A stretch of 64,000 bases of DNA from an uncultured Verrucomicrobiae bacterium. GTDB lineage: Bacteria; Verrucomicrobiota; Verrucomicrobiia; Limisphaerales; Palsa-1400. The notes under the pieces are model-generated. The model had not been told where the DNA came from. It did not search any database and saw only the letters and a list, made by a program, of their open reading frames with translations. Location of the stretch: positions 480,001 through 544,000 of the forward strand of contig CAVXRD010000002.1 in the NCBI GenBank assembly GCA_963764165.1, given 5' to 3'. Numbering within the stretch: the first letter of the stretch is position 1; each line of letters begins with the position of its first letter. A program made the translations under genes and the position numbers. Of this stretch, positions 1 to 64,000 are shown piece after piece.

Positions 1-1433
1 TTCTTGTTGCAAGGACCGGAGCCAATCAAATCGGTCGTTGATGTTCCGCCAACCATCGCTCCGACGGTTAAACCATCCAAGCCCGCCGCCACTGAAAGCA
101 AACCCCGCTTGCCGGAAAACCTGCCGGTGGTGGAAGAAGTCATTGATCCAGACGTGGTCAAAGCTCAACCGCAACTCTGGCGTTACATTGGCCAGGAGGT
201 GAGCGAACAACTGGATTACGAGCCGGGCCGTTTTCTGCGCCGCCGCACCATTCGCCGCAAGTATGTTCACCGGCAGGACCAGGATCGCCCGCCTATTGTG
301 GCGCCGCTGCCTGAGTGTTTGCTGGAGCGCGGCATGGCCGCGCCGGGATTGCTGGCCCATGTGCTGGTCAGCAAGTATTGCGACCACATGCCGCTTTACC
401 GGCAGGAACAGATGTATCGGCAGCGCCACGGCGTTGCACTGCCCCGGCAGACGCTGGCCCGCTGGGTGGAACTGGCGGCGGATTGGCTGCGACCCATTTA
501 TGAACAAATCCTCACCGGAGTGATGGCTGGCGGCTACGTGCAAGTGGACGAAACGCCAATCCAGTTCCTGGAACCAGGCCATGGGAAAACCCGGCAAGGT
601 TATTTTTGGACCTGCAGCCGTCCGGGAGGTGATGTCGTCTTTCGGTGGGAAACCAGTCGCGGAACGCAGTGCCTGAACAATTTGATCCCGGTTAATTTTC
701 GGGGAGTCATCCAGTGTGATGGCTACTCGGCCTATCGCTCCTTTGCCGACAGCCGCAATGGAACCGTCCAGTTGACAGGTTGCTGGGCCCATGTTCGGCG
801 CAAGTTTTACGAGGCCCTGGAGCAATCGCCTCGCACGGCGGCTTGGTTCCTGGGTCAAATCCAGCAACTTTATCGAGTCGAAGCCAAGCTGAGAGAGCAT
901 CGAGCGGGTCCGAACTTGCGCGCCGCCCACCGGGCCAGCCAAAGCAAGCCGGTCGTTCAGCGACTTCAACGCGCCCTGGTCCGGCTCAAGGCCAGCCATC
1001 GCTATCTGCCGCAAAGTCTGCTGGGCCAGGCCATGGATTATGCCTTGGGCCAATGGCCAACCCTGAGCGTCTACCTTGAAAAAGGAAGCGTTGAAATAGA
1101 CAACAATTTAGTCGAGAATTCCATTCGTCCCACGGCGGTTGGAAAGAAAAACTGGCTCTTTGTCGGAGAAGCCGGCGCTGGCCAGCGCGGAGCGATTGTT
1201 TACAGCATCATCGAAAGCTGCCGCCGCCGAAACATCGATCCATACGCATACCTCTGCGATGTTCTCGCCCGCCTGCCTCGAATGACCAACCACCAAATAC
1301 CAGAAGTCACCCCAGGAGCTTGGGCCAAATCTCGCCGCCCCTCTGCAAAAGCAGCGTAGATGTCAGAGATAGCTGCCTCTGGCGTCTCTACAAAACTCTA
1401 GTTCAGTCACACGGTGCGTCGCGTGACGCTTAC
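1..1433 (+). mobile_element. IS66-family insertion sequence, right part (left end outside window)
   Basis: IS66 TnpC ORF followed by ...GCGTGACGCTTAC ending at 1433, the reverse complement of the GTAAGCGTC-type IS66 terminus. Confidence 0.85.
4..1359 (+). CDS. tnpC: IS66 family transposase TnpC (5' partial)
   Basis: Motifs SKYCDHMPLYRQ, VQVDETP, QCDGY, CWAHVRRKF, IDNNLVENSIRP, GKKNWLF. Confidence 0.95.
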   Translation: MLQGPEPIKSVVDVPPTIAPTVKPSKPAATESKPRLPENLPVVEEVIDPDVVKAQPQLWRYIGQEVSEQLDYEPGRFLRRRTIRRKYVHRQDQDRPPIVAPLPECLLERGMAAPGLLAHVLVSKYCDHMPLYRQEQMYRQRHGVALPRQTLARWVELAADWLRPIYEQILTGVMAGGYVQVDETPIQFLEPGHGKTRQGYFWTCSRPGGDVVFRWETSRGTQCLNNLIPVNFRGVIQCDGYSAYRSFADSRNGTVQLTGCWAHVRRKFYEALEQSPRTAAWFLGQIQQLYRVEAKLREHRAGPNLRAAHRASQSKPVVQRLQRALVRLKASHRYLPQSLLGQAMDYALGQWPTLSVYLEKGSVEIDNNLVENSIRPTAVGKKNWLFVGEAGAGQRGAIVYSIIESCRRRNIDPYAYLCDVLARLPRMTNHQIPEVTPGAWAKSRRPSAKAA

Positions 1434-1434
1434 G

Positions 1435-1527
1435 AACATCCCCCTGACCGCCATGCTGGTCGGCATTGTCCTCCGGGGCGCGGCTTTTACGTTTCGCAAA
1501 TATGGATCGGAACCCACCAGGCATTAA
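1435..1527 (+). pseudogene. Fragment resembling cytochrome bd oxidase subunit II (CydB), cut by the IS66
   Basis: Own translation NIPLTAMLVGIVLRGAAFTFRKY resembles the CydB 'IPL..ML.GI.LRG.AF.FR' helix; stops at 1527. Confidence 0.55.
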
Positions 1528-1583
1528 GCGAAACTGGCGCGTCATAACTTGTCCAGTAATGGCGACACCGGATTCGTTAGCTT

Positions 1584-2447
1584 TTAAAGCTGTTTGCGGA
1601 TGGATTCTAATTCCCGTCGGCGTTTCGCCGTAGTTTTGGGAAAGGCCATCTTAAGATCTTTGAGGGCATCAACGACAATTTGGGAAACGATAAGACGGGC
1701 GTTCTCCTTATCGTCAGCGGGAACGACGTGCCAAGGCGTGTGATGGGCGCTGGTCGCGGTCAGGCAAGCCTCATACGCCTTGACGTACTGTGGCCAGAAT
1801 TTCCTCTCGCGGATGTCAGCGAGGCTGAATTTCCAGTTCTTGTCCGGCTCATCAATGCGCTCCAGGAATCGCCTTCGTTGTTCGCCCTTCGACAAGTGGA
1901 GGAAAAACTTGATGATGCGGGTGCCGTTACGGTGGAGATGTTGCTCCAAATCCACGATGGACTGATACCGGCCCTCCCAAATTGACTTTTTCTCGATCAA
2001 CTCGTCCGGCATCCCCTGGCTGCGGAGAATTTCCGGATGCACGCGAACGACAAGCACATCCTCGTAATAGGAACGATTGAAAATGCCGATCCGTCCGCGT
2101 TCCGGCAAATGGCGGTTCGTGCGCCAAAGAAAATCATGTTCGAGTTCCTCGGCGGTGGGCTGTTTAAAACTGAAAACCTCGCAACCTTGCGGATTGACCC
2201 CGGACATGACGTGGCAGATGGCACCGTCCTTGCCGGCTGCATCCATTCCCTGAAAAATCAGCAACAAGGCATAATGGTTGGAAGCGTAGTGTAGTTGTTG
2301 CAGCGAACTCAATTGCTCAACATGCACTCCCAGAAGTCTTCGATACGCTTTTTTGGATTTGCAGAAGGGCTGCACTGCCGTCGGCCACTCCCGGAGTTTG
2401 ACCTTATCACCGGGCCTCACCCGGAAATCCTTCGAATTGATCTTCAT
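1584..2447 (-). CDS. ppk2: Polyphosphate kinase 2 family protein (class III-like)
   Basis: [11 protein letters not shown]alker [17 protein letters not shown]; start placed at MKINSKDF. Confidence 0.92.
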
Positions 2448-2475
2448 CGTCACTAATTTGTTCTGCTTGCTCTTC

Positions 2476-3378
2476 CTACAATCCGAAGCTCTTTCCTTTG
2501 GACAGCGCCTCGAACCCGGCGATGACGTCGAAAAGTTCCTCGTCAATGCCGGCTTGACGTATTCGGTGGTAGGTCCCATGAAGCGTCTCCAGCAAATCAT
2601 CAATGTTTTTATCGGCGCGTTCCATCGCGGACAGACGGCTCGCGTTCTCGCTGGCAAGGGATTCGGCACAGGCGCGGAAAAGCGAGATGAAGAGATATTC
2701 GCGAATGAGCGCTCGCAAGGTGACGATGCCGCTGCACATCACCTCGGGCAGCATATTTGTCGGCCAAGCAAGTTTGGCCAAGCCATTTTGCCATTGCGCG
2801 TCCAGCGGCAGCAACCGCTGGCTGACCGGTTCGTAGAGCGCCCCAGATTTTGGTCGGTTGTGGAAGACATAAAGTCGCGCATACTCGCCTTTGGCCCGAC
2901 GCGCTTCACTCTCGATTTGAATCTGTCCGACGAGTGGGGTGATGGCCTGCACGGAATTGGGCACGGCAAAGATTCCCGCCAGCGGGACGCCCGCGTCCGC
3001 TAAACGTGCGTGAACGCGCTCTCCTACAGCCCAGACTTCGGGTTTGCCGGGTAATGCAGCGAGGGTCTTGACCGCATAGTCGGCCACTACGTCATTAAAT
3101 TGACCCACTAATCCCTGATCAGAGCCGAACACGACCGCGCCAATGGCGCCGGCGTCCGCTTGTCCTTTTCGTGTTTCAATCGGAGCCGCTTCCCTGCTTT
3201 CCCGAAAACACGCGCCCAGTCCCAATTCCACAGTGCGATAATAGTCGCCTAATGCGCGCACTGATTTATCGTATTGTCCGATGCTTGAAGCAGCCAAAGC
3301 TTTCATCGTGCGAACCACGGATTGAAGATCGCCGGCACTGCTAATTTTTCGGGACAGGCTCGCTGTATTTTCGCTCAT
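2476..3378 (-). CDS. atpG: N-type F0F1 ATPase gamma subunit
   Basis: [40 protein letters not shown]. Confidence 0.95.
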
Positions 3379-5135
3379 GGCTTCTCCTTGGGGCGGGTCT
3401 CCGCGCGTTTAACTTCCGGCGACGGTTCCGGCTTGGATTCGATTCCAGGTTTAGTCTCTGCCTTAACTTCAGGACCAGGTTTGGGTTTAACCTCCTCCTT
3501 GGTTTTGGCATCGGCTTTGTCTTTAATATCGCCTTTCGTTTCGGCCTTCGACTCGACCTTAACATCAGCTTTGGTTTCATGCTTAACTTCAGGCTTGGGA
3601 TCCGGCTTGGGTTGAAAAGGTGCGAGCGCTTGACGGGCGATTTCAATTATCGCCTTTTTATCCTCCTCATTCAATTTTGCGGCGGTTTCAAATCGCGCAC
3701 TGATCTCCCCTGGAATTTTGGACGCAGATTCCCGCACGGCGTGCCCCGCCTCCGCCATCTGCTCAAGCGGCACTGGATCGAACAGGTTCGCGGTCAATGC
3801 CAGCAAGACGGTGATCTGTGCGGGCACCGCCACCGGGGCGGATTCGGGCTGCTTGAGACAGGCGCGGATTCGCCGTCCATGCTCGATGATCTTGCGCGTG
3901 TCATCGTCAAGACGCGCGCCAAACCGCGCGAAAGTTTCGAGTTCTTCGAATTGTGCGTAAGCGAGCTTGAGGTCGCCCGCGACCGCGCGATAAGCGGCCC
4001 ATTGCGCCTCGCCACCGACGCGCGAAACAGATTTGCCCACATCCACCGCCGGCAGCACGCCCAATTCAAACAGGGACGGTGAAAGATAAATTTGTCCGTC
4101 GGTAATGGAAATAAGGTTCGTCGGAATGTAAGCGGAAATGTCCTGTGCTTCGGTTTCGATGATCGGTAGCGCGGTGAGCGAACCACCCCTGCGTTCTTTG
4201 CTCAAGTGGGTCGCCCGTTCCAGCATCCGGGAATGAATATAGAAAATGTCGCCGGGGAACGCTTCGCGCCCGGGTGGACGGCGCAACAGGAGGGACAACT
4301 CGCGATAGGCTTCAGCGTGCTGCGTCAGATTGTCGTAAACAATCAGCACGTCACGGCCCTTTTCCATGAAATATTCCGCGATGCTGGTGGCAGCGTAGGG
4401 CGTAACATAGGTGAGGCCGGGCGCGTCGTTGCCCTCGGCGACTACGACCACGGTATATTCCATCGCCCCCTTTTCGCGCAGGTTCGCTATGACCTTGGCG
4501 ACGGCGGAAGCCCGCTGGCCGATGGCACAATAAACGCAGATCACATTTTTTCCGCGCTGGTTCAAAATGCTGTCCAGGGCAATGGCCGTTTTGCCCGTTT
4601 GACGATCGCCCAGAATCAACTCGCGCTGGCCTCGCCCGATGGGGATGAGCGCGTCAATGACCATAAGGCCGGTCTGGAGAGGCACCGTGACCGGCGCGCG
4701 GTCCATGATAGCCGCCGCCGGACGTTCGATGGGCAGACGCTGGCTGGAAGCCACCGGCCCTTTGCCATCGAGTGGCCGGCCGAGCGGGTCAATGACACGC
4801 CCCAGCAATTCATCGCCAACGGCCACGTCCATCACGCGCCCGGTGCGTTCGACCTCATCGCCTGCGTGCAGATCTTGATACGCGCCGAGCAACACGACGC
4901 CTATTTCATCCTCGTCCAGGTTGAACGCGATGCCGAAAACATCGCCGGGGAATTTTACCAACTCCTCAAAACCCACGCCCGGAAGGCCCGAGACCTTGGC
5001 GATGCCGGTGGCGACACTGATGACCGTGCCCACCTCCTTCGTCGTCATTTGCGGGGTGAAGGCTTCGCGCGCCTGGCTGATTCCAGCAAAGGTGCGGTCG
5101 AAGACGCTCAGCAAGCTTTCAGGAGCGGTGTTCAT
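3375..5135 (-). CDS. atpA: N-type F0F1 ATPase alpha subunit with Pro/Lys/Glu-rich C-terminal tail
   Basis: [34 protein letters not shown]. Confidence 0.97.
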
Positions 5136-6139
5136 GAGGCCTTCAATGCGGGTTCGAGTTCTTCAACCTTCGCCTCGGCCCTGGCTTTAGGTTTAAGGTC
5201 CTTCTCTGTTGCAGGCCTGGGTTTAGCGTCGATTTTGGCGATAATGTCAGTCTTAGCCTCTGGCTCGGCTTTGGCAGCAGTATTTGGCTCAACTTTGATG
5301 TCGGGATTTGGTTCCGGGATTGTTGGAGGTTTCGGCGTGGCCTTATTTTCGGGTTTCGCCTCGACTTTGGCTTCAGGCTTTTCCTTCTCTTTCAGCAAAT
5401 CGTCGACACCCTTTTCTAGTGACGTCAAATAATCGGTGATGGTCCATCCGACTTTCTGGCCGTTCGCGCTGAGTTCGATGCCGCTGATCAAATCCGGCGC
5501 GGTCTCGAACCGGATGTGAATTTCAGCGGAAAAGGTTTCGTTGAGCGCATTTTGGATCGCCGCTTGTTGCGCCGCCGGCAGATCAAAAGTGCTGCGAATC
5601 ACGGCGGGTTCAGAATTTTTCTTAAGGGCGTCGCAAAGCAAAGATTTCGCCTTCTGGTCCAGTTCTCGCAAGCGTCTATCAAACACCTCGCCCATCCGTT
5701 CTTCCAGACTTGTCGTGGCCAGATCCGTCAGTGCCTTGCGCGTGATGGCGAATACTTCCTTCTGCGTAAAGCGACTGATGGCTTGATTTAAGTTCTGGGC
5801 GTCATGGTTCAGCGACTCCTGTCGCTTGGCGCTCAGAGCATCGGCCGCTTTCCGCGCGTCGTCGAGGAGCCGCTCACGTTCGGCTTTCGCCTCGTCCGTC
5901 GCTTTGGTCAGAAGTGCGGCGCGTTGCTGGTCAAACTCCTCGTTTTTCTTCTGAAACTTTTCGTGTTCCTTTTGGGCTTCCGCTCTTTTCGCATCAGCGT
6001 CTGCGAGCTCTTTGGCGATCAGTTTCTCCCGCGCGTCAATGGCCTTGAGGATGGGTATATAGAGAAAGCGCTTCATCAACCACACGAGGATGAGGAAGTT
6101 TAGCGCTTGCGCCGCCACGGTGAACCAGTCGATTAACAT
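5132..6139 (-). CDS. atpF: N-type ATPase b subunit (extended, delta-like C-terminal part) with low-complexity tail
   Basis: [27 protein letters not shown], coiled coil, LISGIEL..NGQKVGW. Confidence 0.93.
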
Positions 6140-6143
6140 AGGC

Positions 6144-6434
6144 CTACTTTCCTGCCGCAGTTGCCACTCCGGCTATGACGTGGTTCCAGAACGGGTTGGC
6201 GAAGATCAGAATCATCGAGACCACGAAACAATAAATGGCCGTGGATTCGATCATGGCCAGACCGACAAACAGCGTCCGCGTGATGGTGGCGGAGGCGTCG
6301 GGTTGCTGCGCCAGCGCGGTAAGCGCCGTCGCGACCGAGCGCCCTTCTCCAAGTGCCGGGCACATGCAGCCAATGCCGGTGGTCAGGCCTGCGGTGGCGA
6401 TTGAGGCCACTGCGATGATTGTCATATTATCCAT
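6144..6434 (-). CDS. atpE: N-type ATPase c subunit
   Basis: Two TM helices, PALGEG, QQP loop, ESTAIY. Confidence 0.97.
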   Translation of the reverse strand: MDNMTIIAVASIATAGLTTGIGCMCPALGEGRSVATALTALAQQPDASATITRTLFVGLAMIESTAIYCFVVSMILIFANPFWNHVIAGVATAAGK

Positions 6435-6465
6435 AATTTTGTCCTTGGGTTGCTTTGTGAGTGTT

Positions 6466-7161
6466 TCAAGTTTTAGGCGCCACCGCAGGTTTCGGTTTGC
6501 CAGAGCGCGTGGCCGCAGCGATGTAAACCGCTGCCAAGATGCTGAAAATGTAGGCTTGCACCATGCCGGTCAACAGACCGAGCGCGGTCATTACGATTGG
6601 AAAAAGGAAAGGCGTTATAGTCAGCAGAATCGCAATGATCATCGCCCCGCTCATCATATTGCCGAATAGGCGGACGGCCAGCGCCAGCGTGCGCGACAGT
6701 TCACTGATGATGTTAAACGGCAGCAGGATGAACGTCGGCTTGGTGTAGGAGCCGAGATAACCCCGCAGTCCCTGTTCCTCGATGCCGAACAACGGCACGG
6801 CCACAAAAACGCACAACGCGAGCGCCGCCGTGGTTGAGAGCGAACCGGTCGGCGGCTCAAAACCGGGAATGATCGTGCAGAGCGCGGCCAGCGCGACGAA
6901 CAGAAAGAGCGTACCCAGAAAGCCGATATATTTTTCAGGGTGCTTCAGGCCGACATCTTCGATTTGTTTCTCGATGCCAGTGACGACAATTTCCAGAAGG
7001 TTCTGCCAGCGTGAACGCTTCAAGTCGGTCGAAAGTTTGCGCGTGATGAGTTTTGAACCAACGGCCAGCACAATCATTAGTCCCCAAGTGAACACAATCG
7101 TGCCGTTAAGCTTGAAAAAGCCGTGGTGCCAGAAGATCAACTGGTCGGGGCTAAGGCGCAT
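6466..7161 (-). CDS. atpB: N-type ATPase a subunit
   Basis: PPTGSLSTT, ELSRTLALAVRLFGNM, GMVQAYIF. Confidence 0.96.
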   Translation of the reverse strand: MRLSPDQLIFWHHGFFKLNGTIVFTWGLMIVLAVGSKLITRKLSTDLKRSRWQNLLEIVVTGIEKQIEDVGLKHPEKYIGFLGTLFLFVALAALCTIIPGFEPPTGSLSTTAALALCVFVAVPLFGIEEQGLRGYLGSYTKPTFILLPFNIISELSRTLALAVRLFGNMMSGAMIIAILLTITPFLFPIVMTALGLLTGMVQAYIFSILAAVYIAAATRSGKPKPAVAPKT

Positions 7162-7459
7162 CCGGGGCCTCCTTCACCGTAAGGCAGGGATGTTCGACTG
7201 GCGTGCGCGTAAGCCGTATCACGCAGAACCGCGCGATGATAAATCCCAGAAGACACGACACCAGCCGCTGCCAATTTCCGCGCCCGACAAAATAAAATCC
7301 AAGCAGAACAATGCCCATCCGCAGCAGCATGCTTCCGATAAACCACAGCGCCGGATTTTTGGAAGAAACACCCTTGCGCACGGTCCACCAAAGACCGCCG
7401 AAGAAAACTGCGCCGAGCAAAAGTCCAGCCGCCAACGCCAAGATTAGTAATTCATTCAT
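7151..7459 (-). CDS. atpR: N-ATPase AtpR membrane subunit
   Basis: GAVFFGGLWWTV..SMLLR, located between atpQ and atpB. Confidence 0.85.
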   Translation of the reverse strand: MNELLILALAAGLLLGAVFFGGLWWTVRKGVSSKNPALWFIGSMLLRMGIVLLGFYFVGRGNWQRLVSCLLGFIIARFCVIRLTRTPVEHPCLTVKEAPDAP

Positions 7460-7777
7460 CGTCGTCCTCCGTTTCGTCCTGCATTGCTTTTTCTTCCTTG
7501 GCGACCCAATACCACGCATTCAAACAGCCGACCGCCAACCCAACCACCAAAAGCGCCAGTGTCCACGGATGTTTGCCCGGATGGTGTTTATCCAACCAGA
7601 TGCCGAGCGCCGCGCCGAGCAGCGTAGGCACGACCACTGACCAGCCGACCAACCCCATCATGCCCAGGCCGAACCAGAACGCCCTGCGTGGATTTGCGGG
7701 CTTTGATCTTTCGGGTTGCCTTCGCACCGATTTCTTCGGCGAAGGATGGTTCGTTCCGCAGAGTTTTTCTTGGCTCG

Positions 7778-7785
<8 letters not shown>
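7452..7785 (-). pseudogene. atpQ: N-ATPase AtpQ (AtpI/AtpZ-like), split by a one-base insertion
   Basis: MNNEPRK...KARKSTQGV in one frame and WFGLGMMGLVGWSVVVP...WLD in another; extra base near 7678. Confidence 0.85.
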
Positions 7786-10566
<2,781 letters not shown>

Positions 10567-10588
10567 GGGGTTATTCGTGTCGTCATGC

Positions 10589-11611
10589 TCATGACCTTTC
10601 CATCGCGGCAGTATATTCGCCACGCCGCGCGGCACGATTGCACTTCGCACGATGAAGCAATGCTTGCTGCGCCGCCAACACGTTGGCGTCCCCGCCCTTC
10701 CAAATCTCCAATGCCGGTTGCTGGATGGCGCGGGCAAAAGAAAATGCCAGCGCCCATGGCAGTTGAGTCTTGAAACGAAGATTCATTACGTTCAAACGGG
10801 CCGAAGCCAATTCCGCAGATTGGCCCCCGGACAAGAATGCAATCCCTGGAACCGCAGCGGGGACGGTTCGCCACAGACTCTTCATCGTGGTATCGGCGAT
10901 CTCGTCCACGGATTCTTGCGCGGGGCACGCCAATCCCGGAAGCACCATGTTGGGCTTCAGAATCATGCCTTCCAGTATCACGCGCTGGGAATCCAGTTGG
11001 TTGAAAACCATTCGCAGGACTTCCTCTGTCACTTTGCGACAGCGCTCCAGAGTATGTTCACCATCCATGAGCACTTCCGGCTCGACTATCGGAACCAATC
11101 CGGCTTCCTGACACAACGCGGCATAGCGAGCCAGCGCGTGCGCGTTGGCCTCGATGCAACTCCGGCTGGGAATTCCATCGCCAATAGCAATCACCGCCCG
11201 CCACTTCGCAAAACGCGCGCCTATTTGAGAATATTCTCTGAGGCGGTCGCGCAATCCGTCCAGGCCTTCGGTGATTTTTTCACCGGGATGAGCAGCCATC
11301 TCCTTGGCTCCAGTATCTACTTTGATGCCGGGAATGATGCCCGCGTCGGTGAGGACTTTAAGAAATGAGGTGCCGTCCTTTTTCTGCTGGCGGATTGTTT
11401 CGTCGTAAAGAATCGCGCCACTGATGCACTCGCCGAGACCGGGTGTGGTCACAATCAACTCCCGATAGGCCCGCCGGGTGTCCACCGTTTGCGGAATGTT
11501 GAGCTTTGCAAATCGTTTGTGACAGGTCGGATTGCTTTCATCCATCGCCAGCAATCCCTTGTCGTCGGCAACCAGCGCCTTCGCAGTATCAATCAGCTTT
11601 TGTGCATTCAT
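10589..11611 (-). CDS. Fructose-bisphosphate aldolase class I
   Basis: KGLLAMDES, GIKVDTG, FAKWRAV, PIVEPEV, FLSGGQ. Confidence 0.95.
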   Translation of the reverse strand: MNAQKLIDTAKALVADDKGLLAMDESNPTCHKRFAKLNIPQTVDTRRAYRELIVTTPGLGECISGAILYDETIRQQKKDGTSFLKVLTDAGIIPGIKVDTGAKEMAAHPGEKITEGLDGLRDRLREYSQIGARFAKWRAVIAIGDGIPSRSCIEANAHALARYAALCQEAGLVPIVEPEVLMDGEHTLERCRKVTEEVLRMVFNQLDSQRVILEGMILKPNMVLPGLACPAQESVDEIADTTMKSLWRTVPAAVPGIAFLSGGQSAELASARLNVMNLRFKTQLPWALAFSFARAIQQPALEIWKGGDANVLAAQQALLHRAKCNRAARRGEYTAAMERS

Positions 11612-11639
11612 TTTGCGTTGCCTTGTTTCCAGTAGCGGA

Positions 11640-12413
11640 CTAAGAACTGACCGGAGTTCCCTCCTTGAGCCAGCGCAGCGCGACCTCGTACTGCGATTCT
11701 GAAAAGTGTTTGACCTGCACATCAACAAGATGGGCGGCAATCTTGGGCAATTCCCCCAGAAGTTTGCTGTCGGTCACCATCGCAAGTCGGACAATCTTCT
11801 GGTGATGGCTTTTGATGAATTGCATATGAGCGAGGAACGCTTCGGGATTCGCCCAGCCGGGAAATGCTCTGGCGTGAATCAGCAAACCGGATAGTTTTCC
11901 ATGTTTCGCGATATATGGATCGATCTCGCGAACCAGGCCCTCGAAGTCTGCCGCTTCAAGCGGCGCTTCGGGTTCGAGTATGAGTATCCCTTCGGGCAAG
12001 AGCAGTTGGTGTTTAAGCCTGTGTTGTCCTCCTGTTTTGTTTCCTGTCGCTACAGATTCATCCAACCACCTCCGTGCCTCAGCGGCATCGGTGTGATTGA
12101 AATACTGGACCGTTGCTTTCGTGAACGGTTTGCAGAATGTGGCCATGCCATGCTGCCACTTTTTATCCCCGACCATCGCGAGCCGTTCGATGTCTGCAAA
12201 ATGTCTAATATCGAATTTGATGTCCTCCCATAGCGCGCCAGCGTCCCAGCCGTGGAAACCAGTCATGTCGAACAGCACGCGCAGTTTTCCGTGCTGCCGG
12301 ACAAGTCGCTCGAATTCGGGAACAAAGTGTTCGTAATCCGCTTTTGTCAGCTTGCCGCTGATGTGAACGACGAGCGTCTTTCCGGCGTTTTCTTCATTAA
12401 GTTGAATGGGCAT
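11640..12413 (-). CDS. Tandem SpoIIAA-like (STAS/SEC14) domain protein
   Basis: Two repeats: SGKLTKADY...ERLAMVGD...EARRWL and PLEAADF...RLAMVTD...ALRWL. Confidence 0.8.
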
Positions 12414-14844
12414 ATTGGGCTCCTTTGATTGGTTTCAGTTTGGGGGTGCGTTTATTATCCGCCAGCGGTTTTCCGTTGCGCGATTCGTTGTGATTCCACT
12501 TCCAATTCCGAATCTCCGGCAAGTCCTGGCCATGCTTGTCTATGTAATGCTTGTGCTCGATGAGCTTGTCTTGCATCTGCTGTTTCAAGTAGGTCCCCTT
12601 GGTGCCCAGTCCCGGCACGCGATCAACCACATCTTGCACCAAGTGGAATCGGTCCAAGTCGTTCTGAACTCTCATGTCGAAGGCCGTCGTGATCGTTCCT
12701 TCCTCTTTGTAGCCCCTAACGTGGATGTTCCGATTAGTTCGGCGGTAGGTCAGCCGGTGGACTAGCCAAGGGTATCCATGGAATCCAAATATGATGTGTT
12801 TGTCTTTGGTGAAGAGGGAATCGTAATCCGTTTCGCTCAGGCCATGAGGGTGCTCGCTTTGCGGCTGCAACTTCATCAAGTCAACGACATTGACCACTCG
12901 GATTTTCAGGTCAGGCAGATGCTGACGAAGAATGGAAACAGCCGCGAGAATCTCCAGCGTCGGCGTGTCGCCGCAGCAGGCCATCACGACGTCCGGTTCG
13001 TCTCCTTGATCGTTGCTGGCCCACTGCCAGATGCCAATACCTTCGGTGCAATGCATGACAGCGGCGTCCATGTCCAGCCATTGGGGGAGAGCGTGCTTTC
13101 CGGCTACGACGACATTGACATAATGGCGGCTCCGCAAGCAGTGATCAAATACTGAAAGCAGGCAATTTGCATCCGGCGGTAGATAGACGCGAACGATGTC
13201 GGCTTTTTTATTGATAACATGGTCCAGGAAACCAGGGTCTTGGTGTGTGAAGCCGTTGTGATCCTGCTGCCAGACGTGCGATGCGAGGAGATAATTGAGC
13301 GACGCAATTTTTCGACGCCAAGGCAATTCCGACGTCACCTTCAACCATTTGGCGTGCTGGCTGAACATGGAGTCAACAATCCGAATGAAAGCCTCATAAC
13401 TGTTAAACAGCCCGTGGCGACCCGTCAGCAAATAGCCTTCCAACCAACCCTCGCATTGGTGCTCGCTGAGCATGGAATCCAGCACTCTCCCGGCAGGCGC
13501 AAGATACTCATCATTTTTTACTTCTCTTGCGTCCCATTGACGGTTTGTGACTTCAAAAACCGCGCCTAAAAGATTTGACAGTGTCTCATCGGGACCGAAG
13601 ACGCGGAAATTATCATGATTGAGCTTGGCCACGTCGCGCAGGAATTTACCCAGAACGAGCGTGTCCTGGCCGTCAACGGCCCCGGGCGAAGGCACATCCA
13701 ACGCGTGGATGTGGAAGTCTGGCATGCGCAGGTCGTGCAATAACATGCCACCGTTGGCGTGCGGATTGGCACCCATCCGCCGGTCTCCCTTGGGCGCGAG
13801 TTCCGCTAACTCCGGTCTGAGGCGGCCATTTTCATCGAACAATTCCTCGGCCTTGTAGCTCTTCATCCAACTTTCAAGTTGGGCAACATGTTGCGGATGC
13901 TCGGAATCCACCAACAGCGGCACTTGGTGAGCCCGGAAAGTTCCTTCGACTTGCAGCCCATCAACTGTTTTCGGTCCGGTCCACCCCTTGGGAGACCTGA
14001 GAACAATCATCGGCCAGCGCGGCCGCATGGTGTCCTTATTGTCCCTGGCATTCTTTTGGATTTGTCGGATGTCCTCAATAGCCTTGTCCAACGTGGCAGC
14101 CATGAGTTCGTGCATCTTTTCAGGCTCATTCCCTTCGACAAAATACGGCGTCCAGCCGCACCCACGAAAGAATTGCTCCAATTCTTCGTGTTCGATGCGG
14201 GCCAGCACCGTCGGATTGCTGATCTTGTAACCATTGAGATGCAGGATCGGCAGAACGGCTCCGTCGGTAATTGGATCGAGCAGTTTATTGGACTGCCAGG
14301 CGGTCGCTAGGGGTCCTGTTTCGGCCTCGCCGTCGCCAACAATACACGCGACGATCAGGCTGGGATTATCGAACGCCGCTCCAAAAGCGTGACTGAGCGA
14401 ATAGCCCAGTTCGCCGCCTTCGTGAATCGAACCTGGCGTCGTCGGAGCGACGTGGCTGGAAATTCCACCCGGAAACGAGAATTGCTTGAACAGTTTCTGC
14501 AGCCCGGCTTCATCCTGGGTTATATCTGGGTAAACTTCACTCCAAGTGCCTTCGAGATAGACATTGCCCACAATCGCCGGGCCGCCGTGACCTGGTCCAG
14601 CGACATAAAACATATCCAGATCATATTTCTTGATGACTCTGTTCAGATGCACGTAGATGAAGTTCTGCCCCGGCGTCGTGCCCCAATGCCCGACCACTAA
14701 AGGTTTCACGTCGGATAATTTCAGCGGGCGTTTCAGCAGCGGATTATCGTAGAGATAAATCTGGCCGACCGACAGATAGTTCGCCGCACGCCAATAGGCG
14801 TCGGTTTTCTGGAGCAGGTCCGAGGAAAGAGTTTTAGTGTTCAT
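12397..14844 (-). CDS. xfp: Phosphoketolase
   Basis: [36 protein letters not shown]. Confidence 0.96.
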
Positions 14845-14858
14845 ATTTTATTATTTAA

Positions 14859-17042
14859 TTACAGTTTTATATTTTTCAGACGGAGCGCGTTGGTGATGAC
14901 GGAGACGGAACTCAAGCTCATCGCCGCCCCTGCGATGATGGGACTAAGAAGCCAGCCGAAAATTGGATAGAACAAACCGGCCGCGAGCGGAATTCCCAGC
15001 GCATTGTAAGCGAACGCGAAGAAAAGGTTTTGCCGAATGTTTCGCATCATGGAACGACTCAAGGTTATTGCCTTGGCGATACCGAGCAGATCACCTTTCA
15101 CGAGCGTAATTCCCGCGCTTTCCATCGCCACGTCCGTGCCGGTGCCCATGGCAATGCCGACGTTTGCCGCGGCGAGCGCGGGCGCGTCATTGATGCCATC
15201 ACCAGCCATCGCCACAATTTTGCCTTGCCGCCGCAATTGTTGGATTCGCTCGTGCTTGTCCTTCGGTTCAACACCCGCTGCCACTTCATCAAGTCCCAGT
15301 GTTTTGGCAACGGCGTTCGCTGTGCGCTCGTTGTCGCCGGTGAGCATGATGATTTTCAAGCCAAGCTTGTGCAGTTGCGTGATGGCTTCCGGCGTTGAGG
15401 CCTTGATGGGATCGGATACCGTGATAATTCCGGCTGCCTTACCATTGATGGCGACAAACATGGCCGTCTGTCCCTCCGCCTGTAGAGCGGATGCCTTGGG
15501 TACAATGCCCTCCAAATCCACGACATTGCGTTCGTGAAGAAATTCCAGTTTGCCGACAGCGATCTCGCGCCCGCTGATTTTTCCAACGACTCCGCCGCCC
15601 GTGATGGAATTGAAATCCGCGACCGATTGCAATGGGAGATTACGTTCCTTCGCACCGCGAACAATCGCGGCGGCGAGGGGGTGTTCGCTGTATTGTTCAA
15701 CCGACGCGGCCATGAGCAACAAATCATCCTCGGTTATGCCATTGACCGGAAGAATCTGCGTGAGGCGCGGTTTCCCTTCGGTAAGTGTGCCGGTTTTGTC
15801 CACGACGACGGTGGTGACTTTCTCCATGACTTCCATGGCTTCGGCATTGCGAATAAGCACGCCCGCCCGCGCACCGCGACCAATCCCGACCATGACGGAC
15901 ATCGGCGTGGCGAGTCCGAGCGCACATGGACACGCAATGATCAGCACTGCAACCGCATTTACAATTGCATGAGCGAAGCGCGGTTCTGGACCGAGCAAGG
16001 TCCAGATTACGAAGGTTAATACCGCACAGGCCAGCACCGCCGGAACAAACCAGCCAGAAACTTTATCGGCTAATGCCTGGATCGGCGCGCGGCTGCGTTG
16101 AGCATCGTCAACCATCTTGACGATGCGCGCCAGCACGGTCTCGCTGCCGACGTGTTCAGCTTGCATGAGAAAGCTTCCGGTGGTGTTGAGCGTGCCGCCA
16201 GTTAGCTTGTCACCGGCGTTTTTCTCCACGGGAATCGGCTCGCCGGAAATCATGGACTCATCCACCGAGGTTTTGCCGTCGAGCAAGATGCCATCCACCG
16301 GAATCGTTTCGCCGGGACGGACCCGCAGTTTCGCTCCGGCTTGAACCGATTCGAGTGGAACGTCGCGTTCTTCGTTGGCTTGAACTATACGCGCGGTTTT
16401 GGGCGCGAGATTGAGCAAGGCACGGATGGCACTGCCGGTTTTGCTCCGTGCCCGTAATTCAAGCACTTGGCCGAGCAGCACCAGCACGACAACCACCGCT
16501 GCCGCCTCGAAATAAATTCCCACCTTGCCATCAGGTGCGAATGAAATCGGAAATGCGCCCGACACAACCATCACCACTGCGCTAAACAGATAGGCCGTGC
16601 CCACGCCAATGGCGATGAGCGTGAACATATTCAAGTGGCGCGTGACGATTGAATGCCAGCCGCGCTTGAAGAAAGGCCAACCCGCCCACAGCACGACAGG
16701 TGTTGAAAGAACAAACTGAATCCAGCGCGAAGTGTCACTCATCACCCAGCTTTGGTGACGCACCGCAGGAACGATGTGCGCCATTGCTAATACGAAGACC
16801 GGGAGTGCGAGCGTTCCGCCGATCCAAAACCGGCGAGTCATGTCCGTGAGTTCGGGATTTTCTTCCTGAACGGCTGATAAGGTTTGAGGCTCCAACGTCA
16901 TGCCGCATATCGGACAGTTACCCAGATGGTCCTGTTGGATTTGAGGATGCATCGGGCAGGTGTAAATCGTTTTGACCGATGCAGGGAAGACTGGCGCTGG
17001 TCCTCGCGTAACAAAGGTGGCAGGAATGGAATCAATCGTCAT
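14859..17042 (-). CDS. copA: Cu(I)-translocating P1B-type ATPase
   Basis: [30 protein letters not shown] and MxxSS motifs. Confidence 0.92.
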
Positions 17043-17181
17043 ATCGTTTCCTTTGGATTAGGCCGATGCGATCAACCGTTCCGTGCAGTCCGCGCTTAAG
17101 CGGTTTGACCGTCTCATGCAGCGCAAACTTGATGCTCGAAGAGCCGCCATTGATAGTCAGGATTGATGGTTTTTCGCTCAT
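17032..17181 (-). pseudogene. ackA: Truncated acetate kinase, N-terminal ~40 aa only
   Basis: ILTINGGSSSIKFAL...G.VDRIG, the AckA N-terminal motif, then stop. Confidence 0.8.
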
Positions 17182-17804
17182 CCTGCGACCTCCAATCCGT
17201 ACGCAGCAAGTTTCGTGCAAGTGGATTTGTAATCAGTATGGAGGATGCCCCGAATCCCAAAACCTTCCGCGACTTGGACGAACAGCGGGGTGTTTTCGAT
17301 ATAGACAATCCGCCGGGCGGGCCTTTGGGCAATGTCAAGCGCCAGTTTGAAAATATCCTCGTCCGGTTTTCGGAGACAAACGAAGCAGGAGGAAATAAAA
17401 GCATCTACAAATCCGTCCAGCTTGAATTGTTGAATCCGGTAGGCATTCAATTCGCGGGATTCGTTGCTGACAACGATAATCTTCAACCCATATTTGGCCT
17501 TCAATTTGCGAACCAGTGCAATCATTTCGGCGAAAGGCTTCGACTGCGCGAACATGAAGCGTCGAAACTCGTCCCGTGTGAAAGCACGCTTTTGATAAAA
17601 AACAACCCGGTCTAAATATTCTTTGAAAGTAGTTTTATCCTCCTCATGAGTTTCAAAGTTTAACTCATGGCGCTCCTGCATTTCGGACGAATTCAGCTTG
17701 AAGTGCTTCGCCGCCCGTCGTCGCGCTTGATGATCCCAACCGTTGGTGAGCAGTACACCACCAATGTCCACAAACAAGGCCGAGATGGGGGCTCCACTTT
17801 TCAT
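17178..17804 (-). CDS. HAD-IA family phosphatase
   Basis: FVDIGGVLLTNGWD, VSN, RKPD. Confidence 0.85.
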   Translation of the reverse strand: MKSGAPISALFVDIGGVLLTNGWDHQARRRAAKHFKLNSSEMQERHELNFETHEEDKTTFKEYLDRVVFYQKRAFTRDEFRRFMFAQSKPFAEMIALVRKLKAKYGLKIIVVSNESRELNAYRIQQFKLDGFVDAFISSCFVCLRKPDEDIFKLALDIAQRPARRIVYIENTPLFVQVAEGFGIRGILHTDYKSTCTKLAAYGLEVAG

Positions 17805-18001
17805 GAGGCTGGGAGGGGTGAAGCCTGGACAATCGACCTCGTCATAGCCTGATACATCATGTCCTCGCTGAGGAATGGTGCGCCAACGAGTTCGTAACCA
17901 GCGCGTAATTGTTCGTTCACTTTTCGTGCCAGCTCGTCATGGGTCGCGGCATCGGCGTGAAACGGTACCGCGACGATGATGTATTCGATTGGAGCTTTCA
18001 T
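17801..18001 (-). CDS. Small DUF1737-like protein
   Basis: KVNEQLRAGYELVGAP...YQAM; stop overlaps the next start. Confidence 0.6.
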   Translation of the reverse strand: MKAPIEYIIVAVPFHADAATHDELARKVNEQLRAGYELVGAPFLSEDMMYQAMTRSIVQASPLPAS

Positions 18002-18088
18002 GCCGGGTTAAGTCGAGAGTTCTTTCTCTTGGCGATTTCCTACTTTTGTTGTGATTGCTGGGTTATCATAAAATGGGCTGCGGAAAGG

Positions 18089-20659
18089 TCATCGCTGCCA
18101 CAGGATTCGTGAGTTTTCCAGAGGGATTGCAACCCCTTCGCAAAAAGGTATCGCGCGTGCAGTATATACGCCTGCTGGTCGGACCGCAGAAACGGTCGCG
18201 CTGTAAACGTAACCACCGGATTTGCCATTGATTTGGCAAATGCTCTTCATTTCCTGTCGGACTGGATTGCCCCCGTTAACGCCGTCAGCGTAAAGTTCGA
18301 CTCGCACCGCCTTGGGGTTTAGGTCATTGAGATAAAGTTGAATTTCGAAGAAATGTTGATTGTCCTTAGTCTGCACCTTCACTTCGCCGAAATGGAGACC
18401 GGCCCATTTCTGTTCCAGACTATGCCGCCAATCAACCATTTGCCTGCCGACCGCGCCTTTGCTGCCAATTCGTGCCTGGCAAGCTATCGACGCCGGGAGA
18501 TAATGCTTTTCGGTATATTCGCAGACGGCGCGGTTGGCGGAGAAGCGCGGCGTCAACCGCGCCATGCTTTCCCTCATTCGCCCCACCCAGGCCGTAGGAA
18601 TGCCTTTTTCGTCGCGGGAATAAAATTCGGGGATCACCTCGCGTTCAAGCCGTTCGTAAAGCGCCTCGGCTTCAGCCGCGTCCCACGACGGATCGCCGCC
18701 ATGTTCCCGACAGTCGCCCAGTGCCCAGCCCAACTCCGGCAGATACGCTTCCGCCCACCAGCCGTCCAATTCCGAAAGATTTATGCCGCCGTTGACCAGC
18801 ACTTTCATTCCACTCGTGCCGCACGCCTCCCAAGGTCGCTGTGGCGTGTTGAGCCAGACATCCACCCCTTGCACCAAGCGTTCGGTCAAGTGCATGTCGA
18901 AGTCGCTCAAGAAAATTGCGTGAGGCCGGACATCGGGTCGGCGAATGAATTGAATCCATTTCTGAATCAACACCTGTCCCGCTTGATCCGCAGGATGAGC
19001 TTTGCCCGCAATGATGAGTTGCACCGGGCGCTGGGGATTTGATAACAGGCGAAGCAGTCGCTCCGGGTCTTGCAGCAGCAGATTTGGTCTTTTGTAGGTC
19101 GCAAAGCGCCTGGCAAAACCCAATGTCAGCGCATTGGGGTCAAACAGATGTTTCGCCTCTTCAATCGCCTCGGACGACGCTCCGGCGGCGGCAAAGTGCT
19201 GGGCCAGCCGTTCGCGAGCGTATTCAACTAGGGAGTTGCTGGTGGCGAGGCGAAATTTCCAAAGGGTGTCGTCAGAGACACCGCGAATGTCCTGCTCCAA
19301 CTTTTCCGAGTTTCCCAGCCAGCGGTCTTTGCCACAAGCTTTCGTCCAAAGTTCGTCGGCTGCCGCCGAATCCCAAGTCGGCATGTGAACCCCGTTGGTC
19401 ACATAGCCGATGGGCACTTCGTCTGCCGGCCAGTTTGGAAAAAGCGGTTCGAAAAGATGGCGGCTGACTTTTCCATGCAGACGGCTCACGCCATTCACCG
19501 ACCCGCTGCCACGGATTGCCAGATAAGCCATGTTGAAACTTTCCGACGCGTCGTTTGGATTCTGGCGGCCCAAGGCCAGCAAATCGTAAAGGGAAATTCC
19601 GAGTTTCTTCTCTGCATAACCGCCGAGATATTGCTCGATGAGCGCCGGAGTGAAACGATCAAAGCCCGCAGCTACCGCCGTGTGGGTTGTGAAAAGATTT
19701 CCCGCGCGCGTGGCGGACAGTGCCACTGCAAAAGGCACCGCGTTCTCCTGCATGAAACCGCGAGCGCGCTCCAACACGGCAAAGGCCGCATGACCTTCGT
19801 TCAGATGACAGACATCCGGTTTGATGCGGAGGGCCGCGAGCAACCGCCAGCCGCCGATGCCCAGCAGCATTTCTTGTTTGAGGCGCAACTCCGGTCCGCC
19901 GCCGTATAACTCGCTGGTGATGCCGCGATGCGCGGGGAAGTTGGCCGCGTCATTGCTGTCCAACAGGTAAAGTTTCACCCGCCCCACTTGCACTTGCCAC
20001 GCGCGCAGCCAGACCGAGTAGCCCGGCAGGACGATTTCCAATCGCAACCACTCGCCATCTGGCTGGCGTAACGGTGTGATCGGCAACTGTCCGGGATCGT
20101 TATACGGGTAAAGAGCCTGTTGCGCTCCGTCCTTGTCGATCACCTGACGAAAATAGCCTTGCTGGTAAAGCAGTCCCAAGCCGACCACCGGCACGCCCAG
20201 GTCGCTGGCGGCTTTGAGTTGATCGCCGGCCACATTGCCGAGACCGCCGGAGTAAATGGGGAGCGCCTCACTCAACATATACTCCATGCTGAAATACGCG
20301 ACGCACTTCAATGGCGACTCCGGGTACTTCTGTTGAAACCACGCAGGCGTCTCCGCCGCCTGACGCTTGGCATGCAGCAGGTCATCCATGTTTTTGCGAA
20401 AAGTTGAATCGGCCAGCGCGCTTTTGAGTTTGTCCTTGGAGACAGTTTGCAAAACCACCCAGGGGTTTTGCGTGAGTTTCCACAGCGCCGGATCGAGTTG
20501 CCACCACACTTCGTCGGTGGTGTGGTTCCATGACCAGCGCAAATCCAGCGCCAGCTCTGCCAGGGAATCGAAGCCCTCGATTTCCGTTGGCAAAGAATCA
20601 TAGTTCGGGTGTCTGGCCGATGCTTGTTTGTTTGTCATCAAAGTGTTTTTCGTGTTCAC
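18089..20659 (-). CDS. glgP: Alpha-glucan (glycogen) phosphorylase
   Basis: YSGGLG, HLNEGH, TNGVH, ARRFATYKR, EACGTSGMK. Confidence 0.96.
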   Translation of the reverse strand: MNTKNTLMTNKQASARHPNYDSLPTEIEGFDSLAELALDLRWSWNHTTDEVWWQLDPALWKLTQNPWVVLQTVSKDKLKSALADSTFRKNMDDLLHAKRQAAETPAWFQQKYPESPLKCVAYFSMEYMLSEALPIYSGGLGNVAGDQLKAASDLGVPVVGLGLLYQQGYFRQVIDKDGAQQALYPYNDPGQLPITPLRQPDGEWLRLEIVLPGYSVWLRAWQVQVGRVKLYLLDSNDAANFPAHRGITSELYGGGPELRLKQEMLLGIGGWRLLAALRIKPDVCHLNEGHAAFAVLERARGFMQENAVPFAVALSATRAGNLFTTHTAVAAGFDRFTPALIEQYLGGYAEKKLGISLYDLLALGRQNPNDASESFNMAYLAIRGSGSVNGVSRLHGKVSRHLFEPLFPNWPADEVPIGYVTNGVHMPTWDSAAADELWTKACGKDRWLGNSEKLEQDIRGVSDDTLWKFRLATSNSLVEYARERLAQHFAAAGASSEAIEEAKHLFDPNALTLGFARRFATYKRPNLLLQDPERLLRLLSNPQRPVQLIIAGKAHPADQAGQVLIQKWIQFIRRPDVRPHAIFLSDFDMHLTERLVQGVDVWLNTPQRPWEACGTSGMKVLVNGGINLSELDGWWAEAYLPELGWALGDCREHGGDPSWDAAEAEALYERLEREVIPEFYSRDEKGIPTAWVGRMRESMARLTPRFSANRAVCEYTEKHYLPASIACQARIGSKGAVGRQMVDWRHSLEQKWAGLHFGEVKVQTKDNQHFFEIQLYLNDLNPKAVRVELYADGVNGGNPVRQEMKSICQINGKSGGYVYSATVSAVRPAGVYTARAIPFCEGVAIPLENSRILWQR

Positions 20660-21150
20660 GGCTTGTTTTCCAAATCCACCACTTTCGCCAAGCGGCGACG
20701 AAAACGCGCCGCGCCGGTAAATCGGGCCGCAAGAAATGTCTGCGCCAATTCCAAGGCTAATGCGTGACCAACCACAAGGCCGCCGAAGCAGATTAGGTTC
20801 AAATCGTCGTCTTCGACGCCTTGATGAGCCGAAAAATTTTCATGAATCAAACAAGCCCGCACTCCCGGCACTTTGTTCGCGCAAACGGATGCCCCAACAC
20901 CGCTGCCACAAATGCCCACACCGCGACCCACCGTCCCGGCGGCAACCGCCCGGGCCAGCGGCGTGATAAAATCCGGATAGTCATCGTGCTCTTTCGGCCT
21001 ACCGTCCCCGAAGTCAATTACTTCATGTCCGGATTCGCGCAATTTCCCGGCCAGATACTGCTTTAATTCATAACCGCCGTGGTCTGCGGCCATCCCGACG
21101 CGAAGGCGCGTTCCCTCCGGTTCTTTCGTCGGCGCGCTTGGCGCGCTCAC
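20656..21150 (-). CDS. rpiB: RpiB/LacA/LacB sugar-phosphate isomerase
   Basis: ADHGG, DDYPD, CGSGVG, ANKVPGVRA. Confidence 0.9.
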   Translation of the reverse strand: MSAPSAPTKEPEGTRLRVGMAADHGGYELKQYLAGKLRESGHEVIDFGDGRPKEHDDYPDFITPLARAVAAGTVGRGVGICGSGVGASVCANKVPGVRACLIHENFSAHQGVEDDDLNLICFGGLVVGHALALELAQTFLAARFTGAARFRRRLAKVVDLENKP

Positions 21151-22127
21151 TGCGGAAGCTCCGGCCCTACGCGGTTTGAGACTTCCTTGGCACGATTCGT
21201 GTCATCAATTTGCTTTTTGATTTCGCCTTCCTTGTGTCCATTGGATCGTTCCTGGCCAAGACCCATGGTCAATGCTGTCATTCCGGCTAATCCTCCGAGC
21301 TGCATGGATTCCACAGCGGTGCTGGGAACAATCACTATCGTTGAGTTTTCCTTCAACCCCTCGTATAGCATGTTCATGGCCCGCAAGTGAAAGGCGATTG
21401 GATTGTGCTCGTAGCTTTTGCCGGCTTCGGCGAACTTCTCCGCGATCTGGCGTTCGGCGTCACCCAGGATTACACGAGCTTGCCGCTCTCGTTCCGCCTG
21501 CGCCTGCATGGACATCGCGTCCTCCAGTCCTGCGGGAATCAAAACATCCTTCACTTCCACCGAAATGACATTGATGCCCCAAGGTTCAGTCCGCTCATCA
21601 ATGATCTTTTGCAAGACGCTGCTGATTTTGTCCCGTCCCTCCAGCATGTCTGAAAGCATGGTTTTGCCGATCACATCGCGCAGAGCCGTTTGAGACGCCC
21701 AACTGATGGCGCTTTGATAGTCGGCTACGTCCAAAGCCGCCTTCTTCGGGTCCACCACTTTCCAAAACAGCACGGCATCCACATCCACTGGCACGGTGTC
21801 TTTGGTCAGAGTTTTTTCCGCTTTGAAACCGGTCGTGATAACGCGGGTATCAATCCAATACGGAATTGCATCAAGGACAGGCAGAATGAAAAACAGCCCA
21901 GGCCCTCGCAGAGCGTGGAAGTGGCCCAAGCGCAATATCACCGCCCTGTCCCATTGATCCGCGACCTGAATTGCCGAAGCGACGACCAACGCCACAATAA
22001 AACCAACAACCCCAATCCCGGCGGCTTCCACGATGTTGCCGACTCTATATCTGGCGTAGGCCAACGCAGCCCCCACCCCCAGGATCACGACAAATGTCAA
22101 AATTGCGAACGATCTGTTTTGTTTCAT
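21147..22127 (-). CDS. SPFH/stomatin (slipin) family membrane protein
   Basis: N-terminal TMs, LTKDTVPVDVDAV, QAQAERERQAR. Confidence 0.9.
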   Translation of the reverse strand: MKQNRSFAILTFVVILGVGAALAYARYRVGNIVEAAGIGVVGFIVALVVASAIQVADQWDRAVILRLGHFHALRGPGLFFILPVLDAIPYWIDTRVITTGFKAEKTLTKDTVPVDVDAVLFWKVVDPKKAALDVADYQSAISWASQTALRDVIGKTMLSDMLEGRDKISSVLQKIIDERTEPWGINVISVEVKDVLIPAGLEDAMSMQAQAERERQARVILGDAERQIAEKFAEAGKSYEHNPIAFHLRAMNMLYEGLKENSTIVIVPSTAVESMQLGGLAGMTALTMGLGQERSNGHKEGEIKKQIDDTNRAKEVSNRVGPELPQ

Positions 22128-22525
22128 AAATCACCTTCAATCTTTTCTCTGGCGCCTTGACGCATTTGATCATGCTCCGCGCCTTCAACGCCTTCTTCCA
22201 CGAGCCTCTGGTTATCGCTGCGCCCTTCCTCATCTTCATCCTCACTGGGAGCCACCGTGACTTTGCTTCCAGTGGAGCCGGGGATTGGATCCCAGCGCTC
22301 AGATTCGGGCGCGGACTCCAGGATGGCTTCTTTGGGGTCGGCATCCGGCTTGCCTGTAAGTTCCCGTTTGGCTTGTTCCCAATCAGATTTCGACACCTCC
22401 TGCTTGGATCGTCCGTTGATAACAGACAATTCAACCGCCCGTTCGCGCACCATCTTGCGTGTCACGGTGCCGAGGCCGGCGGAATTTTCCGTCAACGTCC
22501 CTTCCTTCAATGGATTCGTTTTCAT
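22124..22525 (-). CDS. Hypothetical protein with a DUF2934-like segment and acidic C-terminus
   Basis: VRERAVEL..INGR....DWEQAKREL; stop overlaps slipin start. Confidence 0.65.
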   Translation of the reverse strand: MKTNPLKEGTLTENSAGLGTVTRKMVRERAVELSVINGRSKQEVSKSDWEQAKRELTGKPDADPKEAILESAPESERWDPIPGSTGSKVTVAPSEDEDEEGRSDNQRLVEEGVEGAEHDQMRQGAREKIEGDL

Positions 22526-22536
22526 GAAGCTAAGAA

Positions 22537-22755
22537 TTATCGCCCGTGCGGAAATGTTTGCGCATTGTGCGACGTTTTCATCTGGCGCGCGCCGCGATCC
22601 TCGCGCGTGTCGCGGGATTTGGAAAAGGTGTTATCCCGCTTCTGCTGCTTTGGCTCCAACGTCGCTAGACTGGTTTTCGGTCGGAGCCTGTGAAGCGTTT
22701 TTGGGAAAACAGATGTTTGAAGGGTTGATGCCACTTCGAGTGATGCCTTTGTCAT
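22537..22755 (-). CDS. Small basic hypothetical protein
   Basis: ATG ORF filling the gap in a co-oriented run; no motif recognised. Confidence 0.35.
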   Translation of the reverse strand: MTKASLEVASTLQTSVFPKTLHRLRPKTSLATLEPKQQKRDNTFSKSRDTREDRGARQMKTSHNAQTFPHGR

Positions 22756-22774
22756 AAATTTGTTTTTGCCTTAT

Positions 22775-23032
22775 TTACGTTTTGTTGTGGAATCCATGGA
22801 CACGAGTGAGGTTGCGTTCCGCGAGCAAGTCCGCCTCGGCTTTTAGCCAGTGCTGTACGTCGCGGCCCGGCAAAGAACCCTCGTTCACATAACTGAAGTA
22901 AGCCTTTCTGGCTACTTCGTCCGCGGATGGCACAAAATCATTTCGACCTTGCGTAAGCTCGGCTGCGGCGGTCGAACGCGTGGCCTGGGTCGTTGATTGG
23001 TCTTTCTCCCGAGAGGAATTAGTGTGTTTCAT
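22775..23032 (-). CDS. DUF2934-like protein
   Basis: EVARKAY...G...GRDVQHWLKAE. Confidence 0.75.
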   Translation of the reverse strand: MKHTNSSREKDQSTTQATRSTAAAELTQGRNDFVPSADEVARKAYFSYVNEGSLPGRDVQHWLKAEADLLAERNLTRVHGFHNKT

Positions 23033-23056
23033 AAATAGAAAATCGTCTGGACGAGC

Positions 23057-23770
23057 TCAATCTGGAGCGCCAACCAAGACCATCGAGTGCGCGGGACTCT
23101 TTTCAACACCGTTGGTGGTCAGATTTACAAATACCGTGGATTCATCGTAACTGATCCGTTCGACCTTGCCGGTCGGTATCTGCACCTCTTTGCCTGAGAA
23201 GCGGTGTCCGGTTTTGATGATTACCTGGGTAATCGCCCAGCTTTCGTCGTCCATCATAAAGTCGCAGACATGGCCCATCAGTCCGTCGCTTGCCTTGATA
23301 TGGTAACCATTGACAGCTTTCGTGCTGCGCAGATGCGCTGCGGCCTGGTTATGCAGCGGGGCTTCGGCGGAAATTGATTTTGCTGGCGCAGAGGTCGGCG
23401 GCAATTCCATCATTGGCACGCTGCTCATGCCCCATAACGCATCTCCCTGCCAGTAGTAGGGCCAGCCGTAGTATCGGTGATACTCTTCTTCGTATTCACG
23501 GGACACGGGTTTGTGCGTGTCAATCGAAGGGCTGTGCTCGATTTGTTTTCGGGTCAACTTTACCCGCAGAACCTTCTCTGCTTGATGAAGACGCCCGAAC
23601 GCATGGGGTGAAATGAGCACCGCCCGGCCCGCCAACCATGAACCGGTTTCCACGACCACATAACGAATGGCCCACTTCTGGTCATCGAAATAAAAATCCT
23701 TCACATGGCCGATCTCACCGTCTGAGGCGCCGAGCGCATTTCCTTCCAATTGTTTGATGCTTCGTAACAT
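23057..23770 (-). CDS. PRC-barrel domain protein (two barrels)
   Basis: ASDGEIGHVKDFYFDD..WAIRY repeated as ASDGLMGHVCDFMMDD..WAI. Confidence 0.88.
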   Translation of the reverse strand: MLRSIKQLEGNALGASDGEIGHVKDFYFDDQKWAIRYVVVETGSWLAGRAVLISPHAFGRLHQAEKVLRVKLTRKQIEHSPSIDTHKPVSREYEEEYHRYYGWPYYWQGDALWGMSSVPMMELPPTSAPAKSISAEAPLHNQAAAHLRSTKAVNGYHIKASDGLMGHVCDFMMDDESWAITQVIIKTGHRFSGKEVQIPTGKVERISYDESTVFVNLTTNGVEKSPAHSMVLVGAPD

Positions 23771-24204
23771 AATTTCTAAAGTTCGCTTGGCGGCGTTCAA
23801 CTACCCAGCCGGTTGCGCCATCCTTGGCTGTGTCACCTAATCGTCGGCGTCAGCCAGTTTCGTGACATTGAGGTGACGGATGTTTTAATCATCGACCACT
23901 AAGATGCGGCAGGAGGGATCGCCATCGCGTAATGATGGCCGGTTGTCCGGCTCGCGACACGACATAGTCTGTCCTCGATCCAATATACGTGGAAAGGCTT
24001 TGCCGACGCCATACGGTGTTCTTCGTATAACGTATCCCTAGAGTCGCGGTGCGTTTCTAGGATCAGAGGTATGGTGCCCAAAGCTTCTTGATTGCGTGTC
24101 AAGCCGGATTTGATGACGTGTCTGGCATGGAGTGGGGGCCAAATTTTGCCGACAGCGGCGATTCCTCGCTCGTGAGCCCGGCAGGCAACCAAGCGATGAA
24201 AGTT

Positions 24205-24402
24205 TTATGCTTCGTTGCAAAGGCCGCGCGAACCCCACGAATTGTGTTCGCCCAATAACCGTGCCTCGGCTGCCGACCAGCCCTCGACATCGTGCCCCGG
24301 CTCCGAGTTGCGGTTTACGTAATTAAAATAGGCCAGTTTGGCTAATGTCATTCCATGCCGGCGAGAAATCACTATTACTTCTATTGAGGTTCGAAATCGC
24401 AA
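24205..24402 (-). pseudogene. Degenerate DUF2934-like paralog
   Basis: AKLAYFNYVN...PGHDVEGWSAAEARLL aligns by eye with 22775-23032; no clear start. Confidence 0.5.
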
Positions 24403-24500
24403 CGGGACGTGATTCGCCGCCTGGCATTTCGTTTCGATCCCAGGCGATGCTGCAATCTTTCATAAACGGAAATATTTGACAGGGCAACGCGCTCCAAGGA

Positions 24501-24806
24501 TCAAGTCACGGTCAAAACAGAGTTTCTTCCTCCAAATGCGTTGGGCACAGTTTCTCTAGCTGTCGGATCGGGCATCCATTGGCCGTCCACCACCAGGCAA
24601 TATTCATACTTCCCCGGAGCCAAAACGGTTTCCTTATACCAATGGCCTGCGGTTGATGGATGCAGTGTTTTGTTCTCAGGCTGCCAATGGTTAAATGTTC
24701 CCGCGAGGCAAACGGTTTTGGCCGTCGGATGAGTGAATTCAAAGCGGACGGACACCAATTGGGAGTTGGCGGCAGGGGTGTTGCTGTGGTTTTTGTTGTG
24801 TTTCAT
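24501..24806 (-). CDS. Stand-alone glycogen-binding (AMPK-beta/CBM48-like) protein
   Basis: AGTFNHW, LAPGKYEY..VVDGQW..DP, NAFGGRNS. Confidence 0.88.
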   Translation of the reverse strand: MKHNKNHSNTPAANSQLVSVRFEFTHPTAKTVCLAGTFNHWQPENKTLHPSTAGHWYKETVLAPGKYEYCLVVDGQWMPDPTARETVPNAFGGRNSVLTVT

Positions 24807-24842
24807 AATTGTTGACGATTCCTCTTCATTGGAGTGTTTCGT

Positions 24843-25388
24843 TTATAGTGTTGTCACCAGTTCCGGATGGATTGCCTGATGGTGCTCCATCGTTTCCGGA
24901 TTGGTGCCTTCAAGCATTTCTTTGGCCCCGGCTATTTCCTCCTGGGAACCGTGAGCAAGCAGAAGAAATTTGTCGGTTTTGAGAGCCGTTTGGTACTGCA
25001 AGATACTGTCTTTAGGAATTCCAAGACCATAAAGGCCCGCCCCCAGCGCGCTCAATCCGCCGAACACGACAGCGCCCTCCAGTGCCCCGAGAAGCCAACC
25101 AACGACTGGCCCGGCCATCGCCATCGGCCCGATGCCCGGAATCAAAAAGAAACCGGCACCGAGAAACCAGCCCCATATCCCGCCCCAGAAAGCTCCTCTC
25201 TTTCCCCAAGCCTTCATTCGGTCGCCGGCATTGTAATAGCCGACCACATGTTCATCGGTGTGATACTCACGTCCGACAATCGACAATTTCTTCATGTCGA
25301 AACTGGACCGCTGCAATTCTTTGACAGCCGCCTCGGCAGCCGTGTGCGATGGATATATCGCCACAATGGACTCATTTTTGGCCATCAT
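24843..25388 (-). CDS. General stress / glycine-zipper membrane protein
   Basis: AEAAVKELQ..FDMKKLSIVG, IPGIGP..AGP, LGIPKD. Confidence 0.75.
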   Translation of the reverse strand: MMAKNESIVAIYPSHTAAEAAVKELQRSSFDMKKLSIVGREYHTDEHVVGYYNAGDRMKAWGKRGAFWGGIWGWFLGAGFFLIPGIGPMAMAGPVVGWLLGALEGAVVFGGLSALGAGLYGLGIPKDSILQYQTALKTDKFLLLAHGSQEEIAGAKEMLEGTNPETMEHHQAIHPELVTTL

Positions 25389-25534
25389 AATTTTTCTTTC
25401 TTTGCGCGCTTTTGGATTTGTCGCCATTGGAACCTTAATGCTTGGATCGGGGTTTTAACATACGGTGTTCTCCCCACGAAGGAGTGCCGACAGACGTCTC
25501 TGAACATACAATTCGGCGTAACCCGACTAAACTT

Positions 25535-25554
25535 CCCCACTACCCATTAACGCA
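25535..25554 (-). other. Candidate oriT nic site
   Basis: Minus strand TGCGTTAATGGGTAGTGGGG, about 30 bp upstream of the relaxase, resembles MOBF nic cores (TGCGT...GT). Confidence 0.35.
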
Positions 25555-25582
25555 GGCGACTTTGAACATCGTACTTTGGGTC

Positions 25583-28471
25583 ATGCTTTCGCCCAAAGCG
25601 CAATACAGCCTGGCTGACGCCAAACGGTACTTCAGGGAACACCTGTCGGCTGGTGAGTATTACGCGGAAGGCCAACAAGTCCGGGGCCAATGGTACGGCA
25701 AAGGGGCGGCAGAATTAGGACTGACGGGCGTCACGAATGTCGAACAGTTTGAGCGGCTCTGCGATAATCTTCATCCGCAAACGGGCCAGCGCCTGACGCT
25801 GCGCCAGAAAACTACCCGGACGGAATCGGATGTGGACGGCACGGAGCATGAGTACGCCAACCGCCGGGTGTTTTATGATTTCACCATATCGCCGCCAAAG
25901 TCGGTTTCCATCGCCGCCCTGGTCGGCAACGACCGGCGGATTGTCGAGGCCCACGAGCGGGCGGTGACGATGGCAATGGAGCAATTGCAAACCTTTGCCT
26001 CCACTCGCATCCGCAAGGATGGCCAATGTACAGACCGCACGACGGGCAACATAGTCGCCGCCACGTTTCGCCACGGCACATCGCGGGCGCTGGACCCGCA
26101 CTTGCACACCCACTGCATTGTCTTCAACGCCACTTATGACGCGGTGGAAGCTCGATGGAAGGCATTGCAGAACCATGACATGCTCGTGGCGCAAAAGTTC
26201 GTCGAGAACGTCTATTACCACGAACTGGCGCGGTCGCTACAGGAATTTGGTTATGAAGTCGGGAGTCGGAATGTCGGCGATTTTCAGATCAAAGGCATTT
26301 CCAAGGAGCTTCGTGATTTGTTCTCCAAACGTCACCGGCAGATTGACGAGAAGACCCGCGAGTTGCTGGCCCGCCAACCTGAAAAAGCCGATGGCAACAT
26401 CGCCGCCATTCGGGAGCATATCTCCCACAAGGAACGCGATAGGAAAGTCCCGGAAATTGGGTTGTCCCGATTGCAGGCCCACTGGGATGATCAAATGACT
26501 TTGGAACAATGGAAATCGTTGCGGAATCTCATTCATGTCCAACCGACGAGTCGGGAGGACGCGAAGGTTGTGGCGGGGCGAGCGGTCGCGTGGGCGGAAG
26601 AACACTTGTTTGACAGGCGTTCGGTGGTCCATGAACACGAGCTTTGGCGGCACGCGCTCGGCTATGCCAGAGGCCAAAACGTGGCTTTGAAGGATATTCA
26701 ATCCGTCACCGGCAAACGTGATTATATCCGCGACGAAAAACATCCGGGCAAAGTTACGACCCGCGAGCATTTGCTCCGGGAATGGGAGATTGTGGACATG
26801 GTTCACAGGGGTCTGCGCCGCCATCATTCTTTCCGCCCGGATTATCATTGCGCCAATCCTTCCCTGGATGCGGAGCAACGACTGGCGGTGGAAAGAATTT
26901 TGGTATGGTGCGGCTTTGTCGCCGTTTTCCGTGGCGGAGCGGGCACTGGCAAAAGTTTCACACTCCGGGAAGTCGAGAAAGCATTGAAAGAGACGGGCCG
27001 GGCCGTCCACGTAATCGCGCCGCAACGCCAACAGGTCATGGACTTGGAAAAAGACGGCTTTCAGAATGTCGAGACGGTCAGTGCCTTTTTGGCGAAAGGC
27101 AGTTTGGAGGCGCAATCGGTCATCATTGTGGATGAGGCCGGGCAGATCGGTGGCAAACAGATGCACACGCTGTTGGAATTCGCCCTGGCGAACGAGAGCC
27201 GCGTGATTCTCTCCGGCGACACCCGCCAGCACGGCGCGGTCGAGGCGGCGGACGCTCTGCGGGCTATTGAAAAGTATTCAGGTGTGCGTCCCATCGAATT
27301 GACCACCATTCGCCGTCAGAATCCAGAACTGGCTAAAACCATCGAGGAACGCGAATGGATCAAACAATACAGACAGGCCGTGGCCGAAGCGCAGGACGGC
27401 AAGTTCGCCGAATCCTTTAATCGTCTGGATAGACAAGGAGCCATCGTCCAATGCAGCTTGGCTGACCAGCATCAAAAGCTGGCGGAACATTACCTGGCGC
27501 TGGCGAAAAACCATCAATCCATAGTGGTCGTCTCCCAAAGCTGGAATGAGATTCATCAGGTCAATGAACAGATTCGTCTGGCTCTCAAAGGCGAAAAACT
27601 GGTGGGCGAGGCTGACAAAGTCCTGACGACATTTCAGCCGGTGGATATGACGGACGCGCAAAAGCGCGATAAACGGTCTTACGATGAAAACTCCGTGGTG
27701 GTCTTCAACCGCAACGTGCGCGGCTTCAAAGCGGGCGAGGCGGCGCGATTGCAGGCCATTACCGAAACGCATGTGGTCGTTGAAAACGAGGGGCATCGCG
27801 TCTCGATACCGTTCAAGCATCTCGACCGAATCACGGTTTGCCAGACCAGGGAATTGGCCTTGGCATCGGGCGACCGGCTGCTCTTGAAGGCCAATGGCCG
27901 CAGCGAAGATGACCGGAAGCTGGCCAACGGCGAACTGGTCACGATCAAGGAAATCCACGAGGATGGCCGCATCGCGCTCGCCGATGGCCGGACGCTTTCC
28001 CCACAATTCCGCCAGTTCGTGCGCGGCTACGCCGTCACGTCCTATGCCTCGCAAGGCAAATCGGTTGATCATGTGTTGTTCTCAGATTCAGCGGTGAAGG
28101 CGGCGACGAACCAACAGCAATGGTATGTGACCATTTCGCGCGGTCGTAAGGGCGTCCAGATTTTCACAGCCGACAAAATCCAGCTTCGCCAAAACGTCCT
28201 CCGCTTCGGGGGCCGCGAACTGGCCTTGGACATCGCCAAAGAATCCTCCGTTCATGCGCTGGCAAAGGCTTGGGGCCGCGATATTGGATACGTCTTGAAT
28301 GTCCAGCATTCGCAGCGTCAAACCGCGCAGCGCCGGGCTGAATTGCTTCAGCGGGCAGAAGTTCAGGAAAGATCCGTATCTGCCCAGCAATCGCAAACCG
28401 TTCGGACGGCGCGGAAAATTAACCCCGCGTACAAGCACAATCAAAATTATGGAGGAGGCATCGGAGTATGA
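25583..28471 (+). CDS. mobF: MobF (TrwC/TraI-like) relaxase-helicase
   Basis: MLSPK start, EYY catalytic Tyr, DFTISPPKSVS, DPHLHTH, GGAGTGKS, VDEAG, YASQGKSVD. Confidence 0.95.
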   Translation: MLSPKAQYSLADAKRYFREHLSAGEYYAEGQQVRGQWYGKGAAELGLTGVTNVEQFERLCDNLHPQTGQRLTLRQKTTRTESDVDGTEHEYANRRVFYDFTISPPKSVSIAALVGNDRRIVEAHERAVTMAMEQLQTFASTRIRKDGQCTDRTTGNIVAATFRHGTSRALDPHLHTHCIVFNATYDAVEARWKALQNHDMLVAQKFVENVYYHELARSLQEFGYEVGSRNVGDFQIKGISKELRDLFSKRHRQIDEKTRELLARQPEKADGNIAAIREHISHKERDRKVPEIGLSRLQAHWDDQMTLEQWKSLRNLIHVQPTSREDAKVVAGRAVAWAEEHLFDRRSVVHEHELWRHALGYARGQNVALKDIQSVTGKRDYIRDEKHPGKVTTREHLLREWEIVDMVHRGLRRHHSFRPDYHCANPSLDAEQRLAVERILVWCGFVAVFRGGAGTGKSFTLREVEKALKETGRAVHVIAPQRQQVMDLEKDGFQNVETVSAFLAKGSLEAQSVIIVDEAGQIGGKQMHTLLEFALANESRVILSGDTRQHGAVEAADALRAIEKYSGVRPIELTTIRRQNPELAKTIEEREWIKQYRQAVAEAQDGKFAESFNRLDRQGAIVQCSLADQHQKLAEHYLALAKNHQSIVVVSQSWNEIHQVNEQIRLALKGEKLVGEADKVLTTFQPVDMTDAQKRDKRSYDENSVVVFNRNVRGFKAGEAARLQAITETHVVVENEGHRVSIPFKHLDRITVCQTRELALASGDRLLLKANGRSEDDRKLANGELVTIKEIHEDGRIALADGRTLSPQFRQFVRGYAVTSYASQGKSVDHVLFSDSAVKAATNQQQWYVTISRGRKGVQIFTADKIQLRQNVLRFGGRELALDIAKESSVHALAKAWGRDIGYVLNVQHSQRQTAQRRAELLQRAEVQERSVSAQQSQTVRTARKINPAYKHNQNYGGGIGV

Positions 28472-28821
28472 GCCTGAATATGAGAGCATTCGATGATCGT
28501 CTATCGTGTTATGAACTGAGCCGTCAAGTGATGGGCTACCATGTGCCCTTGGACAACGTAAGGTTGGAACTGACTCCCAGCCGGTTTTACTTGCTGCCTT
28601 ATCACCATTTGGAAGTCGCCGAGTTCGAGTCGGCCCATGAAGGCGACATGATTTCCCTTTCATTTGTCAACCATAAGGTGCGAATCACCGGCCGCAATCT
28701 GCGCGACCTGGCCGTTGCTTTTCAGGAACGCGCCGTCGTGTCGGTCACACCCGTGCCGGAACGGTACGGCGCATTGGGGGAATGTGTGCAGGGCTTGGTT
28801 GACTCAATCCAGATTGAGTAA
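28468..28821 (+). CDS. Hypothetical protein coupled to the relaxase
   Basis: ATGA overlap with relaxase stop, GGAGG upstream. Confidence 0.65.
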   Translation: MSLNMRAFDDRLSCYELSRQVMGYHVPLDNVRLELTPSRFYLLPYHHLEVAEFESAHEGDMISLSFVNHKVRITGRNLRDLAVAFQERAVVSVTPVPERYGALGECVQGLVDSIQIE

Positions 28822-28898
28822 AGGATTTCGGTCGGCGGGTGTTCGTGGTGCTTGCAGGAAGCGCGAGCGGACCCGATTCCGCCCGCGCCATTTCTGCA

Positions 28899-29150
28899 TT
28901 ACCCGCCAAACGGGCCGCTGCCGTCGTTGGGCGGCTCGATTTCCCACCGAATGACGGGCGGAACTTCCGACAGCCCCGTAGGTGGTCGTATAACCAAGAT
29001 GAAGGTGTGGTTGCCTTTCGTCTTCTTCCGCTCCGCCCGTTGCCCCAAATGCCAGGCAATGAACGGGACGGCAACATACACGAAAAGGCCGGAAACAAAC
29101 GTCCCGTGTTCCCGCAATAGCCAGTCAATCAAACGAAATATCGGATTCAT
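28899..29150 (-). CDS. Small membrane hypothetical protein
   Basis: GGAGG RBS directly after integrase stop; one TM segment. Confidence 0.5.
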   Translation of the reverse strand: MNPIFRLIDWLLREHGTFVSGLFVYVAVPFIAWHLGQRAERKKTKGNHTFILVIRPPTGLSEVPPVIRWEIEPPNDGSGPFGG

Positions 29151-29159
29151 GCTGCCTCC

Positions 29160-30239
29160 TTATTCGTTGACAGCTTGCGCCGCGAGTTGTGTCAGGTTGC
29201 TTGCAGGCTGTGCCGCCGCATTTACGCGCGGCATCGGCACTATCTTCCGCTCGTAATCCTCCAGCGATGGCACGATAACCTGCGCTTTTTTGGAATAAGC
29301 CCTGGCGATGGCCTTGGAACTGTGCCCAAGCGCCTGCTGGGCGAACCGCTCTGGCATTCCCACTGTCTTCGCCCGCTCGGCCCATGCGTAGCGATAGCTG
29401 TGCAAGGAAATGCCGGTGATGCCAACGGTTTTGAGCCGCTTGATAAACATCTTTGCCCGGTGGTTCTCCTGAATCCGCGCCATGCGTGGAAACAATGGGC
29501 CTTTTTTCGGCAACGATTCCAATAGCGCGGCGACATCCGCGCCGAAGGTGATAATGACCGGGACGTTGGTCTTGCCCCGACGGTAGGAAATTGTGCGGTC
29601 TTTCCAATCCACGTCCTCGCCGGTCAATTCCGCCATATCAGTCTGCGAGCCGCCCAGGTGCCACAGGAGTTGGTAATACGCCCGGATTTCCGGGTTGTGC
29701 TCCCGGTCAATGATCGCCTGATGCTCGTCCGCTGTAATCGCCTTCCGGTCTTTATGCCTCACTGGCGGCCAGTGAAGTTTCGGCAGGACCGGCCAAGGAA
29801 GCCAGTGCATCCCAACTGCGAAATTGTGCAGGCGGCGCAAAAACATATTCGTTGAGACGGTTCCCGAATTGAGAACCTGCAAAAAAAGCTCGGACGCCGT
29901 TTCCATGAGTTTGCGGTGGCGGATGAGGTCGAAGGCTTTGTCCCGCATCGCCGCTATCCATCGGCGTTGGGTTGGGCCGGTTTTGAGCGGGGCCATTGCG
30001 TCCATGACATCCTGCCATGTCCGTTTGGCCATGACGGGGTCGCCGTGTTGCAAGTAAGCCTGGGCGATTTGCAGGTTGATGGCGGGCTGGCGCACGGCCT
30101 GATTTTTGGCCTCGACGATCTGCCGGGCGGCGTCCTCGTTCGTGGTGTTAAGGCTGGCGCGTTTGCCAGTGACTTTGTCAAAGCAATAATACATCCCACC
30201 CCGGATGCCACGATGAACTAAGCGGTAACGTGTATTCAT
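29160..30239 (-). CDS. Tyrosine recombinase/integrase
   Basis: RRGKT, HSYRY, ALGH, C-terminal Tyr (ARAY); next to a tRNA. Confidence 0.9.
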   Translation of the reverse strand: MNTRYRLVHRGIRGGMYYCFDKVTGKRASLNTTNEDAARQIVEAKNQAVRQPAINLQIAQAYLQHGDPVMAKRTWQDVMDAMAPLKTGPTQRRWIAAMRDKAFDLIRHRKLMETASELFLQVLNSGTVSTNMFLRRLHNFAVGMHWLPWPVLPKLHWPPVRHKDRKAITADEHQAIIDREHNPEIRAYYQLLWHLGGSQTDMAELTGEDVDWKDRTISYRRGKTNVPVIITFGADVAALLESLPKKGPLFPRMARIQENHRAKMFIKRLKTVGITGISLHSYRYAWAERAKTVGMPERFAQQALGHSSKAIARAYSKKAQVIVPSLEDYERKIVPMPRVNAAAQPASNLTQLAAQAVNE

Positions 30240-30345
30240 AATTTCCTCACGTAACCGCGATGATAAACTACCCGAAGCCCGGACCGTTAGCGGGTAGTCG
30301 GAGAGTTATCCTCCGTTACCCCTGTTTAAAGCGGGCACACAAGTT

Positions 30346-30367
30346 GGTGTCCGTTTCGGTGTCCGTT
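30346..30367. repeat. Direct repeat GGTGTCCGTT x2, candidate integrase arm sites
   Basis: Copies at 30346-30355 and 30358-30367 between integrase and tRNA. Confidence 0.55.
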
Positions 30368-30413
30368 GCCGACCATCTGCCACCTAAACCATTGTTGCAC
30401 TAGCAGTTAGGAA

Positions 30414-30489
30414 TGGAGCCAGTTGCCGGATTTGAACCGGCGACCCACGCTTTACGAAAGCGTTGCTCTACCAACTGAGCTAAACTGGC
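30414..30489 (-). tRNA. tRNA-Thr(CGT)
   Basis: Cloverleaf GCCAGTT...AACTGGC-TCCA, anticodon loop TTCGTAA, 76 nt. Confidence 0.97.
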
Positions 30490-30598
30490 TTACCGAAGGG
30501 GACGGACTCTAATCCACACCCGCCTTCCGGGCAAGCGGTTTTCACAATGATTTTGAATTGCGTCCCGGTTATGACGGACTGCTTGGAGTCTCGCTGGG

Positions 30599-30627
30599 AA
30601 AAAAATAGGCGCCCCACACGGGGCGCC
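30599..30627 (-). terminator. Intrinsic terminator-like hairpin
   Basis: GGCGCCCC-4nt-GGGGCGCC followed by a T-run on the minus strand. Confidence 0.55.
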
Positions 30628-30795
30628 CCATGAAAACTAACTCTACTGCGTGATTAGCTTAGGCTTGCCTTAATACTTTGTCTGCAAGGAGAAAGCCGGT
30701 TTTCGTTGTAATGCGTTACCTCACAAATGCCCACCCGCCTCTCGCCTCATTTCCGGCGTGACCGCAAGGGGCTATCGTGTATGTTCCCCGTTGTC

Positions 30796-31542
30796 ATGAC
30801 GACCGACGACGCCATCAAGCTCCTTAACCAGTTCCGCGCGGGTTCCATCTCGCTGGAGGCTGCGGTGCGGGCTTTTCAGGCGCCGCCGGTGGCCGATCTC
30901 GGCTTCGCCCAAGTCGATTCGCATCGGGCTTTGCGCAAGGGGTTTGGCGAGGTGATTTACGGGAAAGGCAAGACGCCCGGGCAAATCGTCGAAATTGCAA
31001 AGCGAATCCTTCAAAACGAACCGCGCGTCCTCATCACCAGGCTTGAACCGGACGCCGCGATGTTTGTCAAAAAGAAACTGAAGAACGCTCGCCACCATGC
31101 GGCGGCCCGGTGCGTCATCGTTGATCCGAAACCGCTCCCGAAACGTCCCGGCGTCATCGCGGTTCTTTGCGCGGGAACGAGTGATTTGCCGGTGGCGGAG
31201 GAAGCCGCCCTTACCGCGGATGTGATGGGGAATGAAGTCGAACGCATTTATGATATTGGCGTCGCGGGGTTGCATCGGCTTTTGAACAAACTGGAGCAAA
31301 TCCAGAAGGCGCGCGTCATCATCGCGGTGGCGGGCATGGAGGGCGCTCTGCCAAGCGTCGTTTCGGGACTCGTCAGCCGGCCAGTGATTGCGGTGCCGAC
31401 CAGTGTTGGTTATGGCGCGAATTTTGCCGGGTTGGCGCCGCTGCTGGGCATGCTGAATTCCTGCAGCAGCGGCGTGACGGTGGTGAATATTGACAACGGT
31501 TTCGGCGCCGGTTACGCGGCCAGCCAGATTAACTCGCTTTGA
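30796..31542 (+). CDS. larB: Nickel-pincer cofactor biosynthesis protein LarB
   Basis: EVIYGKGKT, AGTSDLPVAEE, AGMEGALPSV, VNIDNGFGA; start uncertain. Confidence 0.93.
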   Translation: MTTDDAIKLLNQFRAGSISLEAAVRAFQAPPVADLGFAQVDSHRALRKGFGEVIYGKGKTPGQIVEIAKRILQNEPRVLITRLEPDAAMFVKKKLKNARHHAAARCVIVDPKPLPKRPGVIAVLCAGTSDLPVAEEAALTADVMGNEVERIYDIGVAGLHRLLNKLEQIQKARVIIAVAGMEGALPSVVSGLVSRPVIAVPTSVGYGANFAGLAPLLGMLNSCSSGVTVVNIDNGFGAGYAASQINSL

Positions 31543-32940
31543 ATGAAAACGCTTTTTCTGGATATTTTCAGCGGCATTAGCGGCGATATGTTTTTGGGCG
31601 CGATGCTCGATCTCGGGATGCCGTTCGAGCATCTTCAGCGCGAATTGACCAAATTGCCGGTCAGCGGCTATCACCTGCACACATCGCGCGCGAAGCGGTT
31701 TCAAATCGAAGGCGCGAAGTTCGAGGTGCATTTGAAACACTCGCATGACCATGACGACAAACACGAACACGAACACGACCATGCCCGCGAAAGCGAACAC
31801 TCGCACGGGCACATGCGCGAACATGCTCATTCGCACTCACACAGCCAGAACCCAATTTTATTCCAATTTCATGTTCATCCCCATGCGCACGAACACCAGC
31901 CCGGCGGTGAATCTCATGAACACCCGCACGGGCACGAGCACGGGCGCAGTTACGCCGAAATTCGGAAGCTGATCGGGAACAGCTCATTGTCAGGCTGGGT
32001 GAAAGCCAAAGCGCTGGCCGTTTTCCATCGCGTGGCTGTGGCCGAGGCGAAGATTCACGGGCAAACAGTCGAGGATGTTCATTTTCACGAAGTCGGCGCG
32101 GTTGATTCGATTGTTGACATCGTGGGCGCTTGCGTGGCGCTGGAATTTTTCGACCAGCCGCGCGTGCTGGCCTCGGCGGTGGTCGACGGCAACGGATGGA
32201 TTGATTGCGCCCACGGGCGCTTTCCCATCCCTGCTCCGGCGACGCTGGAAATTCTTGCTGCGCGCGCTATTCCGATTTCACAGTGCGACGAACCGAACGA
32301 GCTCATCACTCCCACAGGCGCGGCGTTGCTGGCGGAATTTGTAGAATCCTTCGGTCCGATGGCGGGGCTTGCGCCGGAGCGCATTGGTTTCGGCGTCGGA
32401 GGGCGCGATAACAAAACACGCCCTAACGTCCTCCGCGCCATCTTGGGAAGCAGCGCCTCCACGCCCACCGCGAACGATTGGGAAACCGACACCATCGCCA
32501 TCTTGGAAACCAATATCGACGACGGGAATCCCGAATGGCTCGGCCACCTGGTGGAAAAAGTCATGGCCGCGGGGGCGCTGGACGTTTGCCAAACACCGGT
32601 GCTGATGAAAAAAAACCGTCCCGGGGTTCTATTGACAATCTTGTGCGAGCCGGAAAAAGCCGATACATTCAGCGAATGGATATTGCGAAACACGAGCGCG
32701 TTCGGAGTCCGGCGGACATTGGCCGAACGCCGGAAATTGCGGCGCGAGTTCCGGACGGTGTCAACGCCCTTCGGCGCGGTTGCGATAAAAATCGGCTCGC
32801 TCAATGGCGGGATTTTGCAGACCGCGCCGGAGTATGAATCGTGCAAAAAATTGGCGGAGGAAAAAGGCGTGCCGATAAAAACGGTTTATGAAGCTGCGCT
32901 CGCCGCGGTCATCGCGGAACGCGGGCCATCCCCAGCATGA
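31543..32940 (+). CDS. larC: Nickel insertase LarC, single ORF with His-rich insert
   Basis: SGISGDMFLGA, HFHEVGAVDSIVD, TPTGAA, ETNIDD, MKKNRPG, PEYE. Confidence 0.95.
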   Translation: MKTLFLDIFSGISGDMFLGAMLDLGMPFEHLQRELTKLPVSGYHLHTSRAKRFQIEGAKFEVHLKHSHDHDDKHEHEHDHARESEHSHGHMREHAHSHSHSQNPILFQFHVHPHAHEHQPGGESHEHPHGHEHGRSYAEIRKLIGNSSLSGWVKAKALAVFHRVAVAEAKIHGQTVEDVHFHEVGAVDSIVDIVGACVALEFFDQPRVLASAVVDGNGWIDCAHGRFPIPAPATLEILAARAIPISQCDEPNELITPTGAALLAEFVESFGPMAGLAPERIGFGVGGRDNKTRPNVLRAILGSSASTPTANDWETDTIAILETNIDDGNPEWLGHLVEKVMAAGALDVCQTPVLMKKNRPGVLLTILCEPEKADTFSEWILRNTSAFGVRRTLAERRKLRREFRTVSTPFGAVAIKIGSLNGGILQTAPEYESCKKLAEEKGVPIKTVYEAALAAVIAERGPSPA

Positions 32941-33662
32941 GCCAACCCAGCCCCATCCGAGTGGCGATCGAGCCCTGCCTGGCGGTGGTCATCCCTGTTT
33001 TCAACGAGGCATCCACCATTGCCAACGTCCTCGCCACCGTGGTGAGGCAGCCGCTGGTGAAGGAAATTATTATTGTTGACGATGCCTCCCGCGATAAAAC
33101 ATGGGAAACGCTGCAGGCGCTGCTCGCGCAATACCCCATCATCCGGCTTTTCCAGCACACGTTCAACCAGGGCAAAGGCGCCGCGCTGCGGACGGGCTTC
33201 GCCAAGGTGACCGCGCCGCTGGCCATCGTGCAGGACGCGGATCTTGAATACGACCCCGCCGATTACGCCGCGCTCTGCCGCCCCATTCTCGCGGGCAAGG
33301 CGGATGTGGTGATGGGTTCGCGCTTCGTCGGCACCGGCGAGCATCGCGTGCTCTATTACTGGCATTCAGTGGGAAACCGCTTCCTGACAATGCTCTCCAA
33401 CATGGCGACGGACATCAACCTGACCGACATGGAGACGGGCTACAAAGTGTTCCGCCGCGAGATCATTCAGAACGTGGTCATCGAGGAAAACCGATTCGGA
33501 TTCGAGCCCGAAATCGTCGCCAAGGTGAGCAAGCTGGGAGTGCGCATTTACGAGGTGCCGATTTCCTACCACGGCCGCACTTATGCCGAGGGCAAAAAGA
33601 TCGGCTGGCGCGACGGAATCAGCGCTTTTCGCTGCATTTTCAAATATAATTTCTTAAGGTAG
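32937..33662 (+). CDS. GT2 glycosyltransferase (DPM1-like)
   Basis: IPVFNE, VDDAS, QDADLEYDP, DMETGYK, FEPE. Confidence 0.92.
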   Translation: MSQPSPIRVAIEPCLAVVIPVFNEASTIANVLATVVRQPLVKEIIIVDDASRDKTWETLQALLAQYPIIRLFQHTFNQGKGAALRTGFAKVTAPLAIVQDADLEYDPADYAALCRPILAGKADVVMGSRFVGTGEHRVLYYWHSVGNRFLTMLSNMATDINLTDMETGYKVFRREIIQNVVIEENRFGFEPEIVAKVSKLGVRIYEVPISYHGRTYAEGKKIGWRDGISAFRCIFKYNFLR

Positions 33663-33741
33663 GGACGCCGAGGCGCCAGGGGCCATGGAGTTTTTTTGCT
33701 TGCCTCGCTCCGAACCCCTCTCTACGATGCCGGGCAGTGAG

Positions 33742-33816
33742 GCGCGGTTAGCTCAGTGGTAGAGCATCACCTTGACACGGTGGGGGTCACAGGTTCAAGC
33801 CCTGTATCGCGCACCA
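33742..33816 (+). tRNA. tRNA-Val(GAC)
   Basis: Cloverleaf, anticodon loop TTGACAC, CCA end. Confidence 0.97.
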
Positions 33817-33874
33817 TCGAAAGAGGAGGAAAGTTTTGACATCTTAGAAAGTACAGTTACCTTTGAAGAAAGCT

Positions 33875-34669
33875 ATGCTTATGAAGAATTCGCCTGTGCC
33901 CCATAAATTTTCCAGGGCCTTTACGTTGATCGAAATGCTCGTCGTGATCGCGATCATCGGCATCCTCGCCGGAATGCTTCTGCCGGCCCTCGGCAAGGCG
34001 AAAATCAACGCGCAGCGCAAAGTCTGTCAAACCGAAGAAGTCGGTTTGGTCGCCGCCATCGAACAGTATTACTCCACTTACAGCCGGGTGCCCGCTTCCA
34101 CCAATGTCCTGAATTCCCAGCCGACCAATGATTTCGTGTTTGGCACTGTCGCAACCCACGGATCCAGCACGGCGCCGTTCCCGACTGGATTGCCGACTGA
34201 CTTTAGTTCCGGCTCCCCCGCCCCATTGAGTGTTTACACGACTGGCGAAGCGGGTCCCGCCTATCAAAACAACAATTCCGAAGTCATTGCAATTTTGCGC
34301 GACGACCCATTTTACCCGGAACAACAGGCAAATGGCGCCACGACGCAGGGCCATATCTACAACCCGACGTCGCCCGGCCTTTTTTCCGCAAAGACCGTTG
34401 CCACCGTAAACCAGCCCGGCATTTGCTCCACAAACGATGTTCTTTATGATCCATGGGGCGAGCCCTATATGATTTCCCTCGACATTAACGGCGATAATCG
34501 TGTTGTTGATACGACGTTGAGCCAGATGTACTTCGCTCAATACGGAACCAACCTTTACATCCCGGGGCACGCGGTGGTCTGGTCCGCCGGGCCGACGAAG
34601 CAGCTCAATACGAAGCTGGGGGTCAACGCCTCAATCAACAAATACATGGTCACCAGCGGCGGGTTCTAA
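33875..34669 (+). CDS. Prepilin-type N-terminal cleavage/methylation protein
   Basis: RAFTLIEMLVVIAIIGILAGMLLPAL, DPWGEPY, WSAGP. Confidence 0.88.
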   Translation: MLMKNSPVPHKFSRAFTLIEMLVVIAIIGILAGMLLPALGKAKINAQRKVCQTEEVGLVAAIEQYYSTYSRVPASTNVLNSQPTNDFVFGTVATHGSSTAPFPTGLPTDFSSGSPAPLSVYTTGEAGPAYQNNNSEVIAILRDDPFYPEQQANGATTQGHIYNPTSPGLFSAKTVATVNQPGICSTNDVLYDPWGEPYMISLDINGDNRVVDTTLSQMYFAQYGTNLYIPGHAVVWSAGPTKQLNTKLGVNASINKYMVTSGGF

Positions 34670-34730
34670 CTGCTGCCGATCTTTCCTCATTGCCTCGCGG
34701 TGGGTTTTAGTGTCCCCTTTGCGGGCAAAC

Positions 34731-35279
34731 ATGGCTGTTAAACTTTCAACGCTGTCCATTTGTCTCGGGCTCGGACTCGCCGCAATCAATTTGATTGGGC
34801 TGCTCTTTCCCGCCCAATTTCGGGAAAATGCGCGAAAATTCCCCCGCTCCATTATGCCGGGTTATCTGATGATGATCGCGGGCACGCTTTGGTTCGTTTG
34901 GAATGTCCGCCACGAATCACTGGCGGATTTTGAAAATCTTAAGCCGCTTCTGTTCACCCTCTTCATCGCCGTCGGGCTGGGAACATGCATTTTTGTGAAG
35001 GATTTTCTGGCCGTGCGAGGATTGGCTGTTTTGCTCCTGCTGCTGGGCAAACTCATGGTGGATTCCGAGCGCTGGGTTGAAACGGATTGGCGCCTGGTCA
35101 TCGCATTTTGGGCATATTTGCTCGTGCTGGCCGGAATGTGGTTCACCATTTCGCCGTGGCGGATGCGCGATGTTGTCAATTGGAACACCGCGACCGAAGG
35201 CCGCACCCGGCTGACCAGTGGCGTTCGGTTTGCCTTCGGCGTGTTTGTGGCAGCGCTCGGTTTTACCGTGTTCAAATAG
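34731..35279 (+). CDS. Hypothetical multi-pass membrane protein
   Basis: About 6 hydrophobic segments; no family recognised. Confidence 0.75.
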   Translation: MAVKLSTLSICLGLGLAAINLIGLLFPAQFRENARKFPRSIMPGYLMMIAGTLWFVWNVRHESLADFENLKPLLFTLFIAVGLGTCIFVKDFLAVRGLAVLLLLLGKLMVDSERWVETDWRLVIAFWAYLLVLAGMWFTISPWRMRDVVNWNTATEGRTRLTSGVRFAFGVFVAALGFTVFK

Positions 35280-35311
35280 GCCGCTGCCTTAAAAGGTAGG
35301 GACGCCTCGCC

Positions 35312-36994
35312 GAGACTGTCTCAAAACGTTTTAGTCTGGCCGATCTGGTTATATGGGCACCAATAGGGGCTGTGGAAACGGGTGTCAACTTTTAGTTGTC
35401 AGAGCGTGGCTGGCGTCAGCGATGACGCCAAGCTTCCCTTTCCCTCCTTTTTTAGGCCGCCATCGCCAAATTTCCTTCAACCGCGGCGGTTTTGACTTCC
35501 ATTTTCGGCGTCTGGACCCGGGCCTGCCACTTTTTATAGAGGATTCGCAGGTTCAAGGTGGCGCATAACAAGGCCCATTGGGCTTGCACGGCTTCCAGAC
35601 CCCAAACTGTCCAACGCCGAAAGCCGTCGTGTTGCTTGAGCTGCCCAAACCGGCGTTCGATGATCTCTTTGCGCTTTCCATAAAGCGCGGCGGGTCCTGG
35701 CTCTTGCAGCCGGGCCCGCATGGCTTGCACCAGCGTGGTGTGCGGCCACACTTCGACTTGCCGCCCTTTGGGATCGCGGCTGCAGAGGGCGCGCACGGGA
35801 CAGTCTCGGTGATGGCAGCGGAAGCGCTCAACGGTCTGGCCTTTCTTGGTGGTCTGGCCTTCGTGGTCCAGAAGGCGCTCTTGCGGGCAGGTGACGGTGT
35901 GGGCCGCCTCGTCATAATGAAAATGCTGCGTCGCGTAGGCGTTGTCGTGGGCTGGCTTGCCCTCCGCCGGCGGGGCCAGCACATTCATCTGCTGTTCCAC
36001 GGCCGCTTTCAAGTCGGCCCCGCCCCCATAGCCGGCGTCGGCGGCGGTGAGGGTTGGAATGGCCGCCGGACCGAGGTTTTGCCTCGCTTCTTCAATCATG
36101 GGGACCAGCTGGCCGGCGTCGGTTTCCTGGCGGGTGGCTTGACAGGCGACCATGATGCCCTCCTGGCTGTCGGCCACCGCCTGGGCGTTGTAGGCAAAGC
36201 GGTTGGTGTCGCCGACTTTCATCCGGCGCGCCTCCGGTTCGGCTGGATGGTAATGGTGGCGCCCGTCGGCCTGCAGCTGGGCCAGGCCTTTTTTGATTTC
36301 CTCGCGCAGGGCCTGGCGCTGGGCCAACCCGGCGGGCAGCCGGCAGCCCGGTGCGCTGGAATCCTGGTTCTCCGCCACGACTTTGAGCTCGATTTCCTCC
36401 AAGGCGCCATCCAGCTGGGCCAGGAGCTTCTCCATGTAAACCTTGCTCCAGCCCTGCGGCCCGCTGCAGGCGGCTTGAATCTTGGTGCCGTCCAACGCTT
36501 GCAAGGCAAATCCCACCGCCCCGGTGCGGAGGGCCAGCTGCACGGTTTGCTTGAAAACCTGGCGCAGGGCCTTTTTGTTTCCGTCCCAGAACCGCCAGAG
36601 GCTGTTGTGGTCGGGGGCGTTGAGCCCCGTCAGCCACAGCAGCGAGACATGCTCCGTGCAGGCGGTTTCCAGCTTGCGGGTGGAGCGAATGCGGTGGAAA
36701 TAACCGTAAAGCCAAATCTTGAGCAGGAGGCTGGGGGCATAGGGCGGACGGCCTTCGGCGGCGGCGGGAATGACAAACCCAAGCTGGGGCAGATCCAACT
36801 GGTCGACAAATTCGCGCAGGAAGCGGGCGGGATGGTCGGCGGACACCCAGTCCTCCAGGGCGGGCGGGAGGAGGAACTGCTGTCCGTAATCAGGGGCAAT
36901 CGGTTGAGCCATATTTGTTGAACGGCATTGTCAACTAAAGGCTCACATATTGTCAAATACATTCCTCAAAAAACAGAAGTTTTGAGACAATCTC
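35312..36994 (-). mobile_element. Complete IS1182-family insertion sequence
   Basis: 16-bp terminal IRs GAGACTGTCTCAAAAC (35312-35327) and GTTTTGAGACAATCTC (36979-36994), 1 mismatch; CGCC duplicated on both sides. Confidence 0.92.
35452..36912 (-). CDS. IS1182 family transposase
   Basis: GRPPYAP, LDGTKIQA, YNAQ, ADAGY, IERRFGQLK. Confidence 0.93.
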   Translation of the reverse strand: MAQPIAPDYGQQFLLPPALEDWVSADHPARFLREFVDQLDLPQLGFVIPAAAEGRPPYAPSLLLKIWLYGYFHRIRSTRKLETACTEHVSLLWLTGLNAPDHNSLWRFWDGNKKALRQVFKQTVQLALRTGAVGFALQALDGTKIQAACSGPQGWSKVYMEKLLAQLDGALEEIELKVVAENQDSSAPGCRLPAGLAQRQALREEIKKGLAQLQADGRHHYHPAEPEARRMKVGDTNRFAYNAQAVADSQEGIMVACQATRQETDAGQLVPMIEEARQNLGPAAIPTLTAADAGYGGGADLKAAVEQQMNVLAPPAEGKPAHDNAYATQHFHYDEAAHTVTCPQERLLDHEGQTTKKGQTVERFRCHHRDCPVRALCSRDPKGRQVEVWPHTTLVQAMRARLQEPGPAALYGKRKEIIERRFGQLKQHDGFRRWTVWGLEAVQAQWALLCATLNLRILYKKWQARVQTPKMEVKTAAVEGNLAMAA

Positions 36995-37154
36995 CGCCGA
37001 GGCGTCCGTGGGTGAGGCGTTATTCACGCGCAGGCCGGTGAACTAATCCCGCGCAACCGGACGCCTCGGCGAGGCGCTACCTCAACGCAATCCTTGCGGC
37101 GCATGGGAATTTTTGCAACACTGCCCTCCGACAACTAGAAAGCATCCGACAGCC

Positions 37155-38771
37155 GTGGTCCTTGAATACCTAAATCGAAAATCGCGCACGACCCTGGCTC
37201 TGCTGGGACTCCTCGTGACGATTTTCTTCGGCCAACTGGACTACATCACCGGCCCGGGAACCGCGATGATGGCGTTCTATCTCATCCCGATTTGTTTCGT
37301 CGCGTGGTTCGCCGGACGCTGGCCCGGGATTATCATCGCGGTCCTTTCCAGCTCGATTTATTACCTCGCCAAATTGATGGATCCCGGCGTCATCGACAAT
37401 TCGCTCCAACTTTTCTGGAACGCCGTGCAGCGCCTCAGTGTTTATGCGACACTCGCTGCCCTGACCTCCGAAGTCGCCCGCCGAAAGCAAGTCGAGCAGG
37501 CCCTGCGCCGGTCCCAGGAAGGATTGGAAACGCGCGTGCAGGAGCGCACCCATGAACTCGCCGAAGCCAACGAAGCGCTGCGCCTCGAGGTCATCGAACG
37601 CACGCAGGCGCAGACGGCGCTCAAGTCGCTGAATGAAACGCTGGAGCAGCGCGTCGCGGAACGAAGCGCCGCCGCCGAGCAGCGAGCCAAGGATCTTGCC
37701 AAATCCGAAGATGCCTTCCGACGGCAAACCAACATTCTTCAATCGATTCTCAACAGCATGGGCGACGGCGTCATTGTGGCGGATGCGAGTGGCAAAATTC
37801 TGCTCTACAACCCAGCGGCGGAACGGCTGATGCGCGCCGGCCTCGGCACGGTTGCGCCGGGTGATTCCTTTGAGCAATATCAGACCTATCTATCCGATGC
37901 GCTCACGGCCTTTCCGACCAACGAGCATCCCCTGCTCCGCGCCATGCGCGGCGAAGCCATCGACGGCGCGGAAGTCATTCTCCGCAAAACCGATTCGTCG
38001 GAAGGCTTTTGGCTGACGGCCACCGGCCGCCCGCTCATTGATGAGTACGGCCGTCTGCAAGGCGGTGTCGTCGTTTACACGGATTTGAGCGCGCGCAAGG
38101 CGATGGAGCGCCAGGTGGCGGACATCAGCGATCGCGAACAGCGCCGCATCGGCCAGGATTTGCACGACACGCTCTGCCAGCAATTGGTCAGCATCGCCTA
38201 CGCGTCGGAATTGCTGCGCGAAAAACTGGACCGCCGCCATTTGCCCGAAGCCGCGCAGGCGGGCCACATCAGCGAGATGATCAACGACGGCATCACCCAG
38301 GCGCGCCACCTCGCCCGCGGGCTGTATCCGGTGCGGCTGGAAATGGAAGGCCTGGCCTCGGGATTGGAGGAACTGGCAGAGACGATCCAATTGCACAATA
38401 GTGTCACTTGCCACTTCTCGTGCGAGGAACATATCTTGATCCATGACACAGTCGCTGGGAACAACCTCTATCGCATCGCGCAGGAAGCGGTGAACAACGC
38501 CTTGAAGCATGGCCACTGCAAGAACATATCGATCGGCCTTGGCGCGGTGGATGAGGAAGTCATCTTGACAGTCAAGGACGACGGCAGCGGGTTTCCGGAA
38601 AACATGGAGTCACGGTCCGGGATGGGGCTGCACATCATGAATTATCGGGCAAAAATGATCGGCGCTTCCCTGGATATTCGACGCGGGGCGGGAGGCGGCA
38701 CCATTGTGATTTGCTCGTTCCACAACGAACATCAAAGCGCCGTGCGAAACGACCTCGCGGGCAAGGATTGA
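37155..38771 (+). CDS. Membrane PAS sensor histidine kinase (HisKA_3/NarX-like)
   Basis: TM region, PAS, EQRRIGQDLHD, QEAVNNALKH, DDGSG, GMGL; start uncertain. Confidence 0.9.
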   Translation: MVLEYLNRKSRTTLALLGLLVTIFFGQLDYITGPGTAMMAFYLIPICFVAWFAGRWPGIIIAVLSSSIYYLAKLMDPGVIDNSLQLFWNAVQRLSVYATLAALTSEVARRKQVEQALRRSQEGLETRVQERTHELAEANEALRLEVIERTQAQTALKSLNETLEQRVAERSAAAEQRAKDLAKSEDAFRRQTNILQSILNSMGDGVIVADASGKILLYNPAAERLMRAGLGTVAPGDSFEQYQTYLSDALTAFPTNEHPLLRAMRGEAIDGAEVILRKTDSSEGFWLTATGRPLIDEYGRLQGGVVVYTDLSARKAMERQVADISDREQRRIGQDLHDTLCQQLVSIAYASELLREKLDRRHLPEAAQAGHISEMINDGITQARHLARGLYPVRLEMEGLASGLEELAETIQLHNSVTCHFSCEEHILIHDTVAGNNLYRIAQEAVNNALKHGHCKNISIGLGAVDEEVILTVKDDGSGFPENMESRSGMGLHIMNYRAKMIGASLDIRRGAGGGTIVICSFHNEHQSAVRNDLAGKD

Positions 38772-38801
38772 CGGGCGTCCGCCCAAAGGAAACCAACTTT
38801 C

Positions 38802-40163
38802 ATGTCTACTCCCGCCCCTTCAGCCATCGCCACCGGCGAAGTCCGGCCAGGTGCCGCCCCTGGCCGCCTGTCGCAATTGCGGGGCATGGATTACTCCGTG
38901 CTCCAGCAGTGCATGCATTGCGGCCTCTGCCTGCCATCTTGTCCCACTTACGACGCCACGAAACTTGAGCGCAATAGTCCGCGCGGGCGGATTGCGCTGA
39001 TGCGGGCCATCGCCGATGGCCGCCTGGAGGCCACGCGCACGTTTGCGGAGGAAATGTATTTCTGCCTGGGCTGCCTCGCTTGCATGACCGCCTGCCCGGC
39101 CGGTGTCAACTACGCGGAGCTTTTTGAGCACGCCCGCGCCGAGGCCGAGGAAAGCCAGGTGCTGAGTTCGCCGAAGCGCAATTTCATCCGCTGGCTGACC
39201 ATCGGCTGGCTGTTCATGGATTTGTCCCGCCTCCGATTTGTCGGAAGCACGATCCGGCTTTACCAGCGGGTGGGATTGCAAAAGCTGCTCCGCTCCTGCG
39301 GCGTTCTGAAACTGCTCCCGCGCCGTTTGCAAGAACTGGAAGCGATGACCCCGACCATCCAGCCCAAATTCTCATCTGCTCTCATTGCTCCCATAACTCC
39401 CCCTGCAGGCCCCAAAAAATACCGCGTCGCCCTGCTGACCGGCTGCGCCCAGGATCTCATGTACAGCGACGTCAACCGCGACACCGCCGAAGTGCTCGCG
39501 CGCAACGGCTGCGAAGTGGTGACGCCACGCGATCAGCAATGCTGCGGCTCGCTCCACGCCCACAATGGCGAACTCGAACTCGCCCGGCAGCTCGCCCGCA
39601 AAAGCATCGACCAATTCCCTCCGGAACAATTCGACGCGATCATCAGCAACGCGGCCGGCTGCGGCTCCCACTTGAAACACTACGGCCCGCTGCTGGCGGG
39701 CGACCCGGTTTATTGCAAACGCGCGGAATTGTGGGACAAGAAACTGAAAGACATTCACCAGTGGCTCGGCGCCATCGGGCTGACCCCACCCAGACCGGGC
39801 GTGGCGGCACAAAGCGTCACCTACCACGAAGCCTGCCATTTGTGCCACGGCCAGAAAATCACCTTGGAACCCCGTCAGCTTTTGCGTTCCATTCCGGGCC
39901 TGAAGCTGACCGAGTTGCCCGAGAGCAATTGGTGTTGCGGCAGCGCCGGAATTTACAACGTCATCCAGCCGGAAATGGCGAATCAGCTTCTGGATCGCAA
40001 GCTCAAGCACATCGTGTCAACAGAAGCGCAGGTGATCGCGACCGGAAATCCCGGCTGCCTCGCGCATATTGCCAACGGCCTGCGCCGGGAGAAAATGAGC
40101 ATCCGCCTTGTCCATCCGATCACGCTCCTGGCGGAAGCCTATCGGGCGGAAGCGCGAGGCTGA
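38802..40163 (+). CDS. glcF: Glycolate oxidase iron-sulfur subunit-like protein
   Basis: CMHCGLCLPSCP, CLGCLACMTACP, two CCG domains. Confidence 0.85.
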   Translation: MSTPAPSAIATGEVRPGAAPGRLSQLRGMDYSVLQQCMHCGLCLPSCPTYDATKLERNSPRGRIALMRAIADGRLEATRTFAEEMYFCLGCLACMTACPAGVNYAELFEHARAEAEESQVLSSPKRNFIRWLTIGWLFMDLSRLRFVGSTIRLYQRVGLQKLLRSCGVLKLLPRRLQELEAMTPTIQPKFSSALIAPITPPAGPKKYRVALLTGCAQDLMYSDVNRDTAEVLARNGCEVVTPRDQQCCGSLHAHNGELELARQLARKSIDQFPPEQFDAIISNAAGCGSHLKHYGPLLAGDPVYCKRAELWDKKLKDIHQWLGAIGLTPPRPGVAAQSVTYHEACHLCHGQKITLEPRQLLRSIPGLKLTELPESNWCCGSAGIYNVIQPEMANQLLDRKLKHIVSTEAQVIATGNPGCLAHIANGLRREKMSIRLVHPITLLAEAYRAEARG

Positions 40164-40216
40164 CAAACCCCTTTTTTCTAGGACCAATAGGACGAATAGG
40201 ACCTATTTCTTTCGGC

Positions 40217-43042
40217 TTACTCCACTGTTCTTCCCGCCGCGTTGGTGGAAACCAGGCGGTAGAACATCATGGGGGTGGTTGGCTGGCCGGTGAGCAGATT
40301 GCTGCCGCCTGCCGTCGTGATCCCGTTGCTCACCACTGTCCAGCTTGCGCGGTCGCTCAGGTTGCTGGTTTCTTCCAGGATCAAATTCGCGGGCCAGCTC
40401 AAGGATAATGTGCCTGCGCTGCTGCCGGCGGCGGGCGCTGTCAGGCTGATGGCCGGGCCGTTGGGGGCCATGGTTTGGCCGCCGCCCGCCACATGCGCGG
40501 TGGTGCCGTTCAAGACGTTGTAATCGGGGCCAAATTCCCAGGTCGTTCCCGCGCTGTCGGTGGCGGTGGCGCTCAAGTAGCTGCCGGTTGGCACCGCCAC
40601 CGGCAGGGTCACGGTGAAACTCACCTGGCCGGTGGCGCCGGTGGCGATGTTGGTGGCTCCCAAATAGGTTATGCCTTCGCCATAGCCGGTGGGGTCGGCG
40701 GCGCGGTTGAGGTAGAATTGCACGTAGAAGTGGCCGTTGACGTAGGTGCTCATCCCGGCCTGGATGGTGGTGCTGTTGGTCGGCACCGGCACAAACGGCG
40801 CGCCCAGGGTCGGGAGGCCCGAGCCGGGGGCCGGGTTGTTGCTCTGGCCGTTCCAGGCGGTGTTGCTGCTGGTGCTGGCTACGCTGGTGATGGTCACCAG
40901 GTTGGTGATGGTTTCTCCCGCCAGGTTGATGACGATGCCCCAGCCGGCGTTGGAGAAAATGCTGTTGCCCTGGATGAAGTTGCCCACGCATCCGGCCCGC
41001 ACCCGCACGCCGTCATACTGCGCGGTCAGGGCGTAGCCAATGTGGTTGGCCGCAAAATAGTTGGTGCCTCCGACCAGGTTGTTGCTGGCGGTGTCCAACA
41101 AATCAATGTTGTGCCATTGGTTGCCCAGCGGGCTGACGCCGTCGGCCTGGAGGCCGATGTAGTTGCCCTGGATGGTGTTGTTGTTGGCCCCGGGGTCGCC
41201 GATCGAGATGCCTTCCTCGCTGTTGCCGGAAACCACGTTGCCTTGGCCCGGGGCCGAGCCGCCGATCAGGTTGCCGCCCGAGCTGTAGGAATAGATGCCG
41301 CCCTGCAGGTTGCCCACCGCGTGTGTGCCGGTGAGGTCAGTGCCGACGTAATTGCCCTGGATGACGGTGCCTGCGGTGGCCGCTCCGTTCAAGCTGATGC
41401 CGCTGACGCCGTTGCCGGAGATGATGTTGCGGGCCAGGTCGTTGCTCCCGCCAATCACGTTGCCGGGCGCATTGGTCAGGGCGATGCCGGAATAGGCGTT
41501 GGACACCGCCGTTTTTCCCGCCGCGTCGGTGCCGATCAGGTTGCCTTCGATCACATTGCCCGAGACGCCGATGACGAAGATGCCGTTGGCCCCGTTGCCG
41601 GAGATGAGGTTGCCCAAGCCGGGGATGACCCCGCCCACCGTGTTGCCGGAGGCCGCCAGGTAAATGCCTGCCGCGCTGTTGGGCATCGCCTTTTCCCCGG
41701 TGGCATTGACCCCGATGCTGTTTCCTTCAATGACGTTGCCGGTGGCGCTGCTGGCCAGCACCAGGCCGTTGCCGGTGTTGCCGGAAATGAGGTTGCCGGG
41801 GCCCACCACGTTGGAGATCCCGCCCACGATCTCCACCCCGCCCAAGGTGTTGGGCAGCGGGTTGGCTCCCGCGGCGCTGGCGCCAATGTCATTTCCCTCA
41901 ATGCTGTTGCCGATGGAGGCCGAATAGACCAGCACCCCAAATTGCTTGTTGCCCGAAATGACGTTGCCCCCGCCCAGCACGTTGCTGGAGGCGGCGTTGA
42001 AGGTCACCCCGTTGGTTTGGTTGGGCAGCGCGATTTTCCCGGTGGCGTCGGCGCCAATATAATTTCCGCTGATGACATTGTTGGTCGAGAGCGCTGTCCA
42101 GATGTAAACCCCGCTGTCGCCGTTGCCCGAAAGCACGTTGCTGGTGATGGTGGTATAGGCGGCCCCGTTGAGCGTGATGCCGTCCGCCCCATTGGCCAGC
42201 GCCGCGCCGCCGTTGGAGCTGACCCCGATGTAATTGCCCGCCACCGCGTTGCTCAGGGTCGGGCCGCTCAAAAAGTAAACCCCGCTCTGGCCGTTGCCGG
42301 AGATGACGTTGCCGGGGCCAATCAGGTTGGAGGAAGCCGTGGCCACTTCAAAGCCGTTGTAAACATTGCTCAGCGCCACCGTCCCGGTGGCATCGGTCCC
42401 GATGAAATTGCCCGAAATGACATTGCCCGCCGTCCCCGCGGTGTAAAGATAGACGCCATTCTGGTTCCCGCCCGAAATGACATTGCGCGCCGCCGGCGTC
42501 GAGCCGCCAATCAGGTTGCCCGCCGAACCCATCACCATCAACCCGCCCTCCCCGTTGGCCCGGGCCACCGTGCCGGTGGGATCGGTGCCCAGGAAATTGC
42601 CCTGGATGACATTGCTCCCCAGCGATTGCAGCCGGATGGCGTCGCGCGGGCAGCGATTGATGGCCAGCCCCTTGACCGTGCTGCCGCCCGCCAAAATCAG
42701 CAGCCCATCCGTCTGCGAGGGCAGGCTCGAGCCATTGATCTCAATCAGCGGCTTGCCCGCATAGCCAAGCTGCGAGGTGCCGTCAATAACGACCGGGTCA
42801 TTGACCGCCGGCAGCGCCGACAGCGGCGTGATGGCAAAGGGCGCCGTCCCCACGATTTCAAACTCGATGGTGTCCAAACCCGGATTGGCATTGGCATCCA
42901 GCAGCGCCTGGCGGAGCGACCCCGGCCCGCTGTCAGCCGTGGTGAGCACGGGAAAAATCGAGGCTTGCAGCGGCACCGCCGCCAGCAGGGAAAGAAAGGC
43001 CGCACCGCCGCCAAACACAACAGAACCGGGGAAAAGCTTCAT
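40217..43042 (-). CDS. Secreted right-handed parallel beta-helix repeat protein
   Basis: Signal peptide, DSGPGSLRQAL, repeated GN.IG.D..G and NVISGN units, C-terminal ...FYRL domain. Confidence 0.85.
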   Translation of the reverse strand: MKLFPGSVVFGGGAAFLSLLAAVPLQASIFPVLTTADSGPGSLRQALLDANANPGLDTIEFEIVGTAPFAITPLSALPAVNDPVVIDGTSQLGYAGKPLIEINGSSLPSQTDGLLILAGGSTVKGLAINRCPRDAIRLQSLGSNVIQGNFLGTDPTGTVARANGEGGLMVMGSAGNLIGGSTPAARNVISGGNQNGVYLYTAGTAGNVISGNFIGTDATGTVALSNVYNGFEVATASSNLIGPGNVISGNGQSGVYFLSGPTLSNAVAGNYIGVSSNGGAALANGADGITLNGAAYTTITSNVLSGNGDSGVYIWTALSTNNVISGNYIGADATGKIALPNQTNGVTFNAASSNVLGGGNVISGNKQFGVLVYSASIGNSIEGNDIGASAAGANPLPNTLGGVEIVGGISNVVGPGNLISGNTGNGLVLASSATGNVIEGNSIGVNATGEKAMPNSAAGIYLAASGNTVGGVIPGLGNLISGNGANGIFVIGVSGNVIEGNLIGTDAAGKTAVSNAYSGIALTNAPGNVIGGSNDLARNIISGNGVSGISLNGAATAGTVIQGNYVGTDLTGTHAVGNLQGGIYSYSSGGNLIGGSAPGQGNVVSGNSEEGISIGDPGANNNTIQGNYIGLQADGVSPLGNQWHNIDLLDTASNNLVGGTNYFAANHIGYALTAQYDGVRVRAGCVGNFIQGNSIFSNAGWGIVINLAGETITNLVTITSVASTSSNTAWNGQSNNPAPGSGLPTLGAPFVPVPTNSTTIQAGMSTYVNGHFYVQFYLNRAADPTGYGEGITYLGATNIATGATGQVSFTVTLPVAVPTGSYLSATATDSAGTTWEFGPDYNVLNGTTAHVAGGGQTMAPNGPAISLTAPAAGSSAGTLSLSWPANLILEETSNLSDRASWTVVSNGITTAGGSNLLTGQPTTPMMFYRLVSTNAAGRTVE

Positions 43043-43296
43043 GGCAAAAGAATAGATTGGAGAATAGATTGGGCCGCCAAGGGCGCCTCCGGCGCAGGCA
43101 AACGCAGCCGAGCCGGACAGCCCAAAGGACAGCTCCAACTAAAAGCCCAAACAGGGCGAAACGTCCAGCCAAAAGGCGCAAAAAGCACAAAAAATAAATC
43201 AAGTTCACCCTTGACTCTTCCGATCAGGCAGGTAGGATGCGTACGTTAGAAGTAGCGTATCTTAAGCCAAAATAATTGAAAAACTAACTACTGAAT

Positions 43297-44160
43297 ATGA
43301 ACAACAAGTTTATGACCATGATCAGCACCGTGACGCTGATCTCTGGCCTGACAATCAGCCCGGCGGCCCTTGCGCTGGACACAGCCCAAGTCAGCCGCGC
43401 CCTGGCCGGTTCGACCGTGCTGGAGCTGCCTGTCAAAGCGGCCAGCCTGGTAAGCCAAGCCACGCCTGCGGAACAGAGCCCGATGGCAGCCGCCGCCGTC
43501 AAAGCCGCGCTGAGCATCAGCCCCTCCGCAACCGTGTCTGTGGTTTCGGCCATGTCCCGGCAAACTCCCTCGACGGCCCCCGTGGTGGCCGCGACCGCCA
43601 GCGCGATGCAGCATCGCCGTTTGGCCGAGATTGCCAAGGCCGCATCAACCGCCGCCCCCGCCCAGGCCGCCGAAATCGTCTCGGCCCTGATCAGGCAATA
43701 TCCGCAGGACTACGGCGTCATCGCCAAAGCCGCTGCCGAAGGCGCCCCGATTTTCAGCCGCCAGATCCTGGCGGCGGTGGGAGAACAAATCCCCGCCCTG
43801 AAGAAGTCCATCCAGGCCGCCGCCGCCCGCACCGCTGAGAAGACCAGCCCGGCCGACGTGCAAGGCATCCTGACGGAGAGCTACAACGAAGCCTTGACCT
43901 CCGGCATCAGCGTGACACCGATGCTCCTGGTGGCCAACACCGGAACGCCCGCCGCCGCCGCCGTTGCCGCCGCCCCGCTCATCAGCGTCGGCGCCCCGAC
44001 GATCTCCGGCGGAGCGCCCATCACCGGCCCGCAAGTAAGCCCCGCGGTGGCGCCGCCCGTATTGGGCCCGCCCTTCACCCCGACGCCCGGCCCGGCCGTC
44101 ATCTACACACCCGGCGACGCGACCCAAGGCCCCGGCCCCGGCCGCTACGGCTCGCCGTAG
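43297..44160 (+). CDS. Exported Ala/Pro-rich hypothetical protein
   Basis: Signal peptide, Ala-rich helical repeats, followed by a terminator. Confidence 0.8.
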   Translation: MNNKFMTMISTVTLISGLTISPAALALDTAQVSRALAGSTVLELPVKAASLVSQATPAEQSPMAAAAVKAALSISPSATVSVVSAMSRQTPSTAPVVAATASAMQHRRLAEIAKAASTAAPAQAAEIVSALIRQYPQDYGVIAKAAAEGAPIFSRQILAAVGEQIPALKKSIQAAAARTAEKTSPADVQGILTESYNEALTSGISVTPMLLVANTGTPAAAAVAAAPLISVGAPTISGGAPITGPQVSPAVAPPVLGPPFTPTPGPAVIYTPGDATQGPGPGRYGSP

Positions 44161-44220
44161 ACTTCAAGTTCGAGTTGAACTTGAGACCACGACAGAACCA
44201 CGCTTAAAGAACGCTTTTGA

Positions 44221-44257
44221 AAGGGCGAAGCAGAAATGCTTCGCCCTTGTTGTTTTC
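44221..44257 (+). terminator. Rho-independent terminator
   Basis: AAGGGCGAAGCA-GAAA-TGCTTCGCCCTT then T-rich tail. Confidence 0.85.
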
Positions 44258-44400
44258 TTGCGGCAGGGCGAGCGATCCCTGAAATGTTAGAAATGAGTCG
44301 GCTGCGAAAAGATTAAATTGCGGCTCCAACGAGTCTCGCCTCGCCAAAACAATCCAGACAAAACGGTTGCATAGGCAGCCGTTTTGGGGAATATACGGAA

Positions 44401-45576
44401 ATGCGAGCGCGATTCTGGCTGGTCCTTTCCGTCGCCTTAAATGTTCTTCTGGCGATTGGCCTCGTTATCGCGAAGAAGCCTGGGGAGCAAGAAATGGATT
44501 CCGATAGCCCGGCTCCCACCGTGCTGGTCAAAACGAACGTCGTTGTTCGGCAGGAGAATTTCACTTGGGACCAAATACGATCGACTAACTACGCGACATT
44601 AATCACCAACCTGCGCGCCATCGGCTGCCCCGAACAAGTCATCCGCGATCTTGTGGTGTCCGACATCAACCGAATTTATGCCACCAGACGGCTGACAGAG
44701 GTGAATTTTCCAAATTTCCAGTGGTGGAAATCGAATCCGGATCCGGCATTGACGAAAGCAGCGGAAGACAAACTGCAAGCTCTCGAATCCGAACGGCGGG
44801 ACTTGCTGACCGGACTGCTCGGCCAGGGTTGGGATGCGGAAAGCAAGGAAGCGATTGCAGCGCGAGGCGGCATAACTTTGACCGGGCCGCTGCTGGGCGA
44901 ATTGTCGCCGTCCGCGAAACAGGCGATTCTCGACATCGTGGCGGCGGCGCAGCTTAAGATTGATGCCTACCAGCAGCAACAACGGCTGGCGGGCGCCGCG
45001 GTCGACCCGATGCAAATGGTTCGCCTGCGAGAAGAACCTTTGACAGCCCTGGCGTCGGTGATGGAGCCCGCCCCCTACGATGAATTTCTCCTGCGATATT
45101 CCCCTGCCGCGCAGCAGCTCCGCGACATGATGAAGACGATGACTTTGACGCCAGACCAATTCAGCGCCCTTTACAACGCGCTGAGCGGCATCATCGGCCA
45201 GCCGGTCTTTTTCTATTCCGGCTCGGATCCGGCCTTGGCGAAGCAGCAACAGCAACTGGCCACGCAAAGCGAGGCCGTCATCAAAACAATTTTGGGAGAA
45301 GCCTACGCGACCTACCAATTGAACCAGGATCCTGTTTACCAGAACACGCAGGCGCTCGCGCAACAGTTGAGCTTGCCGGCAAAAATGATTGTGCCGCTGT
45401 ATCAAATCAGCCGGGCGTCGCAGGCAGAGATGGATCGCATCCGCTCCGACGACACCTTGAGCAACGATGAGAAAATTCAAGCGCTCTCGCAAACGCGGGT
45501 GGAAGAAGAGCAGACAGTGGAGCAATTGCTGGGCCCGGATGCATTCGAGCGCTGGCTTGAGTCGCAAGAGAAATAG
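44401..45576 (+). CDS. Hypothetical helical protein with N-terminal membrane anchor
   Basis: 391-aa ORF, NLRAIGCPEQVIRDLV; function not recognised. Confidence 0.75.
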   Translation: MRARFWLVLSVALNVLLAIGLVIAKKPGEQEMDSDSPAPTVLVKTNVVVRQENFTWDQIRSTNYATLITNLRAIGCPEQVIRDLVVSDINRIYATRRLTEVNFPNFQWWKSNPDPALTKAAEDKLQALESERRDLLTGLLGQGWDAESKEAIAARGGITLTGPLLGELSPSAKQAILDIVAAAQLKIDAYQQQQRLAGAAVDPMQMVRLREEPLTALASVMEPAPYDEFLLRYSPAAQQLRDMMKTMTLTPDQFSALYNALSGIIGQPVFFYSGSDPALAKQQQQLATQSEAVIKTILGEAYATYQLNQDPVYQNTQALAQQLSLPAKMIVPLYQISRASQAEMDRIRSDDTLSNDEKIQALSQTRVEEEQTVEQLLGPDAFERWLESQEK

Positions 45577-45595
45577 CGGGCCTTCCAGCCGATCG

Positions 45596-45967
45596 TCAGG
45601 CCTCTTCCGAATCGAGCCGGTCATCGTGGTTGGCCGCGCTTGCGGCATAAAAAAAGCCGCCCGCCACAATGATTGCAACGACGACAACCAATCCCGCTTG
45701 GACAATCGGATTCTTCAGCGTTTGCTGCATCTCGCTGGCAAACACCGCTTGCTTTCCCAGAAGCATTTCCGACTGGCGGGTGGCGCTCTTGTCTTCTCCG
45801 GCGACGGGCAAAGGGCTCTCGCCCGCCGGGGAGCGGGTGCCGAGCCAATAAACTCCGTCCGCCGCAAAAACGCCGAACGCCAGCACGACAGCGCCAATCA
45901 TTCGCAAGCGCCGCGCGCGCTGTCTCGCATTGAAAGCCCCACCGGAGTCTGTTTTCGTCGTTTCCAT
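45596..45967 (-). CDS. Small two-TM hypothetical protein
   Basis: ATG ORF with two hydrophobic segments. Confidence 0.55.
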   Translation of the reverse strand: METTKTDSGGAFNARQRARRLRMIGAVVLAFGVFAADGVYWLGTRSPAGESPLPVAGEDKSATRQSEMLLGKQAVFASEMQQTLKNPIVQAGLVVVVAIIVAGGFFYAASAANHDDRLDSEEA

Positions 45968-46155
45968 CGTCGAAAGGATGCAACGGGAATCGAATCCGTC
46001 AAGCGTCTCAAGGCCAATGTTCTATATTTGACAGGCTGGAGTTTGATTAGAAATGGGCTCCGTGGCATGGCCCGCCTGCTTCTTATCGAACCCCAATGCA
46101 CGATTGACAGAGAAGAATACTCGCAAAGCCGCCAGCATTCCGCAACAATCCCGCC

Positions 46156-46779
46156 ATGAGCGCAGGCATATCTCGATGGCTGGGAACGGTAATCAGTTCC
46201 GTCCGCCGGTCGCAATCGGCCCTCTGGCGAATGGAAGCCCGGCTAAAGGGCGCGGAGTGCGACCCCACAGTCGTGTTTGCAGGGCGCCCTATTGTTAGTG
46301 TCGCGCCCGACTCCGTCTTGAGCCTTGGACGAAATGTGACGCTGGCCAGCGCGGTGCGGGCAACTCCGCTAGCGTGCTTTCAGCCTTGTGTCATCCGAAC
46401 CCTGGCGCCGAACGCCCGGCTCACTCTCGGCGCGAATTCAGGCATGAGTGGCACCGTGGTATGCGCCGCCTCGTCCATCGAAATCGGGGAAGGAACCCTG
46501 ATTGGTTCCGGCGCGATGATTATTGACAACGATTTCCACGAGCTTTCGCCGGAAGGATGGCGGGAGGCAAGCCCTTCCAATGCACGCCCCATCAAAATTG
46601 GACGCGAAGTTTTCATAGGTGCGCGCGCCATCATTCTTAAAGGGGTTACGATTGGGGATCGGGCCATTGTGGGAGCCGGCTCGGTGGTCACCCGAGATGT
46701 GCCGGCAAATTGCCTTGCGACGGGCAATCCGGCTTCGGTTCGCCCCAAAAAGACAGGCGCCGCAATGCTCCCAACCTGA
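46156..46779 (+). CDS. Hexapeptide-repeat acyltransferase
   Basis: DNDFH, IGARAIILKGVTIGDRAIVGAGSVV, GNPA. Confidence 0.88.
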   Translation: MSAGISRWLGTVISSVRRSQSALWRMEARLKGAECDPTVVFAGRPIVSVAPDSVLSLGRNVTLASAVRATPLACFQPCVIRTLAPNARLTLGANSGMSGTVVCAASSIEIGEGTLIGSGAMIIDNDFHELSPEGWREASPSNARPIKIGREVFIGARAIILKGVTIGDRAIVGAGSVVTRDVPANCLATGNPASVRPKKTGAAMLPT

Positions 46780-46838
46780 TCGGAAATTTGCCCAGCCATG
46801 AAAACACAGGACAACCTCGTTTTGCCTCGAGCCCCGTC

Positions 46839-48017
46839 ATGACGCCATTGACCGTTGCCTGGATCTCCGATTTCCCCATCGAATGGCTGCCCGATGGGCC
46901 TGCGGAAGTGTTGCGCCTCCCCCGCCAGCATCCGGCCATGTGGGAAGTGGTCTTGCTGGGCGAGTTCGAGCGGAATCCCGCGTTGCAGCTTCATATCATC
47001 GCGCTGCGCTCGGGCATTGAGCGATCTTTTTCGTTCCAACGCAACGGGGTCACTTTCCACGTCGTCAAATACTGGGGCGGAACGCGCGCCCCAAGTTTTT
47101 TCTGGGTCGACACGCTGCTCATAAAACGTGTCCTCAAAAAGATTAAGCCTCAGGTGGTTCATGCCTGGGGCAATGAGAGAGGCGCGGGCCTGATCGCCAC
47201 CCGATGCAAGTGGCCTTTCCTGATTACGATTCAAGGATTGTTCAACTGGTACCGCCAGCACATTCCCATGTCGAAGCATGAGCGCCTGGCTGTTCTGGCG
47301 GAAAAGCTAAGCGTGTCAGGAAGCGCGCACGTCACGGCTGAAACCAAGTTTTCCATAGAATTTCTGCGGCAAATGAACCCGCGTCTCAACCTCTATCAGG
47401 TTGAGCACGCCCCAAGCTGGCTTTTTCACCACATCAAGCGCCAGCCCGCCACCGAGCCAATTCGATTCATGACCGCTGGAACCATCAACCATCGGAAAGG
47501 ATCCGATTTGCTCCTAAAAGCTCTCAATGAATTGGTGAATGAAATGCCGTTTCAATTAGTGATCGTCGGAGACCCCAATGCTTCGTTCCTTGACCCGTTA
47601 AAAGCCACGTTGTCCAAAGCATTATGGGATCGGATCGAATTCAAGGGGCACTTGAAACCGGAACAAGTCGCCAGCGAACTGAGCATGGCGACGATCATGC
47701 TGTTTCCCACGCGGGTGGACAACAGCCCCAACGCGGTCAAAGAGGCGGTCGTGGCAGGTGTGCCAGTCGTTGCCAGCGCCGTAGGAGGAATTCCCGATTA
47801 CGTCATACCCCAAAAAAACGGCATCCTTTTCGAGCCAGGGAATCTCGCGGAATTTATTAAAGCCATTCGGGAGGCCTGCCGGCATCCGTTGTTTCGAATG
47901 GGCCAGATCGCCCCCGAAAACCTAATCGCCAGCCGCGAGTATCTTTCCCCATCCCGCATGGCCACGCTTTTTTTGGATGCGTATCAAAGGGTTTGCGCGG
48001 GGCGGGGAAAGGAGTGA
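46839..48017 (+). CDS. GT4 glycosyltransferase
   Basis: RKGSD, DNSPNAVKEAVVAGVPVVASAVGGIPD. Confidence 0.9.
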   Translation: MTPLTVAWISDFPIEWLPDGPAEVLRLPRQHPAMWEVVLLGEFERNPALQLHIIALRSGIERSFSFQRNGVTFHVVKYWGGTRAPSFFWVDTLLIKRVLKKIKPQVVHAWGNERGAGLIATRCKWPFLITIQGLFNWYRQHIPMSKHERLAVLAEKLSVSGSAHVTAETKFSIEFLRQMNPRLNLYQVEHAPSWLFHHIKRQPATEPIRFMTAGTINHRKGSDLLLKALNELVNEMPFQLVIVGDPNASFLDPLKATLSKALWDRIEFKGHLKPEQVASELSMATIMLFPTRVDNSPNAVKEAVVAGVPVVASAVGGIPDYVIPQKNGILFEPGNLAEFIKAIREACRHPLFRMGQIAPENLIASREYLSPSRMATLFLDAYQRVCAGRGKE

Positions 48018-48136
48018 ATGCAATGGAAAAGTTTGGTCGCCAATTTGTCAGCATCCGAAAATCGCCAAATCGCTTTTGTTAGTGCAATCTCCGCTCATTC
48101 TGCTCACCATCGTTACCTAAGCAAACGAACATAAGT

Positions 48137-48379
48137 ATGAACGGGCAAGAGAAGAATGGGGGCGAACTATTTATCGTTGATAACAGCGACGATAAATGGA
48201 AGGGGTTAAAATATCTTCAAGACTGGACGGAAATCGCCAGCGGATTTGACATCGCCAGCGGTTATTTTGAGATTGGCGCGCTCCTCGCCCTGGATGGCAA
48301 ATGGCAAAAGCTGGACAGCATTCGCATTCTCATGGGAGATCAGGCAACGGAACGCACCCGACAGGCGAACGCCCATTGA
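48137..48379 (+). pseudogene. N-terminal remnant of a PLD-domain/SNF2 helicase-type protein
   Basis: FIVDNSD..WK...YL..W....DIASGYFEIG.LL.LDG.WQKL..IRILMG, then abrupt end. Confidence 0.65.
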
Positions 48380-48401
48380 TGATGACGAGGCTTTGAATTC
48401 C

Positions 48402-49298
48402 GTGGAGGCGGTGCAGCATCTTTTTGTGGACGAGGCTGGCACGCCTACTCTCTTCCACGAAAGCGGAAAAGTGATTGTGGATACGTTTGGGTGTTCCCGT
48501 TTTTTCATCCTCGGAAAGCTCGAGGTTGAAAATCCAGAAGGGCTGGCTGGAAGTCTGACCGAATTGCGTCAGCAGATGCTCGCTGACCCGATGCTTTCTG
48601 GCACGGAATCCTTCAAGCCGGAACGCCGGAAAACTGCCGTCGCATTCCACGCCAAGGACGATTTGCCGGAAGTTCGGTTTCGGGTGTTTGATTTATTACG
48701 GCAATTCGGCAACCAATTGCGTTTCTATGCCGTCGTCTGCGACAAGCAGGAACTCGCCAAGGTCGAGGCGGCAAAGCGCGCCGATCATCCCGGTTACCGC
48801 TTCAACGAAAACTCCGTCTATGATTCGCTGATGCGCGAGTTGTTTGGAAAATTTCATCGATTGGCTGATCGCTATGATGTTTGCGTGGCAAAACGCGGCA
48901 ACAGCAAACGCGACGAGGCCCTTAAAACGGCCCTGGCTCACGCTGAGGCGGATTTCGAGCGGAAATTTGGCTTTGGCCGCGGTGGTCCCGACGCGTGGAC
49001 GGTGACGGTGCAATCGTCAAAGGACAATCCCTGCCTTCAGGCGGTGGATTATTTTCTTTGGGCTTTGCAGCGATTTTACGAAGTCAAATTCAACGCGGAA
49101 ACCAAACAGCATCAGATTGATCCGAGGACCGGGTTCGTCATCCGGGAAGACAGGTTTTTGAACGCCGTCTGGCCCCAAGTGAGCGAAATCCACGACCTCC
49201 ATTTTGGCAAACCACACGGAACGTTTTTCACGGTCCAAACCCCATTGAAGCTGTCAGAACGGTTTCCTCCGCCAAAGCCGAAAAAGAAAAAACCGTGA
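48402..49298 (+). CDS. DUF3800-like (RNase H-fold) protein
   Basis: FVDEAG, FHAK.D, LQAVDYFLWA, Lys-rich end; start uncertain (frame open from 48246). Confidence 0.75.
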   Translation: MEAVQHLFVDEAGTPTLFHESGKVIVDTFGCSRFFILGKLEVENPEGLAGSLTELRQQMLADPMLSGTESFKPERRKTAVAFHAKDDLPEVRFRVFDLLRQFGNQLRFYAVVCDKQELAKVEAAKRADHPGYRFNENSVYDSLMRELFGKFHRLADRYDVCVAKRGNSKRDEALKTALAHAEADFERKFGFGRGGPDAWTVTVQSSKDNPCLQAVDYFLWALQRFYEVKFNAETKQHQIDPRTGFVIREDRFLNAVWPQVSEIHDLHFGKPHGTFFTVQTPLKLSERFPPPKPKKKKP

Positions 49299-49356
49299 GT
49301 ATAGGAACCCCGAAGGTTCTCACGGCACGAGGCCGATTTTTGCTCACGGCACAGGT
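49285..49356 (+). ncRNA. Candidate structured RNA overlapping the DUF3800 stop codon
   Basis: CCGTGA/TCACGG stem enclosing GAACC/GGTTC hairpin; alternative CGGC/GCCG hairpin; CTCACGGCAC repeated. Confidence 0.5.
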
Positions 49357-49553
49357 AATTTATTTACCCATGGAGATTTGTAAAGACACATTTTGTGCAT
49401 TTCTCGATTTCATGCGCAAATATTTTCGAAAAATCGTGCCAAAAACACTCCGGTAGGTTTTCCATCCCGCGCCATCCGTGCCAAAGTGCGTTCATGTGTA
49501 TATATGATAGGACTGCGAGGAAAGGACTGAGCAGGAACAATTCATTTGGATTT

Positions 49554-49698
49554 GGGAGCGCGACTGTCTCGGTCGCTCTGGGCGGCGTTTCGCCGAACAA
49601 TTCCATAGGATTTTGGCTATCACGGGTTAGTGAGATGCCTTTGCTCGAAGAGTTTTCGGCGGGACGCCGAAAACAGCGGTCGAGACGACCGCGCTCCC
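49554..49698. repeat. Imperfect inverted-repeat (REP-like) element
   Basis: GGGAGCGCGACTGTCTCGGTCGCT ... AGCGGTCGAGACGACCGCGCTCCC with internal hairpins. Confidence 0.7.
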
Positions 49699-49789
49699 CG
49701 AAGCCAACTGCATGAGGTATCTTTATGATAGGACTGAGACGAAAGAACTGAGGACTGAGGTTCTGGGGGCGAGTTTCGCCTCAAAGTCG

Positions 49790-49829
49790 TTGCACGCTAT
49801 TGCACCCTATTGCACCCTATTGCACCCTT
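49790..49829. repeat. 10-bp tandem repeat TTGCACCCTA x4 (imperfect)
   Basis: Read directly from sequence. Confidence 0.85.
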
Positions 49830-49894
49830 GAGTTTTTATCACATAAATTGCACCTTCCGAACTCGGGAAGAGTCGCCGGAGCCGTCCCTTCTGA

Positions 49895-50038
49895 TTCCCT
49901 CGCCCTGCGAAGCAGGGAGAGGGCTAGGGAGAGGGGCACCGGGATCGCAGGACCAGTTGCCCGCTATGAACACGTCAAGTCGAACTCTACAAAATCCCCT
50001 CTCTCCGGCTCTCTCCCCGAAAGCGGGGCGAGAGGGAA
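49895..50038. repeat. CCCTC/GGGAGAGGG inverted-repeat doublet (REP-like)
   Basis: TTCCCTCGCCCTGC-GAA-GCAGGGAGAGGG... and mirrored CCCCTCTCTCC...GAGAGGGAA. Confidence 0.7.
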
Positions 50039-50158
50039 AGACACCAATTCCACGGTTAGCGCTTATGGCGAGGCGTCTACCTTGGAATCAAGATGCCTCT
50101 GCCCCGACGCTCGCCATGCCAGACGTTGACACCGCCAGCAGGCATCAAGTAATTAAAG

Positions 50159-51391
50159 ATGAGTTTGACTCTAACTAGCCATCAGGTCTCCGCTCCGCCC
50201 AGAAACGCATCCACTGCGAGTCCTTTGCGAATACTGCTGGTGGGCGGCGGGCCGGTCTTTGATCTTGGCGGCATGGGCAAGGTCGTCCAATCGATGATCG
50301 CCGAACTTTCCAAAGAGTTCAGCCTGAGCCTGGCGGCTCCTGACATCGATGCCCCCGGTCTGACGAAGGATTTGGCGTCGTGCCTGCATCACCGCATCAA
50401 AGTTCCGGTGCATCATTGGAATCGGGCGGCGGCGCATGAATTCGTTGAGCAGGTTAAGGCGGAAAAATACGACTTGATCCACTTGCACGGCGGAACGTTC
50501 ACCTTTGATGCGCATATTCCGTGGCGCAGCCCGCTCCATCGGCTTTGTCTGGCGGGAGTGCCTTGGGTTTTAACCAATCATTGCGCCCCCTCTTTTACCG
50601 AAGGATTGTTTGCTCCGAATTATCCGCGCGCATTGAAGCCTTTGAAATCATTTTTGGCTTGGGCGTCCTGGAGTTTTTTGCTGTCTGCCGGGCAGGAGGT
50701 CTTCGTTTCGGACGAAAACCGGGGCCAGATCGACCGCTGGTTTCCATGGGCAAAACGGAAAATGAGAACGATTTACCCGTCGCTCTTGCAAGGGTCGCCG
50801 CCGAAGCCTGTGCTTTCGCCCGAGGTCATCACCATTGCGAATCTGGGCCATATCGCGTGGAGAAAAGGGCAGCACGATTTGCTGACGGCGTTTGCGGCGG
50901 CGCACCAGAAATTTCCGCAACTCCGGCTGATCCTGGCCGGGCCGGATATCGACGATGGCTGCGGCGCCTGGGTGCGTGGCGAGATCGGCCGGCTAAAACT
51001 GGAGTCCGCCGTGCAGATGCCGGGAGGATTGACGGACAAATCGGCGTTTTGGAAGTCGGTCGACGTTTATGTGCAGCCCGCCCATTACGAAGGCTCTCCG
51101 ATGTCCCTGATGGAAGCGCTTTGGCAAGGCAAACCCTCCATTGGGACGCGGGTTTCAGGCATTCCAGAAATGATCCAGCACGATTTCAACGGTCTGCTGG
51201 TCGAACCTCGGAAGCCGACGGAAATGGCGGCGGCCATCGAGCGTTTAGTGGTCGAATCCGAAACGCGCCGCCGGCTTAGCCAAAACGCCGCCGCTTACGT
51301 CCAAAGCAAAGGCATGACCAGCTCGGCCATGTGCCTGAAATACAGAGATTTGTACGAAACGATTTGCGCCGGATCCCGGCAGCACATATGA
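50159..51391 (+). CDS. GT4 glycosyltransferase
   Basis: RKGQHDL, EGSPMSLMEA, VSGIPE. Confidence 0.9.
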   Translation: MSLTLTSHQVSAPPRNASTASPLRILLVGGGPVFDLGGMGKVVQSMIAELSKEFSLSLAAPDIDAPGLTKDLASCLHHRIKVPVHHWNRAAAHEFVEQVKAEKYDLIHLHGGTFTFDAHIPWRSPLHRLCLAGVPWVLTNHCAPSFTEGLFAPNYPRALKPLKSFLAWASWSFLLSAGQEVFVSDENRGQIDRWFPWAKRKMRTIYPSLLQGSPPKPVLSPEVITIANLGHIAWRKGQHDLLTAFAAAHQKFPQLRLILAGPDIDDGCGAWVRGEIGRLKLESAVQMPGGLTDKSAFWKSVDVYVQPAHYEGSPMSLMEALWQGKPSIGTRVSGIPEMIQHDFNGLLVEPRKPTEMAAAIERLVVESETRRRLSQNAAAYVQSKGMTSSAMCLKYRDLYETICAGSRQHI

Positions 51392-52599
51392 AAACAGAAG
51401 CAACTGGTGGATTGGTTTTCCGTCCGGAAAGTTTCGTGGTGGCATCGTTTGCCCGATGCGGGCACGACAATTTTGCGCGGTCATTGGAGAAGCATGGCCT
51501 GCTCGCTTTTTATGCACTGGGGACTCGGCGAGGGACGGAAGGGGTTTCGGAGCAACACACTCGCCTGAAACCCGCATTTGGACTGCTGGCGTATGCAGCG
51601 ACCAGGTTCCTCCCAACTTCCCGGGCTGAGTCGTTTCGATTCAGGCTCTACCCGCTCTATGATCGCTGGGTCCGATCTCTCCTTCGCCCCGGGCAGCACC
51701 TCTTGACCAGCTTTGGTTTTGCCAATGCGGCGATGAGGCGATGCAAGGAACATGGGGGAACGACGTTTCTCGACGCTCAAAATTCGCATCCGCGCGTATT
51801 TTGGGATCTCCTGATGGAGGAGCACAAAAAATGGGGGTCACCCTACCCACCCGTCGCCAAGCATTTCAATGATCGCGGATTGGAGAGCGTCAAGCGTTCC
51901 GACTACGTGTTCGCGTGCAGCCCGTTTGTGCGGGATTCTTTTTTGGAGCAGGGATTGGAGCCGCGGCGGGTTTTATTGTATGATCAGCCCGTAAACTTGG
52001 GGTGGTTCAAACCGCCGACCGATCCACGCCCCGCCTCCCGGCCCTTGACTTTGCTCAATACCGGAGCGCTCTGCCTGCGCAAAGGAACCCCTTACTTGCT
52101 GGAAGCGTTTCGTTTGATTCGGAAAAAGGTGCCGGACGCTGTTTTGCGTTTGAGCCAAATTGTGCGGGAGGATGTCCGGGAAATCTTGAATCGTCATAGC
52201 GATTTGCCCATTGAATGGGCGCCGCCGCTTAATTTGGGAATCAAGGAGCAGCGCCAACGCTACGTGGAGAGGTTTCAAACTTCGGACATCTTTGTTTTCC
52301 CCACCATTGAAGAAGGCTTTGCCTTCGTGGTGAAGGAAGCGCTGGCCTGCGGCCTTCCCGTGATTACCACGCGGAACAGCGGCGCTTCCGACGTGATTCG
52401 CTCGGGGGAAAATGGCGAGCTTGTTCCCATCCGTGATCCCGAAGCGGTGGCGAATGCTGTCTTAGCGTGGTGGGCGAGAATTCAAGCCGGCAGACGGCTG
52501 CAAAATCTGGATCAAACCCGAACTTCGCTCGGCTTCGATGCGTTCGATAAGAGCATCATGGATATTTTGGCGACGCTGGGAACGCTTCCCGTTCGATAA
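51388..52599 (+). CDS. GT4 glycosyltransferase
   Basis: LRKGTPYL, EEGFAFVVKEALACGLPV; ATGA overlap with previous gene. Confidence 0.9.
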   Translation: MKTEATGGLVFRPESFVVASFARCGHDNFARSLEKHGLLAFYALGTRRGTEGVSEQHTRLKPAFGLLAYAATRFLPTSRAESFRFRLYPLYDRWVRSLLRPGQHLLTSFGFANAAMRRCKEHGGTTFLDAQNSHPRVFWDLLMEEHKKWGSPYPPVAKHFNDRGLESVKRSDYVFACSPFVRDSFLEQGLEPRRVLLYDQPVNLGWFKPPTDPRPASRPLTLLNTGALCLRKGTPYLLEAFRLIRKKVPDAVLRLSQIVREDVREILNRHSDLPIEWAPPLNLGIKEQRQRYVERFQTSDIFVFPTIEEGFAFVVKEALACGLPVITTRNSGASDVIRSGENGELVPIRDPEAVANAVLAWWARIQAGRRLQNLDQTRTSLGFDAFDKSIMDILATLGTLPVR

Positions 52600-52619
52600 A
52601 GCGCGCTTGCCGTTCTTTC

Positions 52620-54164
52620 TCATTTTGCAAAACCAGTGCGATAAAGAATCGGCTGCATCCAGACCGGAGCGCGGCGGCACACTTCTATCCGCAACGACGC
52701 TCCCAGGCCATAACGCACAAACATCAAAGCCGTCCACGCGCCCACAATCGCTGCGTTGGCAATGAGCCGCTGGAGAGGCGGCAGATTGCGGGCCAGCCAC
52801 CAAACCAAAAACGCGACTGGCGCCACCGTTGCGGCCAGGGCAAGAGTGCTTCTGTGCCAATGAGCCATGTCGGCCCAAGTCAGGTGAAAATACCCGCGCG
52901 TCCGCCACAGCCCATAGGCGCAGCTCCAGCAAAGACTGCACAAAACAGACACAGCCAGCATGAGAGTGATGCCTCCGAAGCGATAAAATAGAACAGTGAG
53001 TGTGATAAATGAGATTCCCTCGACAAAATACACATAGCGCAGGAAGCGGAAAACCTTCGTTTGCCCCACCAGGCCCGTATGCGCTTTTGCGGTGACGCAT
53101 AATACCAGCCAAACGGCGAGAAGCATATCGTTCACCGGCGGCCATCCGAATTCGCCCTTGGTCCAAACTTGGACAAAAGAGTTATTCGTGACGGCCAGGA
53201 CAGCGCCGGCGGCGACAGCCAAGTTGGTGGATAGGACCGCCACATCCCGGAACCGCTGCATCAACCTGTCCCGCTGGCCTTGCACCATCATTTCGGCCAG
53301 AGCCGAGGATGAGAAATCAAAAATCCTCCCGACGAATTGCAGGAGAAGGACAAACGCGCGCGTGGTGACGCTCCAGACAGCAGCGGCATCCAGCCCCATC
53401 AGCCGCGTCAAGAGCACAGCCTGGCTGGCGTTGACAAGCTGGGCTCCGAGGGTGTAAACGAAGATGTCCCGACCAAAGGCAAATAATTCCAGGAATCCCT
53501 TCCAAGAGGGCCGCCCCCACTGGCCGCGCGCCGGGAGCAGGCCGAGTTTGCAGCACCAAATCCCATTGATGGCTGCGGTCAAAATGACGCCGGCTGCCTG
53601 TCCCCACATCAAGCTGTAGACTCCCGCACCCTTGGCAAACGCCAGCCACATGACCCCGCCGTTGACAACCAATGAAAATGCGCCGCTATAGTTCGCGACA
53701 TCGAATCTCTGGTGGGCGATCAGTATGTTGCTAATGATCCGGGTGGCGAACAAGGTTCCGGTGACGCCCGCCTGGGCGATCAAGAGCCAGAAAAACTCGC
53801 GCTCGAATCTCGCCTCGATATTCAGGAGCGGCCCGGCCACAAACGCGAGAATGCATCCGGCACAGCAAACCAGGCAGGCCTGAGATATGCCCACCCAGGC
53901 ACCCGTTTGAATCATGCCTCCATACGCGCCCGGCTCCTTGTGATCCTTGTAGTCAATAAGAATCCGCGCGGATGCCGATGTGATGCCAAGATCAATCAAA
54001 GCGATGTAGCCCGCGATCTGCGTCGTAATGGCCCACAGGCCGAACTCCGGCTTCCCCAAAAAGTGAAGGGCGAGGCGCACCGACCCCAGCGTAAACAAGA
54101 CGTTCAATCCCAGCAGCACGTAACCGGAAAGCAGGGAATGCGTGAATCTCTTAATGCGTGACAT
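52620..54164 (-). CDS. Polysaccharide flippase (Wzx/MATE-like)
   Basis: 12-14 TMs, LG..EFGLW, DLG motif, polysaccharide context. Confidence 0.8.
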   Translation of the reverse strand: MSRIKRFTHSLLSGYVLLGLNVLFTLGSVRLALHFLGKPEFGLWAITTQIAGYIALIDLGITSASARILIDYKDHKEPGAYGGMIQTGAWVGISQACLVCCAGCILAFVAGPLLNIEARFEREFFWLLIAQAGVTGTLFATRIISNILIAHQRFDVANYSGAFSLVVNGGVMWLAFAKGAGVYSLMWGQAAGVILTAAINGIWCCKLGLLPARGQWGRPSWKGFLELFAFGRDIFVYTLGAQLVNASQAVLLTRLMGLDAAAVWSVTTRAFVLLLQFVGRIFDFSSSALAEMMVQGQRDRLMQRFRDVAVLSTNLAVAAGAVLAVTNNSFVQVWTKGEFGWPPVNDMLLAVWLVLCVTAKAHTGLVGQTKVFRFLRYVYFVEGISFITLTVLFYRFGGITLMLAVSVLCSLCWSCAYGLWRTRGYFHLTWADMAHWHRSTLALAATVAPVAFLVWWLARNLPPLQRLIANAAIVGAWTALMFVRYGLGASLRIEVCRRAPVWMQPILYRTGFAK

Positions 54165-54217
54165 GGAAATCGAATCAGCCGGGGGAATTACATTGCAACC
54201 GGCTCACATCGCGCTTG

Positions 54218-55084
54218 TTACCGAAAGTTCCCGCGAAGCACCGACTCGTCATCGATGCGCCGATAAAACCTTGGATCAAAGTCTGACTCAAAAACTGCCT
54301 TTCTCATTCTCTTGATTGACTTCTTTAGCGGCTTGGGAATGCAGGATTTCCACGACCGCCCCGCGGCGGCATTCTTCGCGCTCTGGTCCCACATGGAGAC
54401 ATAGTCACTCTGTTGCGGCGGAACCTTGAAGATCTCGACCTCGGCAATCCGTTTGGCAATCACGCTGATATAGGTCGGCTTGCTGTTGACGAGTTCGACG
54501 CGCTGGCGCATTTTTTCCGGGTCGCTCACAATGTACCAGGGCCCCGGTGGAACCACCTCGCGAAGAAGAACCGCCACCAGTTCGAAGCCGTTGGCAGCCG
54601 AGAAGATGCGGAAGATCAGCTCTGGACTGAACTGCCAGAAGCCGTGCCCGGTGCAATTGTTGGCGCAATTCACCTGGGTGAAGAAGCCGCCCACCTTGAC
54701 AAGTTCCATGCAATTCTTGAATGCCTGCGGGACATTGAAGACGTGCTCGATGCTGCCGCCGTCATGCACCAGGGAGAATTTGCCCCGCCACTGCTCGGGC
54801 AGCGGGACGTTCATATCAAAGAGGACGGTTGCTTGCTCGTAAGGCGATACATCAATGGAATCGACACTCTTGGCGCCAAGTTGTTTGAAAAATTCATCAG
54901 AATACTGGTTGTTTTTGATAAAGGCCCCGGCATCCAAGTGGATGCCGTGGGTAGCAAAAACGCGGCGCAAGGCAGATTCTCCCGGACAAAAAGACTGGCG
55001 GCCGATTGTGGCCGTTTGGGAGAAATCCACGCCGAGCGACTTGGCTGCGCACAGCAGCATGGCTGAAGTCTCGTCTAATCCCAT
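54218..55084 (-). CDS. SAM-dependent methyltransferase-like protein
   Basis: IDVSPYEQA, DGGSIEHVFN, GHGFWQFSP. Confidence 0.7.
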   Translation of the reverse strand: MGLDETSAMLLCAAKSLGVDFSQTATIGRQSFCPGESALRRVFATHGIHLDAGAFIKNNQYSDEFFKQLGAKSVDSIDVSPYEQATVLFDMNVPLPEQWRGKFSLVHDGGSIEHVFNVPQAFKNCMELVKVGGFFTQVNCANNCTGHGFWQFSPELIFRIFSAANGFELVAVLLREVVPPGPWYIVSDPEKMRQRVELVNSKPTYISVIAKRIAEVEIFKVPPQQSDYVSMWDQSAKNAAAGRSWKSCIPKPLKKSIKRMRKAVFESDFDPRFYRRIDDESVLRGNFR

Positions 55085-55260
55085 AACGCAGAAATGATTG
55101 GGTCGATGTTCACGAACCTCAAGCATGGTCTGAGCAATTCCGGGTGCTTACAAGTTTATTTGCTGCTCTGGCGCTTCGATGGGCGCGCCAGGCAATGCTC
55201 CTCTATGCGTTTGGTTTCCTTGTGCCTTGCAAGTTGCGGCCCCGCCGTTAAGATTCAGCG

Positions 55261-56013
55261 GTGAATTCGGAGAGTTTTTACGATCAATATTGGGCCAACG
55301 GCCTCCACGTAATGGGACCCAAGTGGGACGAACGGGAATTTAAGCGCGTGATGGGCCCGCTTATTGGCCGCGAACACGTGCTGGATTATGGGTGTGGCGT
55401 CGGCCATTACTACCAGCATTTGCTGGCCCCGGCAGTCAAATCCTACGCCGGGGCCGACGTGGCGCCGATGGCCTTGGAAACCTTGCGACGCCGCGGTTAT
55501 GAGGCATTTCCAATCGACCCCGACAAAGCCTCTATCGAATGCCCGGACTCGAGCTTCGACGGCGCTGTGTGTGTGGAAGTGCTCGAACACCTCTTTGATC
55601 CGTTGAAAGCCGCCCGCGAACTGTTCCGTGTTTTGAAGCCCGGTGGTGTGCTCGTGGCGACGGTGCCAAATTTCGGATACCATCCGTGGCGGTTAATGGC
55701 GTTATTGCGAGCCCAAGTGCCTTCGGAGCCGGAGGACGCGAAGAAGAATCGGTTTAACGGCGTCCATATTCGCTATTTCAGCAAGCTGATGTTTCATCGC
55801 CTGCTGGTGGGCGCGGGCTTCACCCAGGTCACGATTGGCAGTTTTGACCAGTCCAGCATCTGGGATGTGACCCGCGGGATGGGGCCGATGGCATATGTGA
55901 GCGACTGGGCCAGAAAGACCCTTCCGAGGCCGTTTCACATGGGGTTTTTGCAAGACGTCTGGCCAAATGTCTGCGCCGCGCGGCTCAAGGCAGTTGCGTA
56001 TCGCGCTTCATGA
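55261..56013 (+). CDS. Class I SAM-dependent methyltransferase
   Basis: VLDYGCGVG, EVLEHL, RVLKPGG, TVPN. Confidence 0.9.
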   Translation: MNSESFYDQYWANGLHVMGPKWDEREFKRVMGPLIGREHVLDYGCGVGHYYQHLLAPAVKSYAGADVAPMALETLRRRGYEAFPIDPDKASIECPDSSFDGAVCVEVLEHLFDPLKAARELFRVLKPGGVLVATVPNFGYHPWRLMALLRAQVPSEPEDAKKNRFNGVHIRYFSKLMFHRLLVGAGFTQVTIGSFDQSSIWDVTRGMGPMAYVSDWARKTLPRPFHMGFLQDVWPNVCAARLKAVAYRAS

Positions 56014-56134
56014 AAACCCTGCTGTCGGGACACCTAATATTTGCATGACGACGCGTTGATGGCGTTGGCTAAGGCGGAAACCTTGTCCAATGCAAAATCT
56101 TCCTTCCTGCAAGCGGGAGACGCGTTGCTTTGAC

Positions 56135-56734
56135 ATGGGATCGGCATTCTCGCCGGTAAAATTAGCGGTGCTTTTCGTCTGGATGACTGCGCTGGCGGCT
56201 TTCGGAGATCCCGTTGGGACGATGTTCACCTATCAGGGGTGTTTGGCGAGCGGCAATTGTCCTGTTAATGGCAGCTTTGACCTGCGATTTGAAATTTATG
56301 ACGCACCCACCGATGGCACCGGCCTAGGAGTCGTGCTCACCAACGCCGTGCCGATCAGCAACGGGGTTTTCGCCGTGTCGCTCGATTTCGGAACGGGCGT
56401 TTTCGCAGGGCAGGCGCTCTGGCTGCAAATCTCCGCGAAGACCAATCTCGCCTCCGACTTCGCCGCCTTGGCGCCGCGGCTGCCGCTGACTGCCGTGCCT
56501 TATTCCGTGGATTCGGCCACTGTTGACTCAGTGCCAGCCAGCCGAATAAGCGGCCTCCTGCCAAATAGCCTGCTTCCGACCAATGTGGCTTTGGTTGGAC
56601 AAAGCCAGGTTTTTACGGGCTCAAATTATTTCCAAGGGCCAGCCATCCTCACCAACCCTGCCAACATGTTCACGGGCCAGTTTTTTTGGGATGGCACCGG
56701 GACCCGACGTTTTACGTCACCAACGGTGTCATAG
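56135..56734 (+). CDS. Secreted hypothetical protein (FTYQG..NG.FD..F domain), C-terminus possibly frameshifted
   Basis: Signal peptide, FTYQG, LDFG, LAPRLPLTAVPYS. Confidence 0.65.
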   Translation: MGSAFSPVKLAVLFVWMTALAAFGDPVGTMFTYQGCLASGNCPVNGSFDLRFEIYDAPTDGTGLGVVLTNAVPISNGVFAVSLDFGTGVFAGQALWLQISAKTNLASDFAALAPRLPLTAVPYSVDSATVDSVPASRISGLLPNSLLPTNVALVGQSQVFTGSNYFQGPAILTNPANMFTGQFFWDGTGTRRFTSPTVS

Positions 56735-57054
56735 TGAAGGTGCGCTAACCCGAATCATCCGGATCCACAGTTGATTTGCGATGGGCCGTCGCGTTCCATC
56801 CCACAGATGGAACGAAAAATCATCTTGCCTCCCCCCAAAATGAATTGCCCCCACCTTGGATTCGCGGTAAAATCGTGTTTTGATTGCAACGATGAGTAAA
56901 CGAAATGCGAGTGTCTGGGCCGCCGCCGTGAAGCAAAAGTCACGAGACCTGTCTCACTCCCTGCCAGTTAAACGAGCCTCGTGGATATCCGGCGCGAAGT
57001 GATCGAAAAAGCGGCGGGATCGCGCCGCGGAGACGCGATACGGCTTTAATCTTT

Positions 57055-58221
57055 ATGCCAACCGCCGAACACCGCGGGCCAAAAACACACTGGCTGGATT
57101 CCTGGCATGTCGATCCCAGCCTGAATCGGAATTATGATTTTATCGACGGCCTTCGCGGGATCGCGATCTTGATGGTGCTCGTCTGCCATCACCTCTACTT
57201 CAATCCAGCGGGGAGCAAAGCCGAGCATTTTGTCGGCGGCATGGTCGAGGGATGCGGACGCGGAGTTTCTCTCTTTTTTGCGCTTTCGGGCTTTCTGATT
57301 TCCTGGCCGTTCTGGAAGCGCAAATTCGCCGCCTCCCCGGAGGCGGTCCCGAAGCGTTACGGCTGGAGGCGCTTTTGGAAAATCTATCCTCCGCTGGCGC
57401 TTTCCATTCTTGTGTTCGTCCCCATCTTTGCCCTGGCCTCGGGAGATGGGTCGTATTGGTGGATCGGCGCAAAATGGCTGGCAGGACTGCCGTTGCTGGT
57501 GCCTGTCAGCGGCAGCGTCAACCCCGTGATGTGGACGCTGGTGGTCGAAGCGCAATTCTATGCGGTGCTCCCGCTATTGTTTGTGGCCCTGAAAAAACTC
57601 CCACCCAAAATCTGCCTCTGGCTCATTCCGCTGCTGTTTTTCGCCGTCCCCGCTGGCTTCCGTCTTCTGACGGGGCTTTCGGCCACTTTCCGTCCGGAAA
57701 TCAACTCGCATTTTCCTTCGATGTTGGATTGTTTTTGTTTGGGAGTGCTGATGGGTGGTTTGGAGAATGCGGGGCTGCTGAGGAAATCCTGGGCGCACAT
57801 TGGCGTCGTCGGGCTGGTCCTCTGGCCGGTCGTTTTGCTTGCCTTTGGCTGGATAGAGACGCATCCGCAAAACCCCCGCGCCGCGCTGGAGGCCGCCGCG
57901 GACTGGATTTCAAAAATCGCGTCGGGCTGCCTGCTCTGCTACGTAGCCGACCCGCGGCATTCGATTGCCAGGATGTTGTGCGCTCCATGGCTGCGCTGGT
58001 GCGGCATCGTGAGCTATGAATGGTATCTGTTCCATCAACCCATTAATGGTTGGGCAAGGCATTACTTTGGGCCGGCTGGAGGCTCGGTTTTCAAATACGC
58101 CGCGATCGCAGGAGGGTCTCTCCTTTTCACCACGATTCTCATCGCCGTGATTTACCGCTGGTTCTCCCTGCCACTCCTTAGGTACGGACGAGGCGGGGCC
58201 GGATCGAAAGTTCTTGCTTAG
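57055..58221 (+). CDS. Acyltransferase family 3 (OafA-like)
   Basis: DGLRGIAIL, FFALSGFLI, WTLVVEAQFY, SYEWYLFH. Confidence 0.9.
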   Translation: MPTAEHRGPKTHWLDSWHVDPSLNRNYDFIDGLRGIAILMVLVCHHLYFNPAGSKAEHFVGGMVEGCGRGVSLFFALSGFLISWPFWKRKFAASPEAVPKRYGWRRFWKIYPPLALSILVFVPIFALASGDGSYWWIGAKWLAGLPLLVPVSGSVNPVMWTLVVEAQFYAVLPLLFVALKKLPPKICLWLIPLLFFAVPAGFRLLTGLSATFRPEINSHFPSMLDCFCLGVLMGGLENAGLLRKSWAHIGVVGLVLWPVVLLAFGWIETHPQNPRAALEAAADWISKIASGCLLCYVADPRHSIARMLCAPWLRWCGIVSYEWYLFHQPINGWARHYFGPAGGSVFKYAAIAGGSLLFTTILIAVIYRWFSLPLLRYGRGGAGSKVLA

Positions 58222-58254
58222 CGGGTGAGCGCCGAGGCAGCATAACTAGCACGA

Positions 58255-59781
58255 ATGTATAGATTCCAGCGCCTCCTGACGTTATATGCCGTAGCGATCC
58301 CATTGGCCCTGATGCTGGGCTGGCTGGCGGCGACGCCTGATTCGGCAAGCATTGCGATGGTGGGACTGGTATTTTTCGTCCTGGCCCTGCCGCTGCTGAC
58401 GCAGCATAGCCATGGTTTTTTGATTATTCTTTGGAATTCGGCATTCATGGCGGGTTTTTTGCCTGGCGCGCTGCCGTTTTGGATGATATTCGGTTTTCTG
58501 ACTTTTGGAATTGGGCTGGTTTATTCAACTTTGTCGCGTCGGCCTTTCCTCCGTGCGCCGGAAATGACGAAGCCTCTCATCGCTTTTGCGATCTTGATTT
58601 TATTGACGGCGAGGCTTCGAGGAGGGTTGGGGTTGCACAGCTTTGGCAGCAGTTCTTTCGGCGGAAAAAACTATTTTTACATAGTTAGCGCGATCATTGG
58701 GTACTTTGGGCTCGTTTCGCAGCCCGTGCCGATGGCGCAGAGAATCCCGTGCGTGCGCTGGTTCTTTGCTTCCGGTATTACATTCGCACTGGCCAATCTT
58801 GGGTATATCCTGGGTACGAGTTTTTATTTTATTTATCTCTTTGTCAGCGCTGGCTCGGCAACCAGCCAGGCGGCTGCGGATTATTCGGACACCGCCATAA
58901 GGCGGTTTAGCGGATTCGGCCCTGCCGCCATTGGATTGATGGCGCTGGTCATTTCAAAATGGGGGATAACTGGAATCCTTCAGTGGTTAAAGCCGTGGCG
59001 GCTTTTGCTATTTTCCCTTGCGTGGGCAGCAGCCCTTCTGAGCGGTTTTCGCGCGGAGCTGCTTTTCCTTACGATCTTTTTTGTCATACAGTTTCTTGTG
59101 GAAGGACTCTGGAAAACGGCTTGGCTGCCTATTTTCTGTTTGCTGGGCGTCTTGTGCGCTGCTCCGGTGCTTCTCTACCTCGACCATATGCCGCGGGCCA
59201 TTCAGCGCACCTTGGCGTTCTTGCCGGTTACGATTGATCCGAGCGTCCGCGAAGAGGCCGAAGCATCGTCCCAGTGGCGGTTCGACATGTGGGCTGAAGC
59301 CTTAAAGGAAGTCCCCAGATATCTCCTGCTGGGAAAGGGGTATGCCATCGACCCGACTGAACTCTATTTGACGGAAGAGGCGGCTCGAAGAGGCGCCTTG
59401 CCCGGATATGAAGTCTCCCGGCTGTCGGGCGACTATCATAGTGGACCGCTATCCGTATTGATCCCATTCGGCGTTGCCGGCTCCGCCATCTTCCTTTGGC
59501 TGCTTTGGGCAGGCCTTAAGGTTGTGTATTCCAATTTTCGGTATGGCGAATCCAATCTCAAGCTGATCAATGGCGTGCTGTTCTCGTATTTCCTGGCTCA
59601 AGTGATTGCCTTTTTCTTTATTTTTGGGGCCTTGAGTTCCCAGCTTTCGGTTTTCCTGGGAGTGGTGGGACTAAGCGTGAGCGTGAACCGAGGGGTATGC
59701 AGACGGGCTGTTTCCGTTGCCCCAATGCCATCTACTTCGTCTTCGCCTCTGACATCACCGTCGCCTGTGGCAACCACATGA
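58255..59781 (+). CDS. O-antigen polymerase/ligase-like membrane protein
   Basis: Multi-TM, SGFR, WR..MW, GKGY, DYHSGPLSV. Confidence 0.75.
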   Translation: MYRFQRLLTLYAVAIPLALMLGWLAATPDSASIAMVGLVFFVLALPLLTQHSHGFLIILWNSAFMAGFLPGALPFWMIFGFLTFGIGLVYSTLSRRPFLRAPEMTKPLIAFAILILLTARLRGGLGLHSFGSSSFGGKNYFYIVSAIIGYFGLVSQPVPMAQRIPCVRWFFASGITFALANLGYILGTSFYFIYLFVSAGSATSQAAADYSDTAIRRFSGFGPAAIGLMALVISKWGITGILQWLKPWRLLLFSLAWAAALLSGFRAELLFLTIFFVIQFLVEGLWKTAWLPIFCLLGVLCAAPVLLYLDHMPRAIQRTLAFLPVTIDPSVREEAEASSQWRFDMWAEALKEVPRYLLLGKGYAIDPTELYLTEEAARRGALPGYEVSRLSGDYHSGPLSVLIPFGVAGSAIFLWLLWAGLKVVYSNFRYGESNLKLINGVLFSYFLAQVIAFFFIFGALSSQLSVFLGVVGLSVSVNRGVCRRAVSVAPMPSTSSSPLTSPSPVATT

Positions 59782-59984
59782 TCACCCTTGCTATGCAGAG
59801 AGGTTTGTATTCCAAGCACCGGCCGGAATATCCGCGCAAGTTTATGGGCGACGGAGCTTCGGGCACTCGGTCAGCGAACAACCAGCTTGCAATGGGATTC
59901 CCGAACAGGATTTTCGACGCCCGCGGATTAACGAATGCTTCCGCCTATTCTTTGGCGCCGCTCTAACATCTTGCGATAAATTGA

Positions 59985-61487
59985 ATGAACCGATTTTCGC
60001 AACGCATACTCGCATATTTCATCGGCATCCCTCTGGCCGTTGGGTTGGGTTATCTCGTGGCAACCCCGGATATGACGAATATCGCCACCGTTGGATTCGT
60101 GGTGTTCTGCTTATCGCTTCCACTCATCATCCAGTGGCACCATAAACTTGTTATCATTTTTTGGAATTCAGCGTTCGTGCTGGGTTTTTTGCCCGGGCAG
60201 CCCAGGTCATGGCTCGTTTTGGCGCTGCTTGGATTCGGCATCGCGTGGGTCAACCGGGTCTTGGGTCTCAAATCGTTCCTGTCCGTGCCGGAAGTCAACC
60301 GCCCCCTGGCGCTTATTTCATTGACAGTGGCTGCCACTGCCGTAATCCGGGGCGGACTCGGGCTGCGTGTATTTGGCAGCGCGGAATATGGATCCAAAAG
60401 CTACATTTACGTGCTGGCCTCCGTTCTCGGGTATTTTGCGCTCACTTCTGAAAGAATTTCGCTGCAAGACAGCCAGCGGGCTGCCAATTGGTTTTTTCTT
60501 TCCAGCGTTTCTTACGCCCTCGGAAATCTTGTTTATGCGCTGGGCCCTGCGTTTTACTTCCTCTTTGCCGTGATTCCGCCGGACTTTATCGGATCCCAGG
60601 TCGCCTCGGGATGGGATCCGAACATAGTCAATCGGTTGGGCGGATTGGGGCCGGCGGGCGCGGGTTTGCTTTGTTTTGCCATGGCGCGCTGGGGACTTCG
60701 AGGCTCGCTCCAATGGGAAAAGCCATGGCGCTACGGCTGTCTGCTGCTGGCATTGGCATGCGGCCTGTTTTGCGGTTTTCGTGCGGAGTTGATCTTAATC
60801 ATGAGCTTGCTGGTGGTGCAGTTTTTTGTCGAAGGGCTGTGGAAAACAGCGTTATTGCCTGTGGTGCTCTTGGCTATCGCGTGCGCGCTTCCACTCTTGC
60901 TTGTCTCTGAAAAGCTGCCGCGCGCCGTCCAGCGGAGCCTGGCGTTCCTGCCCATTTCGATCAGTTCAGACGTGAAGGAAGAGACGGTCTCTTCCACCGA
61001 GTGGCGGCTGCAGATGTGGGGTGATATTCTGAGTCAAATTCCCAAATACCTGATTGTAGGAAAAGGATACGTCATCGACCCGGGAGAGCTTTACCTGACC
61101 ACCGAGGCCGTGCGGTCGGGACTTCTTCCGAGTTACGCAGCCTTCGAAGTAGGCGGTGACTTTCACAGCGGTCCGCTGTCGGTGCTGATCCCCTTTGGTA
61201 TCTTTGGCTGCATCGGCTTCGTCTGGCTGATATTCGCGGGGATCAAAGTGCTCTATCTCAATTACCGCTATGGCGATGCGCGCCTGAAGAAAATAAATTC
61301 ACTCCTTCTTACTTATTACATGACGCAAGCATTGTGTTTTATTTTTGTCTTTGGCGCCATGAGCGGTCAATTATATATATTTACTGGATTGCTGGGGTTC
61401 AGCGTGAGCCTCAATCATGGTGTTTGCAGGAAGGCAGCGCCTCGGGCCGTCCTGGCTCCGTCCGCCGCCCTCCTGGAGCCTGCTTGA
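59985..61487 (+). CDS. O-antigen polymerase/ligase-like membrane protein (tandem paralog)
   Basis: Same motifs as 58255-59781 (CGFR, WRLQMW, DFHSGPLSV). Confidence 0.75.
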   Translation: MNRFSQRILAYFIGIPLAVGLGYLVATPDMTNIATVGFVVFCLSLPLIIQWHHKLVIIFWNSAFVLGFLPGQPRSWLVLALLGFGIAWVNRVLGLKSFLSVPEVNRPLALISLTVAATAVIRGGLGLRVFGSAEYGSKSYIYVLASVLGYFALTSERISLQDSQRAANWFFLSSVSYALGNLVYALGPAFYFLFAVIPPDFIGSQVASGWDPNIVNRLGGLGPAGAGLLCFAMARWGLRGSLQWEKPWRYGCLLLALACGLFCGFRAELILIMSLLVVQFFVEGLWKTALLPVVLLAIACALPLLLVSEKLPRAVQRSLAFLPISISSDVKEETVSSTEWRLQMWGDILSQIPKYLIVGKGYVIDPGELYLTTEAVRSGLLPSYAAFEVGGDFHSGPLSVLIPFGIFGCIGFVWLIFAGIKVLYLNYRYGDARLKKINSLLLTYYMTQALCFIFVFGAMSGQLYIFTGLLGFSVSLNHGVCRKAAPRAVLAPSAALLEPA

Positions 61488-61492
61488 TTTGC

Positions 61493-62350
61493 ATGCGTTT
61501 TTCCGTTGTCACCCCCAGCTTTAAGCAGTCCCAGTGGCTGAAGCTTTGCGTCGCGTCCGTCGCCGATCAAGGCGTTGAGCACGAGCACATTGTCCAGGAC
61601 GCCGGCTCAACGGACGGCACGCTCGACTGGCTTTTGAGCGACCGGCGCGTGAAGGCGTTTTCGGAAAAGGACGCGGGCATGTATGATGCCGTCAATCGGG
61701 GCCTCAAACGCGCCTCCGGCGAGATTCTCTCCTACCTCAATTGCGACGAACAATATCTGCCGGGGGCGCTGGCGGCGGTTGGCGATTACTTTGACCAACA
61801 CCCGTCAGTGGGCTTGCTTTTCGGCAATTGCCTGATCGTCGATCCAAAGGGAGAGCTGGTGTGCTATCGAAAGGTGCAAACGCCCTCCAAATATCACGTC
61901 ATGATTTCTCATTTGCCGACCTTCACCGCCGCCATGTTTTTCCGCCGGTCGCTCATTGACGAGCACAATCTTTTCTTCGACATCAAATGGCGTGATTGCG
62001 GTGATGCCGAATGGGTGTTGCGCGCGATGAACAAAGGAGTTCGCGTCGGAACGCTTGATAAATTTATTTCAACCTTCGCCGACACGGGCGAGAACATGAA
62101 CCTCGGCGCCAACGCCCAACGAGAGCGAAAGGCGATTTCAGACTCCGCGCCAGCCTGGGCTCGCAAACTCTCCCCGCTGCTTATTATGCGGCATCGTCTC
62201 CGGAGGCTGGCGGCGGGCGCCTACCGGCAGAAACCCTTTGACTACGCCATTTACACGATGGACAGCACCCATTCCCGCAAGAAAATCCACGCGGCAAATC
62301 CAAGTTTCAAATGGACGAGCCGGATGGAGTCGGTTTTCAAGCGCCTGTGA
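61493..62350 (+). CDS. GT2 glycosyltransferase
   Basis: SVVTPSF, DAGSTDG, GMYDAVNRG, YLNCDE. Confidence 0.9.
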   Translation: MRFSVVTPSFKQSQWLKLCVASVADQGVEHEHIVQDAGSTDGTLDWLLSDRRVKAFSEKDAGMYDAVNRGLKRASGEILSYLNCDEQYLPGALAAVGDYFDQHPSVGLLFGNCLIVDPKGELVCYRKVQTPSKYHVMISHLPTFTAAMFFRRSLIDEHNLFFDIKWRDCGDAEWVLRAMNKGVRVGTLDKFISTFADTGENMNLGANAQRERKAISDSAPAWARKLSPLLIMRHRLRRLAAGAYRQKPFDYAIYTMDSTHSRKKIHAANPSFKWTSRMESVFKRL

Positions 62351-62458
62351 GCGGGCGCCGGAATTGATCGAATCAACCTGATCGAAATTCACTGTTGCTT
62401 TGCCGTTCGCGGCTGTGATATTGCTTAAGGCGATTCTGAGAGACTTGGTAAGTTTTCA

Positions 62459-62543
62459 GCCCGCGTGGCGGAATTGGCAGACGCGCTAGATTCAGGTTCT
62501 AGTGAGTAACATCGTACAGGTTCAAGTCCTGTCGCGGGCACCA
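62459..62543 (+). tRNA. tRNA-Leu(CAG)
   Basis: GCCCGCG acceptor stem, loop TTCAGGT, long variable arm, CCA. Confidence 0.96.
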
Positions 62544-62587
62544 AATAAACCCTGACAACAGAGTTTCTCTCGCGAGAACATACAATC

Positions 62588-64000
62588 ATGGGTTTGAGCA
62601 TAAGACAGGCAACTGCGGCAGATGCTCCCGAGTGGCTGAGTCTCGTCCGGGCAACCCTCGGCGATTCCTACCCCGGGAAGGACCTGTATGATATCAAATG
62701 CATCCGGGCCCTGCTCGACCCGGGCAATGGCGAAGAAACCTGGGTGGCCGAATCATCCGGCAGACTTTCCGGCAGTGTATCTTTCCTCAAGCCCTGGGGG
62801 CCGGATGGCAATCCGGTAGCCAATCTCGGCCGCAATCTTCTGCGTCCCGAGAGCGTGGCCGACAACTCCGCCGCCGCCCTCCTCCATGCGGTCAACGAAA
62901 TCGCCACCAAGCGCGGAGAGATGAGCATCGTGCGCCTCGCCGCCGACGACAACGCCCAGCAAGTCCTGTTTGAGAAAATGGGCTACGTTTGTGTCGGGTT
63001 TCAGCCAAGCAAGCACATGCTTCAGCAGCGCGTCGGCATTCTTTTTTACGTGCGAGGGGCGAACTCCGTCCTGGTGACGCGTCATCCGCTTTCTGAATCG
63101 CTGCCGCAGGTCAGCGAGCTGGCCACCGCCGCCCTGGAAAACCTCCAGATTCCTGTTCATATGACAGTGCGGGATGGGGCCTGCGGCTACCCGCTCACAT
63201 CGGATTTCAAAATTCACGACGCGACGCCGGAAGATTTTGAGCGATGGCATTCCAAGCTGGGGAACATCAATCCTCCCATCGAGGTTTCCGGCCATTTCAA
63301 CTGCGGTTTTGGCATGATGCGGCTGCCCGCTGACCGCAAGCCGCGGGCATTCCTCGGAATCCGGGGCGAGAGAATTTCATCCGGGATGAGCTGTTATTTT
63401 GACGAACAGGACCGCTGCGACAGAATCATCGATGCCTTTTCCTGTGACGATATTTCCATGGGCGCCCTGCTCGCCCACGTCGTCAAAACGATGCAGACGC
63501 AGACCAATGCTGTTTACACGGAGGTTGATATTCTGGCCACCGCGCCGCGTCTGCTGAAAAGCGCTGAACAGCTTGGATTTGTTCCGGTGGCTTACCTGCC
63601 CGCTTTCTATTGCCGCAACGGTCAATATGCGGACGTGGTCAAGATGGTTAAATTGCACGTGAGCTATTCGCTCGAGCCGGGAGGTTTCACAAGCCACGCC
63701 AGATCCATCGTCCAGATCATCGACCGCAATTTTGAAGACCAGAAAATGGGGCTGGCCATCATCAATCTGCTGCGTCCGCTCTCCATGTTCGGGAACCTCG
63801 GGGACGGCGAATTGCGGAAGATGGCGCGGCTGTTCGTGCAAAAACTTTACCGCCCTGGCGAGCAAGTGTTTGCCCGCGGCGAATCGGGAGACGAAGCGTT
63901 TGTCGTGCTCCGTGGAAAAATCAATATTCAAATGGACCTGAACGCCCCTCCCATAGCGCAAATCTCGGATGGCAAGATCATGGGGGAGCTGGCGTTCCTG
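62588..64000 (+). CDS. GNAT-like plus cyclic-nucleotide-binding domain protein (3' partial; absent from ORF track)
   Basis: Own translation MGLSIRQATAAD...LFEKMGY...; ends PGEQVFARGESGDEAFVVLRG...GELAFL in the same frame. Confidence 0.85.
   Translation, partial: MGLSIRQATAADAPEWLSLVRATLGDSYPGKDLYDIKCIRALLDPGNGEETWVAESSGRLSGSVSFLKPWGPDGNPVANLGRNLLRPESVADNSAAALLHAVNEIATKRGEMSIVRLAADDNAQQVLFEKMGYVCVGFQPSKHMLQQRVGILFYVRGANSVLVTRHPLSESLPQVSELATAALENLQIPVHMTVRDGACGYPLTSDFKIHDATPEDFERWHSKLGNINPPIEVSGHFNCGFGMMRLPADRKPRAFLGIRGERISSGMSCYFDEQDRCDRIIDAFSCDDISMGALLAHVVKTMQTQTNAVYTEVDILATAPRLLKSAEQLGFVPVAYLPAFYCRNGQYADVVKMVKLHVSYSLEPGGFTSHARSIVQIIDRNFEDQKMGLAIINLLRPLSMFGNLGDGELRKMARLFVQKLYRPGEQVFARGESGDEAFVVLRGKINIQMDLNAPPIAQISDGKIMGELAFL

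Follow-up and report, generated by a model that had tools for sequence, protein, structure and literature searches.

A probable integrative element in a verrucomicrobial tRNA-Thr gene with an N-ATPase operon in its exchangeable cargo slot

The window analysed is a stretch of 64,000 nucleotides from contig CAVXRD010000002.1 (C2) of an uncultured Verrucomicrobiae bacterium. Window positions equal C2 coordinates minus 480,000. Its left part is occupied by the following genes:

1..1433, plus: in-window part of an IS66 element (whole element C2:478,931-481,433), inside the cargo slot
1434..1527, plus: 3' end of a partial cydB (cydA and cydB fragments, beginning at C2:478,214, are split by IS66)
1584..2447, minus: PPK2, above the ADP-polyphosphate phosphotransferase cut-off (NF042973, 503.6 vs 450 bits)
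2476..9827, minus: N-ATPase operon atpDCQRBEFAG, no atpH
6144-6434, minus: atpE, c subunit
7452-7785, minus: atpQ, frameshift near 7678
8157-9827, minus: atpD
9814..14844, minus: Xfp, double SpoIIAA-like protein, class-I FBP aldolase, HAD-IIB/PMM-like enzyme
12397-14844, minus: phosphoketolase Xfp
14859..17042, minus: Cu-type P1B ATPase (CopA-like)
17032..17181, minus: acetate kinase remnant, 49 codons, best match a C1 ackA-like gene
17178..21150, minus: RpiB, alpha-glucan phosphorylase (18089-20659), 66-aa DUF1737-like gene, HAD phosphatase
21147..25427, minus: stress-type genes (YflT-like, CBM48/AMPK glycogen-binding, PRC-barrel, DUF2934, orf133, SPFH)

The roughly 24 kb of one-strand cargo described in the first-pass annotation was recovered as 23,844 bp (1584-25427), all on the minus strand, and from orf133 to ppk2 the gaps between genes are at most 87 bp, with most junctions overlapping. 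The proposed combination of an N-ATPase with carbon-reserve and polyphosphate enzymes is borne out as well, glucan phosphorylase, phosphoketolase, aldolase and PPK2 being encoded in one cassette. The acetate kinase remnant is named in part from an N-terminal motif that we take to mark this enzyme; an intact ackA-like gene is located at C1:1,664,516-1,665,718, adjoining a second xfp. IS66 has an 8-bp target duplication, with three near-identical copies in the genome. In tetranucleotide distance the cassette ranks third among 75 sequence windows. FNR/CRP boxes were not found above chance in the slot, the promoter and terminator scans gave 9 and 29 hits (8.7 and 25.2 expected), and the Rfam scan returned tRNAs only.

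The claim of a whole N-ATPase holds for the gene order, which is complete, and needs qualifying for atpQ. Of the nine ATPase genes, eight score above the cut-offs of the TIGR 'alternate F1F0' or AtpR models, AtpR itself reaching 106 bits with PF12966 and 107 vs 55.5 with TIGR03165. The atpQ gene passes TIGR02230 (ATPase_gene1) despite one extra base near 7678; this base, extra relative to all ten relatives among the segments listed (11 aligned), may reflect a true frameshift or a mistake in the assembly. The product of atpF is a b-delta fusion, with a long b subunit (TIGR03321, 327.8 vs 224.7) and a weak delta-model match at 172-241. The c subunit contains Glu30 in helix 1 and E63-S64-T65-A-I-Y68 (ESTxxY), a Na+-type arrangement; in 17 of 50 related c subunits the motif reads ESIAIY instead of ESTAIY. 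The enzyme is a second copy beside the regular F-type ATPase of the host (a, c, b, delta, alpha and gamma at C2:984-991 kb, beta on C5), whose c subunit is without Na+ ligands. An N-ring with two Glu is a H+ pump in B. pseudomallei (PMC5376962). Na+ is probably the transported ion. In an AtpA tree (45 rows, FastTree) the window copy adjoins metagenome loci, which indicates no donor.

The cargo is flanked by genes and sites of a mobile backbone, listed here with its neighbourhood; positions prefixed with C2 lie left of the window:

C2:453,250-453,271: third, degenerate att core
C2:468,537-469,310, minus: PIN toxin-antitoxin pair, TGTCAG arms, direct att core
C2:469,475-470,440, plus: HUH Rep-like gene (rep)
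C2:470,940-471,092, plus: inverted cognate attR
C2:471,272-472,117, plus: truncated Int2, 74.5% identical to Int1
C2:472,319-475,132, minus: Abi-like gene and 594-aa gene
C2:475,301-477,192, minus: orfX (StbA/DUF5338 look-alike), TraL/ParA-like ATPase, orfY
C2:477,409-477,439, plus: candidate oriT, 7-bp hairpin and F-nic-like 9-mer
C2:477,764: left slot edge
25497..25552, plus: right slot edge (~25497-25508) and shared box upstream of mobF
25583..28471, plus: MobF (TrwC-type) relaxase-helicase, 962 aa, 91-93% identical in L038-L040
28468..28821, plus: orf117, conserved backbone gene overlapping the mobF stop codon
28899..29150, minus: orf83, small conserved backbone gene, 80-90% in sister elements, no Pfam/NCBIfam match
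29160..30239, minus: tyrosine integrase Int1, 359 aa, 94-96% identical in G003, G016 and L039
30285..30307, minus: 23-nt box common to the upstream regions of int1, mobF, orfX, rep and int2
30345..30413, minus: attL arm, two GGACACC-type repeats (integrase-1 type), same arm after the core in G003, G016 and L039
30414..30489, minus: tRNA-Thr(CGT), integration target, its last ~21-24 nt forming the att core

An integrase at the 3' end of tRNA-Thr had been reported, and int1 indeed lies 175 bp past it. The K/H/R/H/Y residues of Int1 are intact, and Ser198 occupies the first catalytic Arg position, where S or A is found in all 34 full-length homologues; the other conserved arginines R221, R261 and R268 are possible substitutes. 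IntCTnDOT-type integrases also lack the first Arg of the RKHRH pentad (PMC8138268), but they belong to Bacteroidota conjugative transposons, unlike the element here. The pattern of the 23-nt box, built from two of its copies, matches seven times genome-wide at ≤3 mismatches, five of these in the element. The MobF assignment stands (235 bits vs the NCBIfam cut-off of 100), with N-terminal tyrosines, HUH and Walker motifs and a C-terminal SF1 helicase all present. The oriT-like motif is single-copy in the genome and occurs at 16 of 79 MobF loci vs 1 of 80 control loci, and its layout of hairpin plus nic matches that of the F oriT (PMC3074121). For orf117, which may encode an excision factor, a protein atlas search returned unnamed clusters only, and its single-sequence fold reached a pLDDT of 33.6. 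In agreement with the earlier annotation, no coupling protein or T4SS gene is encoded in the window, nor in the element, and VirB4, TrbL and TraG-D_C gave no match within C2:453-511 kb. A full ICE is thus ruled out, since the element has no T4SS or coupling protein of its own.

The limits first given for the element, 1584..30489, had to be abandoned: its left end lies ~8.9 or 11.5 kb outside the window (C2:471,069 or 468,537). Within the window the att core occurs once (matched in 0 of 100 shuffles), and three att cores are located within 57 kb of tRNA-Thr. Further copies of the tRNA-Thr 3' end, expected upstream, do exist, but the cognate attR is inverted relative to attL, and the direct core, 41.9 kb from attL, has arms of the other type (a hybrid site). 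Int1 acting on attL and the inverted attR would invert 39.4 kb instead of excising it; excision would require the hybrid site. The inversion makes present-day excision of this copy doubtful, and it is rated rather improbable that the copy still excises. Sister elements have a direct attL/attR pair 32.6 kb apart (G016) or an un-inverted rep-attR-next-integrase junction (G019). Among congeners, tRNA-Thr(CGT) is without the Int1 arm in G004, G012 and G006 and adjoins a different integrase in G001. Their tRNA-Thr flanks are non-syntenic and rearranged relative to G000, which precludes a clean empty-site comparison, and no base-exact attB was obtained. Contigs of six sequencing runs are short pieces of relatives, and among those listed none spans an edge of the slot or an attP junction. 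The contigs of RNA libraries touch 30 of 30 bins and carry no information on transcription.

The arrangement of the att sites could stem from misassembly of the inverted attR block or of the whole junction, in which case the real element would be a direct-repeat IME or the cassette would lie elsewhere. Frameshifted mobF genes in other loci from similar assemblies and the one-base atpQ insertion, possibly a sequencing error, are compatible with this reading. It is nevertheless highly improbable, given that at neither inversion end was a repeat found that is long enough for a mis-join, that both slot edges match those of independent assemblies and that the metagenome-assembled genome consists of 5 contigs with 2.5% contamination. 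An even slimmer chance is given to the whole tandem array, from the tRNA to C2:468.5 or 453.3 kb, being the mobile unit, excised by Int1 at the hybrid site and copied as a circle by Rep, possibly with phage-satellite-like or non-conjugative spread. The three neighbouring att cores and the backbone box of the Rep-like gene would fit, and composite excision has been described for tandem elements (PMC5704250). Against it, the full-length MobF, the oriT-like site and the TraL/StbA-like genes indicate conjugation, G016 and G019 have retained rep only in part, and Pfam scans revealed no phage structural gene.

The backbone, comprising the tRNA-Thr att, tyrosine integrase, MobF, candidate oriT, three accessory genes and Rep, is shared at ≥90% DNA identity by 6 of 30 same-family genomes. 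It is near full length in three other genera (G016 93%, G030 92%, G019 90%), in whose genomes the housekeeping gene larC shows 69-71% identity vs 90-93% for the backbone. The cargo slot lies between oriT and mobF in all four genomes compared, with sharp bounds, and both edges agree to ~10 bp among elements of different genomes. Its content differs, from 1.25 kb (L039) and 7.7 kb (L038) to about 26 kb (G019) and 27.7 kb here. The comparison of homologous relaxase/integrase pairs called for by the first-pass annotation thus found the same backbone with other cargo in further genera. Between relaxase and cargo there is no att copy. A location of the cargo outside the element is ruled out by the backbone halves flanking it on both sides, and that it lies inside is held with high confidence. 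A core-genome operon is likewise ruled out by the patchy distribution: the cargo is not syntenic core, since AtpR is encoded in none of the four same-genus and 1 of 30 same-family genomes. The patchiness noted for N-ATPases in general extends to 3 of 60 relatives and 22 of 400 genomes of the order.

It is considered probable that the cassette arrived on the element. Alternatively, it may have entered the slot of a resident element separately, by recombination or IS-assisted capture, the composite never having travelled and having been fixed after the attR inversion. This course of events would fit the inverted attR, the truncated Int2, IS66, the cydAB and ackA remnants and the atpQ frameshift. 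AtpR is absent from all six genomes carrying the same backbone, so that the backbone has been observed together with an N-ATPase just once; in G170, G354, G358, G149 and G129 the cassette has no relaxase nearby, and Xfp shares 95% identity with a G030 copy on a contig whose 20 kb examined revealed no backbone gene. Separate capture is still regarded as unlikely. Int1, MobF, orfX/TraL/orfY and the oriT motif are all intact, with 88-98% identity to their counterparts in sister elements, and the G019 slot also holds about 26 kb. Moreover, a second MobF lineage (55% identical) includes two elements bounded by att sites, 40.2 kb (G061) and 31.6 kb (G062) long, with the same carbon cassette upstream of mobF and without ATPase; carriage by such elements therefore recurs. 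Apparent 'atpA fragments' in G061 are matches to low-complexity Pro/Lys/Glu tails and not ATPase remnants, and a weak AtpR match in that genome falls below the cut-off, on another contig among regular respiratory genes.

In other AtpR-positive genomes TrwC was found near the operon in 1 of 22 (many contigs being short). In G081 an unrelated TrwC, accompanied by TrwB and RepA, is encoded 9.5 kb away from the N-ATPase cassette; searches of 140 kb in G081 and 80 kb in G358 revealed no second att for their cassettes. Backbone genes were absent from 80 metagenome N-ATPase loci with flanks of ≤10 kb, a weak test because mobF here lies 15.8 kb from atpD. Of 34 metagenome loci in which the DNA upstream of atpD extends for ≥5 kb, 25 have a cassette carbon gene there. 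The backbone family, 79 loci from one scan, is abundant in Verrucomicrobia.

Comparable elements are the Mesorhizobium MOBF IMEs such as IMEMl R88B, with a tRNA-targeting tyrosine integrase, a MOBF relaxase, no T4SS, variable cargo, accessory genes divergent from the relaxase around oriT and a small gene directly behind the relaxase (PMC8627217). They carry a Ti-like traACD locus; the element here instead has TraL/ParA-like and StbA-look-alike accessory genes, cargo between oriT and relaxase, and an integrase without the first catalytic Arg. The portions of PMC8627217 covered mention no N-ATPase cargo. The operon agrees with the N-ATPases of Dibrova, Galperin and Mulkidjanian 2010 (PMC2881411) in the order atpDCQRBEFAG, AtpR and AtpQ, no delta gene, long b subunit, helix 1 Glu plus ESTxxY, a second copy beside an F-type enzyme, patchiness and lateral movement; it differs in the frameshifted atpQ. 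The only carriers named in the portions covered are plasmids (pREB4, pAQ7), with no mention of an integrative element or linked carbon cassette. Sixteen PLSDB records (e.g. NZ_CP080242.1, CP014769.1) hold plasmid-borne N-ATPase loci, where the operon likewise adjoins phosphoketolase, aldolase, acetate kinase and PRC-barrel genes or, on a MOBB plasmid, glucan phosphorylase and phosphoglucomutase; these are from other phyla, without tRNA integration, and 11 of 16 are typed non-mobilizable. A functional analogue is the low-oxygen lxa locus of Burkholderia cenocepacia, a strain-variable stress/fermentative cluster including acetate kinase and serving anoxic survival (PMC3721108). That locus is not a predicted genomic island, is USP-rich and has an FNR-like motif, unlike the slot here, which lacks FNR-box enrichment; in the portions covered, phosphoketolase or glycogen is not mentioned and ATP synthase appears as the housekeeping operon only.

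Taken together, the locus is rather confidently read as an integrative element in the tRNA-Thr 3' end with an exchangeable slot that holds an N-ATPase operon and enzymes predicted to yield ATP, likely mobilised in trans. Co-resident helper candidates of T4SS type (VirB4-like, VirB6-like, TrbJ-like, TrbL and VirD4-like, i.e. coupling-protein-like) are encoded at C2:50-94 kb and elsewhere in the genome, the matches to the VirB4 and VirD4 models being below curated cut-offs. Excision and transfer of the element, supported indirectly by the 90-93% backbone identity across genera, would proceed as follows: Int1 would integrate and excise a circle at the tRNA core, MobF would nick the hairpin oriT and unwind the strand with its helicase, and coupling protein and mating pore would be borrowed from the element at C2:~50-105 kb. 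In the host, GlgP would free glucose-1-phosphate, and the PMM-like enzyme, aldolase and RpiB would channel sugar phosphates to phosphoketolase. Acetyl-phosphate could then yield ATP via the intact host acetate kinase, and PPK2 could form ATP from polyphosphate. Upon failure of respiration the N-ATPase would use this ATP and export Na+ (possibly H+). There is a little more for than against the cassette fuelling the pump.

Both MOBF IMEs and plasmid-borne N-ATPases are known already; their combination was not found in print, nor was a description of the backbone family in the literature searched. Lateral transfer of N-ATPase operons has been assumed since 2010 (PMC2881411), and the job of the enzyme is still presumed. 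The locus provides a chromosomal carrier that is defined by att sites, bears a relaxase and has exact boundaries of its cargo, and its sister elements are natural no-cargo controls. Since other genera have the backbone in nearly the same form but with different cargo, elements of this kind are likely one vehicle spreading N-ATPase. The pump is tied to enzymes of substrate-level ATP formation, a link recurring in the 25 of 34 informative related loci, and both spread route and physiological role become directly testable. If the element is nicked like F, the slot would enter the recipient first, the transferred strand being the template for the cassette. Tentatively, verrucomicrobial MOBF elements may form a shuttle system with one oriT-relaxase exchange slot, in which at least three relaxase lineages independently gained the phosphoketolase/glycogen/polyphosphate cassette, with or without a complete N-ATPase. 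If so, a chromosomal vehicle for N-ATPase spread would be named, and the N-ATPase would be the pump in a mobile survival kit fed by fermentation.

The source genome (G000; contigs C1, C2 and so on) comprises 7.0 Mb in 5 contigs and is 97% complete. All parts named in the first-pass annotation are present, namely the tRNA-Thr, the integrase, the TrwC/MobF relaxase-helicase and a minus-strand cargo of 23.8 kb. Positions without a contig name refer to the window (C2:480,001-544,000), so that 480,000 is to be subtracted from a C2 position to obtain them.

Features of the element and sites carrying the att core
C2:453,271, att core
C2:468,560, att core (hybrid site)
C2:471,069, att core, inverted (cognate attR)
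C2:477,409-477,439, candidate oriT, a hairpin followed by a 9-mer like the F nic
Minus strand, cargo in order: yflT-like, CBM48, PRC, DUF2934, orf133, SPFH, rpiB, glgP, HAD, ackA remnant, copA-like, xfp, SpoIIAA-like, fba, PMM-like, atpDCQRBEFAG, ppk2
TrwC/MobF relaxase-helicase, 962 aa
29160-30239, tyrosine integrase Int1
30414-30489, tRNA-Thr(CGT) with att core (attL)
tRNA-Thr(TGT), att core

From orf133 onward, intergenic gaps in the cargo do not exceed 87 bp. The ackA gene is a remnant of 49 codons, and a second xfp on C1 is adjoined by an intact ackA-like gene. PPK2 scored above the cut-off for ADP-polyphosphate phosphotransferases. The cassette ranked third of 75 windows in tetranucleotide distance, and the GC content of the slot, the cargo region between candidate oriT and mobF, is 55.4% vs 56.9%. 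Elsewhere in the window, tRNA-Val and tRNA-Leu are located at 33742-33816 and 62459-62543, and GC reaches 60-64% at 36-44 kb.

By gene order, the presence of AtpR, the long b subunit and the scores of the TIGR 'alternate F1F0' models, the ATPase of the cassette is an N-ATPase. The description as a whole N-ATPase has to be qualified for atpQ, which carries one extra base near 7678 compared to 10 of 10 relatives with this segment shown (11 aligned). The c subunit harbors Glu30 and ESTxxY, ligands of a type lacking in the host's own F-type c subunit; among 50 metagenome c subunits, ESTAIY was found in 33 and ESIAIY in 17. The motif of the G000 subunit favours Na+ as the coupling ion; the N-ATPase ring of B. 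pseudomallei has another motif and pumps H+ (PMC5376962). The beta, alpha and b subunits each carry a C-terminal Pro/Lys/Glu/Ala-rich tail (8157-8430, 3375-3620 and 5132-5400, respectively) of 80-90 residues, 64-71% of which are PKEA. A similar tail is found on a P-type ATPase in the cassette of another genome, G061.

Comparison of elements with homologous relaxase/integrase pairs, as proposed in the first-pass annotation, revealed the same backbone with a slot of variable size. The right half of the backbone (att, int, orf83, orf117 and mobF; 25497-30434) is found with at least 90% DNA identity in 6 of 30 same-family genomes and is nearly complete in G016, G030 and G019, all of other genera (larC identity 69-71%). 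These three genomes also share the left half (orfY, a TraL/ParA-like gene and orfX; C2:475,301-477,764), at 93% identity. Both points where the similarity ends are the same in all elements compared, and nearly all of the nearest relaxase relatives are labelled Verrucomicrobia or Limisphaerales, where the host would fall as well. Judged from these alignments, the cargo sits inside a mobile backbone. AtpR was not detected in any of the six same-family genomes carrying this backbone.

Slot size in elements sharing the backbone
Locus L039, 1.25 kb
Locus L038, 7.7 kb
G019, about 26 kb
G000, 27.7 kb

Genes for a Crp-type protein, a COX1-like protein, a molybdopterin oxidoreductase and a DUF488 protein are among the contents of the G019 slot (loci L040/L244), which we read as a low-oxygen or stress-type load, as in G000.

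The 9-mer of the candidate oriT resembles the F nic sequence (PMC3074121). The motif occurs once in the genome; it was found in 16 of 79 MobF loci vs 1 of 80 control loci, in 15 cases on the mobF strand, upstream of and 0.8-8.1 kb from mobF. Because the hairpin and 9-mer lie at C2:477,409-477,439, the slot has the candidate oriT on one side and mobF on the other. With nicking as in F, the element might send its cargo first into the recipient; this reading is weak, since stb/traKLM-type genes lead in the transfer of R388 and RP4. A 23-nt box is found upstream of int1, mobF, orfX, rep and the truncated second integrase gene int2, and a resemblance of orfX to StbA/DUF5338 clusters provides a lead only.

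A plausible helper for mobilization is a larger element that spans C2:~50-105 kb. Besides a MobF of its own, it encodes VirB4-like, TrbJ-like, TrbL and VirD4-like proteins, most of which score under the curated cut-offs; its TraL-like gene aligns weakly (E 2e-08) with the ParA-like gene of the backbone. This putatively complete ICE (loci L152-L153) is located upstream of a tRNA-Lys and contains a divergent T4SS and an ORF of 3,651 codons; integrases of its type seem to target tRNA 5' ends, as in G061 and G062. Two further MobF elements are found at C1:1,070-1,103 kb, with defence-like genes, and at C1:223-236 kb, with signalling genes between mobF and a ParA-like module.

The att core (21 nt, up to 3 mismatches) occurs five times genome-wide, while about 0.1 match is calculated by chance. 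Besides the copies at the two tRNA-Thr genes, cores lie at C2:471,069 (inverted), 468,560 and 453,271. No core was found between relaxase and cargo, in line with both belonging to one element. GGACACC arm repeats are located behind the tRNA and ahead of the inverted core, while TGTCAG repeats precede int2 and the core at 468,560; the type of the integrase N-terminal domain appears to track that of the arm repeats. The sister element of G016 ends with rep, GGACACC arms and a directly oriented core that lies 32.6 kb from attL; in that of G019, rep, attR and the next integrase stand in un-inverted order. Because of these two junctions, the arrangement in G000 is most readily interpreted as a tandem array with an inversion of one block of ~2.7 kb (rep, attR and 5' int2). 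By the rules for tyrosine recombinases, recombination by Int1 between attL and the cognate attR would invert 39.4 kb rather than excise it; for excision, the hybrid site located 41.9 kb from attL would be required.

Int1 has Ser in place of the first catalytic Arg, which is missing in all 34 full-length verrucomicrobial homologues (Ser in 26, Ala in 8). The family resembles in this respect the CTnDOT-type integrases, which are active with a relocated Arg (PMC8138268). Since the substitution is family-wide and CTnDOT-type integrases work, it is, by analogy, not a sign of decay.

ORFs of 2,370 and 4,924 codons, both very long, are located at C2:446,026-468,207 (loci L002-L003). The longer one occupies the gap from the second att core to the third; this is probably a third element, now decayed, whose cargo is adhesin-like. 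In G000, tRNA-Thr is joined to larB (30490-30727). In three congeners, the tRNA is preceded by what we take to be an aminopeptidase-like gene and larB by presumably CNNM-like genes; the G000 homologues of both lie together at C2:1.67-1.68 Mb, which suggests a large chromosomal rearrangement. Nine tightly clustered tRNA calls at C2:1,559,019-1,561,230, among them another tRNA-Thr(CGT) and a tRNA with a stop anticodon, are possibly a mobile tRNA array.

AtpR exceeded its cut-off in none of 4 congeners, in 3 of 60 relatives and, among 400 other genomes of the order, in 22. G061 and G062 have elements of a second MobF lineage (55% identical), in which yflT, glgP, HAD, xfp and fba are located upstream of mobF, with ppk2 in addition in G061; these elements are bounded by tRNA 5'-end repeats (40.2 and 31.6 kb, respectively). 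None of five genomes tested, including these two, had AtpR above the cut-off. TrwC is encoded in 11 of the 22 other AtpR-positive genomes, near the operon only in G081. There the distance is 9.5 kb, the TrwC is 28% identical and accompanied by TrwB and RepA, and the carbon cassette lies on the opposite side. This relaxase and a tRNA-Leu integrase flank a defence island (Piwi-domain Argonaute, methylase and two helicases; G081:1,261-1,290 kb, loci L149/L119). In G358, the cassette is found 6 kb from a tRNA-Leu flanked by an integrase. A carbon gene of the cassette was present in 25 of 34 metagenome N-ATPase loci with at least 5 kb upstream (xfp in 19). Backbone genes were found in 0 of 80 metagenome N-ATPase loci, the flanks of which are too short for the 15.8-kb spacing of G000. 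Sixteen plasmids matched the N-ATPase beta subunit; all four inspected encode an N-type operon, adjoined by xfp/fba/ackA in one and by glgP/pgm in one.

Location of N-ATPases on plasmids is already known, as is their occurrence as a population-variable region (PMC8620254). No MobF IME was known to a 2017 IME review; 25 were listed later in PMC8627217. A literature search covering few subscription papers retrieved no N-ATPase on an integrative element, no link between N-ATPase and phosphoketolase and no account of these verrucomicrobial MobF elements.

The element would integrate at tRNA-Thr, excise, be nicked at oriT and borrow a mating pore. In the cell, glycogen and sugar phosphates would yield acetyl-phosphate via phosphoketolase and thereby ATP, polyphosphate would yield ATP through PPK2, and this ATP would drive the N-ATPase as an ion pump. 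The model is based on the view of N-ATPases as pumps and not as synthases (PMC2881411) and on an ATP-sensing phosphoketolase (PMC10365998). The present copy in G000 is partly decayed and its mobility is putative; in our reading, the locus itself is a real MOBF integrative mobilizable element, and an N-ATPase energy cassette occupies its swappable slot.
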